Source: Waterburya sp. (lineage in GTDB: Bacteria > Cyanobacteriota > Cyanobacteriia > Cyanobacteriales > Xenococcaceae). From it: a stretch of DNA of 64,000 bases. Below, piece after piece: positions 1 through 64,000 of the stretch. A program made the translations under genes and the position numbers. Within the stretch, counting starts at the first letter, position 1. Each line of letters starts with the position of its first letter. The notes beneath the pieces are model-generated. The model was not told where the DNA came from and ran no database searches. It saw only the letters and a program-made list of their open reading frames with translations. The DNA is taken from positions 2,016,001 through 2,080,000 of the forward strand of contig CBDCJV010000002.1 of assembly GCA_965217895.1 (NCBI GenBank), read 5' to 3'.

Positions 1-505
1 AGTTATGAGCGTCAATCTTTCTAGCCGACAGTTTGCTCAACCTGACTTGATCGCTCAAATTCAGGAAGCTTTAATTATTACAGAATTAGATCCAGCTAAT
101 TTGAAGCTGGAGATCACCGAAAGCATGGTGATGGACGATGTGGAAAATACAATTATTTTACTCAATCAGTTGAAAAAATTAAATATTAAAATCAGCATGG
201 ATGACTTTGGTACAGGGTTTTCTTCTTTTAGTTATCTTCATCGTTTTCCCACGGACACTCTCAAAATAGATCGTTCCTTTGTCAGTAATATGAGTCAGGG
301 AGTCAAAAATTTGGAGATTGTTAATACCATCGTTATTTTGGCTCACAAACTGGGTATGGATGTCATCGCCGAAGGTATTGAAACTGAGTCAGAAAGAAAA
401 ATCATTCAAGACTTTAAATGCGAATATGGACAAGGTTATTTCTTTGCGAAACCTTTATCTCGACGTGATGCTACAGAGTTATTTGTTCAAAATAGGCAGT
501 GGTAA
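1..505 (+). CDS. EAL-domain (c-di-GMP phosphodiesterase) protein, 3' part; gene begins upstream of the window
   Basis: SVNLS, LEITES, DDFGTGFSS, KIDRSF, AEGIE and QGYFF motifs of EAL domains. Confidence 0.93.
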   Translation, partial: VMSVNLSSRQFAQPDLIAQIQEALIITELDPANLKLEITESMVMDDVENTIILLNQLKKLNIKISMDDFGTGFSSFSYLHRFPTDTLKIDRSFVSNMSQGVKNLEIVNTIVILAHKLGMDVIAEGIETESERKIIQDFKCEYGQGYFFAKPLSRRDATELFVQNRQW

Positions 506-535
506 TTTTAAAACTGCTTGTATTTGGAGCAAACA

Positions 536-593
536 GATAACTTTTTCTTTACATATCCTTAATGAGAGTAGGGTAAATAAATACTAGTAGAAT
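536..593 (+). promoter_or_regulatory. Putative Pho box (SphR/PhoB) and -10 element upstream of pstC
   Basis: Three 8-mers at 11-bp spacing (GATAACTT 536, CTTTACAT 547, CTTAATGA 558) resemble the cyanobacterial PyTTAAPyPy(T/A) repeat; TAGAAT at 588-593. Confidence 0.4.
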
Positions 594-666
594 GTTTACT
601 GATAACTATTTTAATTTCAATCATTATCCTCAGTACCAATAGAATAAAAAGCAATTTAATTAAGTT

Positions 667-1563
667 ATGAATAATAATTATGAGCCAAGAATTGAACCCC
701 GTTCGGGAATTGAAAGAAGTTTAGATACTAGTTTTTATTGGATATCAAAGATTCTGGCATTTGCGATCGCTGGTGTTTTAGTTTGGATTACAATTCAAGT
801 AGCTATTAAAGCTATGCCGGCAATCAGTGAATTTGGCTTAGGCTTTCTGACTAGCAGTAGCTGGAATCCTGTTAATAACCAATATGGAGTTTGGCCAGCA
901 ATTTACGGCACTTTGGTTAGCTCATTTATTGCCCTGGCAATTTCAGTACCAATTGGTTTAGGGGTAGCTATTTTTCTAAGTGAAGATTATTTGCCCCCTA
1001 TGGTGCAAAGAATTATTGTTTTTCTAGTGGAATTATTAGCAGCCGTACCCAGCGTTGTTTATGGTCTGTGGGGAATTTTTGTTTTGATTCCCTTCCTCAA
1101 AGGTTTTACCCCCCTTAGAGGACCTGGAATGTTACCTGCTGCTCTAATTTTGTCGGTGATGATTTTGCCCACTATTGCTGTTATTTCTCGCGATGCAATT
1201 ATCAATGTAGACCAAGGTATGCGTCAAGCAGCCGTTGGCTTAGGAGCAACTCGTTGGGAAGCTATTTTACAAATTATTTTACCTGCTGCCTCTTCTGGTA
1301 TTATCGGCGGAATTATGCTGGCTTTGGGTCGAGCTTTAGGTGAGACAATGGCAGTAACCATGTTGATTGGTAACTCTAATAAAGTCGATGCTTCGGTTTT
1401 TGCTCCCTCCAATACAGTTTCGTCTCTTTTGGCAAACCAGTTTGCTGAGGCTAGTGGCTTACAGGTAGCAGCTTTGATGTACGCAGCTTTGATTTTATTT
1501 TTTATTACCTTGGTAGTAAATGTTTTGGCACAGCTATTAGTTACTAGACTCCAAAGAATTTAA
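667..1563 (+). CDS. pstC: Phosphate ABC transporter permease PstC
   Basis: WNPV, ELLAAVPSVVYGLWG and LGRALGETMAV motifs. Confidence 0.95.
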   Translation: MNNNYEPRIEPRSGIERSLDTSFYWISKILAFAIAGVLVWITIQVAIKAMPAISEFGLGFLTSSSWNPVNNQYGVWPAIYGTLVSSFIALAISVPIGLGVAIFLSEDYLPPMVQRIIVFLVELLAAVPSVVYGLWGIFVLIPFLKGFTPLRGPGMLPAALILSVMILPTIAVISRDAIINVDQGMRQAAVGLGATRWEAILQIILPAASSGIIGGIMLALGRALGETMAVTMLIGNSNKVDASVFAPSNTVSSLLANQFAEASGLQVAALMYAALILFFITLVVNVLAQLLVTRLQRI

Positions 1564-1602
1564 GAGATTGTCAAAAATTAAGCAAAACTAATTAAAAAAA
1601 TA

Positions 1603-2499
1603 ATGACCATAAACACCTCAAAAAAATCAGGTTTTGACGTTGTAAGCCTCAATAAAAATTCCTCCTCTCCCCGTACTCTGTTTGGCTTGATTATGAGTGG
1701 TATTGCTGGCTTTTTTACCCTGCTAGCAATAATTCCTTTATTTATCATCCTGACTTATTTAATCACTAAAGGAGTTAGCTCTCTCTCTGCATCTGCTTTT
1801 ACTGAGCTACCTCCACCGCCAATGGTAGATGGCGGTGGTTTTGGAAATGCCATTTTAGGTACGCTAATCATGGTAGGTATTGGCGCATTAATCAGCGTGC
1901 CGATAGGAGTTATGGCTGCAATTTATCTCTCGGAATTTTATGAGGGTAAAGCCGCGGATTTGATTCGCTTTGCGACGAATGTACTTAGTGGCGTACCTTC
2001 AATTATTGTGGGTGTATTTGCCTATAGTGCAGTTGTTTTGACTTTTGGGAAATATTCTGCTTGGGCAGGGGGATTTGCCTTGGCAATTTTAATGTTGCCC
2101 ATCATCGTCCGTACCACTGATGAAGCCCTCAAGCTTGTTCCCCAAGAAGTGCGACAAGCATCAGTTGGTATTGGCGCAAATCAATACCAGACAGTTTTGC
2201 AGGTAGTCTTACCCGCTGCCATCCCCGCCATTATTACAGGCGTTACTCTAGCGATCGCTCGTGCTGCTGGAGAAACCGCCCCGTTGCTCTTTACCGCCCT
2301 ATTTACTCAATATTGGCCTAATTGGGGTAATGGTTTAGCTGAACCTACGGCTTCTCTGGCGGTGCTTGTTTATAATTTTGCGATCGTTCCTTTTAAAAAC
2401 CAGCAAGAATTAGCTTGGGGTGCAGCATTTATCTTGGTGCTAATGGTTTTAATTACCAGTGTTGCTTCACGCTTGGCAACGGCAAAGAGGACTTATTGA
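1603..2499 (+). CDS. pstA: Phosphate ABC transporter permease PstA
   Basis: LSGVPSIIVG and ARAAGETAPLLFT motifs; follows pstC. Confidence 0.95.
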   Translation: MTINTSKKSGFDVVSLNKNSSSPRTLFGLIMSGIAGFFTLLAIIPLFIILTYLITKGVSSLSASAFTELPPPPMVDGGGFGNAILGTLIMVGIGALISVPIGVMAAIYLSEFYEGKAADLIRFATNVLSGVPSIIVGVFAYSAVVLTFGKYSAWAGGFALAILMLPIIVRTTDEALKLVPQEVRQASVGIGANQYQTVLQVVLPAAIPAIITGVTLAIARAAGETAPLLFTALFTQYWPNWGNGLAEPTASLAVLVYNFAIVPFKNQQELAWGAAFILVLMVLITSVASRLATAKRTY

Positions 2500-2557
2500 T
2501 TTTCTGATATTGTAAATTAAAATACGGTCTTCACTTTATAATAAAACATCTAAAATT

Positions 2558-3882
2558 TTAAATTCGCGAAGAATTATTTTCGCTTTTATTACTTTGTTTG
2601 AGAATAATAAGAGATGTAATAATAACATATAACATTATCAAAAAGACGCTGAAAAATAAGGCTCTAGGTACAATAATAAAGCCAGCTATACTCAATAGTA
2701 TTCCAGATAGAAAAAGAATAATTATCTTATTACTAATTAAATCTTTAGCATCTATTTGGCTGCTAATAATCAGTAGAGGCAAGATCATTTGAATATCATA
2801 ATAAGAATATCTACCGACTGGAATAAAAAAGTCGCCGATTAAACAGATTAAAGTTCCCAATAAAAATAAATGAGCCATATTCTTATTTTTTAAGGAAAAC
2901 TTTAAAACATACAGTGAGAAAAATACTAGAGTAATTACAAATCCAATTAACAAAATATCTCGCTTGTTAGGTATATCTAAAGCATTTAAAACATCATATA
3001 AAGAAGTATTGTCAAGATAGTATTCTAAAGGGTTTCTAACGGTTGTATCGAATCCTTCAATCATTTTGGGATAAACAATATCTGGGCTAGGAAGAGTTCT
3101 TTCTGAAGGTGGCAAATATGTATTTAAATCTATAAAGCCAGTCATTCCCAGCATAGTCAGGAGGTATTTTTTCCAAATAAAAACACCAGCTACAGTACAC
3201 GATAAAGCTACGCTAAGTACTAAACCAAAAAATCCTCCTAAGAGAAAGGAATATCTCTGGCAAATTAGAAAAGGAATAAAAAATAGGATAAAAGAGGGTC
3301 TTAGGCTAACCGTTATGCCTACAAATAAACCACCAAGAATATTATTGAATTTTGATGGTTGATTTAGAAAAAACCAGGCTATTGATAGTAGAAAAACATA
3401 AACGATATATATTTGACCTGAGTTAACGTGAAAACGCCAAAACAAGCTATTGGCAAAAAAAAACTAACAACAAGTATTAAGTTCTTTTCAGGCTGAGAAT
3501 TGCTAGTTTTTAGAAAGATTATTACAGTGCCTAATAATGCTGCCCATTGGACTATTAGCCAAATTACTTTTTGCTGTAGATAAGATAGTCCTGCGATCGC
3601 TGAATGCAAAACTAAGACAGTAGGTGGAACGCTAACTTTGGACAATAATTCTGTGGGAATATCTAACGGATCGTAAAATTTTGCTGATAATCCTGGATGC
3701 CATTTAAAAAAATAAGGATCTATTCCTTCCAGCATTAATCTTGCTCCTACAATCCTATTTCTTAAATCTGTACCTGGATATATAAGAGTATTTCGTAGAT
3801 CGACTAGAAAGCCGATAATTGTAATAACTATTGCTACGATTAGCAGTAGATTTATTATTTTGTTTTTTTTAGTTAATTCCAT
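2558..3882 (-). pseudogene. Membrane glycosyltransferase (GT87/DUF2029-like) split by a frameshift
   Basis: ORFs 3379-3882 and 2558-3445 overlap and read as one protein (...VVSFF|ANSLFWRFHVNSGQ...) if the T9 run at 3455-3463 gains one base. Confidence 0.7.
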
Positions 3883-3914
3883 GTTTTTGATTTTATTATT
3901 TTGCTTTAAAAAAA

Positions 3915-4808
3915 CTAAACAGTACGAGTTGAATTAAAATTAAATCTTTCCCAGAAAAAGCCAGCAACATTAGCTACCTGAGAAATAAGAAATAAACCAG
4001 AGATAAGCAATTTTGGTTGCCGAGAAGCTTGAGAAAAAGGATAGGAAAGCAAATTAAAATAAAAGGATAATGGTTCGACTTCTATATTTTTGGCTACTCT
4101 TTGCGATTGCAATTTGTGAAAACAAAAAGCCCCTCTACCATAGCCAAAGTGTTGTTTCCAGAATGAAGCTAAACTGAGCTTGTGATAGTGATTAACCTGA
4201 GCGTCAGGAACATATAGCATCGGATAAACTTGATTCCAGCGATCGCAAAACTCTCTATCTTCCGCAGCAGCCAAAGGGAAAGATACATCAAAACCATTTA
4301 AGGCTTTAAAATTAGCAGCGGGCATGGCAATATTATTAGAAGCAAAAAAAGCATTCTTACCTTTTGCAGGGTTGTAATATTCATAGAGATAATCAATCAG
4401 TTTTTGGGATGCAGTAGAAAAAGGATTATTATCTAAAGCATTAATTGTTTTACCGCCAATCATGGCTTCTGGATTATTCGCCAAGCCAACAGCCAACTGA
4501 GCTAGCCAATTAGGGGTTGGCTGACAATCATCATCGGTAAAAGCCAAAAATTCTCCTGTTGCCACTTCTGCGCCCTTATTTCTGGCAGCAGCCGGACCAG
4601 CATTTTTTTGGCGTAATAACTTAAGATTTATCTTGTCTTGTAAAAGGGCAACTACCTCATTCAAAGGTGTTTTGCTGCCGTCATCTACTATAATTACTTG
4701 AAAATGATCGCGGGGATAGTCTAAAAGAGCGATCGCCTGTAAACAGCTTGCTAGTCTTTCAGGGCGATTATAGGTAGGAATAATAATTGAGAAAAAGGGC
4801 ATATTCAT
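3915..4808 (-). CDS. Glycosyltransferase family 2
   Basis: SIIIPTYNR, IIVDDGS, GPAAARN, FTDDD and AAEDR motifs. Confidence 0.92.
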   Translation of the reverse strand: MNMPFFSIIIPTYNRPERLASCLQAIALLDYPRDHFQVIIVDDGSKTPLNEVVALLQDKINLKLLRQKNAGPAAARNKGAEVATGEFLAFTDDDCQPTPNWLAQLAVGLANNPEAMIGGKTINALDNNPFSTASQKLIDYLYEYYNPAKGKNAFFASNNIAMPAANFKALNGFDVSFPLAAAEDREFCDRWNQVYPMLYVPDAQVNHYHKLSLASFWKQHFGYGRGAFCFHKLQSQRVAKNIEVEPLSFYFNLLSYPFSQASRQPKLLISGLFLISQVANVAGFFWERFNFNSTRTV

Positions 4809-4820
4809 AATAATAAATAA

Positions 4821-6323
4821 TTATTTAAAAGACTTTATACCGTTGACTATTTCTAATGTCGAGGATTTACCCCCAGGCAACAACAACCAAAACGCTATAT
4901 AAATCAAGCCATAAGTAACAGATCTGCCGATAAACTCCAAGAATAGGCGATCGCTAGTTATCAAACCTCTACTAAAATAGAGGCAAGCTGCTGCAATAAT
5001 CGAAGCTACAAATGGTCGCCAAATTGCATCCATAAAATCACTCCAGCCAAGAGGAGAAAACTTGAGACAGTAGTTAACCGCAGGATAGGTTAACAAACAA
5101 GTCCCAATCATATATCCCATCGCTACACCATAAGCACCCCACTTGGCACCAATGACTACCGCAGCAATCATTACTGGAGTGTGAATCAATGCCCAACGAA
5201 ACTGTCTTTGAGTTTGACCAGCAGAGACATAGAGCCATTTGGTAACGCGGTACATACTAACAACGTATACTGAAATAGCCAGTAACTTGAATAACGGCAC
5301 TGCTTCTAGCCATTGTTCTCCTAGCAGTAACAAGATGACGTTATGCGCTTCTACAAAAGAATAAGCCAAGGCAGGGAAACAAAAAGCAAAGATTGGCATT
5401 AATCCGTGACGAGAATAGGATCGATACAAATCAGGATCGTGCTGGACGCGACTGAGGCTGGATACTGCCACATCAAACATAGGAAAATAAACCTGTTCAA
5501 AAGGAAAATATGCCCATTTATAAGCTATATAGTATAAACCCAAAGCGTTAGAACCACTGACATAACCAATCAGAATGCGGTCGAGGTGCATTCCTATCCG
5601 AGTAAGAAAACGAAAGCCTGTTAAATGTCTGCCATAGCTCAACATTGAATCCAATTCGGCGTTTGAGTTATTATCTTTGACGTATTTGCTGGGTCGCCAG
5701 TCACAAACCCACCATTGAGCAATGCTTTGAGTTACCTGCATTACTGATAGTTGCAATACTAATGCCCAGTAACCCCAGCCGATTTTAGCAGCAGCGATCG
5801 CAACTATAGTACTTAACAACAGGGCAACTAATTCAATGATTGTTAGAGTTCCAAAGCGCATTTGTCGCTTTAACAAAGAATTATGTTGAAAAGCAAGACA
5901 GACACTAAATGCACCTACAGCCAGACCCAAAATCATTCCTGTGAGTCTTGATTCATTGTAAAACCTTGCCACAAAGGGAGCAAACAAGACCGTTATCCCA
6001 ATCAGTAAAGCATTAATTTTCAGCGCTCGCCAGAAAACTGCACTAGCCTGTTGCTGATCTAAAACATCTTTTTGTACTATTGCCGTTTCTAAACCAAAGC
6101 TGCTTAAGCTGTCTACCAGCAGAAATACGGGAGTAGCCATAGCCAACAGTCCGAAGTCTCCTGGAGTAAGTAAACGAGCTAAGATAGCAGTCGAACCAAT
6201 ACCCAGAACCAACTTTAGTGGCTGAGAAGCAAAGGTAATCATACCTGAGCGGATTGACTTCTGCTTCAAGTTGGCAGATAGATCGTCAGTATCAAAGTGC
6301 TGCTGAGAGGATTTCTGGGTCAT
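4821..6323 (-). CDS. Polysaccharide flippase (Wzx/WzxC-like)
   Basis: ILARLLTPGDFG N-terminal motif; polytopic 500-aa membrane protein in a GT cluster. Confidence 0.88.
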   Translation of the reverse strand: MTQKSSQQHFDTDDLSANLKQKSIRSGMITFASQPLKLVLGIGSTAILARLLTPGDFGLLAMATPVFLLVDSLSSFGLETAIVQKDVLDQQQASAVFWRALKINALLIGITVLFAPFVARFYNESRLTGMILGLAVGAFSVCLAFQHNSLLKRQMRFGTLTIIELVALLLSTIVAIAAAKIGWGYWALVLQLSVMQVTQSIAQWWVCDWRPSKYVKDNNSNAELDSMLSYGRHLTGFRFLTRIGMHLDRILIGYVSGSNALGLYYIAYKWAYFPFEQVYFPMFDVAVSSLSRVQHDPDLYRSYSRHGLMPIFAFCFPALAYSFVEAHNVILLLLGEQWLEAVPLFKLLAISVYVVSMYRVTKWLYVSAGQTQRQFRWALIHTPVMIAAVVIGAKWGAYGVAMGYMIGTCLLTYPAVNYCLKFSPLGWSDFMDAIWRPFVASIIAAACLYFSRGLITSDRLFLEFIGRSVTYGLIYIAFWLLLPGGKSSTLEIVNGIKSFK

Positions 6324-6338
6324 GACGGTTTATCTCCT

Positions 6339-7358
6339 CTATGCTTTTACCAAGCGTTTGATTTTGCCAAGCGACCAGTCTTTTGCTAGATTTGCTTTTG
6401 CAGAGATAGTTCTTTGACTATTTAAAAAACCATAAAAACGCTGTACCTGCTCTAAAGGTGAGCGATGAGAAATATTAACTGCTGTTTTTAATGCTGCACG
6501 ATCTATATTTTTAGATAGGTTAGGTAAATGTTGCTGTGTAGGAGGATATCCCAACAAATCTAGCATTGGTGCTGCAACTTGTGCTACTTTTTGTTTTTGG
6601 CGACCGCTTAAAGTCTTTTGCCATTGACCCGAACTACCCTTCCTTAAATGCTTTGGGCTTTGCTGCTGCATGGTTTTAAAAGCAACGTTGTGTTTGATTT
6701 GGGCGATCGCTTCTGGGGATAATTCTATTTCTAAATAAGCCAGTAATCCTTCTAACTCACTGTCAAATGAATGTAGCAATCGCTCATAAAAAATAGGATA
6801 AACATTTAATTCTGTCTGATATTTTAAATAACCGCCTACGTGCTGCACCCATTGGCGCGTCATCTCTTCAATCCTGTTCTCTAAATAAGCTTCGGGGTTT
6901 TGTTCGTAATGAGGCAAACTATTTTTGAGCTTATGTTCGGTAAAGGCAAACTTTGAATAAGAAATTGCCACGTCACGAGGATCGCGAATAATATAAATAA
7001 TTTTATTAAATTTAGGTAATATAGACTTGGCTAGCGGATTTAAAGTCGAATGAGTCCACACCTGACTACATTGCTGAATATAATCATCTATATCTGCAAT
7101 TTCTTCACGAAAAACTCCGCTGAGACGACAGTAGCAACTTTTTCCTTCAATAGATAAAAAATCCATCGAACTTTGACCCGCAAAGCTCAACTGCCAATTC
7201 TTTGCTTGCCGTTGAATCGGGTGCTGTTGAATATAGCTGCGATGTTCTTCTCCTGCTGAGGCGAGAATATTACGAATAATACTATAAAGCCAATAATTTC
7301 CGCTTTTAGGAACTCCTGCTTGTAATACATTTATCATTGAACATTTATCATTGATCAT
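6339..7358 (-). CDS. PAPS-dependent sulfotransferase
   Basis: GVPKSGNYW (5'-PSB), IIRDPRDVAISY (3'-PB) and LRKGSSGQW motifs. Confidence 0.9.
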   Translation of the reverse strand: MINDKCSMINVLQAGVPKSGNYWLYSIIRNILASAGEEHRSYIQQHPIQRQAKNWQLSFAGQSSMDFLSIEGKSCYCRLSGVFREEIADIDDYIQQCSQVWTHSTLNPLAKSILPKFNKIIYIIRDPRDVAISYSKFAFTEHKLKNSLPHYEQNPEAYLENRIEEMTRQWVQHVGGYLKYQTELNVYPIFYERLLHSFDSELEGLLAYLEIELSPEAIAQIKHNVAFKTMQQQSPKHLRKGSSGQWQKTLSGRQKQKVAQVAAPMLDLLGYPPTQQHLPNLSKNIDRAALKTAVNISHRSPLEQVQRFYGFLNSQRTISAKANLAKDWSLGKIKRLVKA

Positions 7359-7361
7359 TTA

Positions 7362-8612
7362 TCAGTCCCCTAGTCCCCTAGTCTCCCAGTCCCCCAGTCT
7401 TGTAGTAACAACTGAATTAGTAGTTTGATATTTCTCTTGTAAGCGAGTATAAATCTCGATAAACCTTTGGTTGCGGGTGTTTTCGCTAAATTTGACCAGA
7501 GCGCGATCGCGTCCCATATTGCCCATTTTGGCTGCTAATTGGCGGTCAGACAACAACGCAATTAAGTTTGCCGTCCAAGATTCTATATCTTCAGGGGATG
7601 GCACCAAAAAACCCGTTTCGCCATCAACAACAATTTCTGGTTGCGCGCCCACAGCCGAGGCAATTACCGCCGTTCCGCGCATCATCGCTTCAGTGGTAAC
7701 GTTGCCAAAAGGTTCTGCCCATTGAGAAGGAACTACCTGCACCCAAGCACCTGTAAGATGTTGTTCCATTTCCTCTTGTGGTAAATAGCCTAACCAAGTT
7801 ACAGCATGGGCAATGCCTAAATCTTGGCTCAAAGTTTGTAGATTGTTTTTCTCTGCACCATCACCAGCAATTAATAGTTTGGATTGAGGTACTTGTACTA
7901 AAGTTTTGGCAAAGGCTTTAAGTAGAATATCTACGCCCTTTTCTGGGACTAAGCGACCTGCATATACTATTGTAGGTATCTGACTTAAAGGCAATTGTTC
8001 TTCTCGAACTGGTACGCCGTTATAAACTACTTCAACAGGTTTAATTTCCGCTTCTTCTAGTTTTGTTTTCATACCCTGACTCAAAGCAACTACCAGATCA
8101 AAAGCATCTTGCCAGTATGACCAAAGTTTATGCTGTACCATTAATACTGCCCAAGATTGGGGAGTAAGACAGCCATTGCTCAGACAAACTGTTCCAGGTT
8201 GACTATGACAATCACTACCATCGGGTAATACTTTTGTTCCTGCGGGGCAAATTGCTTTATAGACTGCGGTTTGATAAATACAGGGGATATCTTTAAGCAA
8301 TGTCAAAATGGCTGGTGACATTTGCCACATAAACATTCTGACGTGAACCACATCAGGTTGAAATTCCCGTAGAATTTGGCGTAGTTTAAAATAAGCACTG
8401 GGGTTAATAGTCTGGGATAATACTTGCAATAAAGTATTTGTGCCAAAACAGCTATAGTCAGCTAGTAACTCGCTGTCCTTGACTGGCGTTGCCAAGCTAG
8501 AAAACAACCTGACATCGTGACCCAAATCCCGCAAACCTTGGCGTAAAGAAAGCATTTGTAATTCTGCTCCTCCCGTTGCCGTGCCGATATCGTGAATCAT
8601 CAGAATTTTCAT
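7362..8612 (-). CDS. Glycosyltransferase family 4
   Basis: GRLVPEKG and EPFGNVTTEAM motifs of GT-B fold enzymes. Confidence 0.92.
   Translation of the reverse strand: MKILMIHDIGTATGGAELQMLSLRQGLRDLGHDVRLFSSLATPVKDSELLADYSCFGTNTLLQVLSQTINPSAYFKLRQILREFQPDVVHVRMFMWQMSPAILTLLKDIPCIYQTAVYKAICPAGTKVLPDGSDCHSQPGTVCLSNGCLTPQSWAVLMVQHKLWSYWQDAFDLVVALSQGMKTKLEEAEIKPVEVVYNGVPVREEQLPLSQIPTIVYAGRLVPEKGVDILLKAFAKTLVQVPQSKLLIAGDGAEKNNLQTLSQDLGIAHAVTWLGYLPQEEMEQHLTGAWVQVVPSQWAEPFGNVTTEAMMRGTAVIASAVGAQPEIVVDGETGFLVPSPEDIESWTANLIALLSDRQLAAKMGNMGRDRALVKFSENTRNQRFIEIYTRLQEKYQTTNSVVTTRLGDWETRGLGD
7363..7400. repeat. Short tandem repeat (AGTCCCC/AGTCTCC, STRR-like) forming the GT4 C-terminus
   Basis: cagtcccctagtcccctagtctcccagtccccagtc encodes RLGDWETRGLGD; a similar tract lies at ~20405-20426. 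Confidence 0.65.
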
Positions 8613-8615
8613 AGA

Positions 8616-9665
8616 TCAACGATGAACTAGTTCTCTAGTATCAGCTTGTTTGGCAGGAGAGCTTTTTTGTCTTTGCTGCGCTGCTTGTTCGTGGCCAGAT
8701 GTTAGATAGTGATTTAGGGTTTTTTCAACGGGTGCTAATAAACCAAACATCACTAGTTTTTTTAAGAAACGATTATTTATACCTAAAGTCAGTTTATTAA
8801 CCATAGGAGACAAGATCGTATCTCTGCGTCGCCAACCTAATGCTTTGTGCTTTTGCTTAAAGTAGCTGTCCTCTGCCAAATCCCATTTTTGGCGCATCCG
8901 AATCAGGCTTTTGGTTTCCCAGTCATCGCTCCAGCGAAGCATATAATAGTGTAAGTCGCTCCACTGTAAAGGAACTGCGGGAACATAGGTAACTAAACTA
9001 TCTGGCTCAAAATAAACTTTATAACCTGCTTGCATTACGCCCAGGCAAAAATCAATATGTTCTTTGGTATTAAGCATTTCTTCATCAAAATAGCCCAATT
9101 CCTCAAAGATGCTGGTGCGGACAAGCATACAGTGAAATTCACATAGTTCGGTTTCGCTGCGCTGCATTTGCGATCGCATTTTTCCCGTTGCCTGACCCTG
9201 TTTATACATTTTTTCCCGCATCCGTCTTCTGCCTTTGGCATCAACCACAATACGAGATTCCCCCCCAGCGCAATGAATTTCTTCATGGATTGGTTCGTAT
9301 TGACACATCAAAGGTCCAACAACCACCGCATCAGTTGTTTCGGCGCAGTCTACCAAGGTTTTAAGCCAGCCTGGCTGCACGACTATATCATTATCGGCAA
9401 AGACAACATATTTAGTGTCAACCTTGGCTAAACCTAAATTACGAGCCTGATTAGGATACAGGTAATAATTGGTTCTAATTAGCTCAAACTCTTTTTGTTG
9501 GGCTTGAGTTTCTAGATATTCTTTAATCGGTTTGGGAGAATTACCGTCTACATATACAAGCTTGAAAGGTAATTCTGTATTTTGATAAATACTTTCTAAT
9601 GATTCACGAGTATAGCTAAAGCGTTCGCGAGGAACGACAACTATTGTAACTATAGGATTAGTCAT
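8616..9665 (-). CDS. Glycosyltransferase family 2
   Basis: VYVDGNSP, PNQARNLG and FADND motifs. Confidence 0.88.
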   Translation of the reverse strand: MTNPIVTIVVVPRERFSYTRESLESIYQNTELPFKLVYVDGNSPKPIKEYLETQAQQKEFELIRTNYYLYPNQARNLGLAKVDTKYVVFADNDIVVQPGWLKTLVDCAETTDAVVVGPLMCQYEPIHEEIHCAGGESRIVVDAKGRRRMREKMYKQGQATGKMRSQMQRSETELCEFHCMLVRTSIFEELGYFDEEMLNTKEHIDFCLGVMQAGYKVYFEPDSLVTYVPAVPLQWSDLHYYMLRWSDDWETKSLIRMRQKWDLAEDSYFKQKHKALGWRRRDTILSPMVNKLTLGINNRFLKKLVMFGLLAPVEKTLNHYLTSGHEQAAQQRQKSSPAKQADTRELVHR

Positions 9666-9723
9666 AAACTTTATCTTTGTTTGGGATAAACTAGCTAAAT
9701 TTAATCAGGCTAACAGCTAACGA

Positions 9724-11217
9724 CTAATAGCTAATAACCCTATTGTTTTCAAGCGTAAACTTTGAATCAGTGACGTTTGTTTCGTTTTTTAGATTAGAGT
9801 AAGCTTCTTTGCTATTGGTAAAATCTTCGTGATAAGAACGCTCAACATTAACATTCCAGAGATCGTGTTTTTCACCCAGAATATTTTTCGCTGCTAATAA
9901 ACCAGTTAACATTGAATGGTCGCTGTTATTATAACGGTGCATACCATTGCGACCTATCGTTTGTAGGTTCTCAAATTTCTGAATGTATTCCTGGATGATT
10001 TTCACATTCTGACGATATTCATCATCATAGACAGGATAGGCTTTAAACTGACGTATTACCGTACCGTCTTCAATATTAACTTCTGGATCTACTAGACCTA
10101 GAGCTTTAACTTCACGGCTGGCTAATTCCACTAATTGCTCGTTGCACATTTGCCATAGCTCGTCACCCTCGTTACAAAAGTATTCCATTCCTAAACAGGT
10201 TTTACTTTGATCGCGAACCATTGCTTTACTCCAGTTTTTGAAGTTTTGGATTCTGCCTACCTTAAATTCTGGACTATGGATATAAATCCAGTTATCAGGA
10301 AATAGTTCAGCTTTGTCTACTACTAAAGAAACTATTAGGAAATCTCGATATTTAAGACTGTTAGCAGCTTTTAGCACTGCTTCTGGAGGTGCAGGATTGA
10401 GTTTTTTTAGTAATAAAGATACAGGCATACTAGAAACAAAGTTTTCTCCCACAACCTTGCTAGTTGAACCATTTTGTTTAATGGTAACGCTATTGACTCG
10501 GTAACCATCCCGTTCTATTTTAACCACCTCAGTATTAAGATGTACGGGTGAACCTTTACTATTTAACTTTTCTTGAAAACGCTCCCACATTTGCCCAGGA
10601 CCATATACGGGATAGTTAAATTCTTTAATTAAAGTTTTAGTATCATTACTGCCAAACAAGGCGTTAGTTATGGCTTTTTTAAGGGACAAGCCTTTAATGC
10701 GTTGTGCTGCCCAATCTGCTCTAATTTCTGTACAGGGTATACCCCAAACCTTTTCTGTATAAGTTTTAAAAAAAGTTTTAAATAAGCGTTTGCCAAAGCG
10801 ATTAGAAACCCACTGCTCAAAATTATCCTCTACGGGATTGGGTTTGATTTTGGCTTTAAAATAGCTCCACATAATTAGGGTGCTATTGATTAGACCTAAA
10901 TTAGATAAGGCATTGTAAGGTTCTAAAGGGTAATTGAAGAACTTGCTCTTATAATAGATTCTGGACAGGCGAGGAACTTTAATAAATTCATCCCCCATAA
11001 CTTCTTGCCAAAGCTGTTCTACTTCTCCAACTTTAGTAAAAAATCGATGCCCACCAATGTCGAAGCGGTAGCCTTTATAAGTTTCTGTGCGGGATATGCC
11101 ACCAACGCGATCTGCTTTTTCAAACACAACTGATTTCTTGCCGTGCTTACTTAGTTCATAAGCAGCAGTTAGACCAGCAGGACCACCACCAATAACAACT
11201 GTCGGGATTTGATTCAT
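9724..11217 (-). CDS. FAD-dependent oxidoreductase (protoporphyrinogen oxidase/UDP-galactopyranose mutase-like) of glycan clusters
   Basis: GGGPAG FAD motif, DIGGHRFFTK and GRNGMHRYNN; probable start MNQIP. Confidence 0.82.
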   Translation of the reverse strand: MNQIPTVVIGGGPAGLTAAYELSKHGKKSVVFEKADRVGGISRTETYKGYRFDIGGHRFFTKVGEVEQLWQEVMGDEFIKVPRLSRIYYKSKFFNYPLEPYNALSNLGLINSTLIMWSYFKAKIKPNPVEDNFEQWVSNRFGKRLFKTFFKTYTEKVWGIPCTEIRADWAAQRIKGLSLKKAITNALFGSNDTKTLIKEFNYPVYGPGQMWERFQEKLNSKGSPVHLNTEVVKIERDGYRVNSVTIKQNGSTSKVVGENFVSSMPVSLLLKKLNPAPPEAVLKAANSLKYRDFLIVSLVVDKAELFPDNWIYIHSPEFKVGRIQNFKNWSKAMVRDQSKTCLGMEYFCNEGDELWQMCNEQLVELASREVKALGLVDPEVNIEDGTVIRQFKAYPVYDDEYRQNVKIIQEYIQKFENLQTIGRNGMHRYNNSDHSMLTGLLAAKNILGEKHDLWNVNVERSYHEDFTNSKEAYSNLKNETNVTDSKFTLENNRVISY

Positions 11218-11687
11218 AATGATTACCTGCAAATAATTTTGGATCGTTATATGTTTAACCTGTCTTTAAGGCAATCATTGATTTGGCAAGAAAACTTTCA
11301 AAGCAAATATGATGATTGGCAATTTGAACAAATATTTATTGCAGTTGAACATTAGTATTTTTGTTCAAATTCACTACACAATATAGGTATTTTGTAAATG
11401 TTTTTAGTGTTGCCATGATGATAGTGTTAGCAATATTACCATGCAATTAAGTATTTTTACTCTTAACGGTAATTATAAGTTCAAAAAAAATCTTATGTAA
11501 GATACGCTGTGCAAACTTCATATAATTTTTACATGAAAAGTCGCTTTAGCCTGTACAAAATAAAGTTGGCGTGAAACAAAATATCTTGAATGCAATTTAA
11601 GTTTTTAAGTTAGTGTTATTTTAATTGAAACTAAAGTTAAAGATGCGATCGCCTTCTATGAATAAAGATTTGCATATCTAAGCAAAT

Positions 11688-12974
11688 ATGAAGACGGCGC
11701 AAAAAGTAACCGTAATAGCATTACTGTGGTTAATGTTCGTTAATCCTGGCAGCATAACTAATCTTGATACTGAGCGCAGATTAAATATGTCTCATGCCTG
11801 GTGGACTGGAACTGAAGAAAGTTTTCCAGGAAACAAGGTAGTGATTAACATTAATGGCAAAAATTATATTCCCTATGACTTGGGGCAGTCAATGCTTATG
11901 CTTCCAGGGGATTGGCTGGGAGATAAACTTGGTCAAAATCTTGACAACGAAAAAGAACGTCAATATTTTAGGGAAGCAGTTGTCAGCTTCTTAATTTTCT
12001 TACCAATAAATTTGCTAGCTGTACTAACTTGCTTTAAATTTTTACAGCTTATTGGTTATTCAGAAAGAATTGCTGGACTATCCAGTATTGTTTGGCTTCT
12101 AGGAACTAGCGTCTTATTCTACTCTAGTTTTCATCAGCAAAATAATCAAATACTGCTGTTTGTCTTAATTGGTTATCAAGCTGCTTTAGCTTATATTATC
12201 AAAAATAAGAAATTTCTGGCGATATTGAGCGGAGCGAGCTTAGGAATTGCTTTTCTAATCAGAATTACTAGTATTTTATACGCAGTCAGCGTTCTAATAT
12301 TTTTGATAGGATGCGTCTTTAGTAAACGTAATAAAAATTTGATGCACCATTACGTCCATCAGCAAGGTAGCGAAGATGCTTCGACTTTTTGGTCTGGTTT
12401 TGGTGTCATTAAGCGCGAACTATTTTTAAAATTGGATGGCTTTGATATCAAACGTTATCTCCGTCCTAGTATTGAAGATATCGATCTAGGTTATCGGCTA
12501 AAACAAACTGGTGCAAAAATTTATTTGGCTAAGGAATTACAGGTAAAGCATCATAAAGCCTGGAAGCTATTTGGTTTAATTAAAACAGATGTATTTGATC
12601 GGGGTATTCCCTGGACAATATTGCTTCTTAGCAACAAATCAAATCGGATTAATGATTTAAACCTGCAAACCAATAGTCGTATTAGCGCAATTGCCACCTA
12701 TAGTTTGCTTCTTTGTCTCTTAGCTAGTATTTTCTATGCTGCTGCAATTGTTCCCAGTCTCATATTAACTATGTTGCTTTTAATTCTGAACTGGGATATA
12801 TACCTGTTTTTTTATCAAAAACGTGGTTTTTGGTTTGCTTTGAGAGTAATTCCCTTGCATTGGCTATATTACTTTTATGCAGCATTATCTTTCGTCATCG
12901 GCACTTTAGCATATTGGAAAACTAATTTGTTGAGCAAAGACACAATTTCTGTCGAATTTCCAGCTTCATCTTAA
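11688..12974 (+). CDS. Chimeric glycosyltransferase: N-terminal GT-C-like membrane half fused to the C-terminal half of a GT2
   Basis: Hydrophobic N-half; from NLMHHYVHQ...STFWSG...PSIEDIDLGYRL it is a GT2 C-half lacking the N-terminal nucleotide-binding motifs. Confidence 0.6.
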   Translation: MKTAQKVTVIALLWLMFVNPGSITNLDTERRLNMSHAWWTGTEESFPGNKVVININGKNYIPYDLGQSMLMLPGDWLGDKLGQNLDNEKERQYFREAVVSFLIFLPINLLAVLTCFKFLQLIGYSERIAGLSSIVWLLGTSVLFYSSFHQQNNQILLFVLIGYQAALAYIIKNKKFLAILSGASLGIAFLIRITSILYAVSVLIFLIGCVFSKRNKNLMHHYVHQQGSEDASTFWSGFGVIKRELFLKLDGFDIKRYLRPSIEDIDLGYRLKQTGAKIYLAKELQVKHHKAWKLFGLIKTDVFDRGIPWTILLLSNKSNRINDLNLQTNSRISAIATYSLLLCLLASIFYAAAIVPSLILTMLLLILNWDIYLFFYQKRGFWFALRVIPLHWLYYFYAALSFVIGTLAYWKTNLLSKDTISVEFPASS

Positions 12975-12992
12975 TAAGATATTACTTAACGT

Positions 12993-14342
12993 TTATTGCA
13001 AAACTTGGGTCAATGTCTCGACAAAGTTAGGATAAGAAATTGAAGCTGCTTCGGCACGGTGAATAGTCGTTTTTCCTTTGGCATTTAAAGCTGCGATCGC
13101 TAAACTCATGGCGATCCGATGATCCGTAAAGCTATCAACTTGTGCGCCTTTAAGTTGCTTCCCGCCAGTAATTTCTAAGCCATCACTTAATTCGCTAATA
13201 TTTGCCCCCATTTTGCCTAATTCTGTTGCCATGGCTGCCAGGCGATCGCTTTCTTTGACTCTTAATTCTGCTGCATCCTTAATCACCGTTGTTCCTTCGG
13301 CAAAAGCAGCAGCAACCGCTAGGATGGGTATTTCATCAATTAGACGGGGAATGATATCTCCTGATATTTCACAGGCTTTTAGCTGACTGTATTTAACTCG
13401 CAAGTCTGCCACAGGTTCACCTGCTACAGTTCGCTCATTCTCACGCCCGATGTCTGCTTCCATCATCGCTAAAGCTTCTAATACCCCCGTGCGGGTAGGA
13501 TTTACCCCGACATTGGTAATCAGCAAATCTGAACCAGGAACAATTGCCCCAGCCACTAGCCAAAAAGCAGCCGAACTTATATCTCCAGGGACAACAACCT
13601 GTTGTCCTTTTAGTTCTGGTTGTCCTGTTAAAGTAACGCTATGGGTATCAGCATCAATAGCTAAAGTTGCGCCAAAAGCTTGCAACATTCTTTCACTATG
13701 ATCGCGGGATAAGGCAGGTTCGGTTACGGTAGTTTTGCCCTCTACCATTAAGCCTGCCAATAACACACAGGATTTAACCTGTGCCGAGGCAATGGGAGAA
13801 TAATAGTGTGTTGGTTTTAGCTGTTGTCCTTTTACCGCTAAGGGCGCGAGAGAATTGCCTTTTCTGCCCCAAATTCTTGCTCCCATTTGCTCTAGTGGCT
13901 CGATCACCCGCGACATGGGACGCGATCGCAATGAGTTGTCCCCTGTTACTGTAAATAAACGATCTGGGACAGAAGCTAACAACCCTAACATCAAGCGCAT
14001 AGTAGTCCCTGAGTTGCCAGCATCTAAGATGTCTGGAGGCTCTTGGAGATTGCCTAAACCGACTCCTCGCACTACTACTCTTTGGGAATTTAATTCGGAG
14101 ATCTCTGCCCCCATTGCCTGAAAACAGGCTGCTGTGCTGCGAGGATCTTCTCCCAACAGTAAACCTTCAATTACTGTTTCTCCCTTGGCGATCGCTCCTA
14201 GCATCAAGGCACGATGAGAAATAGACTTATCCCCAGGAATAGTAATATTACCTTTGACTGCAATTCCCGTACTACAAGGGTTGATCGATAACGTTTGAGA
14301 ATTTAACACGCTGTTTTGAATGCTTACAAAAGGAGAAGCCAT
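12993..14342 (-). CDS. aroA: EPSP synthase
   Basis: [30 protein letters not shown] and DHRIAM motifs. Confidence 0.97.
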
Positions 14343-14484
14343 AAGTAGGTAATAGGTAGTAGGTCAGAATAATTAACAGATTAGAACAAAATGGCGATCG
14401 CCCATTTAGTCTGTAGGTATTACCAATTGCTGATTATTTGCCAAGTTTAACGTTTTTTTACGGCTCTAACTGCCCTAACTGTTG

Positions 14485-15075
14485 TTAATGAACGACAATA
14501 ATATTTCTTTCAGGACGGCTTAAGAAACCTTCTTGTTCTAGCTGATTAATCAACTTAGTAACTGATACTCTAGTTGCACCAATAATTTCAGCCAAATCTT
14601 GGTGAGTTAGGCGCATATCGATTAGCTGCCCGATTTCAACTTCAGTTCCAAACTTCTGCGCTAGCCAAATCAGCATTTTGCATAACCGTTGATATATTTT
14701 TTCCGAATGCAGAATAGAAAGTAATTCTTCAGTTTGCTGGGTGTGTTTAACAATTAATTCCGTCATATTCTCCGCCTGCGCTACGGGAATGTTCATAGCT
14801 TCAACGTAAGTCAAACATTTCACTCTGCAAGGATAAACCAGAAGTAAAGGCTGACCTATTAAGTCATCTTTCCCCCAATATCCGAGGGTAATAGGGTTTT
14901 CTTCATCTGTATAAGCAATAGTTTTAACAATACCTTGTTGCAATAACCAAAAAGAATCTAGTTTTAGAGGAAGCAATTCACCAGCAACAAATGTTCGATG
15001 CTCTATCTTGGAATGGAAATTATCTTGCATCAGGATCTTACTTCGAATGGATGTATTGAAAATTAATATTACCAA
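14485..15075 (-). CDS. Crp/Fnr-family transcriptional regulator (start probably MQDNF at ~15030)
   Basis: LTHQDLAEIIGATRVSVT HTH. Confidence 0.88.
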   Translation of the reverse strand: MVILIFNTSIRSKILMQDNFHSKIEHRTFVAGELLPLKLDSFWLLQQGIVKTIAYTDEENPITLGYWGKDDLIGQPLLLVYPCRVKCLTYVEAMNIPVAQAENMTELIVKHTQQTEELLSILHSEKIYQRLCKMLIWLAQKFGTEVEIGQLIDMRLTHQDLAEIIGATRVSVTKLINQLEQEGFLSRPERNIIVVH

Positions 15076-15088
15076 ATAACTGGGTTTG

Positions 15089-15375
15089 GTAGAGTCGAGG
15101 GAGGTTATTAAGCTTCGCCCCTCTGTGTTAGAGCTGGGCGGGTGATTTTCATTGCACCCAGCTCTCGATATTCTTAGCTTTCGCTTTTGCTCAAAGGAGT
15201 GCTACGAAACTTGCCGTTTTTCTGTACTTTAAAGTACTAGCCTAGCAAGTCAAATCCATCTGTCGTGGCGGTTAGCTTGGTTTTCTGCTCACTGACTTTC
15301 ATTCCTCTTGTCGCTAGAAATTCGCTAATTTTTTCAAGTTCAAAGCGTCCTCCAAACGTGAGTGATTTTTGACCA
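15089..15375 (-). mobile_element. Group II intron relic: RT fragments plus domains V-VI and 3' end
   Basis: Minus strand encodes KISEFLATRGMKVSEQKTKLTATTDGFDLLG*YFKVQKNGKFRSTP, homologous to the RT at 59.8-60.4 kb; it is followed by GAGCTGGGTGCAATGAAAATCACCCGCCCAGCTC (DV-like) and ...CGACTCTAC. Confidence 0.8.
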
Positions 15376-15489
15376 TAGAATACCGCTTCGCATTTAAGGC
15401 ATATAAATTCAAACTCTACGAAAATAGGCGAAATAGATACTTGAAACGAAGTATTAATGCTTCGGCTTGTTCCACTCTCGTCGCGATTC

Positions 15490-15536
15490 CAGAATCCTAA
15501 GCGCGAAGCATTGCTTTAGCAAGAGGAGTACGTCAA
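15490..15536 (+). mobile_element. IS200/IS605-family right-end remnant
   Basis: GAATCC...GCTTTAGC..GAGGAGTACGTCAA resembles the cyanobacterial IS605 right end; no tnpB present. Confidence 0.45.
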
Positions 15537-15845
15537 ATGAGCCGGTGAGGTTTAACTACAGTCGCAAGAAATTGCGATATTTTCTGAGAAAATTTATGAT
15601 GGTTATTTAATCTAAGACTGGATAAAAAGCCATGCTGAAGGTATTCTTTATTTCTCTAATGGGTTTTCTTAGCCTATATATATTAAGAGGATTGGGCTTT
15701 CTTACCTTTATTTCGGGAGGAGTGATTATAATCTTGTTACTGATGGCGATTATATCTGGCTTGATATGGGGTATTGCCAAGACCAGAAGGTATTAGATTT
15801 CCTGCATCAATCAAATGTCTTGGTTAGAAGTGAAATAAAAAGTAA

Positions 15846-17099
15846 ATGTGTCAGGCAGAGAGGGTAATTGTTATTGGTGGTGGTGCAGCGGGTTTTTTTG
15901 GTGCGATCGCCTGTGCAGAAGTCAATCCCCAACTCAAAGTAACTTTAATTGAAGCTGGACAAAAACCTTTGGCTAAAGTTCGCATATCTGGTGGTGGCAG
16001 ATGTAATGTAACCCATCACTGTTTCGATCCTGCACGTTTGATTGAACATTACCCTAGAGGCGGAAAAGCTTTACGGGGTGCATTTACCCGTTTTCAACCC
16101 CAGGATACGGTGCAGTGGTATGAGTCACGCGGGGTAAAGTTAAAAACTGAAGCTGACGGCAGAATGTTTCCTGTTACTGATGATTCCCAAACAATTATTA
16201 ATTGCCTAATGAAAGCAGCAGATAAGGCAGGTGTGAAATTGTTAACTGGGACTGGGGTAAAGACAGTTAAGCAATTTTATGACGAAGAAAATAAAAGTTA
16301 TTTTCAGGTTGAATTAAAAAACGGTAAAATTTTCGAGGGCGATCGCCTGTTAATCGCTACAGGTAGTAATCCTTTAGGATATCGCTGGGCAAAAAACTTA
16401 GGACACAAAATTGAGCCAGCAGTTCCATCATTATTTACTTTAAATGTCAAAGATCTTCGTTTACAAAGTTTAGCGGGAGTAAGCGTTGGTAATGCTCAAG
16501 TTAAGCTAGGTACGGGCAAGCATAAAATAGAACAAGCAGGGGCGTTATTAATTACCCATTGGGGCGTAAGTGGCCCTGCTATCCTGAAACTATCTGCTTG
16601 GAGTGCCAGATTTTTATACGATCTTAAATATGATTCTGGTTTACAAATTAATTGGCTACCTGAATATAACCAAGAGACTTTGAAGCAAAAGTTGATAACA
16701 GTAAAAGAAACTAATTCTAAGAGAAAGATAGTTAATTACTGTCCTGTAGAATTGCCCAAACGTCTTTGGCAAAGCTTTGTTAGCCATGTAGAAATTAAGC
16801 CAGACAAAATTTGGTCAGAGATCGCTAAAAAAGAATTAAATAAACTGGTGTTGGAGATAGTGCAAGGACAGTATGAGGTCAAGGGCAAAGGAGTATTCAA
16901 AGAAGAATTTGTTACCTGTGGCGGAGTAAGTCTTAAAGAAGTAAATTTTAAGACCATGGAAAGCAAAAAATGTCCTGGGCTTTATTTTGCAGGAGAAGTA
17001 TTAGATATAGACGGTGTAACAGGCGGGTTTAATTTTCAAAGTGCCTGGACGACTGCTTGGTTAGCAGGTCAAGCGATCGCTGCTGCGACCAATAATTAA
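15846..17099 (+). CDS. HI0933/YhiN(BaiN)-family flavoprotein
   Basis: GGGAAG, ISGGGRCNVT, VTCGGV and DGVTGGFNFQ motifs. Confidence 0.92.
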   Translation: MCQAERVIVIGGGAAGFFGAIACAEVNPQLKVTLIEAGQKPLAKVRISGGGRCNVTHHCFDPARLIEHYPRGGKALRGAFTRFQPQDTVQWYESRGVKLKTEADGRMFPVTDDSQTIINCLMKAADKAGVKLLTGTGVKTVKQFYDEENKSYFQVELKNGKIFEGDRLLIATGSNPLGYRWAKNLGHKIEPAVPSLFTLNVKDLRLQSLAGVSVGNAQVKLGTGKHKIEQAGALLITHWGVSGPAILKLSAWSARFLYDLKYDSGLQINWLPEYNQETLKQKLITVKETNSKRKIVNYCPVELPKRLWQSFVSHVEIKPDKIWSEIAKKELNKLVLEIVQGQYEVKGKGVFKEEFVTCGGVSLKEVNFKTMESKKCPGLYFAGEVLDIDGVTGGFNFQSAWTTAWLAGQAIAAATNN

Positions 17100-17147
17100 A
17101 TACGCTTTGTGTGAATTAGCTTCGTTCAAACTAACTTGTACGCAGCT

Positions 17148-17186
17148 CTTAGCTATTAGCTTTTAGCCTTTAGCCTTTAGCCTTTA
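17148..17186. repeat. Heptamer tandem repeat (TTTAGCC-like)
   Basis: cttagctattagcttttagcctttagcctttagcctttag. Confidence 0.7.
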
Positions 17187-17280
17187 GAATAGATACTAGG
17201 AAGATCGGGAAAATTATCTTTTCTTCTTGACCTATTGCCGTTAATCTAGATAAGGTAAAGTTACAGTCAGGACTAAAGTT

Positions 17281-18573
17281 GTGGCTTTCAAAATTGGGTT
17301 ATTAGGATACGGGACAGTTGGTACAGGCACAGCAGAAATTATTCTCGATCCATCGGGAAGAAACAATTTGCTGAGGGAAATAGAAATAGCGAAGGTGGGG
17401 GTCAGATCCCTTGATAAACCACGATCGCCTGAACTATCCCCAGGAGTTTTGACGACGGATTTAGAAACTATTGTTAGCGATCCTGAGATTGATATTATAG
17501 TTGAACTTTTAGGTGGATTAGAGCCGTCGCGATCGCTAATTCTCCAAGCCATAGCCAACGGTAAACATATTGTTACAGCTAATAAAGCCGTAATTGCGCG
17601 TCATGGCGCAGAAATTTATACAGCAGCTAACAAGGCTGGCGTGTATGTCTTACTAGAAGCAGCCGTAGGTGGAGGAATACCAGTAATTAAACCTCTTAAA
17701 CAGTCTTTAGGAGTCAATCGCATCCAGACTGTAACGGGAATTATCAACGGCACAACTAACTACATCTTGACCCAAATGACTCAAGAGGGAGCAGATTTTG
17801 CCGATGTCCTGGCTGAGGCACAAAAGTTAGGCTATGCTGAAGCCGATCCCACTGCGGACGTTGATGGTTACGATGCTGCGGATAAAATTGCTATTCTGGC
17901 TGCGATCGCTTTTGGTGGCAGAATAAAACGAGAAGACATTCCCTGTGAAGGCATTCGTCAGATAAACGCTACAGATATCAGTTATGCTGACGATTTAGGC
18001 TTTGTAATCAAGCTACTGGCGATCGCTAAAGCAAGCCAAGATAATGATTCTCTTCAGGTTAGGGTTCATCCTACTTTAGTATCCAAAGAACATCCTTTGG
18101 CAAATGTAAATGGTGTTTACAACGCTATTCTGGTAGAAGGTGAACCTCTAGGACAAGTTATGTTTTTTGGACCTGGAGCGGGAAAAGGAGCAACGGCTAG
18201 CGCGGTAGTATCAGATATTGTCAATATTGTAAGTATTTTGCAGACAAGTAGCACGAGTCAAAAACTAGATCCTTTGCTGCGTTGTTCCCACGAACACTTT
18301 AAAGAGCTTACGCCTGTTGCAGACATTAAAACCCGTTTTTATGCTCGTTTTCTTTGCGAAGATGTTTCAGGGGTAATTGGTCATTTGGGTACTAGCTTTG
18401 GCAATCATAATGTCAGCCTAGAATCAGTAGTGCAAATTGGTTTCCGTGACTCTTTAGCCGAAATCGTCGTTGTTACCCATGATGTCCAAGAAGGTAACTT
18501 TCGTGACTCTTTAGCCGAAATTAAAAACCTAGAGGCGATTAATAGTATTCCTAGCATTCTGAGAGTTTTATAA
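17281..18573 (+). CDS. hom: Homoserine dehydrogenase with C-terminal ACT domain
   Basis: GYGTVG, VTANK, EAAVGGGIP, NGTTNYIL and GYAEADP motifs. Confidence 0.95.
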   Translation: MAFKIGLLGYGTVGTGTAEIILDPSGRNNLLREIEIAKVGVRSLDKPRSPELSPGVLTTDLETIVSDPEIDIIVELLGGLEPSRSLILQAIANGKHIVTANKAVIARHGAEIYTAANKAGVYVLLEAAVGGGIPVIKPLKQSLGVNRIQTVTGIINGTTNYILTQMTQEGADFADVLAEAQKLGYAEADPTADVDGYDAADKIAILAAIAFGGRIKREDIPCEGIRQINATDISYADDLGFVIKLLAIAKASQDNDSLQVRVHPTLVSKEHPLANVNGVYNAILVEGEPLGQVMFFGPGAGKGATASAVVSDIVNIVSILQTSSTSQKLDPLLRCSHEHFKELTPVADIKTRFYARFLCEDVSGVIGHLGTSFGNHNVSLESVVQIGFRDSLAEIVVVTHDVQEGNFRDSLAEIKNLEAINSIPSILRVL

Positions 18574-18621
18574 TTTTGGGGTTGCAAAAATAAGAAATAA
18601 ATTTACACACCAAAATAACAA

Positions 18622-19029
18622 TCAGCTTTCTTGATACAAAGAGACAGGGAGATGATGGGAGTAGTGAATGAAGTCTTTGTCGTTTGTATATATCTCCATT
18701 TTTAATCTAGTCGATACTGCACAAATCAAAAAATCAGTATGAGAACCTTGGATTCCTTTTTTTCGGCATAGGTTTGAATATTCAGCAGCAAATTCGTAAT
18801 CTAAATCTATCACCTGCTCGTTAGGAAAATACCGCAGTTTATCTCGCAGTTTTTCATAACGGGAAAAATCACTATAACCAGAAAGTACTTCTTGTCTGAT
18901 CGAGCCAATAATCTTGGCACGATTTTCATTTATAAGTATAGTTAGTTCTTCAGCAACTTTTTTATTTTTTAATATTCTGCCCCTCAAGGCAAAAGACCAT
19001 ATACAAGTGTCAATAATTACGCCACTCAT
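18622..19029 (-). CDS. vapC: VapC-family PIN-domain toxin
   Basis: IIDTCIW, QEVLSG, DFLI and TNDKDF acidic PIN residues; overlaps the antitoxin stop. Confidence 0.88.
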   Translation of the reverse strand: MSGVIIDTCIWSFALRGRILKNKKVAEELTILINENRAKIIGSIRQEVLSGYSDFSRYEKLRDKLRYFPNEQVIDLDYEFAAEYSNLCRKKGIQGSHTDFLICAVSTRLKMEIYTNDKDFIHYSHHLPVSLYQES

Positions 19030-19220
19030 CTACGTCTTTGCTTATAATCATAGTCTTCATCACTAGGAAAAATTCCAAATAAATTGATAATTTCTTGTTG
19101 TTTTCTTCTTTGAACAAATTCTTTTAATGCTTGATTTACAGTATCCTTTTTAGTGCGAAAACCACCAACCTGTAAAGCTTCTTCCAATAATTTTGGATCT
19201 ATTGATAAATTTGTAGCCAT
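19026..19220 (-). CDS. vapB: VapB-family antitoxin
   Basis: MATNLSIDPKLLEEA...KKDTVNQALKEF; ATGA overlap with the PIN gene. Confidence 0.88.
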   Translation of the reverse strand: MATNLSIDPKLLEEALQVGGFRTKKDTVNQALKEFVQRRKQQEIINLFGIFPSDEDYDYKQRRR

Positions 19221-19328
19221 AATCACACTAAAATTCACACATTTACTTACACATCATAGCGTATTGTAAACATTGAGCATTGAGTATCAAAATAATCAAC
19301 TGTTGTCTAGATTTAGAAAGCCCCCAAA

Positions 19329-20342
19329 ATGTTACAAAAAAGCGATCGCACTGACAAAAGCAATAGAACCTGTATCATTATTGGCGGTGGAATTTCAGGC
19401 TTGATTACCGCTACAGTTTTGCAGCGTCAGGGAATTAAAGTAACAGTATTAGATAAAGGTAGAGGCATTGGCGGACGTTTGGCAACTCGGCGGATTAAGT
19501 ACTCAGAATCTATAGTTGGAGTGTTTGACTATGGTACGCAGTATTTCAGCGTTGAGCAGCCTGAGTTTCAAGTTTGGGTGGATGAATGGTTACAGCAGGG
19601 AGTAATCAAAGAATGGTGTCAGGGTTTTGGCGAGGCAGACGGCAAACCCCGTTATTGTGGTGTAAACGGCACTCGTGGCATTGCTAAATATTTAGCACAG
19701 GATTTAGATGTTCATCTTGATACGAGGGTAGTAAAGGTTAGTTATGACAAGCATTGGCTGGTGGAAACAGAAAATAAGCAGCTTTATCAGGCAGATATGT
19801 TGCTTATGACTCTTCCTGTACCTCAAGCTCTAGATTTATTAGATGCTTCTCTAATAGTTCTACCATTAGAAATTAGATTTTCTTTAGAAAGCATTACTTA
19901 TCATCGCTGTATTGCTGTTTTAGCTCTACTAGAAAGACCCAGCAATATACCCGCACCAGGGGGTATGACCTTAGAAGATGATTATTTAGTTTGGTTGGCT
20001 GATAATCATCAAAAAGGCATTTCTCCTAATGGTTATGCTGTGACGCTTCATGCTACCTCTGGTTTTAGTGATGATTATTGGAATAGTGATGAGGCTGAAA
20101 TTGCCTATAAATTGCTGAGTGCAGCAGCCGATTATTTGGGTTCGACTGTAATCAAATATGAGATACATCGTTGGCGTTACAGCTTACCCAAAACTTTTTA
20201 TTTTGAACCTTGCTTAGCTTTATTAGAATTACCTTTGATCTTTGCAGGAGATGGCTTTGTTGCACCCAAAATAGAAGGTGCTGTTTTGTCAGGTATGGCA
20301 GCAGGAAAACTAATTAGTCAGAGGTTTGGCTTAAAGAGCTAG
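19329..20342 (+). CDS. Renalase-like NAD(P)/FAD-dependent oxidoreductase
   Basis: GGGISG, DKGRGIGGRLATRR, FDYGTQYF and HRWRYS motifs. Confidence 0.88.
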   Translation: MLQKSDRTDKSNRTCIIIGGGISGLITATVLQRQGIKVTVLDKGRGIGGRLATRRIKYSESIVGVFDYGTQYFSVEQPEFQVWVDEWLQQGVIKEWCQGFGEADGKPRYCGVNGTRGIAKYLAQDLDVHLDTRVVKVSYDKHWLVETENKQLYQADMLLMTLPVPQALDLLDASLIVLPLEIRFSLESITYHRCIAVLALLERPSNIPAPGGMTLEDDYLVWLADNHQKGISPNGYAVTLHATSGFSDDYWNSDEAEIAYKLLSAAADYLGSTVIKYEIHRWRYSLPKTFYFEPCLALLELPLIFAGDGFVAPKIEGAVLSGMAAGKLISQRFGLKS

Positions 20343-20526
20343 AAACTAATATGAATTTCCAAAAAGAATAATACGAATCAGGTGACGAGGTGAAGTTATG
20401 TTTCTCCAAGTCCCCAAGTCTCCCAGATAAATGAGTGCGTATCCTCAGTTATCAACGGGAAATACAAACTAGAAGAGAAAATTACTAGACTATAAATAAT
20501 AGCTAGCTTAATCTTTCTTAACCAAC

Positions 20527-21873
20527 ATGAAATTAATTCCCAGGCTAAAACAATCATCTGTTCAACAAAAATTTCAATGGGTTGTAAAACCAGATAAATA
20601 TATGGACTCGGCAGTTAAACAAGCTCCTGATATATTTATTGCCGATATTGCAGGTAAAGACGGATATGTGTTTGTCAATCATCCTGAAGCAATGCGCCAG
20701 ATAGTAACGAGCGATCGCGATAAGTTTTTTGCTTCTGGTAAAGATAACGATCTTTTAAGACCTTTGGTGGGCGATAATTCTTTATTCTTAATTGAGGGCG
20801 ATCGCCATAAGCAACGTCGTAAGTTACTTTTGCCCCCGTTTCATGGCGAAAGAATGCAGACTTATAGCAAGTTAATTTGCGATCTGACTCAGAATATTTT
20901 CGCTAAGCTAAAGCCCAATCAGCCTTTTATGGCTCGTCAGGTGACTCAAGAGATATCTTTACAGGTAATTCTTGAAGCGGTTTATGGAGTACAGGATCGC
21001 GAAAGATACGAGGAATTAAAACAGCGCATTGCTAAACTGGCAGATATATTTGAGTCTCCTCTTACTTCCGCTTTCTTATTTTTTCCCTGGTTACAGCAAG
21101 ACTTAGGTGCCTGGAGTCCTTGGGGAAACTTTATTCGCCAACAAAAAGCCATTGATAAGGCAATTTATCAAGAACTTGCTACCAGAAGAACTCAGGATAA
21201 TAGTCAACGTCAGGATATTCTCTCTCTGATGATGTCTGCCAAAGATGAAGCAGGAGAAGGCATGAAAGACATTGAATTGCGAGATGAACTAATGACTCTA
21301 ATGCTGGCGGGTCATGAAACAACGGCTACGGCGATCGCCTGGGCATTATATTGGGTTTATCGTCAGCCAGATATAAAAGCAAAATTACAGGCAGAAATAG
21401 CCAGTTTGGGGACAGATCCTGACCCGATGGAAATTGCTAAACTACCTTATTTAGATGCCGTCTGCAAAGAAACCTTGCGGATTTATCCTGTAGCTATGCT
21501 TACTTTCCCCAGAGTAGTCCAAAAACCAATGGAACTAATGGACTATAAATTAGAAACGGGACAAGTATTAATGGGCTGTATTTATCTCCTCCACCACCGA
21601 GAAGAAGTGTATCCTGAATCCCAAAAGTTCAAGCCAGAACGTTTTTTGGAACATGAATTTGATCCTTATGAATTTTTTCCTTTTGGTGGTGGTAAGCGTC
21701 GCTGTATTGGTGAAGCTTTAGCAAAACTAGAAATGAAGTTAGCTTTAGCAACCATTATCTCCCAATATGAATTGGAGCTAATTGACAACAAGCCAGAAAC
21801 ACCAGCCAGGCGTGGCGTTACCCTTGCTCCCCAAACAGGAGTTAGAATGATGTTTAAAGGAAAGCGACAATAG
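20527..21873 (+). CDS. Cytochrome P450 (CYP110-like)
   Basis: AGHETT, ETLR, PERF and FGGGKRRCIG motifs. Confidence 0.95.
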   Translation: MKLIPRLKQSSVQQKFQWVVKPDKYMDSAVKQAPDIFIADIAGKDGYVFVNHPEAMRQIVTSDRDKFFASGKDNDLLRPLVGDNSLFLIEGDRHKQRRKLLLPPFHGERMQTYSKLICDLTQNIFAKLKPNQPFMARQVTQEISLQVILEAVYGVQDRERYEELKQRIAKLADIFESPLTSAFLFFPWLQQDLGAWSPWGNFIRQQKAIDKAIYQELATRRTQDNSQRQDILSLMMSAKDEAGEGMKDIELRDELMTLMLAGHETTATAIAWALYWVYRQPDIKAKLQAEIASLGTDPDPMEIAKLPYLDAVCKETLRIYPVAMLTFPRVVQKPMELMDYKLETGQVLMGCIYLLHHREEVYPESQKFKPERFLEHEFDPYEFFPFGGGKRRCIGEALAKLEMKLALATIISQYELELIDNKPETPARRGVTLAPQTGVRMMFKGKRQ

Positions 21874-21947
21874 ATTAGCAATGGAAATAAAATAAGAATT
21901 AAAGAATTGAGTGAAATCGATTGTGAATTATCTTATTTCTCAACTCT

Positions 21948-22994
21948 TTAACATTCTTGAATCGGCTTTATTTGATCGATAATCTCAGTCCACCACTTAG
22001 GTTCAGAGTTCGATTCGCTTTCCAGAATTTGTAATCCTTTAACAGCAAGGTTCGGATAAAGCTCATTGTAATATTCTTTAGCTACGTCTTGGCAATAGCG
22101 GTTCAGTTGGTCAAAAACATTAAAATAAAATGGAGAAAGAACCATCCCCATGCCAGAGTGATCTGATGATTCAAGTATGGATAATAGTGGCTCTCTCAAA
22201 TCTTCTGGAACACAACCATAATTTTTGCGAACTTCGCTGACGACCGATGTTGTGTCTCTACTTCTAAGTATTCCTGGAGTGTTAAATATTCTAGAGGCAG
22301 CTATTTCGTATTTACTAAATATTTTGTTAAAGCAACTTTCTTTAATTGAAGGAATTTCTAAAAAATCACTAACACTATATTTATCTTCAGGTTTAGCAAA
22401 GAGGTCGCTTAGAAGACGAGCAGCAGTAGCATCAATTCTGATGGTTATTCTAGTTTCTCCAGAAGTAGTTACAGTTTTGGTTATATCTAACCAAGGGGAA
22501 GTAATAGTATCTGGATAGGGTTTTGCTTGCCACTTTCTAGGTGGTGAGTCGTCCCTGATAGTTAGACCATCGTAGTAAAGTAAGACCCTGATTTTTGAAG
22601 GGTCTATACCTTCATTAGCCAATGCTTTCTTGATTGCTGAAACTGCTGTAATATGCGTCTCTATTACAGCAGTTTCAGCATAAAGCTGAGATGTTTCTTT
22701 TTTACCTGTAGTTGCCTGGATAACTTCATAGTAATCTCGATTATTTTTAATATCTTCTTCAGTCAACTTCAACTGAGTTGAGGCTAATAATAGTGGAAAT
22801 ATAAAAATTGTTAGTAACTTTTGAATCACTTTGTAATTTTTTCGCTCATTGAAGTATGTTTGATTAACATTATAAATTTTTACTTTAATTAATCTTGGCG
22901 ATCGCATTAATAACTTATAAGTGCGATCGCACTTCAACTGACATGAGTATGATATGGATATATTTTTGCTAAATTGTAAAATAGATAAACACAC
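21948..22994 (-). CDS. Hypothetical protein (true start probably downstream, near a hydrophobic segment)
   Basis: 348-codon ORF filling the gap; no recognised motif. Confidence 0.55.
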   Translation of the reverse strand: MCLSILQFSKNISISYSCQLKCDRTYKLLMRSPRLIKVKIYNVNQTYFNERKNYKVIQKLLTIFIFPLLLASTQLKLTEEDIKNNRDYYEVIQATTGKKETSQLYAETAVIETHITAVSAIKKALANEGIDPSKIRVLLYYDGLTIRDDSPPRKWQAKPYPDTITSPWLDITKTVTTSGETRITIRIDATAARLLSDLFAKPEDKYSVSDFLEIPSIKESCFNKIFSKYEIAASRIFNTPGILRSRDTTSVVSEVRKNYGCVPEDLREPLLSILESSDHSGMGMVLSPFYFNVFDQLNRYCQDVAKEYYNELYPNLAVKGLQILESESNSEPKWWTEIIDQIKPIQEC

Positions 22995-23097
22995 AGTAAG
23001 GCAATAATTAATTCAGCAATTTTGTTCTGTGCTGATTAAACTCTCGTTTAGCAATGTATCGGTTAAAATTTTGTTAACCTTTGACCAAAGCTGAAAT

Positions 23098-24948
23098 ATG
23101 TCTGAACCTGTTCTTGATGTTCGCCATCTCCAAGTCCAATTTACCACCGAGGCTAAACCTGTTGTTGCCGTTGAGGATTTGAGTTTCCAACTGAGAAAAG
23201 GAGAAAAATTGGGGATTGTCGGGGAATCTGGTTCGGGTAAATCGGTTACGTCTTTGGCAATTATGGGCTTAGTCCCCACTCCTGGGCAAATTACGGCAGG
23301 AGAAGTTTATTTTATCCCCGAAGGTAAGTCTAAGGTTGACTTGTTGCAAATCAACGAAGCAGAGCGCAGAAGCTATCGTGGTGGGGAAATTGCCATGATT
23401 TTTCAAGAGCCAATGAGCGCGCTTAATCCTGTGTACAATATTGGCTTTCAGCTTACAGAAGCAATTTTACTACATCAAAAGGTATCATCTGCCGAGGCGA
23501 GAAGAAAAGCGATCGCCCTATTACAAGAGGTTCAACTTTTACCCGCCGATGAAGTCTTTAAACAGCAGTATTCAACGGAAAATTCTGGTGCAGTTTTAGG
23601 AGAAAGGGAATTAGCTAGTCACATCAATCAGCGTAAGCAGGAAATTCTTAAACGTTATCCCCACGAGCTTTCAGGGGGACAACTACAGCGAGTGACAATT
23701 GCGATGGCGATTTCTTGTAACCCTAGCATCTTAATTGCCGATGAGCCGACAACCGCTTTAGATGTAACGGTTCAGGCTACTATCCTCGATCTGTTGCGAG
23801 ATCTTTGCACCGAACGAGGCATGGCGTTGATTTTTATTACTCATGATTTGGGGGTAATTGCCGAATTGGTAGACTCTGTAGCGGTGATGTATCGTGGCAA
23901 GGTAGTAGAATCTGGAGATATTAAAACCGTCTTCGCTAATCCTAGTCATCCCTATACTAAAGGCTTGTTGGCTTGTCGTCCTAGCTTGAAACGTCAGCTA
24001 AAGATTTTACCTACGGTGGCAGATTTTATGGATGTGTCTACCACTGAGTTGGGAGAAATTGAGATTACCGAAAAATCAACAGATCTTAACCATAGATTAA
24101 GTGAAGTGGTCACCAAAGCAGAACAGCGAGAAAGGCTAGAGAATTTGTTTCAGCAACAGCCAATTATGTCTGTTAAACAACTGCGGGTAGGCTTTCCTCT
24201 TAAGGGGATGTTTGGCACAACCAAAAAATATATGATGGCGGTAAACGATGTTTCTTTTGAGGTGTATCCAGGGGAAACACTAGGCTTAGTTGGCGAATCT
24301 GGCTGTGGGAAATCTACTCTAGCTAGAACTTTACTACGGCTGATTCAACCCATGCAGGGAGATATAGTTTTTGATGGCGACAACATTACCAATTTATCTT
24401 TAAGAAGCCAAAAATTGCGATCGCTCCGTCGGCAAATGCAGATTGTCTTTCAAAACCCCTATAATTCTCTCAATCCTCGCATTAATATTGGTAAAGCGAT
24501 CGCTGAACCCCTAGTTGTTCACAAGATAAAATGCGATCGCCAGAAGAAAGTCGCTGAATTATTAGAACGAGTTGGCTTAAACCCCAACATGAAAAACCGT
24601 TATCCTCATGAGTTTTCTGGTGGACAAAGACAACGGGTATGTATCGCCCGCGCCTTGGCTTTAGAACCTCAGTTTATTATCTGTGACGAGTCGGTTTCGG
24701 CTTTAGATGTTTCGGTACAGGCGCAGGTATTAAACCTTTTAAAGAAGCTTCAGGCAGAAATGGGATTGACCTACATCTTTATCTCTCACGATCTGAGCGT
24801 CGTTAAGTTTATGAGCGATCGCATTATCGTCATGAACCAGGGCAAAATTGAAGAAATTGATACCGCCGAAGAAATTTATCGTCATCCAAAAACAGACTAT
24901 ACTCGCAAATTAATTGAGTCTATTCCTACAGGGAACATGGCAAGTTGA
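23098..24948 (+). CDS. Peptide/nickel ABC transporter, fused dual ATPase
   Basis: Two Walker A motifs (GESGSGKS, GESGCGKS) and two YPHE(L/F)SGGQ signatures. Confidence 0.93.
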   Translation: MSEPVLDVRHLQVQFTTEAKPVVAVEDLSFQLRKGEKLGIVGESGSGKSVTSLAIMGLVPTPGQITAGEVYFIPEGKSKVDLLQINEAERRSYRGGEIAMIFQEPMSALNPVYNIGFQLTEAILLHQKVSSAEARRKAIALLQEVQLLPADEVFKQQYSTENSGAVLGERELASHINQRKQEILKRYPHELSGGQLQRVTIAMAISCNPSILIADEPTTALDVTVQATILDLLRDLCTERGMALIFITHDLGVIAELVDSVAVMYRGKVVESGDIKTVFANPSHPYTKGLLACRPSLKRQLKILPTVADFMDVSTTELGEIEITEKSTDLNHRLSEVVTKAEQRERLENLFQQQPIMSVKQLRVGFPLKGMFGTTKKYMMAVNDVSFEVYPGETLGLVGESGCGKSTLARTLLRLIQPMQGDIVFDGDNITNLSLRSQKLRSLRRQMQIVFQNPYNSLNPRINIGKAIAEPLVVHKIKCDRQKKVAELLERVGLNPNMKNRYPHEFSGGQRQRVCIARALALEPQFIICDESVSALDVSVQAQVLNLLKKLQAEMGLTYIFISHDLSVVKFMSDRIIVMNQGKIEEIDTAEEIYRHPKTDYTRKLIESIPTGNMAS

Positions 24949-25054
24949 TCTAAGTTTATCGACAATCAGATGATATCGAGGCTTTAATAGGATAACTCTA
25001 TCTTATAGAGCAATCAAATTAAGATTGATGAGCTAAACAAGGAGAATATTTTCT

Positions 25055-25258
25055 GTGAATAGAATGTCAAATACAAGCTTGAAGCAAGCCCTAGGATTTT
25101 TTACGGCAGCAATAGTTGCAGCTTTTATATATAAGTTTACTTTAGATATATCTGACGTTAGGTTATTTGTTTTAAAAATATTATTAACTATTTTTATTAG
25201 TGCGGGGGTTTGGCTAATAATTTGCTACGTAATCGACAAAATTGATACTGGTAAATAA
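25055..25258 (+). CDS. Small hypothetical membrane protein
   Basis: 67 aa with two hydrophobic segments; GGAG RBS-like sequence upstream. Confidence 0.5.
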   Translation: MNRMSNTSLKQALGFFTAAIVAAFIYKFTLDISDVRLFVLKILLTIFISAGVWLIICYVIDKIDTGK

Positions 25259-25260
25259 AT

Positions 25261-26337
25261 CTAAACCTGAAAAGGATTAGAAAGATAATCGGCAGTGTTT
25301 TCTACCAAGGCGATCGCATTTTCGTATAACATTCTCTTAGGACCGAGAATACCTACGCTGCCTACTGCTACATCATCTCGATAATAGTTAGCCGAAACTA
25401 AAGTACAGGTACGCATGGGTTCTAAATGATTTTCCCTGCCAATTTTGATACTTACTCGCTTAAGAGAATCTTCGATAGCAGGAATAGTAAAAATAGCTGG
25501 CAAAAGCTCTTCTTGCTGTTCTTCTAACAAAGATAATAGAGCTTGCACCTGCTGAAGCTGAGTAAACTCTGGCTGACGTAAAAATTCGGCTACACCATGA
25601 ATTAGGATGGGACTTGAGTAGCTAGTTTGCATAGATAGTTTAAGCTGCTTGAGTAATATACCCAAAAAACCTGCATACTGAGCAAAATCACGGTCTATTT
25701 CTGCCCAATCTAAAGTAGCAATTTCTGTTAAAGAACGTCCCCTCAGTTCATGGTCGAGAAAGTTAGACAATAATTGCAGTTCACGATCAATAATTGACTC
25801 ATCTGCTTCTTTATCTATTGCAGGAGATTCCATTAGGATTGATTGGGTTTGATAGGAATCTGTAACCACAATCAACATAACCTGATTGTCAGCCACCCGT
25901 ACAAGCTGTAAATGGCGCAGAGTACTATTTTGGTTTTGAGGAAAGGTAATTAGGGCAATATAGCCACTTAAGGCAGCGAGAATTTTAGCTGATTGCTGCA
26001 ATAAAGCTTCAAAACTAGCTCGTCCTAACTGCAACTCTTGCTGAAGCAATTTCTGCACCATTGTATTAATTTTGTCGTCGGGAATGAGCAAATGATCGAC
26101 GTAGGTGCGATAGCCTGAATCAGAAGGAACTCTTCCCGCAGATATATGAGGCTGGTAAAGTAGTCCTGCCTCTTCTAAACGCCCCATAATATTACGTATA
26201 GTTGCTGAACTGACGTTAAAGTCATATTCCTGCGCCAAAGTTTTGGAAGCTACTGGCTCTGCTGTGGCAATGTAATGTTTAATCGTTGCTTTTAATATAT
26301 TTTGATATCTTGCACTCAGTTTAGATTGATGTGCCAT
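25261..26337 (-). CDS. hrcA: Heat-inducible transcription repressor
   Basis: SSATIRN, QPHISAGRVPSDSGYR and GILGPKRM motifs. Confidence 0.95.
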   Translation of the reverse strand: MAHQSKLSARYQNILKATIKHYIATAEPVASKTLAQEYDFNVSSATIRNIMGRLEEAGLLYQPHISAGRVPSDSGYRTYVDHLLIPDDKINTMVQKLLQQELQLGRASFEALLQQSAKILAALSGYIALITFPQNQNSTLRHLQLVRVADNQVMLIVVTDSYQTQSILMESPAIDKEADESIIDRELQLLSNFLDHELRGRSLTEIATLDWAEIDRDFAQYAGFLGILLKQLKLSMQTSYSSPILIHGVAEFLRQPEFTQLQQVQALLSLLEEQQEELLPAIFTIPAIEDSLKRVSIKIGRENHLEPMRTCTLVSANYYRDDVAVGSVGILGPKRMLYENAIALVENTADYLSNPFQV

Positions 26338-26412
26338 TAAAGATAATTAATTATTGGGTTAACTATAATTTTCGCTAAAGTATAGCCTGTAAGTCAGATT
26401 AATAAAAGCAAA

Positions 26413-26763
26413 TTAGTAACGGTAAATAGTTGAATCGACAAGAAGTGAATACGCATCTATACCTCCCATTACATTATAAAGGTTGCTAAAACCTCTGGTG
26501 GCTAGCCATTGACACATTTGAGCCGAACGTCTTCCATGGTGACACAGAACTATAGTTTCTGCCTCTGGCTGAAGACAGGTAAAAATTTTTTCTGACCATT
26601 GTTCAATTTCACTTAAGGGATATAAGTCAAATCCTTCAATCTTTGCCAAATTTGCCTCCGATCTTTCTCTTACGTCAACTAACTGTAACGATTGACTGAC
26701 TTGTGCCAAACGCAGAGCCAACTGCTGAACATCGATTTCAGAGATGGCTGAATTATAGTGCAT
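26413..26763 (-). CDS. Rhodanese-domain protein
   Basis: LVDVRE, LCHHGRRS and GGIDAY motifs. Confidence 0.9.
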   Translation of the reverse strand: MHYNSAISEIDVQQLALRLAQVSQSLQLVDVRERSEANLAKIEGFDLYPLSEIEQWSEKIFTCLQPEAETIVLCHHGRRSAQMCQWLATRGFSNLYNVMGGIDAYSLLVDSTIYRY

Positions 26764-26897
26764 TTTTACTACTAGAGATTTTACTATACTTTGATTCTCC
26801 CTTAAGTTTAAGGAAATTTATTGTTAATTTTTTTACCGACCGACAGTACCTATAATATTAAGCATGGTTATGATTGCTCTTAATTAGCTTCTAGGTA

Positions 26898-28034
26898 ATG
26901 AAATTTCGTTCTTTTTTTTGGGCTTTGATTACAGGGGCCGCGATCGTATTTGCGATCGCTATGAGTAGTTTAGGTTGGATTGCCACTCAAAGTCCAATCA
27001 ATCTGGTAAAAGGTGGAGTTAATACCTTGCCCCAAGCAGCAATGTTTATGCCCAGACAAGCTCCTGCAATGGTTTCATTATTAATCAATCCAGAAAAATT
27101 ATATGCTTGGAGAGAAGTTTCTTTACCTTTAAAAGACCGCAATAGCGATCGCCAGCAGTGGCAGAAATGGAAAACAAGCTTGCTAAATAAAATCGGCTTT
27201 GATTATCAGCAAGATATTAAACCCTGGCTAGGAGACGAGATAACCTGGGGAATCACTAGCATAGATTATGACCGTAACTCTAGTAACGGTACTCAACCAG
27301 GATATCTCTTAGCAGCAGCAACCAGAAATACTAACCAAGCTCAAGAATCTCTACGCAGCTTTTATAGAGAGAAAGATAATGTTACCAGCGAGCAGTACAA
27401 AGGAGCAAATATTATCTCTCAATCTGCCAAGGTTAAATCTAATACTGTCCCGTGGGCAAGTGTAGTAGTGGGTAATTTTGTTTTGTTTGCCAATCAGCCT
27501 CAAATTCTCAAAGAAGCGATTAATCAAGCTCAAGCAGTTAGCTTAAATTTAGCCAACACAGATTATTATCAAACAGCTTTGGGAGAAATTAAAAAACCCC
27601 ATGTAGGATTAGCCTATCTAAATGTTTTGGGGACATCAGCATGGTTAAATAAGTCACCAACATTAACTAAGCTTAATCCCGAACAGATATTAAGCGCATC
27701 TTTATCGATCCATCGATCGGGATTAACTGCCAATACTGCCTTAATTGACATAAATAAGCCTGCTGAAAATTCCCAAACAGTCCAAACCTTTTTAGACAAC
27801 CCTGAATTACAAAAGATTTTTGCTTCTCTTCCCTTTGATCGGCAAAATTTTGCCTATATAGACTTACAGGAAAGAACATCGTTGCTAGAAGAACAAATCC
27901 CACTCTATAAGGTAACCAAGCTGGCAATTCAATCCTTGTTTCCGCGTTTAAAAGCGATCGCCATTAATAATTTAGGTGATCGAGAAGATGCTGGTATTAG
28001 TCGCACCAAGCTTAATTTAATTTTTAGAAAGTGA
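26898..28034 (+). CDS. DUF3352-like cyanobacterial membrane-anchored protein
   Basis: N-terminal TM; DYQQDIKPWLGDEIT motif. Confidence 0.7.
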   Translation: MKFRSFFWALITGAAIVFAIAMSSLGWIATQSPINLVKGGVNTLPQAAMFMPRQAPAMVSLLINPEKLYAWREVSLPLKDRNSDRQQWQKWKTSLLNKIGFDYQQDIKPWLGDEITWGITSIDYDRNSSNGTQPGYLLAAATRNTNQAQESLRSFYREKDNVTSEQYKGANIISQSAKVKSNTVPWASVVVGNFVLFANQPQILKEAINQAQAVSLNLANTDYYQTALGEIKKPHVGLAYLNVLGTSAWLNKSPTLTKLNPEQILSASLSIHRSGLTANTALIDINKPAENSQTVQTFLDNPELQKIFASLPFDRQNFAYIDLQERTSLLEEQIPLYKVTKLAIQSLFPRLKAIAINNLGDREDAGISRTKLNLIFRK

Positions 28035-28045
28035 TAGAAAAGGGA

Positions 28046-28158
28046 TATATAGCCGTACAAAATTAGATTAGGACACTTAAATTACTTATTACTTATTACT
28101 TTTTACTTACGAGCAACTAAATTTTCCGTCCTAACCGATTAACGTACTGCGATATATA
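28046..28158. repeat. MITE-like element with imperfect terminal inverted repeats and internal TTACTTA heptamers; partial second copy at ~29656-29711
   Basis: tatatagccgtac...ttaggac versus gtcctaa...gtactgcgatata; the segment ttacttacgagcaa.taaatttt...cgattaac recurs after the kinase gene. Confidence 0.55.
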
Positions 28159-28272
28159 GCTAAGGCGATCGCTTACTAAAACGGTTGGCGTTGCTGAATC
28201 AGGGTATGAAATATAAAATTTTTAATATTGTATATTTTTTAAAAGTTAAAAGCTAATAGCTACGATGTGTAG

Positions 28273-29655
28273 ATGAACTTACTATTTCAATCAACTCGTC
28301 GTCGTCTTGCCCTCTGGTATACGGCTGTCACGGCTGTCTTGCTGCTGATTTTTGCCACTGGGGTATATTTTTATGTCCGCAATACCTTAGTAGATCGTAT
28401 CGATGATACTCTCAAACACGTTGTGGAAGTAGTAGATCGTTCTTTAGTTATTCAGCCATTGGCAGAAACCAAAGGTAGATACGGAGTAAATGTTGACGCT
28501 AGCTTTAATCAGAACGTAGGTAGCCTAGAAGACGATCATATTGACTTAGAATGGTTCAACCCTCAACAAAGCTTGCTTTGGTCTACTTTTGAGCAACCAA
28601 TAGATTATCCTCTACATCCCAACCGCAGTGGTGAAACAGTTTATTTAAGTGGCGATCGCGTTCTGCGCCAAATTGTTCAAAAAGTGGAGTTAGAACATCG
28701 TGTCTTAGGCTATCTACGGGTAAGCCATCCTTGGTTTGAGGTCACAAAACCAATTAACCAGCTAACGAGGGATCTGATTATTGGCATTAGCTTAATGATA
28801 CTTTCTGTTGGTGGCATCGGCTGGTTTTTGTCGGGAATCGCAATCAAGCCTGTTCAAGTTTCTTATTCTAGCTTAAAACAGTTTACTGCTGATGCCTCCC
28901 ATGAGTTACGCAATCCGATTGCAACTATTCAAACCAACGTCCAGATGGCATTGGCATATCCCGAAGCTGAACCCCAGCTACAGCAAAGGCAGTTGCAGAT
29001 TATTGAACGCCTAACCCAAAAGCTAGGGCGTTTGGTTAACGATCTCTTGTTTTTAGCTCGCGCCGATAGTGGTATGGCACAGTTAGATTGGCAAACAGTA
29101 CCTTTAGATGCTCTTTTAATTGATGTCATTGAAGAACAAAGGCTTGCTGCTACCCAAAAAGGCTTGTTTCTTTCCTTACGTATAGTTGAGCCAGAAATTG
29201 AAGCAGAATTTAACGAAGAAGACGTTTTTACTGTTAGGGGAGACTGGGACTATTTATCTCGCCTCTTTACTAATTTGATTGCCAATGCGATAGAGCATAC
29301 AGAATCGTCAGAAGAATCTGTCGAGACTTCAATTGAAGTAGAGTTAGCGTTAATTAAACCTATCCTCAAAACTATCAGAGTTAGAGAATCTTATCGTCAG
29401 TATGAGTTACAGGTGAAGGTTACAGACAGTGGTAAAGGTATTTCCGAATCTTCTCTTCCCCATATCTTCGATCGCTTTTATCGTGGCGATCCTGCTCGCT
29501 CTTTTCAACGCCAGATTAACACACCTACAGGTGCAGGTTTAGGACTGGCGATCGCTAAAGCCATTGTCGAAAATCATCAGGGACAAATTACAGTAAAGAG
29601 TGTCTTAGAACAGGGAACGACTTTTACCGTCACTCTTCCTCAATATGAAAATTAA
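28273..29655 (+). CDS. Two-component sensor histidine kinase
   Basis: FTADASHELRNP H-box, N-box, DSGKGI, FDRFYR and GAGLGLAI; two TM segments. Confidence 0.95.
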   Translation: MNLLFQSTRRRLALWYTAVTAVLLLIFATGVYFYVRNTLVDRIDDTLKHVVEVVDRSLVIQPLAETKGRYGVNVDASFNQNVGSLEDDHIDLEWFNPQQSLLWSTFEQPIDYPLHPNRSGETVYLSGDRVLRQIVQKVELEHRVLGYLRVSHPWFEVTKPINQLTRDLIIGISLMILSVGGIGWFLSGIAIKPVQVSYSSLKQFTADASHELRNPIATIQTNVQMALAYPEAEPQLQQRQLQIIERLTQKLGRLVNDLLFLARADSGMAQLDWQTVPLDALLIDVIEEQRLAATQKGLFLSLRIVEPEIEAEFNEEDVFTVRGDWDYLSRLFTNLIANAIEHTESSEESVETSIEVELALIKPILKTIRVRESYRQYELQVKVTDSGKGISESSLPHIFDRFYRGDPARSFQRQINTPTGAGLGLAIAKAIVENHQGQITVKSVLEQGTTFTVTLPQYEN

Positions 29656-29715
29656 TTATATTACTTACGAGCAATTAAATTTTTCCTCATCGATTAACAT
29701 ACCGCAATATTTTCC

Positions 29716-30708
29716 CTAGCCAATTTCAGCTAGAGCAGCATTAATAGTTAAAGAATTTGCCCCAGGCAAACAAGCGTGTTGACTAATATAGCGTTTCCAG
29801 GCTTTTGTCCCAGGCTGCTCAGCAAATAGCTGTAACATATGACGGCTAATAGAATTAAGTCTTGTTTCTCTACCAATCCAATAGTCAATATAGGGAATCA
29901 TTGCCCGAACAATCTGCTGACGGCTTAAAGGAGTTGTGTCTTCTCCATAAATATCTTTATCTACCGTAGCGAAAATATAGGGGCGATCGTAAGCAGCCCT
30001 GCCAATCATAGCTGCATCTACAGACTGAAGGTGTTTTTTCGCTTGTTCAATATTAGTAATGCCACCGTTAATCTCAATAAAAAGATGGGGAAAATCTTGT
30101 TTAAGACGATAGACATCTTCATAGCGCAACGGGGGAACATGACGATTTTCTTTGGGACTCAAACCCTGTAACCAAGCTTTACGCGCGTGAATCGAAAAAT
30201 TGGTACAGCCAACTTCTGAGACAATACGCACAAAGTTGACCATATCTTCATAGCGATCGCACTCGTCCACGCCAATACGATGTTTAACCGTTACAGGGAT
30301 ATCTACTGCCTTTCGCATCGCTTCTACCCCCGCAGCGACTAATTCAGGCTGGGTCATCAAACAGGCACCAAAGTTTCCGTTTTGTACCCTGGGACTAGGA
30401 CAGCCAATATTTAAGTTAAGAGCGTCGTAGCCCCAATCTGCGCCAATTTTGGCACACTCTGCCAACTGAGTAGGATCATCTCCTCCTAGCTGTAATACTA
30501 AAGGTTTTTCTTCGGGAGAAAAATCCAATAGCTTGTGGCGATCGCCATAAATAATTGCTTGGGTAGTAATCATCTCTGTGTATAGCAAAGTGCGACGACT
30601 AATTTGACGCATGAAATAACGATAATGACGATCTGTACGATCCATCATTGGCGCAATACTCAGAGGATTATTAACAATGGCTTGTTTGTTTAAATTATTG
30701 CTGTTCAT
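29716..30708 (-). CDS. dusA: tRNA-dihydrouridine synthase A
   Basis: APMMDRTDRH, LNIGCPS, VKHRIG and HARKAWLQGLSPKENR motifs. Confidence 0.95.
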   Translation of the reverse strand: MNSNNLNKQAIVNNPLSIAPMMDRTDRHYRYFMRQISRRTLLYTEMITTQAIIYGDRHKLLDFSPEEKPLVLQLGGDDPTQLAECAKIGADWGYDALNLNIGCPSPRVQNGNFGACLMTQPELVAAGVEAMRKAVDIPVTVKHRIGVDECDRYEDMVNFVRIVSEVGCTNFSIHARKAWLQGLSPKENRHVPPLRYEDVYRLKQDFPHLFIEINGGITNIEQAKKHLQSVDAAMIGRAAYDRPYIFATVDKDIYGEDTTPLSRQQIVRAMIPYIDYWIGRETRLNSISRHMLQLFAEQPGTKAWKRYISQHACLPGANSLTINAALAEIG

Positions 30709-30806
30709 AATGCCATTTATCTAATGCTGATAAATAATAGTTCTCGCCTTGCTTCAGTTGCTAATATTCTAGATATATCTCATAAAACTAAAAAAATTAT
30801 CAGCTT

Positions 30807-31067
30807 ATGGCTCGTTTAAATATTCACAGTCTGTCGATGCAAATTAGTCGTATGTTTGAGCAAGGGCAGTCTTTTTTCTGTGCTATCAAAGTCCAAGACT
30901 GGCTGAAAGAAAGAAATGAAAACCCTGATGATTACGATATTTTGTTTCACGAAAAACCAGCTCCACCAGGATCGGGATTAATCATCATGCGAGAAATTGA
31001 GTTGCGTCGCAAAGACGGCAAACCAGTTGAGGCTTGGTTACAAGAGGATATAAATAGCTATACCTAA
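30807..31067 (+). CDS. Small hypothetical protein
   Basis: 86-aa ORF divergent from dusA with normal composition. Confidence 0.7.
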   Translation: MARLNIHSLSMQISRMFEQGQSFFCAIKVQDWLKERNENPDDYDILFHEKPAPPGSGLIIMREIELRRKDGKPVEAWLQEDINSYT

Positions 31068-31209
31068 TTGAACTAAACTTGAGTGAGTATTTCTTAAACT
31101 ATACGACCATAATCTAGTTTAATCAGGCGATGAGGCTTAGGCAAGCGATCGCTTTTTTAGATTGAGTAAAGTAGAATAAGAAATATTTACAGAGCCAACA
31201 GTCATCCAA

Positions 31210-31638
31210 ATGACACCAGCAGAAATCCAAAGCACTATTGAACAAATGCTATCTGTTCAAAGACAAATTCAGGAAAGTCAAATTAAAAACACAGACAATA
31301 TAGCTAGGTTAGAAAGCCAAACTCAGTCAAACAGTCAGTTAATCCGAGAAAATAGTCAATCAATCCGAGAAAACGGTCAGTTAATCCGAGAAAATAGTCA
31401 ATCAATCCGAGAAGAAGGTGAGTTAATTCGAGAATTTGCTAGCGATACCAGGGCAGATATTGCACTTTTAGTAGAAGAGATTGCTAAATTAGCTGTAGAC
31501 CAAAGAGAGAAATTTAATCAATTTTATGGCTATCATATAGCTGCTGATTCCGATCGACTAAATATTATTGAAAGACTCCACTTTGTTGAGCAAGAAGTAG
31601 AAAGGCTCAAGGGAAGGCTGGATAACGAAACAAATTGA
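31210..31638 (+). CDS. Coiled-coil protein with 7-aa (21-bp) tandem repeats
   Basis: IRENSQS/LIRENGQ repeats at ~31330-31432. Confidence 0.75.
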   Translation: MTPAEIQSTIEQMLSVQRQIQESQIKNTDNIARLESQTQSNSQLIRENSQSIRENGQLIRENSQSIREEGELIREFASDTRADIALLVEEIAKLAVDQREKFNQFYGYHIAADSDRLNIIERLHFVEQEVERLKGRLDNETN

Positions 31639-31816
31639 AAATTAACTTTTAATTTAGTTTTATGTTTAAACTACACAACCATAATCTAATTTTATAAGAC
31701 GATCGCTCGAACAGAAGTAACTATAGCAATCCGACTGGGGCTATTTAATTCTAAATTATCATGCACTTAGCAAATAACCGTGAAATAACTCAACAGCGAA
31801 ATTGTTAGCGTTTATT

Positions 31817-32671
31817 TTACAGTCCCCAAAACTCAATTCTTTTTTCTAACCAGCCTGATTTCTGCCAACGAGCGATCGCCCGATCAACTTTATAATACAG
31901 TTCTTTATATTGCAATCCCTTGGGCATGACAATTGCTAATGCGTCCCCCGAAAGCCTTTCTGGAAGAAGTTTATAAGCAGGGTATTCCTGTGTCCAACCT
32001 GTAAGCACAGAGCGATCGCCCGCAAAGGCATCAGCTTGTTTGGTTTCAATTAGCCGTAATGCTTTTTGATAAGACTCTACACCAATTAAAGTGGCATTAG
32101 GTAGTTTATTTCTGACTACGGCAATAGTTGCCGAATTTTCTAGTACAGCTATCCTGCTATTATTCAAACCATTAATATTTTTAATTTCAGTGTTTTTGGT
32201 AATGAGACCTGTGCCATCGAGATAATAATAAGGGCTAAAATCGACTATTCTACTACGGGAAGAAGTAACGGCGACTCTAGCGATCGCCATATCTACTCGA
32301 TTGTTGAGAACTACTTGCAAACGTTCTTTATTAGTTACAGGTAAAAACTCTATCGCTTCAGCGTCACCGAGTAATTCTTCGGCTAATTTATGAGCAATAT
32401 CAATTTCTAGCCCAACTAAATTCCCCTTTTTATTGATAAAGCCCAAAGGACGCAAATTATCTTTGACAGCGATTTTCAATTCTCCTCTTGAGGCAATTTC
32501 TGACCATTCCTCTGCAAGTATTAGTTGCGGGTTAGTTGTTAGAAAAGCGATCGCCAAGCTAGTCGAAGATATTGCCGTAACCAGACTTAAAAGCCGTTGT
32601 TTCATTCTGCTATTGCATTTGTTTGCTGAAGCAAATCTAACACTCGATGGTAATTTTGTTGAACAACTCAA
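31817..32671 (-). CDS. Polar amino acid ABC transporter substrate-binding protein (start probably MKQRLL)
   Basis: AVKDNLRPLGF, GLEIDIA and RIVDFSPYY SBP family-3 motifs. Confidence 0.88.
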   Translation of the reverse strand: MSCSTKLPSSVRFASANKCNSRMKQRLLSLVTAISSTSLAIAFLTTNPQLILAEEWSEIASRGELKIAVKDNLRPLGFINKKGNLVGLEIDIAHKLAEELLGDAEAIEFLPVTNKERLQVVLNNRVDMAIARVAVTSSRSRIVDFSPYYYLDGTGLITKNTEIKNINGLNNSRIAVLENSATIAVVRNKLPNATLIGVESYQKALRLIETKQADAFAGDRSVLTGWTQEYPAYKLLPERLSGDALAIVMPKGLQYKELYYKVDRAIARWQKSGWLEKRIEFWGL

Positions 32672-32958
32672 GTTTCAATTTCTCAATCCAGTAAAATTAA
32701 AAACTATTAGAAGGAATGATGAAAGTTTTTTGTACGTCAAATAATAAGCTAATTAGGAGGCTTGACTACTTCTCCTTTTATCCCTTTTATATTTTTAATA
32801 TCTTTGACGATTTCTAATGTTGAACGCCAACCTACTGGTAACAGCAGCCAATTGGACAGACAAATAAAAATAGAAAATTGAGATAGGATTTTTAAAGATG
32901 CGATCGCTAACCTAACTTGAAAAGTATTTAATGTGAATTCCTACATTTACTAATGTTT

Positions 32959-34002
32959 TTAATTTTTAAATAGGAATTTTAGGTGATTTTGTTCTTGCTC
33001 AGAAAAAATAGATGCCAAACGACGCGGAATACTCTCAGAAATTTTCGAGATCATAAATGTCCAAAATTCCCAGTCAAAATCGATTGTCGCTAAACAGTTT
33101 CTTAAGTCACCTTTTTTTAGAGGTTCAACAAAACGATAGTATTTCAACCATCGGCGCGTTTGTCGGTCTTTTTCTTGAATGGCAGCTAAAACATCGGGAT
33201 TATTTTGCAGATAATCTTGATAAAGAAAGAAGTTGGCGATCGCTCTACATTCATCTTCTAAACGTCGTATTTTATCAGTGTAGATACCAGAATTTTGCCG
33301 AGAACGATAATAATAGTAAGGCTCAGGAACTAAACAATATTTAGCTCCATGGGCAAAACATTCCATATCAAACCAAAAATCTTGAGTAACTTTGAGGGTT
33401 TCATCATATTGAATGTGATGATTTACCAGAAAATCCCTGTTAAATAGAGGTTTAGTAAATCCAAGATGTAAACCTTCTTTGCCTGGAATGTCAGAGTTAA
33501 CAAAATTAGCTGCGTCTATTTTCTGAATTGAATTTATTGACTCTTGATGTTTACCGATCAAAGTCCCCCAGGGAACAGTTGTCCCATCATCAATCAAATA
33601 TAGATCATCAGCAACTAAATCAGCATTTTCCTCGGTTGCTACTTTGACTAATCTTTCTAGTCTATTAGGATCATACCAATCATCAGCATCTAGAACAGCT
33701 ATCCACTTACCCTGAGCTTCTCTTAAAGCTCGGTTGCGCGTTCCTCCAACACCGAGATTTTGCTGATTAATAAACAATTTCAAACGAGCGTCGTCAATTT
33801 GCCGAATAGTTTCTAGACTATTATCCTGAGAAACATCATCGACGACAATAACCTCAATTTCTTGTAGGGTTTGATCGAGAGCAGATTTAATTGCTTTATA
33901 TATGTACTTAGCTGTATTATAGGAGGGGATAATGACCGAAACAATTACCGACTGATCTTGAAAAACATCTGATTCTTGAAAATTTTCCTGACAAGCAGAC
34001 AT
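32959..34002 (-). CDS. Glycosyltransferase family 2 (ExoO/ExoU-like)
   Basis: SVIIPSYN, VVDDVSQD and AVLDADD motifs. Confidence 0.9.
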   Translation of the reverse strand: MSACQENFQESDVFQDQSVIVSVIIPSYNTAKYIYKAIKSALDQTLQEIEVIVVDDVSQDNSLETIRQIDDARLKLFINQQNLGVGGTRNRALREAQGKWIAVLDADDWYDPNRLERLVKVATEENADLVADDLYLIDDGTTVPWGTLIGKHQESINSIQKIDAANFVNSDIPGKEGLHLGFTKPLFNRDFLVNHHIQYDETLKVTQDFWFDMECFAHGAKYCLVPEPYYYYRSRQNSGIYTDKIRRLEDECRAIANFFLYQDYLQNNPDVLAAIQEKDRQTRRWLKYYRFVEPLKKGDLRNCLATIDFDWEFWTFMISKISESIPRRLASIFSEQEQNHLKFLFKN

Positions 34003-34263
34003 AGCACTCTACGTTTTTGCTAAATTACTAATTTATTTTTATTAGATTCCATTTTTGTTGTTGCTAGAGTCTATAAACATCACTCTGGCAATTCTCACAA
34101 ATTAACTCTTGTTGATTATGAGATCTTTGCAGAGGTTTGTATCGGCTGATGCTATCTCTCCAGTGATTACAGAACTTATTTTGAGTTAAATTGAGATATT
34201 GTAAGTATAATACTTTTTGTTTTTATAATACCAATTTGAATGATCAATAGTGCTAGTAATTTT

Positions 34264-34944
34264 TTAATTTAGTTTATGTTTATATTCAATGCGAAAGCGT
34301 CTGACTGGTTTAGATCCCTGGTCTAGATAATCTTCAAATCTAATTTGTTCCAAGCCGAGTTGTTCACAATAAGCCAATTCTTCTTTCGTAAGCGGAAAAG
34401 GTAAGCTTGTAGCTGGCTCATTTATATCTCTTCCACGGCAGATGATTAACAACCTTCCTTGAGGAGCAAGAAGTTTGCTAATCGACTCAATTCCTTGAGG
34501 TCTAACGTTAGCAGGTAAAGCTTGAAGGGTATAAGACTCTAAAATAAAATCAAAGTCGCGATTGTTAATTACGGTAGGATTTAACAGATCATCGATGACG
34601 TAGTTAACCTGTGAATCGGGAAAACGCTTTTGACACCAGGCGATCGCAGTTGATGAAATATCAAATCCTACAACTTTAAAACCCGTATTTGCCAAAGCTT
34701 CTGCATCATCTCCTAAACCACAGCCAACCACTAAGGCAGTTTTTCCTTGTCCTGTAATTTTTTGTTTTTTGAGCCAACTGGCTAAGTTAGGGTTAACAGT
34801 CAAATTTGCCCAAGGAATAGCTGATTCATTTCCTTGAGCGGTATTATATAGCTCTTCAAACCATCCTGTTGGATCGTTACGAGCATAAGACTGTTGCGCA
34901 AGCTTTTCAACTTTACTTATATTTGCTTCTGTCATCATCCTCAC
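34264..34944 (-). CDS. Class I SAM-dependent methyltransferase (TPMT-like)
   Basis: WFEELY...IPW, VVGCGLGDDAE and GFDIS motifs. Confidence 0.85.
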   Translation of the reverse strand: MRMMTEANISKVEKLAQQSYARNDPTGWFEELYNTAQGNESAIPWANLTVNPNLASWLKKQKITGQGKTALVVGCGLGDDAEALANTGFKVVGFDISSTAIAWCQKRFPDSQVNYVIDDLLNPTVINNRDFDFILESYTLQALPANVRPQGIESISKLLAPQGRLLIICRGRDINEPATSLPFPLTKEELAYCEQLGLEQIRFEDYLDQGSKPVRRFRIEYKHKLN

Positions 34945-34966
34945 AATGCTTTAATTGTTCATTGAT

Positions 34967-35773
34967 TTAAGTTTCCGAATCTGAGGTAGGAGGTTGGGCA
35001 AATGAGGGCGACAGAAAGGCGACAACTGCCCCTAAAGCAAAACCAATTATGTTGCGGAACAATGGTAGAAATTCGGGTGTACGAGTCACAACAGGACCCA
35101 TGCCAAAGGCAATAAAAAGAATTCCCCACAGAGGCGACATAATCAGACCCCACTGCCAAGCAATAAACTGTTTTTCTGTGCGAGGTATGACAGCAACCCC
35201 CAAAATTACTCCTCCAACAATCGAGCTAATCAAGGTCAAGATCCATAGCTCTTGAGATAGTCCAGGTACACTATTACAGCCTTGGTTAATTAAACAACCT
35301 TTTACTGATTCCAATGCCTCAACTATGGCGTTGTTTTCCCCGTGTTCGCGGATATAGTACATATTGCCAAAGCGAGTTTGCAGTTCTATCCAGAAGTTAC
35401 GGGGTAATAATTCATAAACATCATCACCAATACTAAAAGCTAACAGGTTTCCACCTCTGCCGTCTGCTACCAGTAAAATGCTTTTATCATCTAGACCCCA
35501 GAATTTCTTAACCGCACGACCAGGAGAGCGATCGTATTGAGTCAAGACTCTCATCTTCCAGCCCGTCTCTGCTTCAAAATTCTCTAGGTTTTTAATCAAA
35601 GATTCTTCTTGCAGCGTAGGTAAGAAGTTGGCTAAATCAACCACAGGGGTTTCTATATCGGGTAGTAATTCTGGATTATTAACCGCCAAGGCAGCAGGAG
35701 TAAAGCAAGTAGTTAAAATCAATAAGCAAGCCCCAACGGTAATTAGGAAACGCTGTATAAATTTATTTACCAT
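34967..35773 (-). CDS. TPM-domain thylakoid/membrane protein
   Basis: Signal peptide, PVVDLAN, FWIELQTRFGN and three C-terminal TMs. Confidence 0.8.
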   Translation of the reverse strand: MVNKFIQRFLITVGACLLILTTCFTPAALAVNNPELLPDIETPVVDLANFLPTLQEESLIKNLENFEAETGWKMRVLTQYDRSPGRAVKKFWGLDDKSILLVADGRGGNLLAFSIGDDVYELLPRNFWIELQTRFGNMYYIREHGENNAIVEALESVKGCLINQGCNSVPGLSQELWILTLISSIVGGVILGVAVIPRTEKQFIAWQWGLIMSPLWGILFIAFGMGPVVTRTPEFLPLFRNIIGFALGAVVAFLSPSFAQPPTSDSET

Positions 35774-35938
35774 AGTCTTTATAGTCTTTTTATTTAAAAA
35801 TTTTTATGTACACAACTTTGATTTTATTAAAATCGTGCTTATTTTTGTTACATTTATTTACTTTAACTTAAGATTATCAGTAATTAGTAGCACTGAAAAC
35901 TTTCTCTTCTAGAAAAACAGCAAATATTATTCTGGCAT

Positions 35939-36367
35939 TTAAGATTTAGGTTCTTTATATTGTTTGGAGCTGTTAGCAGAATTTGGCAGAATATTGTTAC
36001 GATTGGGATTTTGCCATACTTTCCAGGCAGTTTTGACCCCTGCTACCAGACCGCGACTATTTTTCTGAACCTGCTGCACCTGTTGCTTGGCTTTAACTAA
36101 ACCTTGGTCTACTTGTTTGACTACTCCTGTGGCACTATTAACTCCCTGATTTATTTCGTCAGTTAATTCTCCTACTTCTCTTCCTGTCAAGCGGATAGCT
36201 TCAAGAGTTGGCGGAAATTCACGATTGAGAGTATCAAACAATTTTTCGGCAGTGCGAGCAGCTTTTGCTACTTCTTGCAGAGTCGGAATGGTCACAAGCA
36301 AGACGGCAAACAAACTAAAAGAGACTAAAAATAGAGATAGTCCTAGCCAAAATAACGGGTCTATCAT
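35939..36367 (-). CDS. DUF948-like membrane-anchored coiled-coil protein
   Basis: N-terminal TM; AEKLFDTLNREFPPTLEAIRLTG; adjacent to a YtxH gene. Confidence 0.7.
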   Translation of the reverse strand: MIDPLFWLGLSLFLVSFSLFAVLLVTIPTLQEVAKAARTAEKLFDTLNREFPPTLEAIRLTGREVGELTDEINQGVNSATGVVKQVDQGLVKAKQQVQQVQKNSRGLVAGVKTAWKVWQNPNRNNILPNSANSSKQYKEPKS

Positions 36368-36401
36368 AAAAAAATAAGCGTTTTTTTCGCACCTTCTAAT
36401 T

Positions 36402-36746
36402 TTAGAAGCGATCGGTAATAGACGAATTTAAATCTTTTTGAGGATTTGATTGAGCAGCACGATTAGTTTCTCGACTAGTTTCAATACCAGCAGCGATCGC
36501 TTTACGCAATCTACTCAGTGTACCTTCCCAATTTTCTAAAGTAGATGCAGACAAACGATCTGCCTGCATCTGAAGACTAGTGGCTAAATCTTCAGTTATC
36601 TCTGGCAGTGCATCAGCAGACTTTTTGATTACTTTTCGAGTATCTTTTCCTGTGCGAGGAGCAATTAACAATCCCAATGCTGTCCCTACTGCGCTACCAA
36701 TAATTAGTCCACCAATAAATACTCCTGTTGATTTTGGTTTAGACAT
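36402..36746 (-). CDS. YtxH-domain protein
   Basis: FIGGLIIGSAVGTALGLLIAPRTGKDTR motif. Confidence 0.85.
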   Translation of the reverse strand: MSKPKSTGVFIGGLIIGSAVGTALGLLIAPRTGKDTRKVIKKSADALPEITEDLATSLQMQADRLSASTLENWEGTLSRLRKAIAAGIETSRETNRAAQSNPQKDLNSSITDRF

Positions 36747-37038
36747 AGCTCTATCTACTCTTCTCTATTTTGTTTAGTTTAAGCTTATCAACAGAACAGT
36801 TTTTTGAAGCATGATGAAGGAGTAAGAAAGATTGCTATTATCTAATCGCTCATCTAAAAACTATTGATAAACAAAGCTTATATATGTGATGATTAATAAC
36901 AATGTAATATTCCTTGATATTTCTTAAACATTTAGCTACTATGTTTATATAGGCAAAAAAGCAAATTATTAATTTATCTAGCTTTCAGTCTCGTTCTTAA
37001 CAGAACCTTGAAAAACAAATAAAGCAATTATCTAACAC

Positions 37039-38121
37039 ATGACAACTACCTTACAACAACGCGAAACACGCGGAGCTTGGGAGAACTTCTGTCAGTGGAT
37101 CACCAGCACCAACAACCGCATCTATGTCGGTTGGTTTGGAGTCCTAATGATCCCGACACTCCTAGCAGCAACAACCTGTTTCCTAATCGCCTTCGTCGCA
37201 GCACCCCCTGTAGACATCGACGGCATCCGTGAACCTGTAGCAGGTTCGCTACTATACGGAAACAACATCATCTCAGGTGCAGTAGTACCTAGCTCCAATG
37301 CAATTGGTCTTCACTTCTACCCAATTTGGGAAGCAGCATCACTTGACGAATGGTTATATAACGGTGGACCATACCAACTGATAATCTTTCACTTCCTGAT
37401 CGGCGTATTCTCATACCTGGGTCGTCAGTGGGAACTATCATTCAGATTAGGAATGCGTCCTTGGATATGTGTAGCCTACTCAGCACCAGTATCAGCAGCC
37501 ACAGCAGTATTTCTAATCTATCCCCTAGGACAAGGTTCATTCTCTGATGGTATGCCGCTGGGTATCTCTGGAACATTCAACTTCATGTTAGTCTTCCAAG
37601 CAGAACACAACATCCTGATGCACCCGTTCCACATGTTAGGAGTAGCAGGAGTATTCGGTGGAGCATTATTCTCTGCCATGCACGGTTCGTTGGTAACATC
37701 ATCCTTGGTACGTGAAACAACCGAAAGCGAATCACAAAACTACGGCTACAAATTCGGACAAGAAGAAGAAACATACAACATCGTCGCAGCCCACGGCTAC
37801 TTCGGTCGTCTAATCTTCCAGTACGCAAGTTTCAACAACTCACGTGCCTTGCACTTCTTCTTAGGAGCATGGCCAGTAATCGGCATCTGGTTCACAGCAA
37901 TGGGAATATCCACCATGGCGTTCAACCTGAATGGATTTAACTTCAACCAGTCGGTAATGGATTCACAAGGTCGTGTAGTCAACACATGGGCAGACATCTT
38001 GAACCGAGCCAACCTAGGTTTTGAGGTCATGCACGAACGTAACGCTCACAACTTCCCGCTTGACTTAGCCAGTGGCGATATTGCTCCTGTAGCACTAACT
38101 GCTCCTGCTATCAACGGTTAA
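37039..38121 (+). CDS. psbA: Photosystem II D1 protein (standard form, Gln130)
   Basis: Canonical 360-aa D1; Mn-cluster ligands (SDGMP D170, QAEH E189, [13 protein letters not shown]) intact. Confidence 0.99.
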
Positions 38122-38170
38122 ATTGACCCTGATTACAGTTCTGTAATTGATTAATTGAAAAACAGTTTAA

Positions 38171-38206
38171 AAAGCGCTCTCCAGCGATGGAGAGCGCTTT
38201 TTTTTT
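38171..38206 (+). terminator. Rho-independent terminator of psbA
   Basis: 13-bp perfect stem AAAGCGCTCTCCA-GCGA-TGGAGAGCGCTTT followed by a T run. Confidence 0.92.
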
Positions 38207-38260
38207 GGCTAAACTCTCGAAAAGGCGATCGCTAAAATTAGATTGGTTACCACTGCACGC

Positions 38261-38545
38261 TCATATTAGAAAAGATCCCGATGCGTCGATTGCACATGGT
38301 CGGGAAACCCGACTGTGCCTCGACCTCATATTGCGTCTTGGTTTGGCAAAAAACTGAATACCAAACCAAAATTCTTCAAGTAGTTTTTTGGCAAGAGGTT
38401 GAGATACATATCCACGGTCGGGATAGAAATGTTTGAAATTGCGAGTCAGCGCGTTGCGGGTCTGTGACCCGTTGTAGCGACTAACGAGGGTACGATAATG
38501 ATAAGAGTGAAATGCAACTAAAATTGTCATGATTTCGCGATTGCC
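38261..38545 (-). pseudogene. IS982-family transposase remnant, internally deleted, with hairpin-repeat insertions
   Basis: EIMTILVAFH..YR/NFKHFY (N-term) joined to DRGYVSQPLAKKLLEEF..GIQFFAKPRRNM (C-term). Confidence 0.75.
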
Positions 38546-38610
38546 TTTTCATTAGCAACCTCGCCAAACTATTCAGCCCTATAATAAATCCATAATTAAC
38601 AACTAAAACA

Positions 38611-39183
38611 ATGCAAGTTCCTACCAAAGCCTATTATTCTCCAGAAGAATATTTAGAACTAGAAACTGCTGCCGAATACAGAAGCGAATATCTTAATGGT
38701 CAAATTATACCAATGGCAGGCGGAAAACCCAATCACAATCAACTGATAATCAATTTGACTAGTGCAATTAACTACAAAATACGCAAGAAATTATATCGAG
38801 TTTTCATGAGCGATCTGCGTTTATCAATTCCTAATTGTCGCCTATATACTTACCCCGACGTGATGGTAGCTGAGACTCCCTTGATATTTGCTGAAAATAG
38901 AGAGGATACTATTACAAATCCGATTTTAATTGCCGAAATTCTATCAGATTCTACGGAAAAATACGATAGAGGCGATAAATTCAGAATGTATCGCACCATT
39001 CCCAGTTTTAGAGAATATCTTCTGATCAGTCAGATAGCAATGCAGGTGGAGAAATTTGCTAAAAATGAGGTTAATCAATGGGTACTGTCGGAATATGCAG
39101 AAAAAGATGCCAAAATAAGCTTTGAATCCTTTGACTTTGAGATTAGCTTAGATGAACTCTACGATCGCGTTGATTTTGCTTAA
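38611..39183 (+). CDS. Uma2-family (DUF820) putative endonuclease
   Basis: SPEEYLELE, MAGG..NH, YPDVMV, EILSDST..YDRGDKF and EYLLISQ motifs. Confidence 0.92.
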   Translation: MQVPTKAYYSPEEYLELETAAEYRSEYLNGQIIPMAGGKPNHNQLIINLTSAINYKIRKKLYRVFMSDLRLSIPNCRLYTYPDVMVAETPLIFAENREDTITNPILIAEILSDSTEKYDRGDKFRMYRTIPSFREYLLISQIAMQVEKFAKNEVNQWVLSEYAEKDAKISFESFDFEISLDELYDRVDFA

Positions 39184-39298
39184 AAGACTCATAATAGAAG
39201 ATAAAATATTGAACATTAGTTAAAAATATAATGCGATCGCGCTTTTAACAAACTGAGTATTATTGAGGTTATATGCTGCATCTAATCTAGAAAAAATC

Positions 39299-39442
39299 AT
39301 AGCTAAATTTAGCAGAACCTGGTGGGGTCAAGTTTTTATTGAAGCGTTAGAGTCTTTTACTGATGCTGGTAGATTGGAACGGGGACGTTCCTACGCCAAC
39401 GGCAACAAAGTAAAAAGCTTTGACATTAATGGAAGAACTATA
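39299..39442 (+). pseudogene. 5' fragment of a SWIM zinc-finger family gene (start codon decayed to ATA)
   Basis: AKFSRTWWGQVFIEALESFTDAGRLERGRSYA matches the typical N-terminus of this family. Confidence 0.7.
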
Positions 39443-39567
39443 CCTCTAGAAGGGAAATCTTGAATAGTTATCCAAGGCTTGTAGTCTTTTCCTCTACCTT
39501 TACCTCTTTCTTCTTTTATATATGGCTCAAACTTAGCTTGAGTCCAATCGTATATGCTTCTTACCAT
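39442..39567 (-). pseudogene. tnsA: 5' fragment of Tn7-like TnsA
   Basis: MVRSIYDWTQAKFEPYIKEERGKGRGKDYKPWITIQDFPSRG matches the TnsA N-terminal RG.G.G.DY.PW....D.PS.G motif. Confidence 0.82.
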
Positions 39568-39599
39568 AAAAAAACTGTACAATACAGGATTACTATTAG

Positions 39600-39775
39600 T
39601 GTACAGCTTTAGTTACCAACTTTATGGTTATTCTACAAAAATGTAAAATCATAATTCGGTTGAACAATTTTAATTTACATAAAGCTATTAAAATCGTTAG
39701 CTTAATAATAATTTGAGCGAACAATTTACTTTTTAAGAATTAAACCATGTTAATTGTGACCTCAAAGCTGTAATA
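39600..39775. mobile_element. Candidate abutting Tn7-like right end (to 39637) and left end (from 39642)
   Basis: ATTCTACA-AAAA-TGTAAAAT; CATAAAG/AAAGCTGTA motifs read inward on both sides. Confidence 0.45.
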
Positions 39776-40175
39776 ACACGAGGGGACAATTTTTATGACG
39801 CTTGCTACGAAAGACTTTTGCATATCAAGTGCGGATGATTCGTTTTTTGCTTCAGTATACTATTTTCAAAAAAAGTATGGCGATTGCCTGTTTTTCGTTT
39901 CACCAAAACTGTGCAAGACCCTAATTAATTCATCACCATACCAGCTATATTTTTGGGGACTCCATTCTTCTTCAAGTCGTTTGGACAAGCTGCTTGAGAA
40001 GCAGCGTCCCCCGACTTCTATCTCTGCGTTGAAATCTGGTTTGAAATTAATCTAAGTAGACAAAAGAGCGTGTTGATCTGCTCGGTTTTTGTCCTGTACT
40101 TAGAACTAATTCAACTTTTTGCCACACTGCCGTACTCATCGTTATGGTAGATTTACTTAAAAAATAAATATAAAA

Positions 40176-43100
40176 ATGCCTAATATAAATCGTCAATCTA
40201 AAACTAAAGCCACTCTTTCAGCGATCGCGGTTGTGGGGATGAGTTGTCAATATCCAGGGGCCAAAGACATTAGGCAACTTTGGTCGAATATCTTGGCAAA
40301 ACGACAGCAATTTCGACAAATTCCCGATGTACGCCTACCAATAGCTGAATATTACGATCGCGATCGCTCTGTCCCCGATAAGACTTATGGCGATCGCGCT
40401 GCGGTAATTGATGGTTTTGAGTTTGATTGGATTGGGCGACGCATTCCTCAGCAAACAGTACAGACTACAGATATCGTACATTGGCTGGCGTTGGAAACTG
40501 CCAATGAAGCTTTAAAAGATGCAGGCTTTAATCGCCAAAATGTGAATACAGCCAAAACGGGGGTAATTTTAGGCAACACCTTAACTGGAGAGCAAACTCG
40601 TGCCAGTACCTTACGTTTGCGCTGGCCTTACGTCAGACGAGCTTTAATCGCATCTGCCCAAGCTAGAAAAATGAGCGATCGAGTAATTGAAGCTTTGGTT
40701 GAAACAATGGAGCAGTTTTATAAATCTGTTTTTGCTCCCGTCAACGAAGATTCTTTGGCAGGAGGACTTTCTAACACTATTGCTGGTAGGATTTGCAACT
40801 TTTTCAATTTTGATGGTGGAGGATACACGGTTGATGGGGCTTGTGCTTCTTCCTTAATTGCTACAGCTACAGCTTGCAGCAAATTAGTTAGTGGCGATCT
40901 AGATTTGGCTTTGGCGGGAGGAGTAGACGTTAGTTTAGATACCTTTGAGCTAATTGGTTTTGCTAAAACTGGAGCTTTGACTGCGGGCGATATGGCAGTT
41001 TACGATCGCCGTGCTAGTGGTTTTATTCCAGGAGAAGGCTGTGGTTTTGTCGTTCTCAAACGATTAGCAGACGCAAGAGCAGCAGGAGATTATGTTTATG
41101 GCGTAATTCGAGGCTGGGGCATTTCTTCTGACGGTAAAGGCGGAATCACTGCACCTTCTGGGATAGGACAAAGCAAAGCTATACTCAGAGCCTATGAAAA
41201 AGCAGGTTATCATCCATCAGAATTAGATTTCATTGAAGGACATGGTACGGGAACTCCTGTAGGCGATCGCGTAGAATTAGAAGGGATTGCTTTAGCCATT
41301 TCTCAAGGAGAAGCCCAGATTAAACTCCGCTCGGTAGGCATTACTTCATTCAAATCTTTAGTCGGACATACCAAAGCAGCAGCAGGGGTTGGTGGTTTGA
41401 TTAAAGCTGTTATGGCAGTCAACCAGAGAATAATTCCTCCTACTGCTGGCTGTGCTGAAGCAAATCCTTTATTTGCCACTACTGCCCAATCTATTTATCC
41501 TGTTTTAACGGGAAAAGTTTGTCAGCCAAATACGACTCTTCGGGCTGGAGTTTCGGCAATGGGTTTTGGGGGAATTAATTCTCACCTTACTTTAGAGTCG
41601 GGCGATCATGCAGCCGAGCATTTGAAAACCGATTTGTTTCCTAAAGCTTTGCTAGTTTCGGCTCAAGACAGCGAAGTATTTATTTTAAGTGCCATTTCTG
41701 TTGAGAAATTATTAGAGCGCATTGAAAGACTAATCGATCTGGCAAGGGGAATTAGTCTGGCAGAGATGGTAGATTTAGCTGCCCTGCTAACAAGGCAAAT
41801 AGATTCCCAGCAACAGGTAAGAGCAGCAATAATTGTGACGACACCCAAGCAGTTAGCTGAAATTCTCCAGAAAATCAAACAGATTTTAGCAGATTCGCCA
41901 CCAGCGAAAGGAGAACTGACAACATCTCCCACTCAAGATTTTTGGCTGGCAAATACAGTTAACCATTCTAAAGTAGCCTTTATCTTTCCAGGACAAGGTT
42001 CGCAAAGATTGAACATGGCGAGTACTTTAGTGGAGCGTTATGACTGGGCGCAGCAGTTAGTTAGACAAGCAGACAAATGGTTAGAGGAAGTTAGTTGTCA
42101 GCCAGTTAGCCCTTTAATCTATTGTTGTTTAGAACAAGCAGCAGACGAAAGCGAAATAACTAATTGGTTTAGGGATCTATCTCGTGCTGAAATTGCTTCT
42201 CCTGCTATTTGCTTGGTTTCTTTATTGTGGCTGCGCTATCTCCAAGAACTAGGAATTGAACCCGTGGCAGTCGGTGGACATAGCTTAGGCGAATTGACGG
42301 CTTTTTATCAAATAGGAGCTTTTGACGCTAAGACTTTAATTCAGTTTGCAGCAATTAGAGGTCGAGCTTTAGCCAATTCTGGCAAAGAAACAGGAGCTAT
42401 GGCTAGTCTGGGTTGCGATCGCGCCTTTGCTGACCAAATCATTCAACAGGCATCGGGCTATGTGGTTATTGCTAATTTAAATAGTCCCAGCCAAACGGTT
42501 GTTTCAGGGGAATCTGAGAGTATTGACTCAGTTGTAAAAATAGCGGTTGCTCGAGGAATTCAAGTTAAAAAATTGCCTGTAGCTAATGCTTTTCATTCTG
42601 AGATAGTCAGAGAAGCAGCTAAATATATTACAAATAATGCTGCAGTTCCCGCCAAGCTAGTAGACACTGCGACTCCTTTATTTTCCAGTATCGATGGCAA
42701 ACAAATTCAACCAGAAGTTAAATTAAGCCACCATTTTGGCAAACAGATAGTTTCTGCGGTAGATTTTGTAGCTTTAACAACAAATATTTACCAGCATTGC
42801 GATTTAATACTAGAGGTTGGTTCTGGTCGAGTTTTAGCTAACCTAATTAATACAACTATCAACTCTAAACAGCCCGTTGGCTTTTGTACTGAAGGCAAAC
42901 CGACAACAAGTAAAAATCTTAACTGCTTTTTAGGCAGATTATTCGTTGCCAATCAAGAAATAAACTGGCAAGCACTATATAAAAATCGTTTAGTACATTC
43001 TTTTATTCCACCGTCGGAAAAATTATTTATTGATAATCCTTGCGAACGTCCTTTTAAAGTACCTGAAACTTATTTATCTCAATTAACACCAATTTTGACT

Positions 43101-46100
43101 GAGAATCAACCACCAAACAGTTTAAATAAACTAGAAAGCCTAGATAAAATTATGGCTGCTAATCAACACGACTTTAAAGAAATATTATCTCAGTATTTTA
43201 GCGATCGCAGTTCCTTTTTAGCTGAAATAATTAAAGCAGATCTGGCAACTCTACCAAAGCAATTATTAAATTTAGAAAGCAGAAGCGATCGGGATTTAGT
43301 ACCTATGCTATCTCGGTATTTCCAGATCAGAGGCTCGTTTCTAGGGCAAATCATTAATTCAGACCTAAAATCTTTAAACTATCTCGATGGGTTAAAAACG
43401 CGATCGCCCTACCAAGAATTAGAGTTGAGCAATGCTATAAAATCAAATCTCAATTATCTCAATGGCAATAGTAATAATCATCAACAAGCCGAGCAAAATT
43501 ATGTTAACAAAGCTGTTTCATTGAAGCCAGAAGTAAAGCATCAAGCCGAAGCAGCTAATAATTTGCGATCGCATATCGAACAATTTTTATTAAACTCAGT
43601 TGTCGAGAAAACAGGTTATCCCCTAGAAAGTATCGACCTAAGTTTAAAATTATTAGATGACTTAAATTTAGACTCGATTAAAGCAGGAGAACTAATTGCT
43701 ATAACTGCTAAGAAGTTTGGTGTAGCTGGGCAATTACAGCCCTCTAGTTTGGCTAACGGTACTCTCAAGCAGATAGCAGAAGAAATTGTCTTATCAATTT
43801 CTGGAGATTCAAAAGTAGTCAATGACAATCCTAAAGCTGAAGGCGCGGTACTAGCCAACAAAAATCAGAAAATCGTTCCAAATATTGTAGTTAGATCGTC
43901 AACTTCTACCTGGGTGCGTAATTTTGCGATCGCCTATGTCGAGCAAAAAATACCTCAACGGGATAAAGATTGGTTACAAGCCAAAGTTTTAGTTGTTACT
44001 GACAAGACTCATTTAATTGCTGATGTGGTAGCCGAACAGCTTGGTAATTTAGGTGCGCGAGTTGATCGCATTACTTATCAAGAAATAGATGATAATCTGA
44101 CTGTAACTGCTAACTATTCTGATTATTTTGCGTTGCTACCCCAGACGAGTAGCTCTTTACCATTAAAGACAATGGTAGAAAGGCTTAAAAGCATTGTTAC
44201 GGCTAGTAAAAACAGTCTTACTCCCAATATTGCTTATATTCAGTTTGGCGGTGGTTATTTCGGCGAGCGACCCCGCGCGCGGTCAACGCGCAAGGGAACC
44301 CGCGAGCTTGGACAGGGAAAACAAGCAATATCTCCAGAAGTATGTTGCGCTGCTGCTTTTGCTCGAAGCTGGCATTTAGAGCGTTCGGATTTGCGAGTGC
44401 GAGTTATCGATCTGGCTACAGAAATTGAACCCAATGATGCTGCTCAATTAGCGATCGCCGAACTAGCAGGAAATGAAGCGATTGTTACTGTAGGCTATGA
44501 TGCAAATAAGAGACGTTTAGTTCCCAGACCCCTATTACAGCAACCAGTTCACTACCAAAAGCGCGATCGCTCATGGTCGGAACAAGATGTGATTTTAGTT
44601 ACGGGAGGCGCGAAAGGAATCACCGCCGAGTGTGCTTTAGCTTTAGCGCAGTCAATTGATGTAAGAATGGCAATAGTGGGACGTTCTAACCAATCAAAGG
44701 TAGCTCAAACCTTAGAACGATTTCCTAAGCAAGATCGAATCCGCTACTATACCTGCGATATTACCGATGCTGATGCAGTCAAACGATTAATTACTACGAT
44801 TACTGCCGACTTAGGTACAGTTACTGGCGTAATTCATGGTGCGGGAGTCAATCAGCCTCAAAGAGTTGAAGAAGTCAGTGTTGAAGCTGCGGTTGAAGAA
44901 GTGTCGCCCAAGCTACTAGGAGCATATAACCTCTTGCAATCCTTGGCAGCAACTCCACCAAAGTTATTTATGGCGTTTAGCTCGATCATCGGCGTAACGG
45001 GAATGCCTGGTAATGCTTGGTATGGATTTTCTAACGAATCTCTAGCCATCTTACTGCGCCAGTTTAACCGCCATCACCCAGAAACTCAAACTCTTTCTTT
45101 GGCTTACAGCGTTTGGGGTGAGGTAGGCATGGGAGCGCGTTTGGGTAGTCTCAAAAATCTAGAGCGCATGGGCATTGATGCTATTCCTACCCAAGAAGGA
45201 GTAAATCGCTTTGTTCAGCTTTTTCATTACGATCCAGGAGTACAGCAGATAATTATTGCTGCACGTTTGGGTGGTTTGGATACCTGGCTACCAGATTTTT
45301 CTCCACCAACCAAATTACGTTTTATCGAGTCAGTTTTGCACCTCGAACCCGAAGTAGAATTGACCGCTCGCACTCATCTTAGTTTAGAACGGGATTTATA
45401 CTTACAAGACCATCTCTGGCGCGGGTCTTATCTCTTTCCCACCGTATTCGGTTTAGAAGCAATGGCTCAAGCAACTGCCTACGTTCTGGGGGAAGAAAAA
45501 CCTGCGATCGCAGCAATTGAAGATATTTCTTTGAAACAGCCAATTGTCGTCGATCCAGATCGGGGAGTGGCTATAGAAATTTATGCTGAGGTGTTAGAAG
45601 TCGATCTTCAGGGAGAACGACGAGTCAAAGTCGCAATTCGCAGCGAACAGAGTAACTTTACTAGCGATTGCTTTACCGCCACATTAGTTATTAAAGAGGC
45701 AAAAGCACCAGTAAAACTAGATTTGAAACTAGATCGAGCCTTAGAATTAAATCCCCAAACCGATCTTTATGGCGACTTACTCTTTCAGGGTTCGCGTTTT
45801 CAAAGAATGGGTAAAATTTTTACTCTGACTTCTACAAATTGTGTTTTCCAGGCTGAAATGCGATCGCCAGACGAACTAATAGCAGATAGCTTTACTACTT
45901 ATGAAGATAGCTATCTAATTTTGGGCGATCCTTACTTGAGAGATGTATTACTCCAGTCAGTCCAGCTTACTATTCCCCGCGATATTTCCTTGCCCGTTAA
46001 GATCGGTAAGATTGAACTGTTTAATAATTCTTCAAGTCGCAATAATTCTAACAAAATCGTAACGGCTCATTTGCAACCGCGGTCAGGAAATGAATATTTA

Positions 46101-47951
46101 AGTGAAGTTTTGCTTACCGACGACTCAGGCCTTGTTTTAGAAAAATTGACTAGCTATCGTCTGCGGATTCTCGAAGAACATCCTGATAACCCAACTGCGG
46201 TCGAATTGGCTTTTCCTGAAACTCGCGATCGCCAGCTACTCGATCGGGCTTTAAAATCTGTTACAGATAAGTTCGATCTAAATTTACCTGCTATAGCTCT
46301 GGGAGTTACGCCCAATATACACAAAGTCAGCAAAGAACAACGCCGTCAAATAGAAAAACCGATTGTAGCTGATGCTCTAAATACTAAACTAGGTTTATCC
46401 TCCACAGCAGAAATTGAATTTGAGATTGAGTCTTTAGCTTCTGGGAAACCACAGCTGAAGGGGGCGGAAACCGCAGGATTAGAACTGTCTCTATCTCACT
46501 GCGATCGCTATTGTTTGGCTGTAATAGATAAAACGCCACAAGGATGCGACATTGAGCCAATTACTCTTCGTTTGACAGAAGATTGGCAAGCCCTTTTAGG
46601 AAACTCCCAAAGCGAGATTATTGCAGAATTAATTCAACAAGGAGACAGCCTAGACATGGCTGGTACTAGAATTTGGTCGGCAGGTGAAGCAATTAATAAA
46701 GCCTTCAACGACACTGATGCCCAATTTTCAATTAGCAATCGCGATGGCGATGCGGTGTTGTTAAAGTGTTTGACTCCTACAGGCAAATACTATGTCGTTA
46801 CATTTCCTATTAAATTAACTCGTCCTCTAGAAAGAATCATTGCGATCGCCGTTTCCTTACCTGGAACTGATTCAATCCCTGTAGTTTCTGCCCTCTCAAC
46901 TGATATTGCCGAAAATCGCAGCCATCGCTCCCGTTATACCAGAGACAATCCCCAAGGACAATTAGTTTACGAACAGCGTTTTCAAGCCAGCTTTAAAGAT
47001 AGTGGCAGTATTAGTCGTCACGTCTATTTCTCCCAGTATTTTCGCTGGATTGGTAAAATTCGCGAAATACCGATGGAAAGCATTGCCAACCAAATTTTAA
47101 GAGACTTCTTAACTGGAGAATGGGGCATGGTAACTAATACCGTTAGTCTGCGGGTATTGGGTGAAGCCACTGCTTATGATGTGATTCAAGCCCGCGCTTG
47201 GGTAGGTAATATTGTTGATTCTTCTTTTACTACTTATATTGAATTTTGCCAAGTGCTGCCTGACGAATCTTTAAGCAGACTGGCGATCGCTGAAGTTAAA
47301 GCTACCTGGGTACGTCTAGTTAGCTATGGTGTTCCTTCTCCTATGACTTTTCCAGACTATCTACAAGAATACCTCGACCGATTCGCGACCAAAAAACCAG
47401 CCACTCTCGATCTTAAACAACCCGATTCTTTACCCCTGCCACCATTACCTGCTAGTCTGAAGGAAATAAACTTAGGTCATTTACTACAACAGGCTTCTTC
47501 TCAGGAGCGTTATGGACAGCTAATCTACTCCGAAGTTTTTCAGACAACTCTAGAAGAATCAAATTTAGTCGGTAATGTTTATTACGGCAACTACTTTATC
47601 TGGCAAGGTCGGATTCTCGATCTGTTTCTCTACTCAATCGCTCCTGAATATTTACGGGTTTCAAACCCTCGCGGGGAAATGATTTGTCTGTACAGTCGTA
47701 TGGACTATCTAAAAGAAGCAATGCCTTTTGACAAAATTCGCGTCGATCTTTATGTCAGCTCGGTTTTTGAATCTGGAGCAAAATTTAACTTTGAATTCTT
47801 TCGAGAACAACCAGACGGAAAAAGAGAAAAACTTCACATTGGTCAGCAAGAGGTGGCATGGGTAAAACGGCTAGAAAATGGTACTCCTGTATCTACATCG
47901 TTGCCTCCGATATTGAGACAAAAGCTTTTAAAATCATTTAGCAAAAACTAA
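40176..47951 (+). CDS. Enediyne-type iterative type I PKS (KS-AT-ACP-KR-DH-PPTase) with two fused hot-dog thioesterase domains
   Basis: KS DGACASS/EGHGTGT/GHTKAAAG with PKSE-like LRLRWPYVRR and EDSLAGGLSNTIAGRICN; AT GHSLG; ACP LNLDSI; KR TGGAKGITAECA; DH DHLWRGSYLFP; PPTase SLSH/GCDIE/RIWSAGE; TE EESNLVGNVYYGNYFIWQGR. Confidence 0.92.
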   Translation: MPNINRQSKTKATLSAIAVVGMSCQYPGAKDIRQLWSNILAKRQQFRQIPDVRLPIAEYYDRDRSVPDKTYGDRAAVIDGFEFDWIGRRIPQQTVQTTDIVHWLALETANEALKDAGFNRQNVNTAKTGVILGNTLTGEQTRASTLRLRWPYVRRALIASAQARKMSDRVIEALVETMEQFYKSVFAPVNEDSLAGGLSNTIAGRICNFFNFDGGGYTVDGACASSLIATATACSKLVSGDLDLALAGGVDVSLDTFELIGFAKTGALTAGDMAVYDRRASGFIPGEGCGFVVLKRLADARAAGDYVYGVIRGWGISSDGKGGITAPSGIGQSKAILRAYEKAGYHPSELDFIEGHGTGTPVGDRVELEGIALAISQGEAQIKLRSVGITSFKSLVGHTKAAAGVGGLIKAVMAVNQRIIPPTAGCAEANPLFATTAQSIYPVLTGKVCQPNTTLRAGVSAMGFGGINSHLTLESGDHAAEHLKTDLFPKALLVSAQDSEVFILSAISVEKLLERIERLIDLARGISLAEMVDLAALLTRQIDSQQQVRAAIIVTTPKQLAEILQKIKQILADSPPAKGELTTSPTQDFWLANTVNHSKVAFIFPGQGSQRLNMASTLVERYDWAQQLVRQADKWLEEVSCQPVSPLIYCCLEQAADESEITNWFRDLSRAEIASPAICLVSLLWLRYLQELGIEPVAVGGHSLGELTAFYQIGAFDAKTLIQFAAIRGRALANSGKETGAMASLGCDRAFADQIIQQASGYVVIANLNSPSQTVVSGESESIDSVVKIAVARGIQVKKLPVANAFHSEIVREAAKYITNNAAVPAKLVDTATPLFSSIDGKQIQPEVKLSHHFGKQIVSAVDFVALTTNIYQHCDLILEVGSGRVLANLINTTINSKQPVGFCTEGKPTTSKNLNCFLGRLFVANQEINWQALYKNRLVHSFIPPSEKLFIDNPCERPFKVPETYLSQLTPILTENQPPNSLNKLESLDKIMAANQHDFKEILSQYFSDRSSFLAEIIKADLATLPKQLLNLESRSDRDLVPMLSRYFQIRGSFLGQIINSDLKSLNYLDGLKTRSPYQELELSNAIKSNLNYLNGNSNNHQQAEQNYVNKAVSLKPEVKHQAEAANNLRSHIEQFLLNSVVEKTGYPLESIDLSLKLLDDLNLDSIKAGELIAITAKKFGVAGQLQPSSLANGTLKQIAEEIVLSISGDSKVVNDNPKAEGAVLANKNQKIVPNIVVRSSTSTWVRNFAIAYVEQKIPQRDKDWLQAKVLVVTDKTHLIADVVAEQLGNLGARVDRITYQEIDDNLTVTANYSDYFALLPQTSSSLPLKTMVERLKSIVTASKNSLTPNIAYIQFGGGYFGERPRARSTRKGTRELGQGKQAISPEVCCAAAFARSWHLERSDLRVRVIDLATEIEPNDAAQLAIAELAGNEAIVTVGYDANKRRLVPRPLLQQPVHYQKRDRSWSEQDVILVTGGAKGITAECALALAQSIDVRMAIVGRSNQSKVAQTLERFPKQDRIRYYTCDITDADAVKRLITTITADLGTVTGVIHGAGVNQPQRVEEVSVEAAVEEVSPKLLGAYNLLQSLAATPPKLFMAFSSIIGVTGMPGNAWYGFSNESLAILLRQFNRHHPETQTLSLAYSVWGEVGMGARLGSLKNLERMGIDAIPTQEGVNRFVQLFHYDPGVQQIIIAARLGGLDTWLPDFSPPTKLRFIESVLHLEPEVELTARTHLSLERDLYLQDHLWRGSYLFPTVFGLEAMAQATAYVLGEEKPAIAAIEDISLKQPIVVDPDRGVAIEIYAEVLEVDLQGERRVKVAIRSEQSNFTSDCFTATLVIKEAKAPVKLDLKLDRALELNPQTDLYGDLLFQGSRFQRMGKIFTLTSTNCVFQAEMRSPDELIADSFTTYEDSYLILGDPYLRDVLLQSVQLTIPRDISLPVKIGKIELFNNSSSRNNSNKIVTAHLQPRSGNEYLSEVLLTDDSGLVLEKLTSYRLRILEEHPDNPTAVELAFPETRDRQLLDRALKSVTDKFDLNLPAIALGVTPNIHKVSKEQRRQIEKPIVADALNTKLGLSSTAEIEFEIESLASGKPQLKGAETAGLELSLSHCDRYCLAVIDKTPQGCDIEPITLRLTEDWQALLGNSQSEIIAELIQQGDSLDMAGTRIWSAGEAINKAFNDTDAQFSISNRDGDAVLLKCLTPTGKYYVVTFPIKLTRPLERIIAIAVSLPGTDSIPVVSALSTDIAENRSHRSRYTRDNPQGQLVYEQRFQASFKDSGSISRHVYFSQYFRWIGKIREIPMESIANQILRDFLTGEWGMVTNTVSLRVLGEATAYDVIQARAWVGNIVDSSFTTYIEFCQVLPDESLSRLAIAEVKATWVRLVSYGVPSPMTFPDYLQEYLDRFATKKPATLDLKQPDSLPLPPLPASLKEINLGHLLQQASSQERYGQLIYSEVFQTTLEESNLVGNVYYGNYFIWQGRILDLFLYSIAPEYLRVSNPRGEMICLYSRMDYLKEAMPFDKIRVDLYVSSVFESGAKFNFEFFREQPDGKREKLHIGQQEVAWVKRLENGTPVSTSLPPILRQKLLKSFSKN

Positions 47952-48011
47952 TTATGGATCTAGGTCTGTAAAATTAGCTGTAGTTTGAAACAATTTTGAG
48001 GAGCAATTGAT

Positions 48012-48989
48012 ATGGACAATATGGAATTTATTATTAATGCAGTCAGTGGTACTGATGCCAATGACTTTCTCTTGGGCAGTCCTAACAATGATGCGATCGA
48101 GGGAAACGGTGGTAATGATTTGCTACTTGCTAATCTTGGAGATGACGCTTTAGTAGGTGGCAACGGTAACGATGCCATGTTTGGTGGTCCTGGGGTTGAT
48201 GTTTTAGATGGAGGCCCTGACGAGGATACGATCTTTGGTCAAGACGGTCTTGACGCGCTCAACGGTGGTGATGGCAACGATGCCATATTTGGTGGTGCAG
48301 ACCAAGATGCGCTCAACGGTGGCAATGGCGACGACGCTTTGTTTGGTGAGGGCGGTCTTAACTCGATTGACGGTGGTGATGGTCGCGATGCCCTATTTGG
48401 TGGTGAAGATAACGATATTTTAAATGGCGGTGCTGGGGATGATGGTTTATTAGGTAACGGCGGTAATGATGTCTTATTTGGCGAACTGGGCAACGATGTG
48501 ATGTCTGGCGGTGACGGCGACGATCGCATGAATGGCGATAAAAACAACGATGCTATGTTTGGTGGCAACGGTGACGATATCTTAATTGGTGGCGATGATA
48601 ACGACGTGCTTTCTGGAGATGACGGTAGCGATCTTTTAATTGGTGGCGCGGGAATAGACCAAATTACAGGCGGTGCTGGTGCCGATTTCTTTGGTTTGAC
48701 TACCGAAACAGGAGCCAACATTATTACCGATTTTGTAGTTGAAGATGATACTCTCTTTGTCTCCGCTGCGGATTTTGGTGGAGGCTTAACCCCAGGTGCG
48801 CTGATTCAACCAGAGAGTTTTGTCCTGGGAACGTCAGCTACTACGGAGAGCGATCGCTTTATTTACAATGATGCGGACGGTTCTCTATTCTTTGATGTAG
48901 ATGGAGTTGGCGCAAGCGAACAGATTCAAATAGCAAGCTTATCAACAGGACTTGAATTGACTAATAACGATATTTTCGTTTTTGCTTAA
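48012..48989 (+). CDS. RTX/hemolysin-type calcium-binding protein
   Basis: About 20 GGxGxDxLx nonapeptides; C-terminal DRFIYN..GSLFFD.DG domain; no signal peptide. Confidence 0.9.
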   Translation: MDNMEFIINAVSGTDANDFLLGSPNNDAIEGNGGNDLLLANLGDDALVGGNGNDAMFGGPGVDVLDGGPDEDTIFGQDGLDALNGGDGNDAIFGGADQDALNGGNGDDALFGEGGLNSIDGGDGRDALFGGEDNDILNGGAGDDGLLGNGGNDVLFGELGNDVMSGGDGDDRMNGDKNNDAMFGGNGDDILIGGDDNDVLSGDDGSDLLIGGAGIDQITGGAGADFFGLTTETGANIITDFVVEDDTLFVSAADFGGGLTPGALIQPESFVLGTSATTESDRFIYNDADGSLFFDVDGVGASEQIQIASLSTGLELTNNDIFVFA

Positions 48990-49039
48990 TTCATATAAAC
49001 CGCACCTCTATATTACCGAGAATAGAAAAGGAGACAATA

Positions 49040-49417
49040 ATGAAAATTCTCAGCCCTAAAATTCATGGATATCTAGACTATTTAGTAGTTGTCTGGTTTT
49101 TAGCTGCACCGACGTTATTCGGCTTGACTGACGTTGCTGCTAATATTTCTTATGCTCTGGCGATTATTCATCTAGGGTTAACTGTTTTGACGGCTTTTCC
49201 CTTGGGTGTAATTAAAGTAATTCCCTTGCAGTTTCACGGCGCGATCGAATTTATTGTCTCTTTTGCTTTGATTGCTTTGCCCTGGGTACTAGGATTTGCT
49301 TCAGTGGCATCGGCGCGTAATTTTTATATCGCTTCAGGAATTGCCATCTTTATAGTTTGGCTGATTACTCGCTATCAAAGTGCAGGAGTTAAAACAAAAA
49401 CAATCAATCAACCATAA
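49040..49417 (+). CDS. Small 4-TM membrane protein (SPW-repeat-like)
   Basis: Repeated HG.(L/I)(D/E)(Y/F) motif and LPWVLGF; AGGAG RBS. Confidence 0.7.
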   Translation: MKILSPKIHGYLDYLVVVWFLAAPTLFGLTDVAANISYALAIIHLGLTVLTAFPLGVIKVIPLQFHGAIEFIVSFALIALPWVLGFASVASARNFYIASGIAIFIVWLITRYQSAGVKTKTINQP

Positions 49418-49542
49418 AGATTATCTAGTTAAGAAGTTAAGCAATCGCATTTAATTCTCGAATAGAAATACCGATCTATCATTAGAACACAGTTAAATAC
49501 TCACAATAATAATCTTTCGTCTTTAATCGATCAAAATAAATA

Positions 49543-51300
49543 ATGCTTACTGCTAAATTATTAGAATACGACGTAGTAATTATGGGTGCGGGTTTTGCTG
49601 GACTCTGCCAAGCTCGGCACTTAATGCTTAATGTTCCAGGAGTAAAAGTTGCTTTAGTCGATCCGCGACCCGAAAAGCGATCTCATAAAGATCTGAAAAT
49701 TGGTGAATCGACGATCGAAATTGCGGCTCTTTTTCTGTCCAAAGAATTAGGTCTGCACGAATACTTAATTGAAAACCACGCACCCAAAAAAGGCTTGAAT
49801 TTTCACTGGGCAAAAAACGGAGGCGCGGGTAAAACCAACGCTATAGAAGACTACTACCACGTTTGGTCAAACCGACAAGTACCAATTCCTTCTTTTCAAA
49901 TTAATCGAGCGAGGTTTGAAGAGGACTTGCTGGCTATGAATCAAGAAATGGGGGCTGTATTCTATCACGGGCGAGTAGTTGATGCCGATCTTACTCCCAA
50001 AGATGTAGTTAAAATCGTCACGATCAAAACTGGTGGAGAAAACTTGGAACTAAAAGCCAAGCACGTTATTGATGCTGCTGGTCGCAAGTTTATCATTGGG
50101 CGCAAAACAGACAATCTAATTTTTGAACCAGAAAATCTGATGGGATTGAATACTGGTTCTGCCTGGATGCGGATTAAAAACGCCGACCGCACTATTTTCC
50201 ACGACGGATATGACCCAACGGGAGCATCAACCAGTCATTACTACTCTACTAATCATTTTTTTGGGCGCGGTCATTGGCTGTGGATGATTCCTACCGATAC
50301 TGAATCTGGAGAATTATCTATTGGCATGATTCACCATCATCAAGAGTTACCAGCTAGCCAAGTTAATACCCAAGAAAAATTCCGTACTTTTCTGCAAAAT
50401 AACCATGCCATCTTAGATCGGTTGATTGAAAGTGGCGAACCAGTAGATTTTCAGTATCGATCGCGTTTGGCACACACTAGTAAAACCATGTTCTCAGAAG
50501 ACAACTGGTACGTACTCGGCGATGCTGCCTATATCTTCGATGCCTTTTATTCCTTTGGCACAACAACCGTTGCTTTAGCTATTGAAGCAATCACCGAAAT
50601 CGTGCGGGCTAAACTTGCTCAAGAACCAGATGCCGAAGCCAAACGTGCTGCATACAATGAGTTTAACTTGGCTTATGCCCGTAGCGTTAACTGTCTCTAT
50701 CGGGGTCACGATAAACAGCTAGGTCATGCCAGCGTCATGAGCTGGCGCATTTACTTTGAGTATATGTGGTGGTTTGGGGTTCAAGTCCCGATGTACGTTG
50801 GTAAATGGCATTTGGATCTCACCTTCATCTCGATATATGTCAAAACTTTAAATAGTAATGTAGATGGGCTGTTTGCCGATGTATGCCAACAGTTCGAGCA
50901 GTTGGTAGAACAAGATGTCAACCTTGGTTTAATGGACTGTTACCGCGCCGATGGATTGCTGGGTAACTATCACACCCTCAAGCACTTTGATCGCTTCTTA
51001 GAAAATACTAAACTCGAACCCAGACACTGCAACGTTTTTGCAGGTCTAAAATCTACTTGTTTTTATGCTGCTATTTGGTATGCCAAGTTTCAGTGGAAGG
51101 GTTTTGGCGTGCGGGGATTGTTAAGACCCCTCAGTCTTTATCATTTTGGTAGGTTATTAGCACTATCGGCTCAAGGAGCAATAGGCGAACTGGTCTACAA
51201 ATCTAAAACTAGAAATTTACCTGCTAACAGTCAAGTCGAACAAATGCAGCGAGAGTTTGAGTCTTACCAATACCAAACCGAACTACAGCCTTGGATTTAA
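49543..51300 (+). CDS. Flavin-dependent halogenase-like protein 1
   Basis: GAGFAG, KIGES, PKKG (candidate catalytic Lys), WLWMIP and GDAA motifs. Confidence 0.78.
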   Translation: MLTAKLLEYDVVIMGAGFAGLCQARHLMLNVPGVKVALVDPRPEKRSHKDLKIGESTIEIAALFLSKELGLHEYLIENHAPKKGLNFHWAKNGGAGKTNAIEDYYHVWSNRQVPIPSFQINRARFEEDLLAMNQEMGAVFYHGRVVDADLTPKDVVKIVTIKTGGENLELKAKHVIDAAGRKFIIGRKTDNLIFEPENLMGLNTGSAWMRIKNADRTIFHDGYDPTGASTSHYYSTNHFFGRGHWLWMIPTDTESGELSIGMIHHHQELPASQVNTQEKFRTFLQNNHAILDRLIESGEPVDFQYRSRLAHTSKTMFSEDNWYVLGDAAYIFDAFYSFGTTTVALAIEAITEIVRAKLAQEPDAEAKRAAYNEFNLAYARSVNCLYRGHDKQLGHASVMSWRIYFEYMWWFGVQVPMYVGKWHLDLTFISIYVKTLNSNVDGLFADVCQQFEQLVEQDVNLGLMDCYRADGLLGNYHTLKHFDRFLENTKLEPRHCNVFAGLKSTCFYAAIWYAKFQWKGFGVRGLLRPLSLYHFGRLLALSAQGAIGELVYKSKTRNLPANSQVEQMQREFESYQYQTELQPWI

Positions 51301-51393
51301 TAAATAGCTTTCCTGAAGGATACCGCCTTCTTATATTCGTAGAGGCGAACAATTGTTCGCCTCTACCTTTCTACTTTTTTAATAAAACCAACT

Positions 51394-53190
51394 ATGAATT
51401 CTCTTACCACTCAGACATTAGAATACGACGTTGCCATTATGGGGGCGGGATTTGCTGGTGTTTGCCAAGCCCGACATCTGCTGCTAAATATTCCTAATAT
51501 TCGAGTGGCGATAATTGACCCTCGCCCCATGCTGCGATCGCAGAAAGATTTAAAACTCGGTGAATCGTTAATTGAAGTCGCTGCTCTTTTTCTAGCTAAA
51601 GAATTAGGACTTAATGATTATCTAATCGAAAACCACACGCCCAAATCTGGGTTAAACTTTCACTGGCCCAAACAAAGCGATCGCACCGAAACTCTCGATG
51701 ACTACTATCACGTTTGGGCAAATCGACAGACCCCCATTGCTTCATACCACTTACACCGAGCTAAATTCGAGCAGGATCTGCTCAAAATGAACGCAGACAT
51801 GGGAGCAATTTTTTATCACGGTCGCGTTACCGATGTAGATCTAACCGAGGGAGACGCGCTTAAAAATATTGAAGTTAAACAAGGCAAAGAAACTTTAAAC
51901 ATCAAAGCCAAGCACGTTATCGATGCTGCTGGTCGTCGATTTCTCATCGGACAGAAAACCGATAATCTATTGTTTGGTGCCGAAAATCTCCTTGGAGTTA
52001 ATAACGGTTCTGCTTGGCTGCGAGTTAAAAACGTTGATCGCCAGATCTTTGATGAGGGATACGATCCTACGGGAACAACGAGCAGCCGTTACTATGCTAC
52101 CAATCACTATTTTGGTTCGGGACATTGGCTGTGGATGATTCCTATCGATAAACATTCCAACGAGCTATCAATTGGGGTGGTTCACCATCACAATGTTATT
52201 GCAGCTAAAGAAATTAATACCCAAGAGAAATTTTTTGGGTTTCTCGAAGCAAATCACAAGCTTTTGGCACGTCTGATTGATAGTGGTGAAATTGTTGATT
52301 TTCACTATTGGTCGAAGCTAGCTTATAAAAGTAAAACTCTGTTTTCCCCAGATAATTGGTATGTCCTGGGGGATGCAGCGCAAATCTTTGATGGTTTCTA
52401 TTCCTATGGAACGACGATGATTGCTTTTGCGGTAGAAAGCACCACAGAAATTATTCGCGCCAAGCTAGCGGGAGAGGCTGATGCTGAAATCAAGCGATCG
52501 GCATACAATGACTTTAATCTTGCTTACGGTCGCAGCGTTAACTGTCTCTATCGAGGTCATGATAAACAATTAGGTCATGCCAGCGTTATGAGTTGGCGTA
52601 TTTACTTTGAGTATATGTGGTGGTTTGGGGTACATATACCAATGTATATCGGTAAATGGCATCTCAACCTGAAGTTTGTTGACAAATACGTAGACATTGC
52701 TAATGCCAACGTCGATGGGCTTTTTGCCGATCTTTCTCAGCAATTTGATCGCTTAGTAGAACAAAGAGCGAATATCGGCTTGATGGATCCTTACCGAGCC
52801 GATCGCCTGTTTGGATATAGCACATTACAGCACTTTGATGACTTTTTAGAAAATACTAAATTCGAGCCAATGCGGTGTAATGTTTTCGCCAGCATGAAAA
52901 ATGCTTATTTTTACATCGCGCTGTGGTATGTACTGTTTCAGTGGAAAGGGTTTGGTATTGCTGGGTTAATCAATCCCCGTCATCTATATCACTTCGGTCG
53001 TTTGTTAGCACTATCGGTTAAAGCAGTTATCGGTGAAATAATTTATAAATTCAAAACCAGAGGTTTGCCCGACAATAGCCAAGTCGAACAGATTCGTCAA
53101 GAGTTTGAGAGTTACCGATACCGACCACAGCAGTTGATGCCAACAAAAGCGGTGCAACAGGAGCAGGAGGAGTTTGCCAAACAGCGATAA
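51394..53190 (+). CDS. Flavin-dependent halogenase-like protein 2 (paralog of 1)
   Basis: GAGFAG, KLGES, PKSG, WLWMIP and GDAA motifs; colinear with the preceding gene. Confidence 0.78.
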   Translation: MNSLTTQTLEYDVAIMGAGFAGVCQARHLLLNIPNIRVAIIDPRPMLRSQKDLKLGESLIEVAALFLAKELGLNDYLIENHTPKSGLNFHWPKQSDRTETLDDYYHVWANRQTPIASYHLHRAKFEQDLLKMNADMGAIFYHGRVTDVDLTEGDALKNIEVKQGKETLNIKAKHVIDAAGRRFLIGQKTDNLLFGAENLLGVNNGSAWLRVKNVDRQIFDEGYDPTGTTSSRYYATNHYFGSGHWLWMIPIDKHSNELSIGVVHHHNVIAAKEINTQEKFFGFLEANHKLLARLIDSGEIVDFHYWSKLAYKSKTLFSPDNWYVLGDAAQIFDGFYSYGTTMIAFAVESTTEIIRAKLAGEADAEIKRSAYNDFNLAYGRSVNCLYRGHDKQLGHASVMSWRIYFEYMWWFGVHIPMYIGKWHLNLKFVDKYVDIANANVDGLFADLSQQFDRLVEQRANIGLMDPYRADRLFGYSTLQHFDDFLENTKFEPMRCNVFASMKNAYFYIALWYVLFQWKGFGIAGLINPRHLYHFGRLLALSVKAVIGEIIYKFKTRGLPDNSQVEQIRQEFESYRYRPQQLMPTKAVQQEQEEFAKQR

Positions 53191-53236
53191 CCATTTAGAT
53201 CTGCTGTCAATTTTAATAACTTAAATTTAAATAGAT

Positions 53237-54253
53237 ATGTTATTGGAATTAGCTAAATATATACTCGCAGGTGCGATCGCCTTGCTTTTATTCTTGATAG
53301 TGATAGGAAGGGTCTACCAAGCCACTGCTACTGCAAGAGATTGCTCCAAATATCCGCCTCCAGGTAAGCTAATATATATCGGCGGGTATAAACTTCACCT
53401 TGATTGTCAGGGAGAAGGCGAGATTACCGTAGTTATGGATTATGGTTTGGGGGGCTTATCTTCCCTTTGGAGTCTGGTACAGTCAAAAGTAGCAAAATTT
53501 ACTCAGGTCTGTACCTATGACCGTGCTGGTTATGGTTGGAGCGATCGCAGTCCTTATCCTCGTACGAGTCAGCAGCTAGTTCGAGAACTGCATTTATTGT
53601 TAACTAAAGCCGAAATTAAACCTCCCTACATCTTGGTGGGTCATTCTTTAGGAGGCTTGAATATGCGTTTATTCGCCAGTCAATATCCCGATGAAGTTAG
53701 AGCAATAGTATTGGTAGATGCCGTACCCGCTAATATTTATTCTCGCTTAAATCCTCAGTTTCAGAAATATATGGCCAAAACCAACCAGATGTTTTTTTGG
53801 TTGTCTATTCTGTCGCGATTTGGTTTGTTGCGCTTGGGAACTCAACTGCTAGGGAATAAAGTCGCTCCAGATTTTGTCCGTAAGCTACCTGCTGAAATTC
53901 AACCAATAGTTCTGGCTCAGTTTTGCCCTAAGACTTTTAATACAGCGATCGCCGAAAGTCTGTTAATGGAAGATAGTGCCAAGCAAGTTAGCCAGACAAA
54001 ATTACCAGAAGATTTGCCCTTAATATTGCTATCTCACGGAATCAATATGTTTTCTAACCTTTCAGTTTCAGAAGCAGAAAAAGCTGGGTCGGTTTGGCAG
54101 AAACTGCAAGCAGAAACGGCATTGACTTCAAAAGGTATGTTAAACCAGGCTCAAACAAGCGGTCATGATATTCATATCGATTGCCCTCAGCTAGTAATAG
54201 ATGGGATTCGTCAAGCGATTTTATTGTCCGAAGGGCGATCGCGCGATCAATAA
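53237..54253 (+). CDS. Membrane-anchored alpha/beta hydrolase
   Basis: N-terminal TM, YDRAGYGWS, GHSLG nucleophile elbow and SGHDIH. Confidence 0.9.
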   Translation: MLLELAKYILAGAIALLLFLIVIGRVYQATATARDCSKYPPPGKLIYIGGYKLHLDCQGEGEITVVMDYGLGGLSSLWSLVQSKVAKFTQVCTYDRAGYGWSDRSPYPRTSQQLVRELHLLLTKAEIKPPYILVGHSLGGLNMRLFASQYPDEVRAIVLVDAVPANIYSRLNPQFQKYMAKTNQMFFWLSILSRFGLLRLGTQLLGNKVAPDFVRKLPAEIQPIVLAQFCPKTFNTAIAESLLMEDSAKQVSQTKLPEDLPLILLSHGINMFSNLSVSEAEKAGSVWQKLQAETALTSKGMLNQAQTSGHDIHIDCPQLVIDGIRQAILLSEGRSRDQ

Positions 54254-54326
54254 GATAAAAGCTCGAAAAAATATTTAAATTAATAGAAAAGAGTAGACAC
54301 AATTTAGTCAACCCAAAATACTATTT

Positions 54327-56339
54327 ATGATTCGCATTCTGCTAGTAGACGATTGCAACATGATACGGCAAGGACTTCAAGCATTGCTCGAACTCAGAGC
54401 GAAACTAAAAGTAGTGGGTACTGCCGAAGATGGTCACAGCGTAATAGAACAGGTAAAGAATCTCCAACCTGATATTGTGTTGATGGATATCGAGATGCCA
54501 GGAATGAGTGGCATAACTGCCACCGAAAAAATTTGTCAGCAATTTCCCCAGACAAAAGTTATCGTTCTCAGCAGCCACGAAGAGCAAGAATATGTTATTC
54601 AAGCTTTAAAAGCGGGAGCAGAAGGCTATTTACTAAAAAATGCTCATGCTGATGATCTAGAACAGGCAATTTTCGCAGTATATCGAGGTCAGTGCCAGAT
54701 AGAGTCAAAATTATTTAAAGAAGTATTCGCCAAATCTTCTATTTTGCGATCTCTTGAATCATCAGAACTAAACACATCTACTTCGATAGGCGAGCGATCG
54801 CCTGAGTTAGAAAGGGATCTCAACCAGGCGTTTAATTATACGGAGAACAGTAAAAATGGCTCATCGTCAAAGATTAGCAAGACGATTCCAAAACTAGTAA
54901 ATGAACGATCGTCATCTGAGATTGACGAAGTAAACGCTAGCTCTGCTTCAAAACGAGATACTGTTTATCAGCCATTAGCTTGGGGTTTAGAAACATCGGC
55001 GTTAAACTCTGACTCGATTGAGGAAAAACCAAAATTGCAGCCTAAAAAAACCATATTTTTCCAGTATTTGTGGTGGTGGATTATCGGCTTAGGGGTCTTT
55101 TCCATCTTATTGATTGCTATAATTACTTTTGTTTATTTACGAGCTAGCAAAAATTCTCCTCAACCAGTTGTAGAAACTCGCGTCGTACCCCAAGCAGTTT
55201 CAGCAATTGGTTATTTAGAACCACAAGGAGAAGCAATTAAACTATCTGCACCTGCTTTTTTGGAAGGGGCGCGTATCGAGCAGTTGCTGGTCAAACGAGG
55301 AGAAAAGGTTAAAACTGGGCAAGTAGTAGCAATTTTAGATAATCGCGATCGCTTACAGGCTGCTCTCCAACAAGCACAAGCAGAAGTAAAAACGGCTCAA
55401 GCTCGTCTGGCACAAGTCAAAGCAGGAGCCAAACAAGGAGAAATCCAATCGCAAAACGCTAAACTTCAAGAGACAAAAGCCGAATTAGCTGGGCAAATTG
55501 CTACCCAAACCGCCAACATTGCTAATTTAAAAGCTCAACTTGAAGGACAAACTAATTCTCAACGGGCAACTATTGCCAGATTAAAGGCTGAATTAAACAA
55601 CGCGACTAAAGAATGTCAGCGATACGAATTTCTCTTAGCCGATGGTGCGATCGCTGCTTCCAAACGCGATCGGATCTGCTTGCAGCAAGAAACTACTCAA
55701 AAACAACTCCAAGCTGCAAATGTAAATTTAATTGAAACTAAAGCGACCCTACAACAACAAATCGGTGAAGCCCAAGCTAATTTGAAACGTACTAAAGCAA
55801 CTTTAGCTAACCAAATTAATGAAGCCGAAGCTAGTTTTAAAGCCGTAGCCGAAGTCCGCCCTGTAGATGTAGCCGTCGCTCAATCCGAATTAGCAACTGC
55901 GATCGCTGCTGTTAAAAAGGGACAAGCAGACTTAGATTTAGCCTCTGTAAAATCGCCAATAAACGGTCAGATCTTAGAGATTAATACTTGGCCAGGAGAA
56001 TTTGTTGACAATGCCAAAGGTATAGTGGTGATGGGCGATACCCAGAATATGTACGTAGTCGCAGAAGTCTACGAAACCGATATAGATCGCGTTCACATCG
56101 GTCAAAGCGCAACCATTACTAGCGATGGAATTACTCAAAAACTAGCTGGAACTGTCGATGATGTTGGTTGGCAAATTGGCACTAAAGACGTTCTTGGTAC
56201 TGATCCTGTAGCAGATACAGACGCTAGAGTTGTCAAAGTCAAAATTCGCTTAAACGCCAAATCTAGCCAGCGAGTAAAGCATTTAACTAACCTAGAAGTT
56301 AACGCCATTATCAATACATCCAAACAGATTCAAAAATAG
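54327..56339 (+). CDS. Receiver domain fused to a DevB/HlyD-family membrane fusion protein
   Basis: IRILLVDD/LMDIEMP/YLLK receiver; TM; AIGYLEPQG, coiled coil, VAEVYETD and DARVVKVKIRL DevB motifs. Confidence 0.88.
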   Translation: MIRILLVDDCNMIRQGLQALLELRAKLKVVGTAEDGHSVIEQVKNLQPDIVLMDIEMPGMSGITATEKICQQFPQTKVIVLSSHEEQEYVIQALKAGAEGYLLKNAHADDLEQAIFAVYRGQCQIESKLFKEVFAKSSILRSLESSELNTSTSIGERSPELERDLNQAFNYTENSKNGSSSKISKTIPKLVNERSSSEIDEVNASSASKRDTVYQPLAWGLETSALNSDSIEEKPKLQPKKTIFFQYLWWWIIGLGVFSILLIAIITFVYLRASKNSPQPVVETRVVPQAVSAIGYLEPQGEAIKLSAPAFLEGARIEQLLVKRGEKVKTGQVVAILDNRDRLQAALQQAQAEVKTAQARLAQVKAGAKQGEIQSQNAKLQETKAELAGQIATQTANIANLKAQLEGQTNSQRATIARLKAELNNATKECQRYEFLLADGAIAASKRDRICLQQETTQKQLQAANVNLIETKATLQQQIGEAQANLKRTKATLANQINEAEASFKAVAEVRPVDVAVAQSELATAIAAVKKGQADLDLASVKSPINGQILEINTWPGEFVDNAKGIVVMGDTQNMYVVAEVYETDIDRVHIGQSATITSDGITQKLAGTVDDVGWQIGTKDVLGTDPVADTDARVVKVKIRLNAKSSQRVKHLTNLEVNAIINTSKQIQK

Positions 56340-56351
56340 GGGATTAAATTA

Positions 56352-57524
56352 ATGTTCGATCGCTTGTTTACTGCTTGGCTACAGCTAAAATATCAAAAAA
56401 TTCGGTTTTTAATTGCACTTTCGGGGGTAATTTTTGCCGTTGTCATTGTTTTTATGCAATTGGGTATTCGCGATGCCTTATTTAACAGTGCGGTTCGTTT
56501 TCACCAAGGTTTACAAGGAGACTGCTTTATTATTAGTCCTCGCTCGACATCTTTAATCGCCATGGAAAGTTTTTCTCAACGCCGTTTGGTGCAAGCCTTA
56601 GCTTTTGAAGAAGTAGAATTTGTTAATCCGATTTATCTTGATTTTGTCCAGTGGAAAAATCCCGAATCTAGAAAATACTGGCGTAATATTTTTGTAATAG
56701 GTTTCGATCTTCGACACCAAACTTTCGACTTACCTGGAGTTAAAGCAAGTCTCAATCAACTTCAACTTCCAGATACTATTTTATTTGATCGCACTTCGAG
56801 AACTGAATTTGGACCAGTAGCCGAACAATTTGAGGAAAAAGGTTCGGTGATTACCGAACTGGGAAGTAATAGCGGTTCTAATTGTCGAGTTAAAGTAGTA
56901 GGATTATTTGAGTTAGGAACTTCTTTTGGTTCTGATGGCAACATTATTACCAGCGACGTTAACTTTTTGCGGATCTCAAATACTCGTCAAAAAGGCTTTA
57001 TTGATGTTGGTTTAATTAAATTAAAATCGGCTGTCAATCCAGAACTTTTTAAAACTAAGCTGCAAAAATATTTAGCCCAAGATGTCAGAATTTTTACCAA
57101 ACAGGGATTTATTAACTTTGAAAAAAGCTATTGGCAAAGCAGCACTGCCATTGGCTTTATTTTTAATTTGGGTGTCGCTTTGGGCCTAATCGTCGGCATT
57201 GTCGTGGTTTATCAAATACTTTATACCAACATTTCCGACCACTTGCAGGAATACGCCACTTTAAAAGCGATCGGTTACAGTCGAAGATATATGTTAAATA
57301 TAGTTTTTCAACAAGCTTTAATTATCGGAATTTTGGGTTATATTCCAGGATTATTAATTACTATTATTCAATATGAGTTTACCAAACAGGCAACTTTGCT
57401 ACCAATTGAGATGACTTGGCAAAGAGCGGCGTATGTCTTGGTAGCAACCATAATTATGTGTTCGATCTCTGGGGTTTCGGCGATGAATAAGCTGAAGTCT
57501 GCCAACCCTGCCGATATCTTTTAA
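56352..57524 (+). CDS. devC: DevC-family ABC exporter permease
   Basis: AWLQL, FMQLG, YQILY..ISDHL.EYATLKAIG and PADIF motifs. Confidence 0.9.
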   Translation: MFDRLFTAWLQLKYQKIRFLIALSGVIFAVVIVFMQLGIRDALFNSAVRFHQGLQGDCFIISPRSTSLIAMESFSQRRLVQALAFEEVEFVNPIYLDFVQWKNPESRKYWRNIFVIGFDLRHQTFDLPGVKASLNQLQLPDTILFDRTSRTEFGPVAEQFEEKGSVITELGSNSGSNCRVKVVGLFELGTSFGSDGNIITSDVNFLRISNTRQKGFIDVGLIKLKSAVNPELFKTKLQKYLAQDVRIFTKQGFINFEKSYWQSSTAIGFIFNLGVALGLIVGIVVVYQILYTNISDHLQEYATLKAIGYSRRYMLNIVFQQALIIGILGYIPGLLITIIQYEFTKQATLLPIEMTWQRAAYVLVATIIMCSISGVSAMNKLKSANPADIF

Positions 57525-57535
57525 TCTTTTTAGCG

Positions 57536-58219
57536 ATGAACCCAATTGTGATCCGCAATTTAAATCATTATTTTGGCGAACAAGCTTTAGTCAAACAAAC
57601 CTTATTTGACATCAATATAGAAATCAAAGCGGGTGAGATTATAATCCTAACTGGTCCTTCAGGATCTGGTAAAACTACCTTGCTAACTTTAATCGGTGGA
57701 CTGCGATCGGTTCAATCTGGCAGCTTGCTAACTTTAAATCGAGAATTATGCGGGGCAAGTGAAGCCGACTTAGTCCAACTCAGACGCAAAATTGGCTATA
57801 TCTTTCAGGCACACAATTTATTACCCTTTATGACCGCACAACAAAACGTGCAGATGTCTTTAGAACTAGATAATAATTTAAGTAGTCGTCAAGCTGCTGT
57901 AAAAGCCATGGAAATGCTGGCAGCAGTAGGCTTAGAAGCAAGAGCTAAATACTATCCCCAAAAACTTTCAGGGGGACAAAAACAACGGGTGGCGATCGCC
58001 AGAGCTTTAGCCAGCAATCCTGAGTTAGTTTTAGCCGATGAACCAACTGCTGCTTTAGATAGTAAAACAGGTCGAGAAGTTGTCAATATAATGCGTCGCT
58101 TGGTCAAAGAAAAAAACTCGACGATCCTTTTAGTAACTCATGACAATCGTATTTTAGACACAGCCGATCAAGTTATCCATCTAGAGGATGGTCGCTCGAT
58201 CGGGATAAGTGGTAACTAA
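57536..58219 (+). CDS. devA: DevA-family ABC exporter ATPase
   Basis: LNHYFG, GPSGSGKTT, GYIFQAHNL and LSGGQKQRVAIARA motifs. Confidence 0.92.
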   Translation: MNPIVIRNLNHYFGEQALVKQTLFDINIEIKAGEIIILTGPSGSGKTTLLTLIGGLRSVQSGSLLTLNRELCGASEADLVQLRRKIGYIFQAHNLLPFMTAQQNVQMSLELDNNLSSRQAAVKAMEMLAAVGLEARAKYYPQKLSGGQKQRVAIARALASNPELVLADEPTAALDSKTGREVVNIMRRLVKEKNSTILLVTHDNRILDTADQVIHLEDGRSIGISGN

Positions 58220-58326
58220 CCTATCCTACTAATATAATAGTAGTGGGGGTTTGAGTAGCAACTGATACTGAGCCACGAACTTAACATTTAGACGAAAGGC
58301 GATCGCCAGCAAAAATAGCCAAAGTT

Positions 58327-58866
58327 AATCAGGAGCTAACTTAGCAAAAGAAGATACGCGAGTTTTTGCAAAAGGGATACCCTCAAACCACGCAAACAGA
58401 CGAACCGCATTCATCGCAGCCACTGTAAGTATGTATTGTAAATGAACTTTATCCAATTGATTCGACATTATGTTGTTGCTTACTCTTAACTAATAAAGTG
58501 CCATCTACATAACCCGCATCAATCAAATGCTCAGATGGTAATAATTCTTTGTCAGCTAAAGATTGATGAATTGATTCAGTTTGGTCTACATCACTTAAGT
58601 GGGCTTGTATTGTTTGAACATTGGTAATTAAATGAACTTGCCTTTTCTCACAAGTTTCAGTTAGATGTACCTTTCAAGGCTAAACTGCCAGGACGCAGGA
58701 CTGGCTGACCTTCAGATGAATAAAGTTCGGCAAAATCTTCATCATCGTAAAATGTTCCCAATTTATCTCTCAGGCTTATATAAAGATTCCCTTTGGGAAA
58801 AGCTTGGTGGGCTATTTCTTTAGTGAGAGATGGGATGGGTTTGATTGATTTACGATGTAGAACCAT
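58327..58866 (-). pseudogene. IS1182-family transposase remnant with internal deletions
   Basis: AFPKGNLY..LRDKLG..DEDFAELY..GQP (N-term), HLITNVQT...HLIDAGYVD (middle), HLQ..LT.AAMN..RL..W (C-term). Confidence 0.75.
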
Positions 58867-58983
58867 AATTAATGACTCTCCCAGAACTTTTTTAATTACC
58901 TATAAGCTCAATTTAGGTCATTTTGTGAAACTAAATTATTAAAGATTGCGACCGCTTTTCGTCTAAATGTTAAGTTCGTCAGC

Positions 58984-59782
58984 CTGTGGGGGCGACACAA
59001 GAGGGATAAAAGCAAGCCAGGAGTGAGATTGAGAAAAGTAGTCTCCCAAAAGATGAGAGACTATTATCAATAATCTTTTTTGTTGAAAACGGAATGATTC
59101 TGTCTTGGTCAGCGTTCCCTTGCGTCTTACGCCGACGCGGGGTCTGACCGCAACTACCCGAATTATATAGCAAACATCTCAAAAAACAATTTAGTTGTTC
59201 TCAGTATCTAATCTTCGTAATCCTAATCAACTTACTTCAAGATTTACACACAGTCCGATTAGAAGAATTAGCCCGTCGTTTTCCTATATCCATTCAATTA
59301 AGAAGCAGAGTCAAGAAAATACAACGATTTTTATCTCTTCCTCTATTTAATATTCAAAATCTTTGGTTTCCCATTTTAGAAACTTGGCTAAAAACAGAGT
59401 GGCAAGGCAAGCAAACAATTTATTTAGCCATTGATCGTAGTCAGTGGAGAACTATAAATTTACTGATGGTTAGTATGATTTATAATAATCGAGCGATTCC
59501 AGTATATTTTTTTCTCTTACCTAAGAAGGGAAATAGTAACTTAGCACAGCAAAAACAAGTTTTAGAACCAACACTAAAACTGTTACAAGACTATCAAATT
59601 GTTGTGCTAGGAGATCGAGAATTTTGCGGAGTAGAGTTAGCTCGATGGCTTTCAGATTTTTCCAAGATGTCGTTCAAGAATTGATCCGTTTTTCAACTGC
59701 CAAACACGATTATTATCGAAAAGGTATGAGGGCTAAAGCCTTGATTCAGCAAGCTTTCTGATTCGTTCTGTTGCCCCTACAG
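58984..59782 (+). mobile_element. IS4-family element, internally deleted
   Basis: Terminal IRs CTGTGGGGGCGACA / TGTTGCCCCTACAG; transposase fragments LPELY...YLAIDRSQW...LGDREFCG and C-terminal YYRKGMRA. Confidence 0.8.
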
Positions 59783-60458
59783 GGCTAATTTATCAACCTT
59801 TTCTTCGAGTTTAAGATTAGAACTATTGACTATGGTTTTTACTTTTTTACGAAATTTCAAGAAATTCTCCTTAGATGGAGTGCTTCTGAATTTGCCGTTG
59901 CTTTGAACCTTGAAGTTCCAGCCTAAAAAGTCAAATCCATCTGTCGAGGCTGTTAGCTTTGTTTTCTTCTCGCTTATTTCCATTCCTCTTTCGGCTAAAA
60001 ATTCTTTTACTTTGTTTAATAACTCTTTAGCATTGTCTTTGGATTTTAAGAAGAAAATCATATCATCTGCATATCTAACGCATATTGATTGCATTTTTCT
60101 TTTGGCTTTGATTTCGCCTATTCTTTCAATACCGTTTAATGCTATGTTGACAAGTAATGGGCTAACCACCCCGCCTTGAGGAGTTCCTTGTTCTGGAAAT
60201 TGAACGTTTGTCCCCGCTTTAAGACATCTGAAAATGCCTAGACTTAAGTTTCGGGGGCAGAGAAGTTCGTCCATTATGGCTTTGTGGCTAATCCTATCGA
60301 AGCATTTGCTGATATCAAGTTCTAGGACTCTTTTATCCATTCCTTTTACTCGGCTGTTTAGATTTTGAAAGATTATCTTTTGGGCATCGTGACACCATCT
60401 AGCTGGTCTGAATCCGTAGCTTTGGGCATGAAATGTAGCTTCATGTGCTGGTTCTAGA
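59783..60458 (-). pseudogene. Group II intron reverse transcriptase core, truncated at both ends by IS sequences
   Basis: SYGFRP, ELDISKCFD, GTPQGGVVSPLL.N, RYADD and GFDFLG motifs. Confidence 0.88.
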
Positions 60459-60645
60459 GTTGGCGCGAACAAAACCAATAAACTGAGTCTCCCCTGGAAA
60501 TGGTAGATAATCCATCATTAGAGCCAGATAGAGCCAGAGTCATAATTTCGCTGTCACTCATTTCTGGCTTTACCCCAGGACATTTACGCTCGCTTGATTT
60601 CTCTAGCTGATACCAATCGTCTACAAGAACGAAAACTATCACTCT
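60459..60645 (-). pseudogene. IS982-family transposase 5' fragment
   Basis: IVFVLVDDWYQ...G.KP.MSDSEIMTLAL and frameshifted ETQFIGFVRAN. Confidence 0.72.
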
Positions 60646-60744
60646 TTTGGCTTTCAAAGTCTATGCTATTCATGAGGAAAGATATTTAGATGGGCAGCTT
60701 GATAACTTTCATCTTCTGTCTTTTCCTCACTTTTTCCTAATTCA

Positions 60745-60936
60745 CACTAGACGTACAATATTGAAAATTTTATTATTTGTAACAGTGCTTGATACTCCAT
60801 TAATATCTATTTCTTTGGCAATCTCTAGTACGCGATCGGCGATCGCGATTGGTACTTTTATTGTTTTTGTTTTCCCAGACTTCCACTTTGGCTAATATTT
60901 AACCAAAGAAGATTCATTACCTTTTTTATTAGCCAT
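60745..60936 (-). pseudogene. Small plasmid/mobile-element-type DNA-binding protein gene with an in-frame stop
   Basis: MANKKGNESSLVKY*PKWKSGKTKTIKVPIAIADRVLEIAKEID; the ribbon-helix-like T.TI.VP..IAD..L..A segment is recalled from small cyanobacterial plasmid proteins. Confidence 0.5.
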
Positions 60937-61069
60937 GATTCACTTGATACACTGTACTAACCATAACAAATTTCCATATTTAAATAACTTGTGTCAAGTG
61001 ATTAACTAATAATCGCGGTCTTTATTTTGTACAGTTAGTTTGTGTTGTAGGTTTATCTTTTTTGCTCAT

Positions 61070-61936
61070 CTACCACCTAAATCTAGCTACACAATCTAGA
61101 AAATAGGCTTCGTTTGTACCTACTCTTACTACTGGAACTCCAATAATGTTATCCATTTTTACCAAAAAGTTAAGTAAGTCATCTTTGCTTCTTCTAGCAT
61201 TAACCAAGTTTTGCATCTCATCAATAACTAACATCCCTAAGTGATGAGTATGAGCTAGTTGAGCTACCTGAGCCAACATATAATCTTCAGAGTTACGAGT
61301 TGAGCCAAATTTTTTAAAATAATTCGTGCCAAGCAAGAGATCGATTTCCTTGAAAATATCGATACATAATCCTTTTAGCGAACCAACGTGAGGACAATCT
61401 ACTTTAATCCATACAAGCTGATAAACGTTATATTCTGAATGGGCAATAACTTGAGGGTATAGATTGAGAATATTCTTTAAATTAGTGGATTTACCCATTC
61501 CTGAAGGACCGATTAGCGTAAAACCAGAAGCAGAGGTTGGTACATTGACATAATCTTCAATAGTTTTACCATTTCCTGTTTTGATGGCTTCATAGATTTG
61601 ATTGGCACGGCGAGCGTATTCTGGCTCGATAGGATTGCGAGCTAAGTAGCCTTGCATCAATAGAACGCTAACAATTCTTTGTAGTTCAAAAGTTTGATTC
61701 AAAGGAAAAAAATATCTTGATAATCTTTCAACGCAATGAAACCTAAATTGCGAGTCGAAAAATCTTTCCTCTTCCGCAAAATTAGGCATTCGAGTGACGC
61801 GATCGACAAATTCTTCATTAGAAAAAATTGCTGGTAATGCCCTAATCATGAGATTAGCATTGTACTCAGCAAGTTTTTGGTCGTTATAATCAGCAATTGC
61901 TGCTATTGTACCGTTTGAAATTTGTATTTGAGCCAT
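61070..61936 (-). pseudogene. tnsC: Tn7-like TnsC AAA+ ATPase, C-terminally truncated
   Basis: N.MI.ALP, GY..RNP, Walker A GPSGMGKS, KVDCPH.GSLKGLC and Walker B LVIDEMQ; homology ends after RVGTNEA. Confidence 0.88.
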
Positions 61937-61945
61937 TTTAAATTA

Positions 61946-64000
61946 TTATTTTTCTCTGTTTTTTTGCTCTCTGCGTTTTCTCGCGATCAGATTTAAATTT
62001 TTGCGTTTTACCGACTTGGAACTCGAATTTTCAGAATTTTCAGAAGATTGATGAGTAATCTTATGCTTTGATAGCCTGTTTTTTTCTAAATCTTAAGAAC
62101 GTTTATCTGCTTTTATCTTGACAGTGGCTTGCGACTCTTCTTGGCGGTCGCTTAATTCAAAACCTTCTTGTTCGCGTCGTTTTTCTTTTTCAAAGGCGCG
62201 ATTATCACGAATTCCTTTAACTCGTTCGTTTTTACTTAAGGTTTTATCTTTAACTACATCAGTTAAAGTTGTGGCTTGCTTCACTACCGATTCAATTTCA
62301 GACATCAAATTTATTTCCTGTTGAATTTGCTTACCCTGATATTTCTGATGTTGATAATTTTCATAAGCAAATAAATATTCTATGTCATCAAAAGGCTTTC
62401 CCTTATATTTATTATCAGGATCGATAATGAAACATTTTTCGTACTCTCTACCATTAGGCGAACGAAGATAAATAAAGTCTGGCTTTCTTGGATCGTATGA
62501 AATGTTTAATGATTTCTCATCTTTAGTTAGCAGTTTATTTCTAGCTCTTTCAAACCACTGCTCTTTGATAGCTTTGTCACATATATAGTAAAGATCTTTT
62601 TTAAACTTAATTCCCTTTGCAGTAATAGTTGCTTTTTCCGCAGGCATTAAATTCAGTTTGACAATATCCTCACTAAAAGTTTTGAGTTTTCCAGAACGAT
62701 TGCTAATTCCCCATTTCCAAAGTTCTCGAGGAATTGGTTCGATATCGTCCGTTATCATCATTTCTTCTCGATCATAGTTTTCTAAGAAATGATGATTATT
62801 GTGATGTCTAATTAAGTGAATAATGATTTCGGTAAATTGATTTGTGTCAAGTTTGGCATCCAAGCGATAGTCTTTTCCGCCTCTTTGTGTAAAGTTAATA
62901 TCTACATAACCTGGTAAAAATGGCTTGACTCGATCGTGAATAATACGAAAGTGTCTTTCCACTAAACCTTTCCAATCGGCTCGATAGGGAGCAGCATTTT
63001 CAATGCGAATTCCCAGATTGCTGATTAAAGTTTCGACTTTTTTACCTGCTAGTTCGCCACGATCGCCCAGAATAGCATCTGGTATATGATGTGCCAACCA
63101 TTCTTCTTCCTCAATCTCTATTCCATATTCAGCACAATATTCAACCTTATTTCTAGCAGCATTGACCAAAGCCATCATCATTCCGACCCACGAAGGTCCT
63201 TCCAAGCCAACATACACGCCAGTTATCATGCGACTAAAAACATCTATAACCACGTACACTACTGGTCTGCCACTAATCCAATTGCGATTGTAAGGTGAAA
63301 CTAAATAAACATCAGCAACAGTGGCATCGATTTGATAGCGAGAACCAGGACCAATTGATTCTTGTTTAGAGTTTCCTAAAATAGCTCGATGTTTGAGTGC
63401 AAAAGTTCTACTTGCTTTTCTAGAAGAAATAGTTTTTTTAATATCATTTTGTTCCTTATTATACCAATATCTAAATTGATTTAATGTTGGTCTTTTTTCG
63501 GGAGGAATCAGAATTGTTTTTTTAACACCGCGATTGTCAAATGTAATTTCTTCTGTATAGTATTCCTTGAGCATTAGCTTATATGCTGTAGTTAAAGAAT
63601 TTTTTTTGCGATTATTATAAAATTTGGTTATTGCTGTTCGGAAAGTTCTTCTATCTTCTTCTGTAATATTTATACCTTTACCTATTTCTGGAACAATACC
63701 GTACTTTCTAGGTCTACCTCTCTTTACACTATTCGATTTTCGCGTTGTACCTTTTCCCGCAGAATTAACATGATCTGGGATTAAGGCATTTTTGATCTTT
63801 CCTCGCTGCCAATATCTTCTTAGGTAACCGTATACTGTTTTTTCTACTACTTTTCCTTTAGTTTTTCCTTGATTATATTTTTCTACAACTTCTTTTACTA
63901 AAGAGCCTCGTAAATGTCTATAGTATATATCTGGTTCTTGAGTTACTAGTGATGAAATGATATTCCAGGCTTTATTTCTAATATCTATTTCTCTCTCTAA
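61946..64000 (-). pseudogene. tnsB: Tn7-like TnsB DDE transposase (5' end beyond the window; premature stop at 62093-62095)
   Basis: LRRYWQRG, KRGRP, GPGSRYQIDAT.AD, VIDVFSRMI.G, DRGE and KGLVERHF motifs; frame continues 48 codons past the TAA to a stop 10 bp before tnsC. Confidence 0.92.

Follow-up and report, generated by a model that had tools for sequence, protein, structure and literature searches.

The question raised by this locus is whether a polyketide synthase (PKS) gene cluster of Waterburya sp. is cargo of a Tn7-like transposon, as an earlier note on the DNA had proposed, and whether it arrived there by transposition. The window is the whole stretch of DNA analysed (64,000 nt); coordinates beyond 64000 continue its numbering along contig C2 of the same genome (G000). 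The younger element, which the earlier note placed from about 39642 to past the right edge of the window, is 25.5 kb long. It is bounded by a left end at 39642..39818 (plus strand; TGTAAAAT) with three spaced TnsB-type sites (39650, 39707 and 39772) and a right end at 65056-65164 (minus strand; TGTACAAT) with at least two (65156 and 65136). Both ends have a TGT start and an 8-bp terminus and are correctly oriented. They are identical at 24 of 28 bases in inverted orientation, and no other site on either strand of the 5.29-Mb genome scores above 21/28. The attachment gene expected past the right edge is glmS (65191-67098, minus strand), with its stop codon 26 nt away from the younger right end; the expected tnsA is also found there (64255-65055, minus strand).

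A perfect 6-bp direct repeat, CAAAAA, bounds the element (left copy 39636-39641, plus strand; right copy 65165-65170, beyond the window) and sits in an A run. The canonical target-site duplication is reported to be 5 bp (PMC11406308); taken as 5 bp, the repeat matches at four of five positions and requires a one-base slip. The left copy includes the first two bases of a second right end, that of an older element (39568..39637, minus strand; TGTAGAAT plus one TnsB-type site at 39629-39608). The younger element thus abuts a right end, as had been suggested. When it is excised in silico, the older right end lies exactly 24 nt past the glmS stop, compared with +26 for the younger one. Among relatives, all five with a right end at glmS have it at +23 to +25 (three at +24), and insertion of AvCAST, a type I-B1 CAST, is described at about 24 nt past the glmS stop (PMC13251919). 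Because the older end falls at this reported position after removal, the tandem order is taken as established. The left flank must once have adjoined glmS, so the PKS cannot have been at this position from the start. A contig from a public run covers 38983-40088 with 0 differences, although the run may be the source sample itself; the right junction is known from the assembly alone.

Of the older element, about 200 bp remain. The minus-strand tnsA stub recognised at the left by the earlier note (39436..39567, ATG at 39567, 44 codons of homology) shares 30/44 residues with the younger TnsA and 33-35/44 with the TnsA of three relatives. The older end and tnsA start have 84-86% DNA identity to their glmS-proximal counterparts in G018, G021 and G024. 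The older right end has one TnsB-type site, where relatives have two to three. A search of the genome for the left end of this element with the old-type pattern matches its right end only. The stub is joined head-on to the N-terminal piece of a gene from the host or the cargo (39299..39463, plus strand), which marks the breakpoint that removed the remainder of the older element. This fragment is 46% identical to another ORF of the genome (C2:4573387), has no Pfam or NCBIfam match and is presumably the N-terminus of a SWIM zinc-finger protein. The genes downstream of glmS differ in nearly all 19 relatives compared, and in 13 of these, traces of tns genes, cas genes or transposon ends occur at distances of up to 15 kb (five of the 19 were chosen for having tnsA, and G016 contributed just 25 bases). 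Rearranged left ends in relatives are mostly far from glmS (three in G017, one in G019).

The tnsB and tnsC genes that had been read on the minus strand at the right are both present. TnsB (62093-64225, minus strand) matches Tn7 TnsB (7pik; E-value: 3e-114) and TnsC (61070-61936, minus strand) matches Tn7 TnsC (E-value: 3e-50). The tnsC gene is real but not whole, as its homology stops at residue 278 of about 560. The tnsB stop lies 48 codons ahead of the end of the homologous frame, such that the C-terminal tail of relatives is lost. TnsA matches the Tn7 TnsA structure (E-value: 1e-37) and has PF08721/PF08722 above cut-off, but lacks five conserved residues through an in-frame gap in a conserved helix (G024, which is out of frame, was set aside in this comparison). 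From this gene damage, the element is predicted to be incapable of transposition on its own and looks dead, a decayed, non-autonomous remnant.

The younger TnsB is 62-73% identical to those of G107, G077, L052, L053, G017 and G021, with which it forms one group (96/99 support), and the younger tnsABC genes group with glmS-targeting type I-B CASTs. Genes for cas6, cas8, cas7 and cas5 are present in G107, G077 and L052, while L053 has cas6 and a partial cas8. The nearest complete relatives (G107) have the order tniQ-cas6-cas8-cas7-cas5-tnsD, and all of these are missing from the younger element. None was found in the genome by tblastn with G107 and L052 proteins. TIGR03485 also has no match in the genome, nor did its control match; no array-like repeat is found in 58200-62100, and the genome has no TnsD. 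The sole TniQ of the genome is a weak match in a distant V-K-type locus. As tnsC is cut just upstream of the place of tniQ in relatives, the target selector is read as lost. The place of tniQ, cas and tnsD is occupied by mobile-element debris (59151..61100), which includes a transposase fragment (59151-59681, plus strand) that we take to be IS4-like, a group II intron reverse-transcriptase fragment (59777-60478, minus strand) and short pseudogenes. On its gene content, the younger element is filed as a remnant of the type I-B1 CAST lineage and not as a CAST.

AvCAST (Tn7743 of Anabaena variabilis, type I-B1) is described as likewise having separate tnsA, tnsB and tnsC genes by the glmS-proximal right end, adjacent TnsB sites in that end and, at the left, three that are spaced (PMC13251919). 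The younger element, which is likened to AvCAST by description only and whose structure matches include no AvCAST chain, differs in its lack of tniQ, cas, array and tnsD, in the damage to its three tns genes, in its position at +26 and in its 6-bp repeat. With prototypic Tn7, it shares the glmS target, TGT...ACA termini and the matches of TnsA, TnsB and TnsC to Tn7 structures. In 2007, Parks and Peters reportedly described stacked Tn7-like islands at attTn7, inserted in one orientation with newer elements between glmS and older ones, and the same orientation and order are found here. In contrast to prototypic Tn7 and the stacked islands, the lineage is cyanobacterial, no TnsE-sized gene is seen in the element, the older element is some 200 bp and the cargo is a polyketide cluster, not an integron.

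The TnsB-site sequences of the younger element differ from those of the older element and of the common local end type. Its left end aligns with ends in L109 and L110 at 70-73% identity over 165-178 bp. The young-end-type pattern has matches in six other genomes of 400 and in two short metagenome contigs, although two of the six lack a TGT start and are likely due to chance, and a reversed control also matched in six. None of these comes with the PKS, nor does the PKS follow any of the four well-formed young-type left ends (L103, L104, L109 and L110).

The cluster itself has long belonged to the host clade and is transposon cargo by position only. It is present in three of four sister species at loci away from glmS, rather than at the same locus in relatives with no Tn7 traces, the latter being the arrangement that would have told against the earlier note. 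Carriers make up four of the five members of an rpoB clade with 100/100 support. The fourfold-site divergence of the cluster (0.18 for G020, 0.22 for G019 and 0.24 for G017) is similar to that of single-copy best matches from the flanks (0.21, 0.19 and 0.20, from 40, 33 and 24 genes, respectively; the G020 cluster pool holds one antisense shadow ORF contributing 100 of 2366 sites, and the 125-aa SPW gene is omitted). The neighbours of the cluster differ across all four clade carriers and are often IS remnants, indicating that the cluster moves without Tn7. Synteny within the genus is poor. A psbA gene upstream of the PKS in G019 was considered as shared synteny and rejected, as its best match is another psbA copy of G000; the gene that follows the psbA beside the island differs in G019 and G023.

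The view of the cluster as cargo therefore stands as regards position, while its transposition together with the element is a matter of likelihood and the element itself has decayed. The PKS is flanked by the two ends of a broken 25.5-kb element lodged two bases inside an older right end, and the cluster likely rode in by transposition with this element (probability about 0.6), having been captured from the same host clade. The PKS fills the slot beside the left end, from which it is separated by a 266-bp spacer in which no IS was found; this arrangement and the correctly oriented ends favour co-transposition. The IS debris directly after devA and a duplication of 6 bp in place of the canonical 5 bp speak against it, as do the varied neighbours of the cluster within the clade and the young-type left ends that lack the PKS. 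A search for other Tn7-like elements carrying this PKS found none: of 23 other carrier genomes, four encode a TnsB of this type, always on contigs other than that of the PKS, and in six near-complete carriers the distance from glmS to the cluster is 158 kb to 2.9 Mb. The remnant after devA (58275..58979; 705 bp) has 43-bp terminal inverted repeats and is presumably IS1182-like; no partner copy is found left of the PKS. One 32-bp repeat of the left-end spacer, examined as a possible IS end, proved to be a dispersed palindrome that also occurs within several unrelated genes, and a composite-transposon signature was accordingly discarded. An Rfam search of 56001-68000 returned no match.

The proposed model for the history of the locus is as follows. 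An older element with the common local end type would, by strong inference from sequence, have inserted right end first at +24 after glmS. A second element then inserted at +26 and displaced the first, as the 6-bp direct repeat and the shifted position of the older end show; its differing TnsB sites may have let it escape target immunity. This element, of the type I-B1 CAST lineage, would have held the cluster in the cargo slot beside its left end. The cluster would have been taken from this or a sister lineage, with cut-and-paste transposition leaving no second copy. IS and intron insertions and a deletion would account for the present lack of the tnsC 3' half and the tniQ/cas/tnsD region, with tnsA and tnsB decaying, a separate rearrangement shrinking the older element and the cluster staying intact. 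The full chain, in which a CAST-lineage element with changed TnsB sites bypassed resident immunity, captured an 18-kb cluster of its host and delivered it to glmS by cut-and-paste, is tentative and should be regarded as possible rather than probable.

Alternatively, the element may have reached glmS without the PKS, and a later rearrangement, IS-driven or illegitimate, may have brought the resident cluster in between its ends, possibly in the event that also took away the tnsC 3' half, tniQ, cas and tnsD. The cluster would then never have transposed with the element. This is a somewhat doubtful but serious alternative, since the cluster diverges as other genes do, its flanks differ in each clade member, IS and intron debris lies immediately downstream, synteny in the genus is poor and IS-aided entry of cargo is the proposed usual route for Tn7-like elements (PMC8649781). 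However, neither an IS nor a matching repeat is found left of the cluster, and 18 kb would have had to enter cleanly between two small blocks that stayed intact, whereas the rearrangements in relatives scatter the ends.

It is very unlikely that the element acquired the cluster by horizontal transfer from a distant cyanobacterium and serves as the chief vehicle of a patchy cluster family. Of 401 genomes of the order, 22 have the family, which is indeed patchy, and one member lies on a plasmid of Gloeothece verrucosa PCC 7822, but this origin is largely refuted by the core-like divergence of the cluster: sister-species copies are 85-91% identical, and the nearest copies beyond the clade are at most 63% identical. 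Among 23 other carrier genomes, none has the cluster beside TnsB of this type. Together, these two lines of evidence indicate that the element did not import the cluster from afar. No tns genes are annotated within 20 kb of the cluster in the (incomplete) gene table of the PCC 7822 plasmid. A reading of the ends as chance matches or as an artefact of assembly, with the PKS merely adjoining a Tn7 remnant, is hardly credible despite the AT-rich sequence and the repeat in an A run, given the uniqueness of the inverted match in the genome, the homology to multi-site ends elsewhere, the exactly restored +24 spacing and the contig that crosses the left junction.

The full chain of immunity bypass, capture and delivery, if true, would make such elements natural carriers of entire secondary-metabolite clusters between cyanobacterial strains, leaving the clusters at a safe location in which they persist longer than the transposon. 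The locus is largely a familiar case of transposon cargo, and its weight is limited by the dead element, the inferred co-transposition and the existence of the cluster without Tn7 in sister species. It nevertheless documents to the base pair how two Tn7-like elements inserted one after the other at a single attachment site, the later one having different TnsB sites, which makes it a natural test case for bypass of target immunity, and it places an intact polyketide cluster inside a CAST-lineage element. Tn7-like cargo is reported to include NRPS genes, and the word 'polyketide' is absent from the main text of the cargo survey (PMC8649781). A literature search returned no paper on tandem Tn7 or type I-B elements at glmS in cyanobacteria and, among the matches listed (title and start of abstract), no Tn7-borne PKS.

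The intact 18-kb cluster begins with a PKSE-like iterative type I PKS of 2591 aa (40176..47951, plus strand). It has KS, AT and ACP motifs and the order KS-AT-ACP-KR-DH, followed by a fused thioesterase-like domain (4HBT_2, residues 2463-2565, above the Pfam cut-off). The same domain order is found in the enediyne PKSE SgcE of C-1027, to which the PKS is 39% identical over residues 14-1018 and 27% over 1018-2232, and its top plasmid matches, after one cyanobacterial homologue, are SgcE-type genes. Enediyne-like T1PKS clusters noted in Microcystis are grouped as close kin. The genes that follow, all on the plus strand, encode an RTX calcium-binding repeat protein (48012..48989), an SPW-repeat protein (49040..49417), two FAD-dependent halogenase-like oxidoreductases (49543..51300 and 51394..53190), an alpha/beta hydrolase (53237..54253) and a DevB (with receiver domain), DevC and DevA ABC exporter (54327..58219; TIGR02971, TIGR01185 and TIGR02982 above cut-off). 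The enediyne cassette is described as including E3, E4 and E5 (PMC4480864), none of which is found at the PKS locus. The C-1027 DUF1702 and E4 proteins have no match in the genome (a DUF1702 control matched in G046), a search for UnbV gave no match anywhere, controls included, and C-1027 E5 has one 25% match about 0.48 Mb from the locus. The cluster thus differs from that of SgcE in its fused thioesterase, its lack of the cassette and its halogenase-like and DevBCA genes. The product that it is predicted to make and export is not an enediyne but a modified polyene, which may be halogenated. With its PKSE-like synthase and halogenase-like tailoring, the cluster is an orphan target for natural-product work regardless of the transposon.

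The Waterburya genome (5.29-Mb, near-complete assembly) carries a 25.5-kb Tn7-like element with a left end at 39642 (plus strand) and an inverted right end at 65164 (minus strand). The minus-strand tnsB (62093-64225) and tnsC (61070-61936) described in the earlier note are present and are joined beyond 64000 by a minus-strand tnsA (64255-65055); all three products match Tn7 structures (TnsB E-value: 3e-114, TnsC E-value: 3e-50, TnsA E-value: 1e-37). The att gene expected just past the right window edge is glmS (65191-67098, minus strand), which follows tnsA. The two ends agree at 24 of 28 bases, and the runner-up site on either strand of the whole genome at 21 of 28. In the left end, TnsB-type sites lie at three spaced positions (39650, 39707 and 39772), and homologous three-site left ends are present at four other loci (L103, L104, L109 and L110). 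The right end has two adjacent sites (65156 and 65136); for AvCAST, three spaced sites are described in the left end and three contiguous ones in the right (PMC13251919). The element is bracketed by the anticipated target duplication, a 6-bp direct repeat without mismatch, CAAAAA (39636-39641 and 65165-65170); the canonical length is 5 bp (PMC11406308), and the A run makes 6 bp indistinguishable from 5 bp plus a slip. A contig from X1, a public sequencing run that is possibly the source sample, covers the left junction (38983-40088) with zero differences and stops where homology to the cluster leaders of relatives starts; the right junction is seen in the assembly only.

The candidate ends noticed between a left-hand tnsA stub and the PKS genes are the young left end at 39642 and, adjoining it, the right end of an older element. 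The stub (44 codons, 39567-39436, minus strand) is the sole further tnsA match in the genome. When the younger element and one repeat copy are excised in silico, the TGT of the older end falls exactly 24 nt past the glmS stop, in agreement with the proposal that the younger element abuts an older, collapsed one. Ends with the older TnsB-site sequence lie near glmS in five relatives (+23 to +25; +24 in G017, G018 and G021), and AvCAST likewise inserts at +24, right end towards glmS, in 11 of 12 products (PMC13251919). The older end and stub are 84-86% identical to their counterparts in G018, G021 and G024, while the stub is only 77% identical to the young tnsA. From this similarity and the restored spacing it follows that the older element arrived at glmS first and that the younger then inserted two bases into its right end. 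Stacking of divergent Tn7 elements at glmS was reportedly described by Parks and Peters in 2007. As target immunity relies on TnsB and its sites (PMC11014353, PMC11406308), and the site sequences differ between the two elements, the younger one could plausibly have escaped immunity in this way. The older residue amounts to ~200 bp joined head-on to a gene fragment, and a left end of the old type was not found in the genome. Because the island-adjacent psbA has another downstream neighbour in relatives G019 and G023, the island's left border is a rearrangement junction.

The younger element is a dead remnant of a type I-B1 CAST lineage, judging from its damaged tns genes, missing partners and TnsB grouping. 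TnsC homology ends at residue 278 of ~560, TnsB stops 48 codons short of the homologous tail, and TnsA lacks five helix residues kept in Tn7 TnsA and in 4/4 relatives compared. Relatives' TniQ, Cas5-8 and TnsD proteins used as queries gave no match in the genome; the place expected for tniQ, cas and tnsD is taken up by the remnant of an IS, whose inverted repeats are 43 bp long, and by fragments of a transposase and of a group II intron RT. In an 11-row TnsB tree that has two long outer branches, the protein groups (support 96/99) with those of glmS-sited elements, several bearing tniQ and type I-B/MYXAN cas genes and one, in G107, complete through tnsD. The younger element itself presumably once carried cas genes.

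Between its ends lies an 18-kb cluster of nine co-oriented open ORFs (40176-58219). The PKS (2591 aa) has the domain order KS-AT-ACP-KR-DH, followed by a thioesterase-like 4HBT domain. Across its first 1000 residues it shares 39% identity with SgcE, and its KS, AT and ACP motifs are preserved. The other ORFs encode an RTX-repeat protein, an SPW protein, two halogenase-like flavoproteins, a hydrolase and DevBCA. Related enediyne-like PKSs are reported in Microcystis (10.1101/2022.10.12.511943). Unlike enediyne systems, of which cassette genes E3, E4 and E5 are part (PMC4480864), the cluster locus has none of the three; the positive control for the DUF1702 search matched in G046. Because a PKSE and thioesterase alone give a heptaene (PMC4480864), the product is predicted to be a modified polyene. 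More distant PKS copies (G031, G013, G046 and L119) consist of two genes, with the break close to the AT-ACP border; an extra DUF1702 gene is present in G046, and three halogenase-like genes in a Gloeothece plasmid copy. X1-X3 contigs of related organisms carry the cluster at ~85-95% identity (window 37500-57000), one X3 contig without the SPW gene.

The same block occurs at ~87-92% DNA identity in G017, G019 and G020, which form the rpoB clade of this genome (support 100/100; tree of 30 genomes) together with G023, a member without the cluster. Its neighbours there are all different, often IS remnants, and none of the three copies is at glmS. Fourfold-site differences are 0.180 (G020), 0.216 (G019) and 0.244 (G017) for the cluster and 0.208, 0.193 and 0.203, respectively, for flanking single-copy genes. 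TnsB lacks such core-like sharing: that of G017 is 67% identical. G019 and G020 gave only distant TnsB matches (25-30%) and no TnsA match. The PKS type was found in 22 of 401 genomes of the order. TnsB of this kind occurs in 4 of 23 other carriers, each time on a contig other than that of the PKS, although gaps in fragmented assemblies may hide linkage; in the six near-complete carriers the distance between glmS and the PKS ranges from 158 kb to 2.9 Mb. The homologous cluster on the Gloeothece plasmid has no tns gene annotated nearby. In G020, an extra halogenase-like gene and a PAS-type sensor gene (L014:14688-16340; labels from translation) lie within an IS-rich island ~4 kb upstream of the PKS; both are missing from the Waterburya block.

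As the left flank formerly adjoined glmS, the cluster came in together with the younger element or after it had inserted. Co-transposition is favoured (probability about 0.6), since the cluster occupies the position usual for cargo, next to the left end, is single-copy in the genome and is separated from that end by an IS-free spacer, and since both ends are still properly paired, whereas in G017 and G019 rearrangement has left such ends at a distance from glmS that is large. Entry of the cluster between the ends only later is the less likely, but still serious, alternative. In its favour, the neighbours of the cluster change freely among sister species, remains of mobile elements are found immediately downstream, and cargo entry aided by IS elements has been proposed as the common route (PMC8649781). 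Distant import is rejected: sister-species copies show core-like divergence and no TnsB linkage was seen among the 23 other carriers, so the cluster is an old possession of the clade. The observation in the earlier note is confirmed. Its interpretation, a PKS cluster as cargo of a Tn7-like element in a tandem array, is supported: the element runs from 39642 to beyond 64000 and has the cluster between its paired ends. Two caveats apply, namely that this element is now dead and that joint movement is no more than probable. Neither tandem insertion of Tn7-like elements at glmS nor biosynthetic cargo is new in kind; in a literature search thin on subscription journals and limited to main texts, no account of a PKSE-like cluster within an element of the type I-B CAST lineage turned up.

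Other repeats occur near the left border. A 32-bp palindromic repeat (39981-40012) has at least seven further genome copies, some in transposase and host genes. A 122-bp piece between psbA and a Uma2 gene (38417-38538) is 89% identical to two other sites, both inside broken transposase ORFs. In another contig from runs X1-X3, the Uma2 gene is joined straight to the gene fragment at 39303.

In 13 of 19 relatives (L032-L051, a partly tnsA-selected sample), tns, cas6/cas8 or end remnants, nearly all broken, lie at distances of up to 15 kb from glmS. G020 has 18 bases identical to the Waterburya left end (G020:C1:2356217-2356234; L037, L128) 25 nt past the glmS stop, an unexpected orientation for a left-type end; the match then breaks into a short repeat shared with window 15071-15123, which we take to resemble a group II intron 3' end. 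G019 has a partial second glmS copy downstream of glmS. Same-orientation left-end pairs, a few hundred bases apart, are found at L104 (G007:C91) and L109 (young type then old type) and at L125 (G017:C69; both old type), and look like collapsed tandem arrays of both end families. Orphan three- or two-site left ends at G017:C69, G017:C127 and G019:C2:2022474, far from glmS and beside ordinary host genes, show frequent rearrangement through glmS-inserted elements in the genus. A second, distant Tn7-like module in the Waterburya genome (G000:C2:4504856-4507941; L070:9856-12941) has tnsB (567 aa), tnsC (288 aa) and tniQ (175 aa) without tnsA, presumably the layout of a type V-K CAST. An apparently complete type I-B CAST stands at glmS in G107 (G107:C1:228233-242935; L131, L132), with the order tnsA-tnsB-tnsC-tniQ-cas6-cas8-cas7-cas5-tnsD and restriction-modification-like cargo, and is useful as an intact reference.

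Follow-up and report, generated by a model that had tools for sequence, protein, structure and literature searches.

A cyanobacterial operon combining an enediyne-type polyketide synthase with halogenase-family enzymes, probably JamD-related, and a DevBCA-type pump

Enediyne-type polyketide synthases (PKSEs) are known almost solely as the enzymes of the first step towards the enediyne antitumour antibiotics. What, then, is the role of a PKSE-like gene in a cyanobacterial operon that seems to lack the enediyne genes E3, E4 and E5 and encodes halogenase-like flavoenzymes and an exporter? We examined this question for a locus in the window, i.e., the whole 64,000-nucleotide stretch of Waterburya sp. 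DNA analysed here, which an earlier note had described from its letters alone.

Gene content and the polyketide synthase

Gene content was called with Pfam and NCBIfam profiles. Nine ORFs without internal stops lie at 40176–58219, all on the + strand and spaced by 11–125 bp, in agreement with the nine intact, co-oriented genes of the earlier note. The first encodes a 2591-aa PKSE-type iterative type I PKS with two fused thioesterase (TE) domains (40176..47951; ORF and Pfam domains). It is followed by genes for a 325-aa RTX (beta-roll) repeat protein (48012..48989; PF00353, HemolysinCabind, 116.6 bits over 10 stretches) and a 125-aa SPW-repeat membrane protein whose translation has four hydrophobic segments (49040..49417; PF03779, E 7.9e-9), the latter noted earlier as a 4-TM protein and the former as an RTX protein, and then by those for two flavoenzymes, a hydrolase and the subunits of a DevBCA-type pump. 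In 25 of the 35 related loci, two or three halogenase paralogues adjoin the PKS, and because the arrangement recurs in this way we rejected a chance juxtaposition of genes. A promoter/terminator scan found 30 promoter-like sites against a shuffle mean of 42, that is, fewer than in the shuffles. The sole Rfam match in the whole window was a group II intron, located outside the locus.

The synthase starts with a KS domain (residues 16–425, 40221..41450; PF00109/PF02801), the active-site context of which reads DGACASS, EGHGTGT and GHTKAAAG. Next come an AT domain (residues 602–904, 41979..42887; PF00698, E 2.6e-25), whose GHSLGE and AFHS motifs we take to indicate a malonyl-type enzyme, a single ACP with an LDSI serine motif (residues 1137–1203, 43584..43784; PF00550), a KR domain (residues 1473–1648, 44592..45119; PF08659, E 5.5e-28) and a DH domain with the sequence HLWRGSYLFP (HxxxGxxxxP) (residues 1726–2004, 45351..46187; PF21089 and PF14765). 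Between the DH domain and the first TE, an Sfp-type phosphopantetheinyl transferase (PPTase) domain (residues ~2005–2232, 46188..46871) was recognised by its motifs, a profile, an AlphaFold model and Foldseek. Its GKP, SxSH, GCDIE and W..E..K motifs are invariant in 15 sequences, and Sfp was the best match of the profile against the PDB (E 0.049). The model (pLDDT 82.9) gave 34 Foldseek matches at E<=0.001; those listed are all Sfp-type PPTases, the ranks not listed being further chains of the same entries. Sequence, structure prediction and phylogeny together indicate that the synthase, like PKSEs, has a PPTase domain of its own. The order KS-AT-ACP-KR-DH-PPTase in one protein, here followed by TE1 and TE2, is that given for PKSEs in PMC9992847.

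The window KS is 50–52% identical to Streptomyces PKSE KS domains, 33–38% to PfaA/HglE-like ones and 31–32% to modular ones. DynE8, a PKSE with a KS-AT crystal structure, did not appear among the PDB sequence matches considered (the best 60 of 282, the best 60 of 77 and all 59 for the first 200 residues), after which the reference PKSEs were drawn from a plasmid collection. Among 72,556 plasmids searched, the non-cyanobacterial matches with the best coverage were PKSs of Streptomyces that have DUF1702, CRTAC1 and 'enediyne biosynthesis protein' genes as neighbours. The plasmids concerned include that of S. globisporus C-1027, which bears a gene named SgcE6. The window PKS and the 1939-aa C-1027 enzyme are colinear up to residue 1930 of the latter, at 40% identity across 954 aa and 30% across 878 aa. 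The JGI name 'enediyne polyketide synthase' is attached to 19 among the 120 homologues listed. In an IQ-TREE phylogeny of 35 KS rows (15 cyanobacterial and 4 Streptomyces PKSE versus 14 PfaA/HglE-like and 2 modular), in which the bona fide PKSEs are the four Streptomyces plasmid genes only, the window KS fell within the Streptomyces PKSE clade and was split from the PfaA/HglE-like and modular sequences at 100/100. The phylogenetic check that the earlier note had proposed thus came out on the side of PKSE.

The same data bear on the idea that the enzyme is a PUFA-synthase/HglE-type lipid synthase, with an ordinary secondary lipid as the product of the locus. The adjoining DevBCA pump would suit such a role, and the best NCBIfam match of the synthase is TIGR02813 (PfaA) with 591.8 bits. 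This score is, however, below the cut-off of 1010.1, as is the 456.5 bits of SgcE itself, and the KS lies outside the PUFA/Hgl clade. Furthermore, the single ACP, the C-terminal PPTase domain and the enediyne-type TEs do not fit such an enzyme, and a separate PfaA-like pair is encoded elsewhere in the genome. Since the KS tree and the PPTase domain already contradict it, we consider this origin of the synthase very improbable. On the evidence of its sequence, the window PKS is a true PKSE relative.

The C-terminal part of the synthase consists of two hot-dog TE domains, TE1 (residues ~2250–2400, 46923..47375; a second 4HBT_2 stretch) and TE2 (residues 2458–2585, 47547..47930). A tblastn search with SgcE10 matched both (E 1e-15 for TE2 and 2e-4 for TE1), bearing out the PKSE-TE-TE organisation read by the earlier note, to which the PPTase domain ahead of TE1 is to be added. 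The PDB sequence matches of TE2 were SgcE10 (9.6e-15), CalE7 (5.5e-14) and DynE7 (2.4e-10), and its top Foldseek matches were SgcE10, CalE7, EspE7 and DynE7 (TMt 0.81–0.86); as for the TE–TE model, which has a mean pLDDT of 60.2 and comes from a construct without the first strands of TE1, the TE2 matches alone were used. The window PKS is therefore accompanied by a TE of the E10/E7 hot-dog family that is cognate to PKSEs, here fused and duplicated. Of the GRCRE motif of enediyne TEs, the second Arg is kept in TE1 of 10/10 relatives and in TE2 of only 3/10. Window TE2 is without this Arg, which the stand-alone enediyne TEs retain, and this counts against the explanation that we favour below. 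Sequence, structure prediction and phylogeny agree that the PKS ends in two fused copies of an enediyne-type hot-dog TE, arranged in tandem (double hot-dog).

Search for the enediyne genes E3, E4 and E5

Models for E3, E4, E5 and PKSE being absent from NCBIfam, Pfam families and Streptomyces proteins were used as queries. The E3 family (DUF1702, PF08012) had no match in the window or in the 99.89%-complete genome and two matches on the C-1027 plasmid, which served as a positive control. For E4 (UnbV/CRTAC1, PF07593), window and genome likewise gave no match, and a search with the SgcE4 protein also gave none. Searching the genome with SgcE5 returned no E5 orthologue and only a weakly matching, unlinked RnfD-like ORF; we rejected the latter as an E5 orthologue, as it shows 28% identity over residues 88–276, lies 436 kb away and is flanked by DUF2330 and DUF3386 genes, an unrelated context. 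In the window, E3, E4 and E5 do not adjoin the PKS as they do in an enediyne gene cluster. With neither E3 nor E4 found in the genome, nor any orthologue of E5, the operon is predicted not to make a canonical enediyne core. The lack of these genes claimed by the earlier note accordingly holds for the window and genome, with the weak E5 match as a qualification, but not for every relative: E3 and E4 were not found in 32 of the 35 related loci, those whose PKS is not of the TE-less type, whereas three Nostoc/Anabaena variants of the cluster carry DUF1702 pairs.

Halogenase-family enzymes, export genes and the likely product

Two paralogous flavoenzymes, of 585 aa (enzyme 1, 49543..51300) and 598 aa (enzyme 2, 51394..53190), both match Trp_halogenase. 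Enzyme 1 has the motifs GAGFAG, APKKGLNFHW and WLWMIP, and enzyme 2 likewise reads GAGFAG and WLWMIP, as expected of the halogenase-like FAD enzymes with WxWxIP that the earlier note had reported. GxGxxG, the PK lysine and WxWxIP are kept in 68/68 family sequences, and the lysine and WxWxIP align to PKK and WVWQIP of PltA. All PDB sequence matches are halogenases, 14/14 for enzyme 1 (best PltA, 6.9e-17) and 7/7 for enzyme 2, which forms a separate orthogroup in the family tree. We assign both flavoenzymes to the halogenase family.

Might they instead be reductases or oxygenases, similar to geranylgeranyl reductase, that saturate or oxidise the polyene to give a non-halogenated hydrocarbon or envelope lipid exported like heterocyst glycolipids? 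NCBIfam matches to the geranylgeranyl reductase family (57.8 bits, cut-off 158.8) as well as LodB/GoxB maturases, all sub-threshold, point in this direction, as does the association with DevBCA, best known as a glycolipid exporter. In addition, the halogenase tunnel motif Fx.Px.Sx.G, given as such in a review, reads FDAFYSFG and FDGFYSYG in the window enzymes, with Ala/Gly for the Pro, which is present in 7/68 relatives. Against it stand the complete conservation of WxWxIP and the lysine, the former being thought to prevent monooxygenation (same review), the exclusively halogenase PDB matches and the ~65% identity to a probable JamD. We therefore judge a reductase or oxygenase role improbable.

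The latter identity concerns P0104, the single family member listed from Moorena producens JHB, to which the window flavoenzymes are 64–65% identical over their full length and which nests within the family tree. Its source label is 'tryptophan 7-halogenase', not JamD. A 90%-identity cluster-mate of P0104 (locus L016) is flanked by an ACP and a modular KS, consistent with the gene order JamC-JamD-JamE that we take to hold for the jamaicamide cluster. From the strain and this gene order, P0104 is probably JamD, the alkynyl halogenase of M. producens JHB (JamD as alkynyl halogenase: PMC11725856, PMC12645471). Six halogenase-family loci without an adjacent PKS give no consistent clue to the substrate: L018 has an NRPS setting, L028 lies among housekeeping genes, and L030–L032 and L035 are non-cyanobacterial, two of them behind an RND pump. 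With distant members in such non-PKS contexts, the family does not fix the substrate class. JamD acts on terminal alkynes, and the operon encodes no acetylenase or desaturase, which counts against the explanation favoured below.

The next gene encodes a 338-aa membrane-anchored alpha/beta serine hydrolase (53237..54253; PF00561), again as the earlier note had it, with an N-terminal hydrophobic helix and with Ser137 in GHSLGG, Asp161 and His310 invariant in nine sequences. A 29.9-bit match suggested a haloalkane dehalogenase, which was rejected because the nucleophile is the invariant Ser of GHSLGG. The three remaining genes encode a 670-aa receiver–DevB membrane-fusion protein (54327..56339), a DevC ABC permease (56352..57524) and a DevA ABC ATPase (57536..58219). 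All three subunits exceed the curated NCBIfam cut-offs (TIGR02971, 314.3 bits versus 129; TIGR01185, 497.2 versus 290.35; TIGR02982, 344.9 versus 295.8), confirming the receiver-DevB/DevC/DevA assignment of the earlier note. A TM segment separates the response-regulator receiver (PF00072, residues 4–115) from the DevB part (residues 291–661), and among 13 loci with DevB the receiver part was matched only in L001 and L002. Pumps of the DevBCA type need an outer-membrane partner.

The cluster family occurs in bloom-forming and symbiotic cyanobacteria, with Microcystis, Prochloron, Aetokthonos, Nostoc and Moorena among the genera. The RTX gene is found at the same position in 7, the SPW gene in 5 and the alpha/beta hydrolase gene in 10 of the 35 related loci, and the two to three halogenase paralogues per cluster fall in conserved orthogroups. 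In sister variants, the cluster includes RPE65 carotenoid-cleavage oxygenases together with an aldehyde dehydrogenase, which speaks for a polyene substrate. We place the window as one member of a patchily distributed cyanobacterial operon family around a genuine PKSE-clade synthase. The arrangement is thus real and recurrent, but neither unusual nor unnoticed: Frangeul et al. 2008 (PMC2442094) describe, in Microcystis, an orphan "PksE-like iterative PKS with three halogenases", which was listed again by Humbert et al. 2013 (PMC3741299) and in 2014. The cluster has been an orphan since it was first noticed in 2008, and the literature searched contained no characterised product for it. What is new is the link between this known orphan family and the alkynyl-halogenase family.

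On balance, and with moderate confidence, we favour the explanation that the PKSE-clade operon makes a linear conjugated polyene that is halogenated by JamD-family enzymes and exported by DevBCA, without formation of a canonical enediyne. By analogy with SgcE/SgcE10 and other PKSE/TE pairs, the PKS would assemble malonyl units into a conjugated polyene held on its ACP, and the TE pair would release this in linear form, probably as a compound close to 1,3,5,7,9,11,13-pentadecaheptaene; chain length and polyene geometry are extrapolated here from actinomycete PKSEs, which are only 30–40% identical overall. Pentadecaheptaene is the product of PKSE and TE according to PMC9992847. Given their family membership, the two paralogous halogenases would act on unsaturated, probably terminal, chain carbons. 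The membrane-anchored hydrolase may then process the product, and the pump, whose DevB subunit in the window lineage is predicted to carry a cytoplasmic receiver domain, may export the lipophilic product or deliver it to the envelope. The end product would then most likely be a halogenated, exported polyene.

Halogenation could also lead further. Vinyl or alkynyl halides formed on the heptaene might lose halogen to give polyynes or an enediyne-like warhead, with the flavoenzymes and hydrolase replacing E3/E4/E5. A PKSE/TE core as in enediyne producers, the conserved orthogroups of two to three halogenases per cluster and the placement of the probable alkynyl halogenase JamD in the family are compatible with this, and an actinomycete enediyne cassette reportedly yields an iodoheptaene and a diiodotetrayne (2024). 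The operon, however, has no cyclase-like, E3/E4/E5-like, self-resistance, apoprotein or acetylenase genes, the hydrolase nucleophile is a serine rather than the aspartate of dehalogenases, and no cyanobacterial enediyne was found in the literature searched; we consider such an outcome unlikely. It is similarly doubtful that JamD-family halogenases act openly on the PKSE heptaene terminus, a step that would be cryptic in actinomycetes, with elimination giving haloalkynes or polyynes and hence an E3/E4/E5-independent route to alkyne-rich, reactive, exported lipids. If so, the step from polyene to polyyne, unsolved in enediyne biosynthesis, could be modelled in this family in a simple and genetically explicit way. 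Returning to the halogenated polyene that we favour, the family would couple PKSE polyene machinery to halogenases, a lipid exporter and, in sister clusters, carotenoid-cleavage oxygenases. The alkynyl-halogenase link opens the halogenation to direct testing, and should halogenation drive alkyne formation, this would be relevant to how the heptaene becomes the enediyne core, a question of long standing.

Comparison with known systems

One of the closest known systems is the C-1027 sgc cassette of the Streptomyces globisporus plasmid SGLP1 (E3-E4-E5-E-E10). The two systems have in common the KS-AT-ACP-KR-DH-PPTase order, colinearity over nearly all of the Streptomyces enzyme, the KS clade and a hot-dog TE of the SgcE10/CalE7/DynE7 family. 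The window differs in having no DUF1702 (E3), CRTAC1/UnbV (E4) or convincing E5 gene and in the fusion of a duplicated TE to the PKS. In place of the flavin reductase, P450 and GMC oxidoreductase neighbours of Streptomyces PKSE loci, it has two halogenase-family enzymes, a serine hydrolase and a DevBCA pump.

Among cyanobacteria, the orphan 'PKS I iterative / enediyne-type' cluster of Microcystis aeruginosa PCC 7806 resembles actinobacterial PksE in architecture and sequence, and its tailoring enzymes include three halogenases (PMC2442094). Three Microcystis loci (L010, L011 and L022, not necessarily of strain PCC 7806) have in common with the window the PKS, two halogenase paralogues, the hydrolase and DevBCA. 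Their PKSs are only 57–58% identical to the window PKS, however, and they encode ~130-aa and ~300-aa Pfam-less proteins, as well as an SDR in L022, that are absent from the window, whereas the receiver on DevB is a feature of the window.

JamD of the jamaicamide pathway, which we presume P0104 to be, works alongside alkyne-forming proteins of the JamABC type and a modular PKS/NRPS line. The window halogenases differ in partnering a PKSE without an alkyne-forming desaturase. Finally, the pump has the three subunits of the DevBCA heterocyst-glycolipid exporter, but its genes accompany a PKSE cluster instead of hgl genes, and its DevB bears an N-terminal receiver, which only the window and its two closest relatives show.

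Operon layout and flanks

The locus comprised nine ORFs, all on the + strand (40176–58219), with intergenic gaps of 11–125 bp and no internal stops. Gene content assigned by Pfam and NCBIfam was a 2591-aa type I polyketide synthase (PKS) with KS, AT, ACP, KR, DH, and 4HBT_2 thioesterase domains (Pfam); an RTX-repeat protein (Pfam/NCBIfam); a 125-aa SPW membrane protein in which four hydrophobic segments can be seen; two FAD enzymes, both with partial matches to Trp_halogenase (FAD1, 585 aa, 49543–51300; FAD2, 598 aa, 51394–53190); an alpha/beta hydrolase (Pfam/NCBIfam); and a receiver domain–DevB fusion followed by DevC and DevA. Every item of the operon description in the earlier note, including the nine co-oriented intact genes, was correct.

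The flanking genes were unrelated to the operon: psbA-type and Uma2 genes lay upstream, and directly downstream, on the opposite strand (59777–64000), lay a reverse-transcriptase fragment (233 aa), a Tn7-like TniB gene (TniB/AAA_22), and a Mu-transposase/rve gene running off the window. The locus may lie within a mobile or variable region. Elsewhere in the window, a group II intron catalytic domain (RF00029) was detected at 15089–15166 (− strand) with an Rfam score of 40.9 bits (gathering threshold, 40). Between the two flavoenzyme genes, the 93-bp spacer contained a perfect hairpin at 51339–51366 (12-bp stem with 7 G-C pairs, loop of 4 nt) and, after it, a run rich in T; this could be an internal attenuator or RNA-stability element.

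A PKSE-clade synthase with a PPTase domain and fused thioesterases

An enediyne-type iterative PKS (PKSE) is defined in one part of PMC9992847 by KS, AT, ACP, KR, and DH plus a phosphopantetheinyl transferase (PPTase) domain in a single protein. In the window PKS the first five were plain Pfam matches, and the stretch after DH gave a weak ACPS match (E 0.045). An alignment of 15 relatives revealed invariant GKP, SxSH, GCDIE, and W..E..K motifs in this stretch, and the profile built from it ranked Sfp first in the PDB, though with E 0.049. For the AlphaFold model of the stretch (pLDDT 82.9), Foldseek found 34 matches with E ≤ 0.001; among the matches listed, all were Sfp-type transferases (PptT, MuPPT, Sfp, AASDHPPT, PptAb, and PcpS).

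Reference PKSEs were taken from a search of 72,556 plasmids with the window PKS protein. The best match was cyanobacterial (Gloeothece verrucosa PCC 7822, 55.6% identity), and the next best-covering ones were Streptomyces PKSs whose neighboring genes include two for DUF1702 proteins, one for a CRTAC1/VCBS protein, and one annotated "enediyne biosynthesis protein". Among these was the S. globisporus C-1027 plasmid, where a neighbor of the PKS is annotated SgcE6; its 1939-aa PKS aligned with the window PKS in two stretches, of 954 aa (40% identity) and 878 aa (30%), as far as residue 1930 of the C-1027 protein. The window KS was 50–52% identical to four Streptomyces PKSEs, versus 33–38% to 14 cyanobacterial PfaA/HglE-like KS (two of them from the window's own genome) and 31–32% to two modular KS. 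In an IQ-TREE phylogeny of 35 KS rows, 15 cluster KS and the four Streptomyces PKSEs split from all others with support of 100/100; long branches meet at this split, and the true PKSE family is represented by Streptomyces sequences only. The top NCBIfam match of the window PKS was PfaA (591.8 bits, under the 1010.1 cut-off), and SgcE, the C-1027 PKS, was likewise sub-threshold for PfaA (456.5 bits). A PUFA/Hgl-type synthase, contradicted by the KS split and by the Sfp-type fold matches of the PPTase domain, is very improbable.

By sequence, the last ~130 residues of the PKS (TE2) matched the PDB entries of the hot-dog thioesterases SgcE10 (9.6e-15), CalE7 (5.5e-14), and DynE7 (2.4e-10), and fold matches, EspE7 among them, had TMt values of 0.81–0.86. 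The upstream hot-dog domain (TE1) also matched SgcE10 (E 2e-4), bearing out the proposed tandem thioesterases. The whole TE–TE model was weak (pLDDT 60.2) because the first strands of TE1 were cut off. The stand-alone enzymes have a GRCRE stretch whose second Arg is catalytic in enediyne thioesterases; in an alignment of ten relatives, TE1 kept this Arg in 10/10 and TE2 in 3/10, and the PDB title of an EspE7 R35A mutant among the fold matches suggests that an Arg matters in these enzymes. Because of this 10/10 versus 3/10 pattern, we read TE1–TE2 as a putative fused double hot-dog with one complete site. Together, these results show that the window PKS is a PKSE-clade synthase with its own PPTase domain and a fused enediyne-type thioesterase pair, its KS grouping with PKSE and apart from PfaA/HglE-like sequences, as the earlier note had anticipated.

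The same genome also contains a second, PUFA-type secondary-lipid locus (G000:C2:4733455-4743041), a PfaA-like PKS pair of 2963- and 1583-aa ORFs scoring 769 and 617 bits to TIGR02813, both under the cut-off. PKSE-like proteins with 60–70% KS identity occurred well beyond cyanobacteria and actinomycetes (e.g., P0150, P0188, P0192, P0229, P0186, and P0230), with source names including Laceyella, Thermoflavimicrobium, Derxia, Nitrospirota, and Candidatus Methanoperedens; some carried fused amine-oxidase/FAD or PilZ domains.

Flavoenzymes, hydrolase and exporter

FAD1 and FAD2 both carried GAGFAG, PK(K/S)GLNFHW, and WLWMIP, and in an alignment to PltA their motifs coincided with its PKK lysine stretch and WVWQIP. 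All PDB sequence matches were flavin-dependent halogenases (14/14 for FAD1, 7/7 for FAD2), PltA being the best, and three halogenase motifs were conserved in 68/68 family sequences. The two operon flavoenzymes, called halogenase-like from the outset, are halogenase-family enzymes. The Fx.Px.Sx.G motif, listed for flavin-dependent halogenases in a section of a review, reads FD(A/G/P)FYSxG in this family, with Pro in only 7 of 68. Non-halogenating flavoenzymes and a plain lipid product are, in our judgment, quite unlikely.

FAD1 shared 65% identity with a 588-aa Moorena producens JHB protein (P0104), which nested among PKS-linked paralogues in a FastTree phylogeny of the family; FAD1 and FAD2 fell into two separate conserved orthogroups. 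The 90%-identity cluster of P0104 includes a protein from a related locus (L016) whose neighbors are an 84-aa ACP and a modular KS, and the jamaicamide gene order is presumably JamC (ACP)–JamD–JamE (PKS). A new family of halogenases, from marine cyanobacteria, is reportedly described in the JamD paper. P0104 is probably JamD, a name that no source gives it. JamD of M. producens JHB is described in parts of PMC11725856 and PMC12645471 as an alkynyl halogenase classed with single-component enzymes. No flavin reductase gene was present in the operon, which would be consistent with a single-component enzyme.

The hydrolase is of the serine type, with Ser137, Asp161, and His310 invariant and a hydrophobic helix at its N terminus. 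DevB (54327–56339) carries an N-terminal response-regulator receiver that looks intact (DD, D54, and K105 contexts), followed by a low-complexity linker of ~130 aa and then a TM segment; DevB occurs in 13 related loci, and of these only the two closest (L001 and L002) matched the receiver part. An ABC exporter whose membrane-fusion protein is under phospho-control, as this architecture would imply, looks unusual. DevB, DevC, and DevA all scored above the curated NCBIfam cut-offs (314.3/129, 497.2/290.35, and 344.9/295.8 bits), in agreement with a cluster-encoded exporter; export itself is predicted from sequence.

Enediyne-cassette genes, family variants and proposed pathway

The C-1027 locus encodes DUF1702 proteins, an FG-GAP-repeat and UnbV_ASPIC protein, and an RnfD-like protein, which we take to be E3, E4, and E5, respectively. 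In the genome that the window comes from (5.29 Mb, completeness 99.89%), there was no match to PF07593, to the SgcE4 protein, or to PF08012, the last search recovering both copies on the C-1027 plasmid; the sole SgcE5 match was a 291-aa RnfD-family ORF (28% identity) at a distance of 436 kb, with DUF2330 and DUF3386 genes on either side. In the window, the three C-1027 proteins had no match at E ≤ 1e-3. The claimed lack of E3/E4/E5 at this locus held up, with that weak, unlinked ORF as the only match in the genome.

Scanning species-representative genomes with FAD1 yielded 35 loci, and in 25 a PKSE-like gene adjoined two to three flavoenzyme paralogues; DevBCA occurred in 13, the hydrolase in 10, the RTX gene in 7, and the SPW gene in 5. 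The ten loci without a PKS were four on 2.5–9.9 kb contigs or starting inside the gene, one Jam-like, one in an NRPS setting, and four non-cyanobacterial. Record titles named Microcystis, Prochloron, Aetokthonos, Nostoc, Anabaena, Tolypothrix, Moorena, and Phormidesmis. The halogenase family was found in 14/401 cyanobacterial genomes of an even sample (10/155 genera) and in 0/2 other genomes of the window's genus, and its distribution is therefore patchy.

E4 and E5 were found in 0/35 loci. DUF1702 pairs occurred in three (Nostoc, Anabaena), exactly those whose PKS stops ahead of the thioesterases, so the lack of E3 extends to the TE-fused loci but not to these. The segments with two DUF1702 (E2/E3-like) genes are L023 16570–18652, L026 18536–21060, and L029 19736–21746; in L023 they are joined by genes for an RPE65 oxygenase, an aldehyde dehydrogenase, one more FAD monooxygenase, and a metal-dependent hydrolase. 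Cluster variants carry RPE65 carotenoid-cleavage oxygenases (L023 and L056), aldehyde dehydrogenase, SDRs, FMO, and GDSL lipase, consistent with a conjugated-polyene substrate. L056 (13986–36032), on an 880-kb plasmid of Gloeothece verrucosa PCC 7822, has a PKS split over two ORFs (KS-AT/rest), three paralogous halogenase genes, and a gene of the carotenoid oxygenase family. Many variants share two conserved proteins that match no Pfam family, one of ~130 aa following the last halogenase and one of ~300 aa following the hydrolase (L010 13891–14277 and 15377–16294; L013 11119–11517 and 12593–13501; L056 30176–30568 and 31025–31891); both are absent from the window's cluster.

According to a portion of PMC9992847, all tested PKSE/TE pairs release a linear polyene near pentadecaheptaene. 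By analogy, the PKS would make an ACP-bound polyene that the TE pair releases in this form; the two halogenases would add halogen to unsaturated, probably terminal, carbons; the hydrolase would modify or transfer the product at the membrane; and DevBCA, with an outer-membrane partner encoded elsewhere, would export it, tuned by receiver phosphorylation. A halogenation–elimination route to polyynes or an enediyne-like product appears unlikely. The earlier note's interpretation, a repurposed polyene synthase with an exported product, passed every sequence-level test; its endpoint, the product, is one that we infer.

New here are the firm PKSE-family placement of the PKS, PPTase domain included; the double hot-dog fusion; a connection between the "halogenases" and what is probably the JamD family; evidence that E3 and E4 are absent across the genome, where no E5 orthologue was found either; and the split between TE-fused, E3-less and TE-less, DUF1702-bearing forms. 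The literature searched, which left most subscription journals outside, reported no characterized product of the cluster, the match that the earlier note had asked about. The arrangement represents an orphan family that is already known and is not unique to this locus: in the part concerned, Frangeul et al. 2008 (PMC2442094) gave an earlier account of it in Microcystis, as an orphan PksE-like iterative PKS with three halogenases; Humbert et al. 2013 (PMC3741299) placed the cluster among orphan clusters; Penn et al. 2014 (PMC4139720) tabulated it; a 2022 preprint mentions a gene for an "enediyne synthase" in a cluster of Lake Erie Microcystis that may or may not be the same; and a portion of Calteau et al. 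2014 (PMC4247773) describes a cyanobacterial enediyne KS clade.

Follow-up and report, generated by a model that had tools for sequence, protein, structure and literature searches.

The enediyne thioesterases SgcE10, CalE7, and DynE7 (PDB 4I4J, 2W3X, and 2XEM/2XFL; also 5VPJ/9CCR) share a hot-dog fold, a loop motif, and a helix motif, and each partners a polyketide synthase (PKS) of the PKSE type. Each is a single-domain protein of about 150 aa with a gene separate from that of the PKS, and each subunit carries every residue considered here. The Arg of these E10-type thioesterases has a catalytic role, and the Ala found at its position in PDB 9CCR is in keeping with that role. E10 belongs to the enediyne cassette, E3/E4/E5/E/E10 (PMC5181780). 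One monomer of the S. aureus DHNA-CoA thioesterase contributes loop Asp16 and His23, and its partner contributes helix Glu31 (PMC8918352). In ACOT7, where a single chain folds as a double hot-dog, Asn24 and Asp213 are used; as a rule, a double hot-dog has a single active site for its two domains (PMC2698920). In Microcystis, a "PKSI iterative" orphan cluster with a PksE-like iterative PKS and halogenases has been reported (Frangeul 2008, PMC2442094; Humbert 2013, PMC3741299), and the word "thioesterase" is absent from the texts of both papers. Our literature search found no description of a tandem thioesterase on a PKSE-like PKS. Here we analyzed a window of 64,000 nt, the whole stretch of DNA under study, from Waterburya sp. 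(GCA_965217895.1, CBDCJV010000002.1 positions 2,016,001–2,080,000, forward strand). We propose that the two domains at the C-terminus of its PKS, TE1 and TE2, are probably a tandem E10-type duplication that has undergone complementary loss and forms one pseudo-dimer, whose single composite site likely releases the polyketide from the synthase's own ACP.

A PKSE-like synthase followed by two E10-like domains

The ORF has the domain order of an enediyne PKS, KS-AT-ACP-KR-DH-PPTase, as in SgcE (PKSE), and all checked catalytic motifs are intact (Table 1). SgcE aligned to the PKS over residues 14–1018 and 1018–2232, at only 39% and 27% identity, respectively; unlike SgcE, the Waterburya protein has about 360 extra C-terminal residues. 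The PPTase domain was modeled with a pLDDT of 95.8 and matched mycobacterial PptT-type enzymes (Z 16.2 and 15.6). Across the family, this domain is missing from 7 of 155 proteins, and both of its motifs, which are intact in the Waterburya ORF, were recovered by a pattern search from only 97 of the 148 PPTase regions. An assembly artefact is excluded as the cause of the PKS-TE fusion because independent genomes carry the same single ORF at 96% (L001) and 91% (L002) identity, and no insertions, deletions, or joints are listed for the contigs from two runs of one sample (possibly the source sample) that span it.

Table 1. Features of the Waterburya locus (nucleotide positions are those of the window)
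Feature	Position	Strand	Remarks	Basis
PKSE-like iterative type I PKS	40176..47951	+	2591 aa; KS-AT-ACP-KR-DH-PPTase-TE1-TE2	profile matches; SgcE alignment
KS domain	40221..41450	+	Cys223, His356, His398 present	profile and residue check
AT domain	41979..42887	+	Ser703 present	profile and residue check
ACP	43584..43784	+	Ser1167, likely attachment site	PP-binding E 1.5e-4
KR domain	44592..45119	+	NADPH motif and Tyr1616 present	profile and residue check
DH domain	45351..46187	+	His1746 and downstream Asp motif present	profile and residue check
PPTase domain	46230..46880	+	Asp2125, Glu2127, Glu2171 align with same SgcE residues	weak profile matches, model, alignment
TE1 hot-dog domain	46959..47387	+	about residues 2262–2404; motif 2273–2297 (nt 46992–47066); Arg2296 codon 47061–47063	sequence matches, alignment, model
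Inter-domain linker	47388..47516	+	about 43 aa, mostly coil	model
TE2 hot-dog domain	47517..47933	+	about residues 2448–2586; motif 2459–2482 (nt 47550–47621); Asn2463 codon 47562–47564	sequence matches, alignment, model
RTX-type calcium-binding repeat protein	48012..48989	+	often in cluster	profile, related loci
SPW-repeat small protein	49040..49417	+	4/27 related loci	profile, related loci
Flavin-dependent halogenase-like protein 1	49543..51300	+	GxGxxG and WxWxIP present; family in 23/27 related loci	profile, motifs
Flavin-dependent halogenase-like protein 2	51394..53190	+	68% identical to protein 1	profile, alignment
Alpha/beta hydrolase	53237..54253	+	8/27 related loci; possible second release or tailoring enzyme	profile
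DevBCA-type ABC exporter	54327..58219	+	DevB fused to receiver domain, DevC, DevA	profile

Each half is related in sequence and fold to SgcE10, CalE7, and DynE7. Searched against PDB sequences, TE2 matched all six E10-type entries (E 4.8e-15 to 7.6e-10), and TE1 alone matched the same six (E 8.1e-5 to 8e-3), its sole extra match being noise (E 0.26); TE2 is 33% identical to SgcE10, and the two halves are 29% identical to each other over 147 aa. The NCBIfam profile search assigned no family to TE1 or TE2. An Atlas cluster search returned only 4HBT_2-type clusters.

The loop motif and the helix R-E never occur together in one Waterburya domain. TE1 retains Gly2293, Arg2296, Glu2297, and Thr2320, and its loop Asn, Gly, and Asn are replaced by Ser2278, Arg2281, and His2282; TE2 retains Asn2463, Gly2466, Asn2467, Tyr2469, Tyr2470, Tyr2473, and Phe2518, and its Arg, Glu, and Thr are replaced by Leu2481, Asp2482, and Cys2504. 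Thus, unlike SgcE10, CalE7, and DynE7, in which one domain holds everything, two diverged copies fused to the PKS divide the residues between them.

The asymmetry is kept across the family

We then examined 213 full didomains from 221 proteins (8 partial ones were dropped), and a non-redundant set of 126 of them. The TE1 Arg is present in all 213, and N-x-x-G-N occurs in none of the TE1s and in 205 of the TE2s. In the non-redundant set, TE1 and TE2 carry the loop Asn in 38 vs. 122 cases, the loop Gly in 16 vs. 123, the second loop Asn in 6 vs. 126, the Tyr27-equivalent in 70 vs. 124, and the Phe76-equivalent in 5 vs. 123; the corresponding counts are 122 vs. 79 for the helix Gly, 126 vs. 67 for the helix Arg, 123 vs. 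11 for the helix Glu, and 123 vs. 9 for the strand Thr. At the level of sequence, this asymmetry is far from chance, and TE1 and TE2 conserve opposite faces family-wide. An earlier note on this DNA had described two E10-like domains after the PPTase, the first without the NLVGNVYY loop but with the helix R-E, and the second the reverse. Both motifs do lie inside the one ORF, each half matches E10-type entries, and the residues and family counts bear out the description of TE1. The description of TE2 holds for the loop and for R-E as a pair, which is found in only 1 of 213 sequences; the Arg itself, however, is kept in 88/213 (67/126 non-redundant), so that its loss applies to only about half of the family. 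A second site may therefore survive in many relatives, as judged from the retained Arg; L022 is an example with both the TE1 Asn and the TE2 Arg in place.

As controls, all counted residues were kept in 11 of 11 stand-alone actinomycete E10s, taken from plasmid records; because these proteins are closely related, they would make a weak control by themselves. Three cyanobacterial and one rhizobial stand-alone E10s from E3/E4/E5-type cassettes likewise retained both the loop motif and R-E. A protein database search for stand-alone E10s with TE2 as the query returned 18 short proteins that resemble fragments of the tandem-TE family. In the tree, one branch (99) separates off all TE1s and another (91) all TE2s, which supports a single duplication giving rise to TE1 and TE2; it is not proof, because the tree, made with FastTree, was built from 141 columns and the branches to the two outgroups are long.

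The two halves are predicted to pair like E10 subunits

The earlier note had staked its reading on a double hot-dog fold of the C-terminal region and on the retained residues converging on one pocket; neither point has turned out against it. The region models as a double hot-dog (pLDDT 94.0, pTM 0.92). Residues 4–315 of the didomain model fit the double hot-dog thioesterase 5x04 in one rigid alignment (Z 23.2, rmsd 2.8, 246 aligned), and the TE2 model fits DynE7 2xem (Z 12.2, rmsd 1.9, 137 aligned). When separated, TE1 and TE2 docked in dimer geometry with a score of 0.88 (best of three controls, 0.01), runs agreeing in at least 93% of contacts with partner pLDDT of at least 89. The docking mark is reached by 116/157 solved complexes vs. 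2/215 mismatches, and the pass may stem from likeness to solved hot-dog dimers. In the docked pair, the helices are antiparallel and cross at Phe2289–Phe2474, and the interface includes TE2 loop residues 2464–2465 and TE1 Thr2320; R2296 and N2463 are absent from the contact residues listed. The two hot-dogs of one chain are thus predicted to form a continuous sheet with antiparallel helices, pairing edge strand to edge strand like the two subunits of an E10 dimer, and this geometry would put the TE1 Arg beside the TE2 loop. Judged by spacing, Glu31 of the S. aureus DHNA-CoA thioesterase corresponds to Gly2293/Gly2478, which precede the Arg by one turn. From the interface register, the cis/trans assignment in this related enzyme, and co-variation, we infer that the retained residues converge on one pocket.

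The co-variation signal is noisy and shares sequences with the docking interface prediction. The pairs Tyr2284–Gly2478, Ser2286–Gly2478, and Glu2297–Tyr2469 reached z of about 5, and among the top 25 inter-domain pairs, only 5 have both residues in the docked interface, about 0.7 being expected (hand count). The TE2 Arg is kept in 32/38 sequences with the TE1 loop Asn vs. 35/88 without it, the strongest positive association among 215 TE1 states; with kinship allowed for, co-decay of this Asn and Arg was not significant (5.3 pairs the same way, 0.2 opposite; median p 0.06, 0.125). The earlier note's proposal of a pseudo-dimer with one composite site gains support from the fold model, the docking, the opposite-face conservation, and the co-variation.

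A probable composite site and what it may do

Site A would comprise TE1 Gly2293/Arg2296/Glu2297/Thr2320 and TE2 Asn2463, Gly2466, Asn2467, Tyr2469, Tyr2470, and Tyr2473, whereas site B (TE1 loop and TE2 helix), which here has no Asn, Gly-Asn, Arg, Glu, or Thr, is likely dead or structural only. By homology, the PPTase would arm the ACP, KS-AT-KR-DH would iterate to give an unsaturated chain, and the thioester would be hydrolyzed at site A, possibly with decarboxylation as in PKSE/TE pairs.

The same pseudo-dimer and composite site could instead perform chain transfer or cyclization, or hold the chain for the halogenase-like enzymes, with release by the alpha/beta hydrolase or another enzyme. 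Mean identity to SgcE10 is only about 20–26%, both halves have Trp at the E10 Cys position, TE1 has gained a conserved Asn after the Thr (118/126), the structural match list includes dehydratases, cyclases, and decarboxylases with hot-dog folds, and halogenase-like genes occur in 23/27 loci. However, all counted site A residues equal the E10 residues, every one of the nearest sequence relatives with a solved structure is a polyene-releasing thioesterase, and the hydrolase is found in only 8/27 loci (limited flanks), so we regard such other chemistry as unlikely. We give still less weight to the idea that the conserved motifs serve pairing between chains. Hot-dog consensus motifs do occur at quaternary interfaces as well as active sites (PMC2698920), and two top-ranking co-variation pairs connect residues inside TE2 (Glu2460 and Glu2461 with Arg2479) and could be inter-chain; yet TE1–TE2 pairing is predicted whether or not the linker is included, the idea leaves unexplained both the retention of the trans-face Gly, Glu, and Thr in TE1 alone and the link between the TE2 Arg and the TE1 loop residues, and inter-chain pairing would still yield the same composite site. 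That the didomain is a decaying relic without a role, with release in trans, is hardly credible: TE1 is cleanly deleted and an Arg-less TE2 kept at one locus (L045 of G041, a genome whose PKS is also fragmented) and two more 4HBT-family genes lie elsewhere in the Waterburya genome, but the invariance of the Arg in 213/213 down to about 29% identity and the 35 columns conserved at ≥85% in the non-redundant set bring this explanation close to refuted.

If the fused pair does release the chain at one composite site, a single 7.8-kb gene would encode a self-contained polyene synthase and could be expressed by itself. The didomain would be a natural heterodimer in which each E10 face can be mutated separately, which is impossible in a homo-oligomer, and the family would preserve intermediates between two-site and one-site forms.

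Comparison with double hot-dogs and related clusters

The predicted fold resembles the double hot-dogs in one chain of ACOT7, FatA/FatB, 5X04, 2ESS, and 2OWN (Z 21–23). Unlike ACOT7 and the acyl-ACP thioesterases, to which identity is 7–15%, the Waterburya didomain is fused to a PKS and would center its site on an Arg, as in E10-type enzymes, and not on an acid residue; its halves are 29% alike vs. about 10% in classic double hot-dogs. No Pfam match to the acyl-ACP thioesterase (Fat) family is listed for the ORF, the structural match being at this low identity only. One-site double hot-dogs (ACOT7) and built-in PPTases are already known, the latter as a regular PKSE domain (the SgcE alignment extends across it), and TE2 Arg loss and fusion of the didomain to the PKS, which is optional, vary across the family; the novelty is lowered accordingly.

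The locus is not an enediyne cassette because E3, E4, and E5 are absent from it. In tblastn searches with C-1027 proteins, E3 and E4 had no match in the genome and E5 had one weak match (25%, E 3e-6) about 480 kb away, whereas the positive control (L043) was matched by E3/E4/E5. In contrast to the SgcE locus, it encodes halogenase-like enzymes and a DevBCA exporter, which by homology would tailor and export a non-enediyne product. PKSE-like matches with a tandem-TE tail should not be labeled enediyne clusters. Over the didomain, the Microcystis proteins show 76% identity, and they sit in the same gene order as in Waterburya, although their PKS is split into two genes rather than being one. These proteins appear to belong to the orphan cluster of PMC2442094 and PMC3741299; if our reading is right, the product of this cluster type, noted in 2008, becomes directly testable.

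No other E10-type thioesterase was found elsewhere in the genome (99.9% complete). Release could instead be carried out by the cluster alpha/beta hydrolase or by either of two further 4HBT-family proteins that the genome encodes.

More tentatively, and with the odds against it, a widespread PKSE-like branch might have replaced the stand-alone E10 tetramer with a built-in asymmetric double hot-dog, so that one gene primes, elongates, and releases, and the loss of one site might have reshaped the channel toward a new class of polyenes in place of the enediyne heptaene, with halogenation and export to follow. The didomain branch is found in cyanobacteria and, as one record each, in a planctomycete, a member of the Desulfobacteraceae, Methylobacter, and the archaeon Ca. 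Methanoperedens.

A C-terminal addition to an ordinary PKSE

Alignment with SgcE, the PKSE of the C-1027 plasmid, covers residues 14–2232 of the PKS and ends there; the last 360 residues thus extend a PKSE layout that is otherwise ordinary. The motifs of KS, AT, KR, DH, and PPTase agree with those of SgcE, and Pfam recognized KS, AT, ACP, KR, and DH plus a single 4HBT_2 stretch. The PPTase domain gave weak profile matches and a confident fold (pLDDT 95.8), for which solved PPTases were the best structural matches (Z 16.2, rmsd 3.0, 181 aligned). The same single ORF occurs in two further genomes, and the contigs covering the gene show no indels or joints. The genome is cyanobacterial, judging from psbA upstream and from the relatives. 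Between AT and ACP, two short segments resemble each other; they coincide with the point where most relatives have two separate genes, and are possibly docking segments remaining after gene fusion; a second ACP-like match is found in many relatives with a split PKS.

Features in the window and at related loci (L numbers)
Sequence	Feature	Coordinates	Strand	Remarks
Window	PKS ORF, 2591 aa	40176–47951	+	didomain (TE1 and TE2) at C-terminal end
Window	Two similar short segments	43130–43420		residues about 1000–1070
Window	DevB-type membrane fusion protein	54327–56339		N-terminal response-regulator receiver domain
Window	Reverse transcriptase ORF (RVT_1), 233 aa	59777–60478	−	just past exporter genes
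L022	E3-like (DUF1702) gene	9256–10269		directly after didomain
L026	E3-like (DUF1702) gene	10976–11953		directly after didomain
L023, L025, L026, L027	Variant site A	10001–10960 region		
L050	Variant site A	end of ORF 8520–16202		
L045	Locus with TE1 deleted	G041:C1:1524000–1543900		

TE1 and TE2 have lost complementary residues

In a PDB search, TE2 matched all six E10-type (enediyne thioesterase) sequences (E 4.8e-15 to 7.6e-10); TE1 was missed there and, queried alone, matched the same six (E 8.1e-5 to 8e-3). The two domains are 29% identical. With the last 342 residues as query, 78 long proteins were found; a representative-cluster search matched 251 clusters with E values of 1e-30 or lower, of which the best 150 were considered. 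Of 221 proteins in the set, 213 span both halves (8 partial ones were dropped) and 126 were left at 60% identity. We compared equivalent positions of TE1 and TE2 in these 126 sequences. TE2 keeps the loop Asn (122, vs. 38 in TE1), loop Gly (123 vs. 16), second loop Asn (126 vs. 6), Tyr (124 vs. 70), helix Tyr (122 vs. 87), and the Phe of a later loop (123 vs. 5), whereas TE1 keeps the helix Gly (122, vs. 79 in TE2), Arg (126 vs. 67), Glu (123 vs. 11), and strand Thr (123 vs. 9). The TE1 Arg is present in 213/213 proteins of the full set. As a control, stand-alone E10s kept all counted residues (11/11), and four further E10s from E3/E4/E5-type cassettes kept both the loop motif and R-E.

The tandem thioesterases with complementary motif loss described in an earlier note are therefore real, by motif match (both quoted motifs occur letter for letter in the ORF) and by the family counts, and the asymmetry extends beyond those two motifs. 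The loss of R-E from TE2 is true of this protein; across the family, the TE2 Arg survives in about half, nearly always as R-D. In a FastTree phylogeny, one branch (99) has every one of the 126 TE1s to one side of it, and a different branch (91) does the same for the 126 TE2s, a pattern consistent with a single old duplication.

The didomain is predicted to be a double hot-dog

The AlphaFold2 model of the didomain (65-sequence alignment) shows the hot-dog pattern twice (pLDDT 94.0, pTM 0.92). Searched with Foldseek and VIA, it is most similar to double hot-dog thioesterases, which align to both domains simultaneously (246 residues of 5x04 with Z 23.2 and rmsd 2.8; Z 21.3 for mouse ACOT7, 6vfy), in line with the fold on which the earlier proposal depended; TE2 matches DynE7 (Z 12.2, rmsd 1.9). 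When TE1 and TE2 were modeled as separate chains, with the linker removed, they reached a docking score of 0.88 (best control, 0.01). The pass mark was reached by 116/157 solved complexes and 2/215 mismatches; the pass may reflect similarity to hot-dog dimers of solved structure. In the modeled interface, the edge strands meet through Val2323-Met2509 and Leu2325-Tyr2506, and the helices cross at Phe2289-Phe2474; Arg2296 and Asn2463 are absent from the named contacts of the two-chain model. In an antiparallel pair with this crossing, the register would put Arg2296 across from the start of the TE2 helix and its loop, and Leu2481 across from the altered TE1 loop. This geometry agrees with the cis/trans residue split of the S. 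aureus DHNA-CoA thioesterase, in which one monomer supplies Asp16 and His23 and the other supplies Glu31, which is hydrogen-bonded to Tyr22 (PMC8918352).

Co-variation reached z of about 5 for Tyr2284-Gly2478 (the equivalent of the Glu31-Tyr22 pair), Ser2286-Gly2478, and Glu2297-Tyr2469, and strand-pair co-variation peaked at the model's own register (sum 4832); the signal is noisy, with near-invariant columns backed by few sequences and many top pairs outside the interface. The TE2 Arg is kept in 32/38 sequences with the TE1 loop Asn vs. 35/88 others, and both residues would belong to the same site (site B, below); over independent pairs, the link ran 5.3 in the same direction vs. 0.2 in the opposite one, short of significance (median p 0.06).

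Site A is the putative release site

The predicted site A (TE1 helix and strand residues including Arg2296, plus the TE2 loop and helix start) has all its residues and is probably where the chain is released, and its mirror, site B (TE1 loop plus TE2 helix), has lost five residues in this protein. The TE1 helix Arg (Arg37 in CalE7) is, we assume, the key catalytic residue; PDB 9CCR has Ala at this position, in keeping with a catalytic role. Site A would release the chain from the PKS. A search of the genome turned up no further E10-type gene, though it has two generic 4HBT proteins. Since PKSE/TE pairs need the TE and make a C15 heptaene that is terminally decarboxylated (PMC9992847), an unsaturated chain would be the likeliest product. 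CalE7-ACP binding is only transient (PMC3107222), which makes a gain from fusing the TE plausible. As a rule, a double hot-dog has a single site for its two domains, with Asn24 and Asp213 used in ACOT7 (PMC2698920); PMC3098273 and PMC6164871 added nothing further. We regard the model of the earlier note, a fused pseudo-dimer with one composite active site, as quite probably the best one.

At the variant loci in the table and in protein P0098, both sides of site A are altered together: R-E gives way to R-D in TE1, and in TE2 Asp replaces the loop Asn and Asn replaces the Tyr that follows G-N-I. In class I 4HBT enzymes, an Asp at this loop position acts as the catalytic residue, and this subgroup may accordingly differ in its chemistry.

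Relation to earlier work

A Microcystis PksE-like iterative PKS with three halogenases was reported by Frangeul (2008; PMC2442094) and listed as an orphan by Humbert (2013; PMC3741299), and a Lake Erie preprint (10.1101/2022.10.12.511943) terms a Microcystis cluster enediyne-like; the word thioesterase is absent from all three texts. Calteau (2014; PMC4247773) figured cyanobacterial enediyne-clade clusters, with no TE in the figure legend and nothing in four text supplements. Titles and abstract openings yielded no description of a fused or tandem E10; an earlier mention may exist, most plausibly in Rudolf (2016) or its supplements. PKSEs with a PPTase, E10 thioesterases, and one-site double hot-dogs all have precedents. 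Neither the joining of the three nor its occurrence in at least 100 distinct sequences was found described in a search that covered the subscription literature thinly.

Locus neighbors

Halogenase-like genes occur in 23/27 loci, often with an RTX-repeat protein, an alpha/beta hydrolase, and a DevBCA exporter. An enediyne cassette is ruled out by the five-gene definition (PMC5181780), because neither E3 nor E4 has a match anywhere in the genome, and the one E5 match is weak and distant. The DevB receiver domain is shared by L001, L002, and L026 and is missing from most other loci. The E3-like genes of L022 and L026 are 32–33% identical to the C-1027 protein; E4 and E5 had no match within the flanking stretch examined. 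A stand-alone E10 accompanies enediyne-type cassette genes at L046, L047, and L048 (from three cyanobacterial genomes) and at L043 (pSymA of Sinorhizobium meliloti); the E3/E4/E5/PKSE/E10 set is complete in L046 and partial within the stretches covered for the others. Their PKSEs, where covered, are 35–47% identical to SgcE, and these cassettes are a lineage separate from the didomain PKS.

Layout and spread of the family

Upstream of TE1, 37 of the 126 sequences have at least 1900 residues (full PKS), 32 have 300–1900, 25 have 80–300, and 32 have fewer than 80 (stand-alone didomains or fragments). PPTase-TE1-TE2 is encoded on its own gene (516–536 aa) at L023, L025, L026, and L027; fusion to the PKS is thus optional. 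A scan of 401 genomes of the phylum gave 13 matches: nine didomains, including the one studied here, and four single domains, three of which are ordinary E10s adjoining E3, E4, E5, or PKSE genes. The fourth, at the fragmented locus L045, is the TE2 remaining once TE1 was deleted. L045 is 94–96% identical to L049, has its PKS spread over several ORFs, carries an Arg-less TE2 gene of 138 aa behind the PPTase, and is probably decaying. Non-cyanobacterial didomain records with a named source come from a Thermoguttaceae bin, Methylobacter, Desulfobacteraceae, and Ca. Methanoperedens; the last includes P0133, which, like P0167, has about 500 more residues beyond TE2. Seven of 155 proteins with sufficient upstream sequence have no PPTase match ahead of TE1 (P0035, P0036, P0093, P0140, P0172, P0174, and P0181), and in P0140 the DH is directly joined to the didomain.
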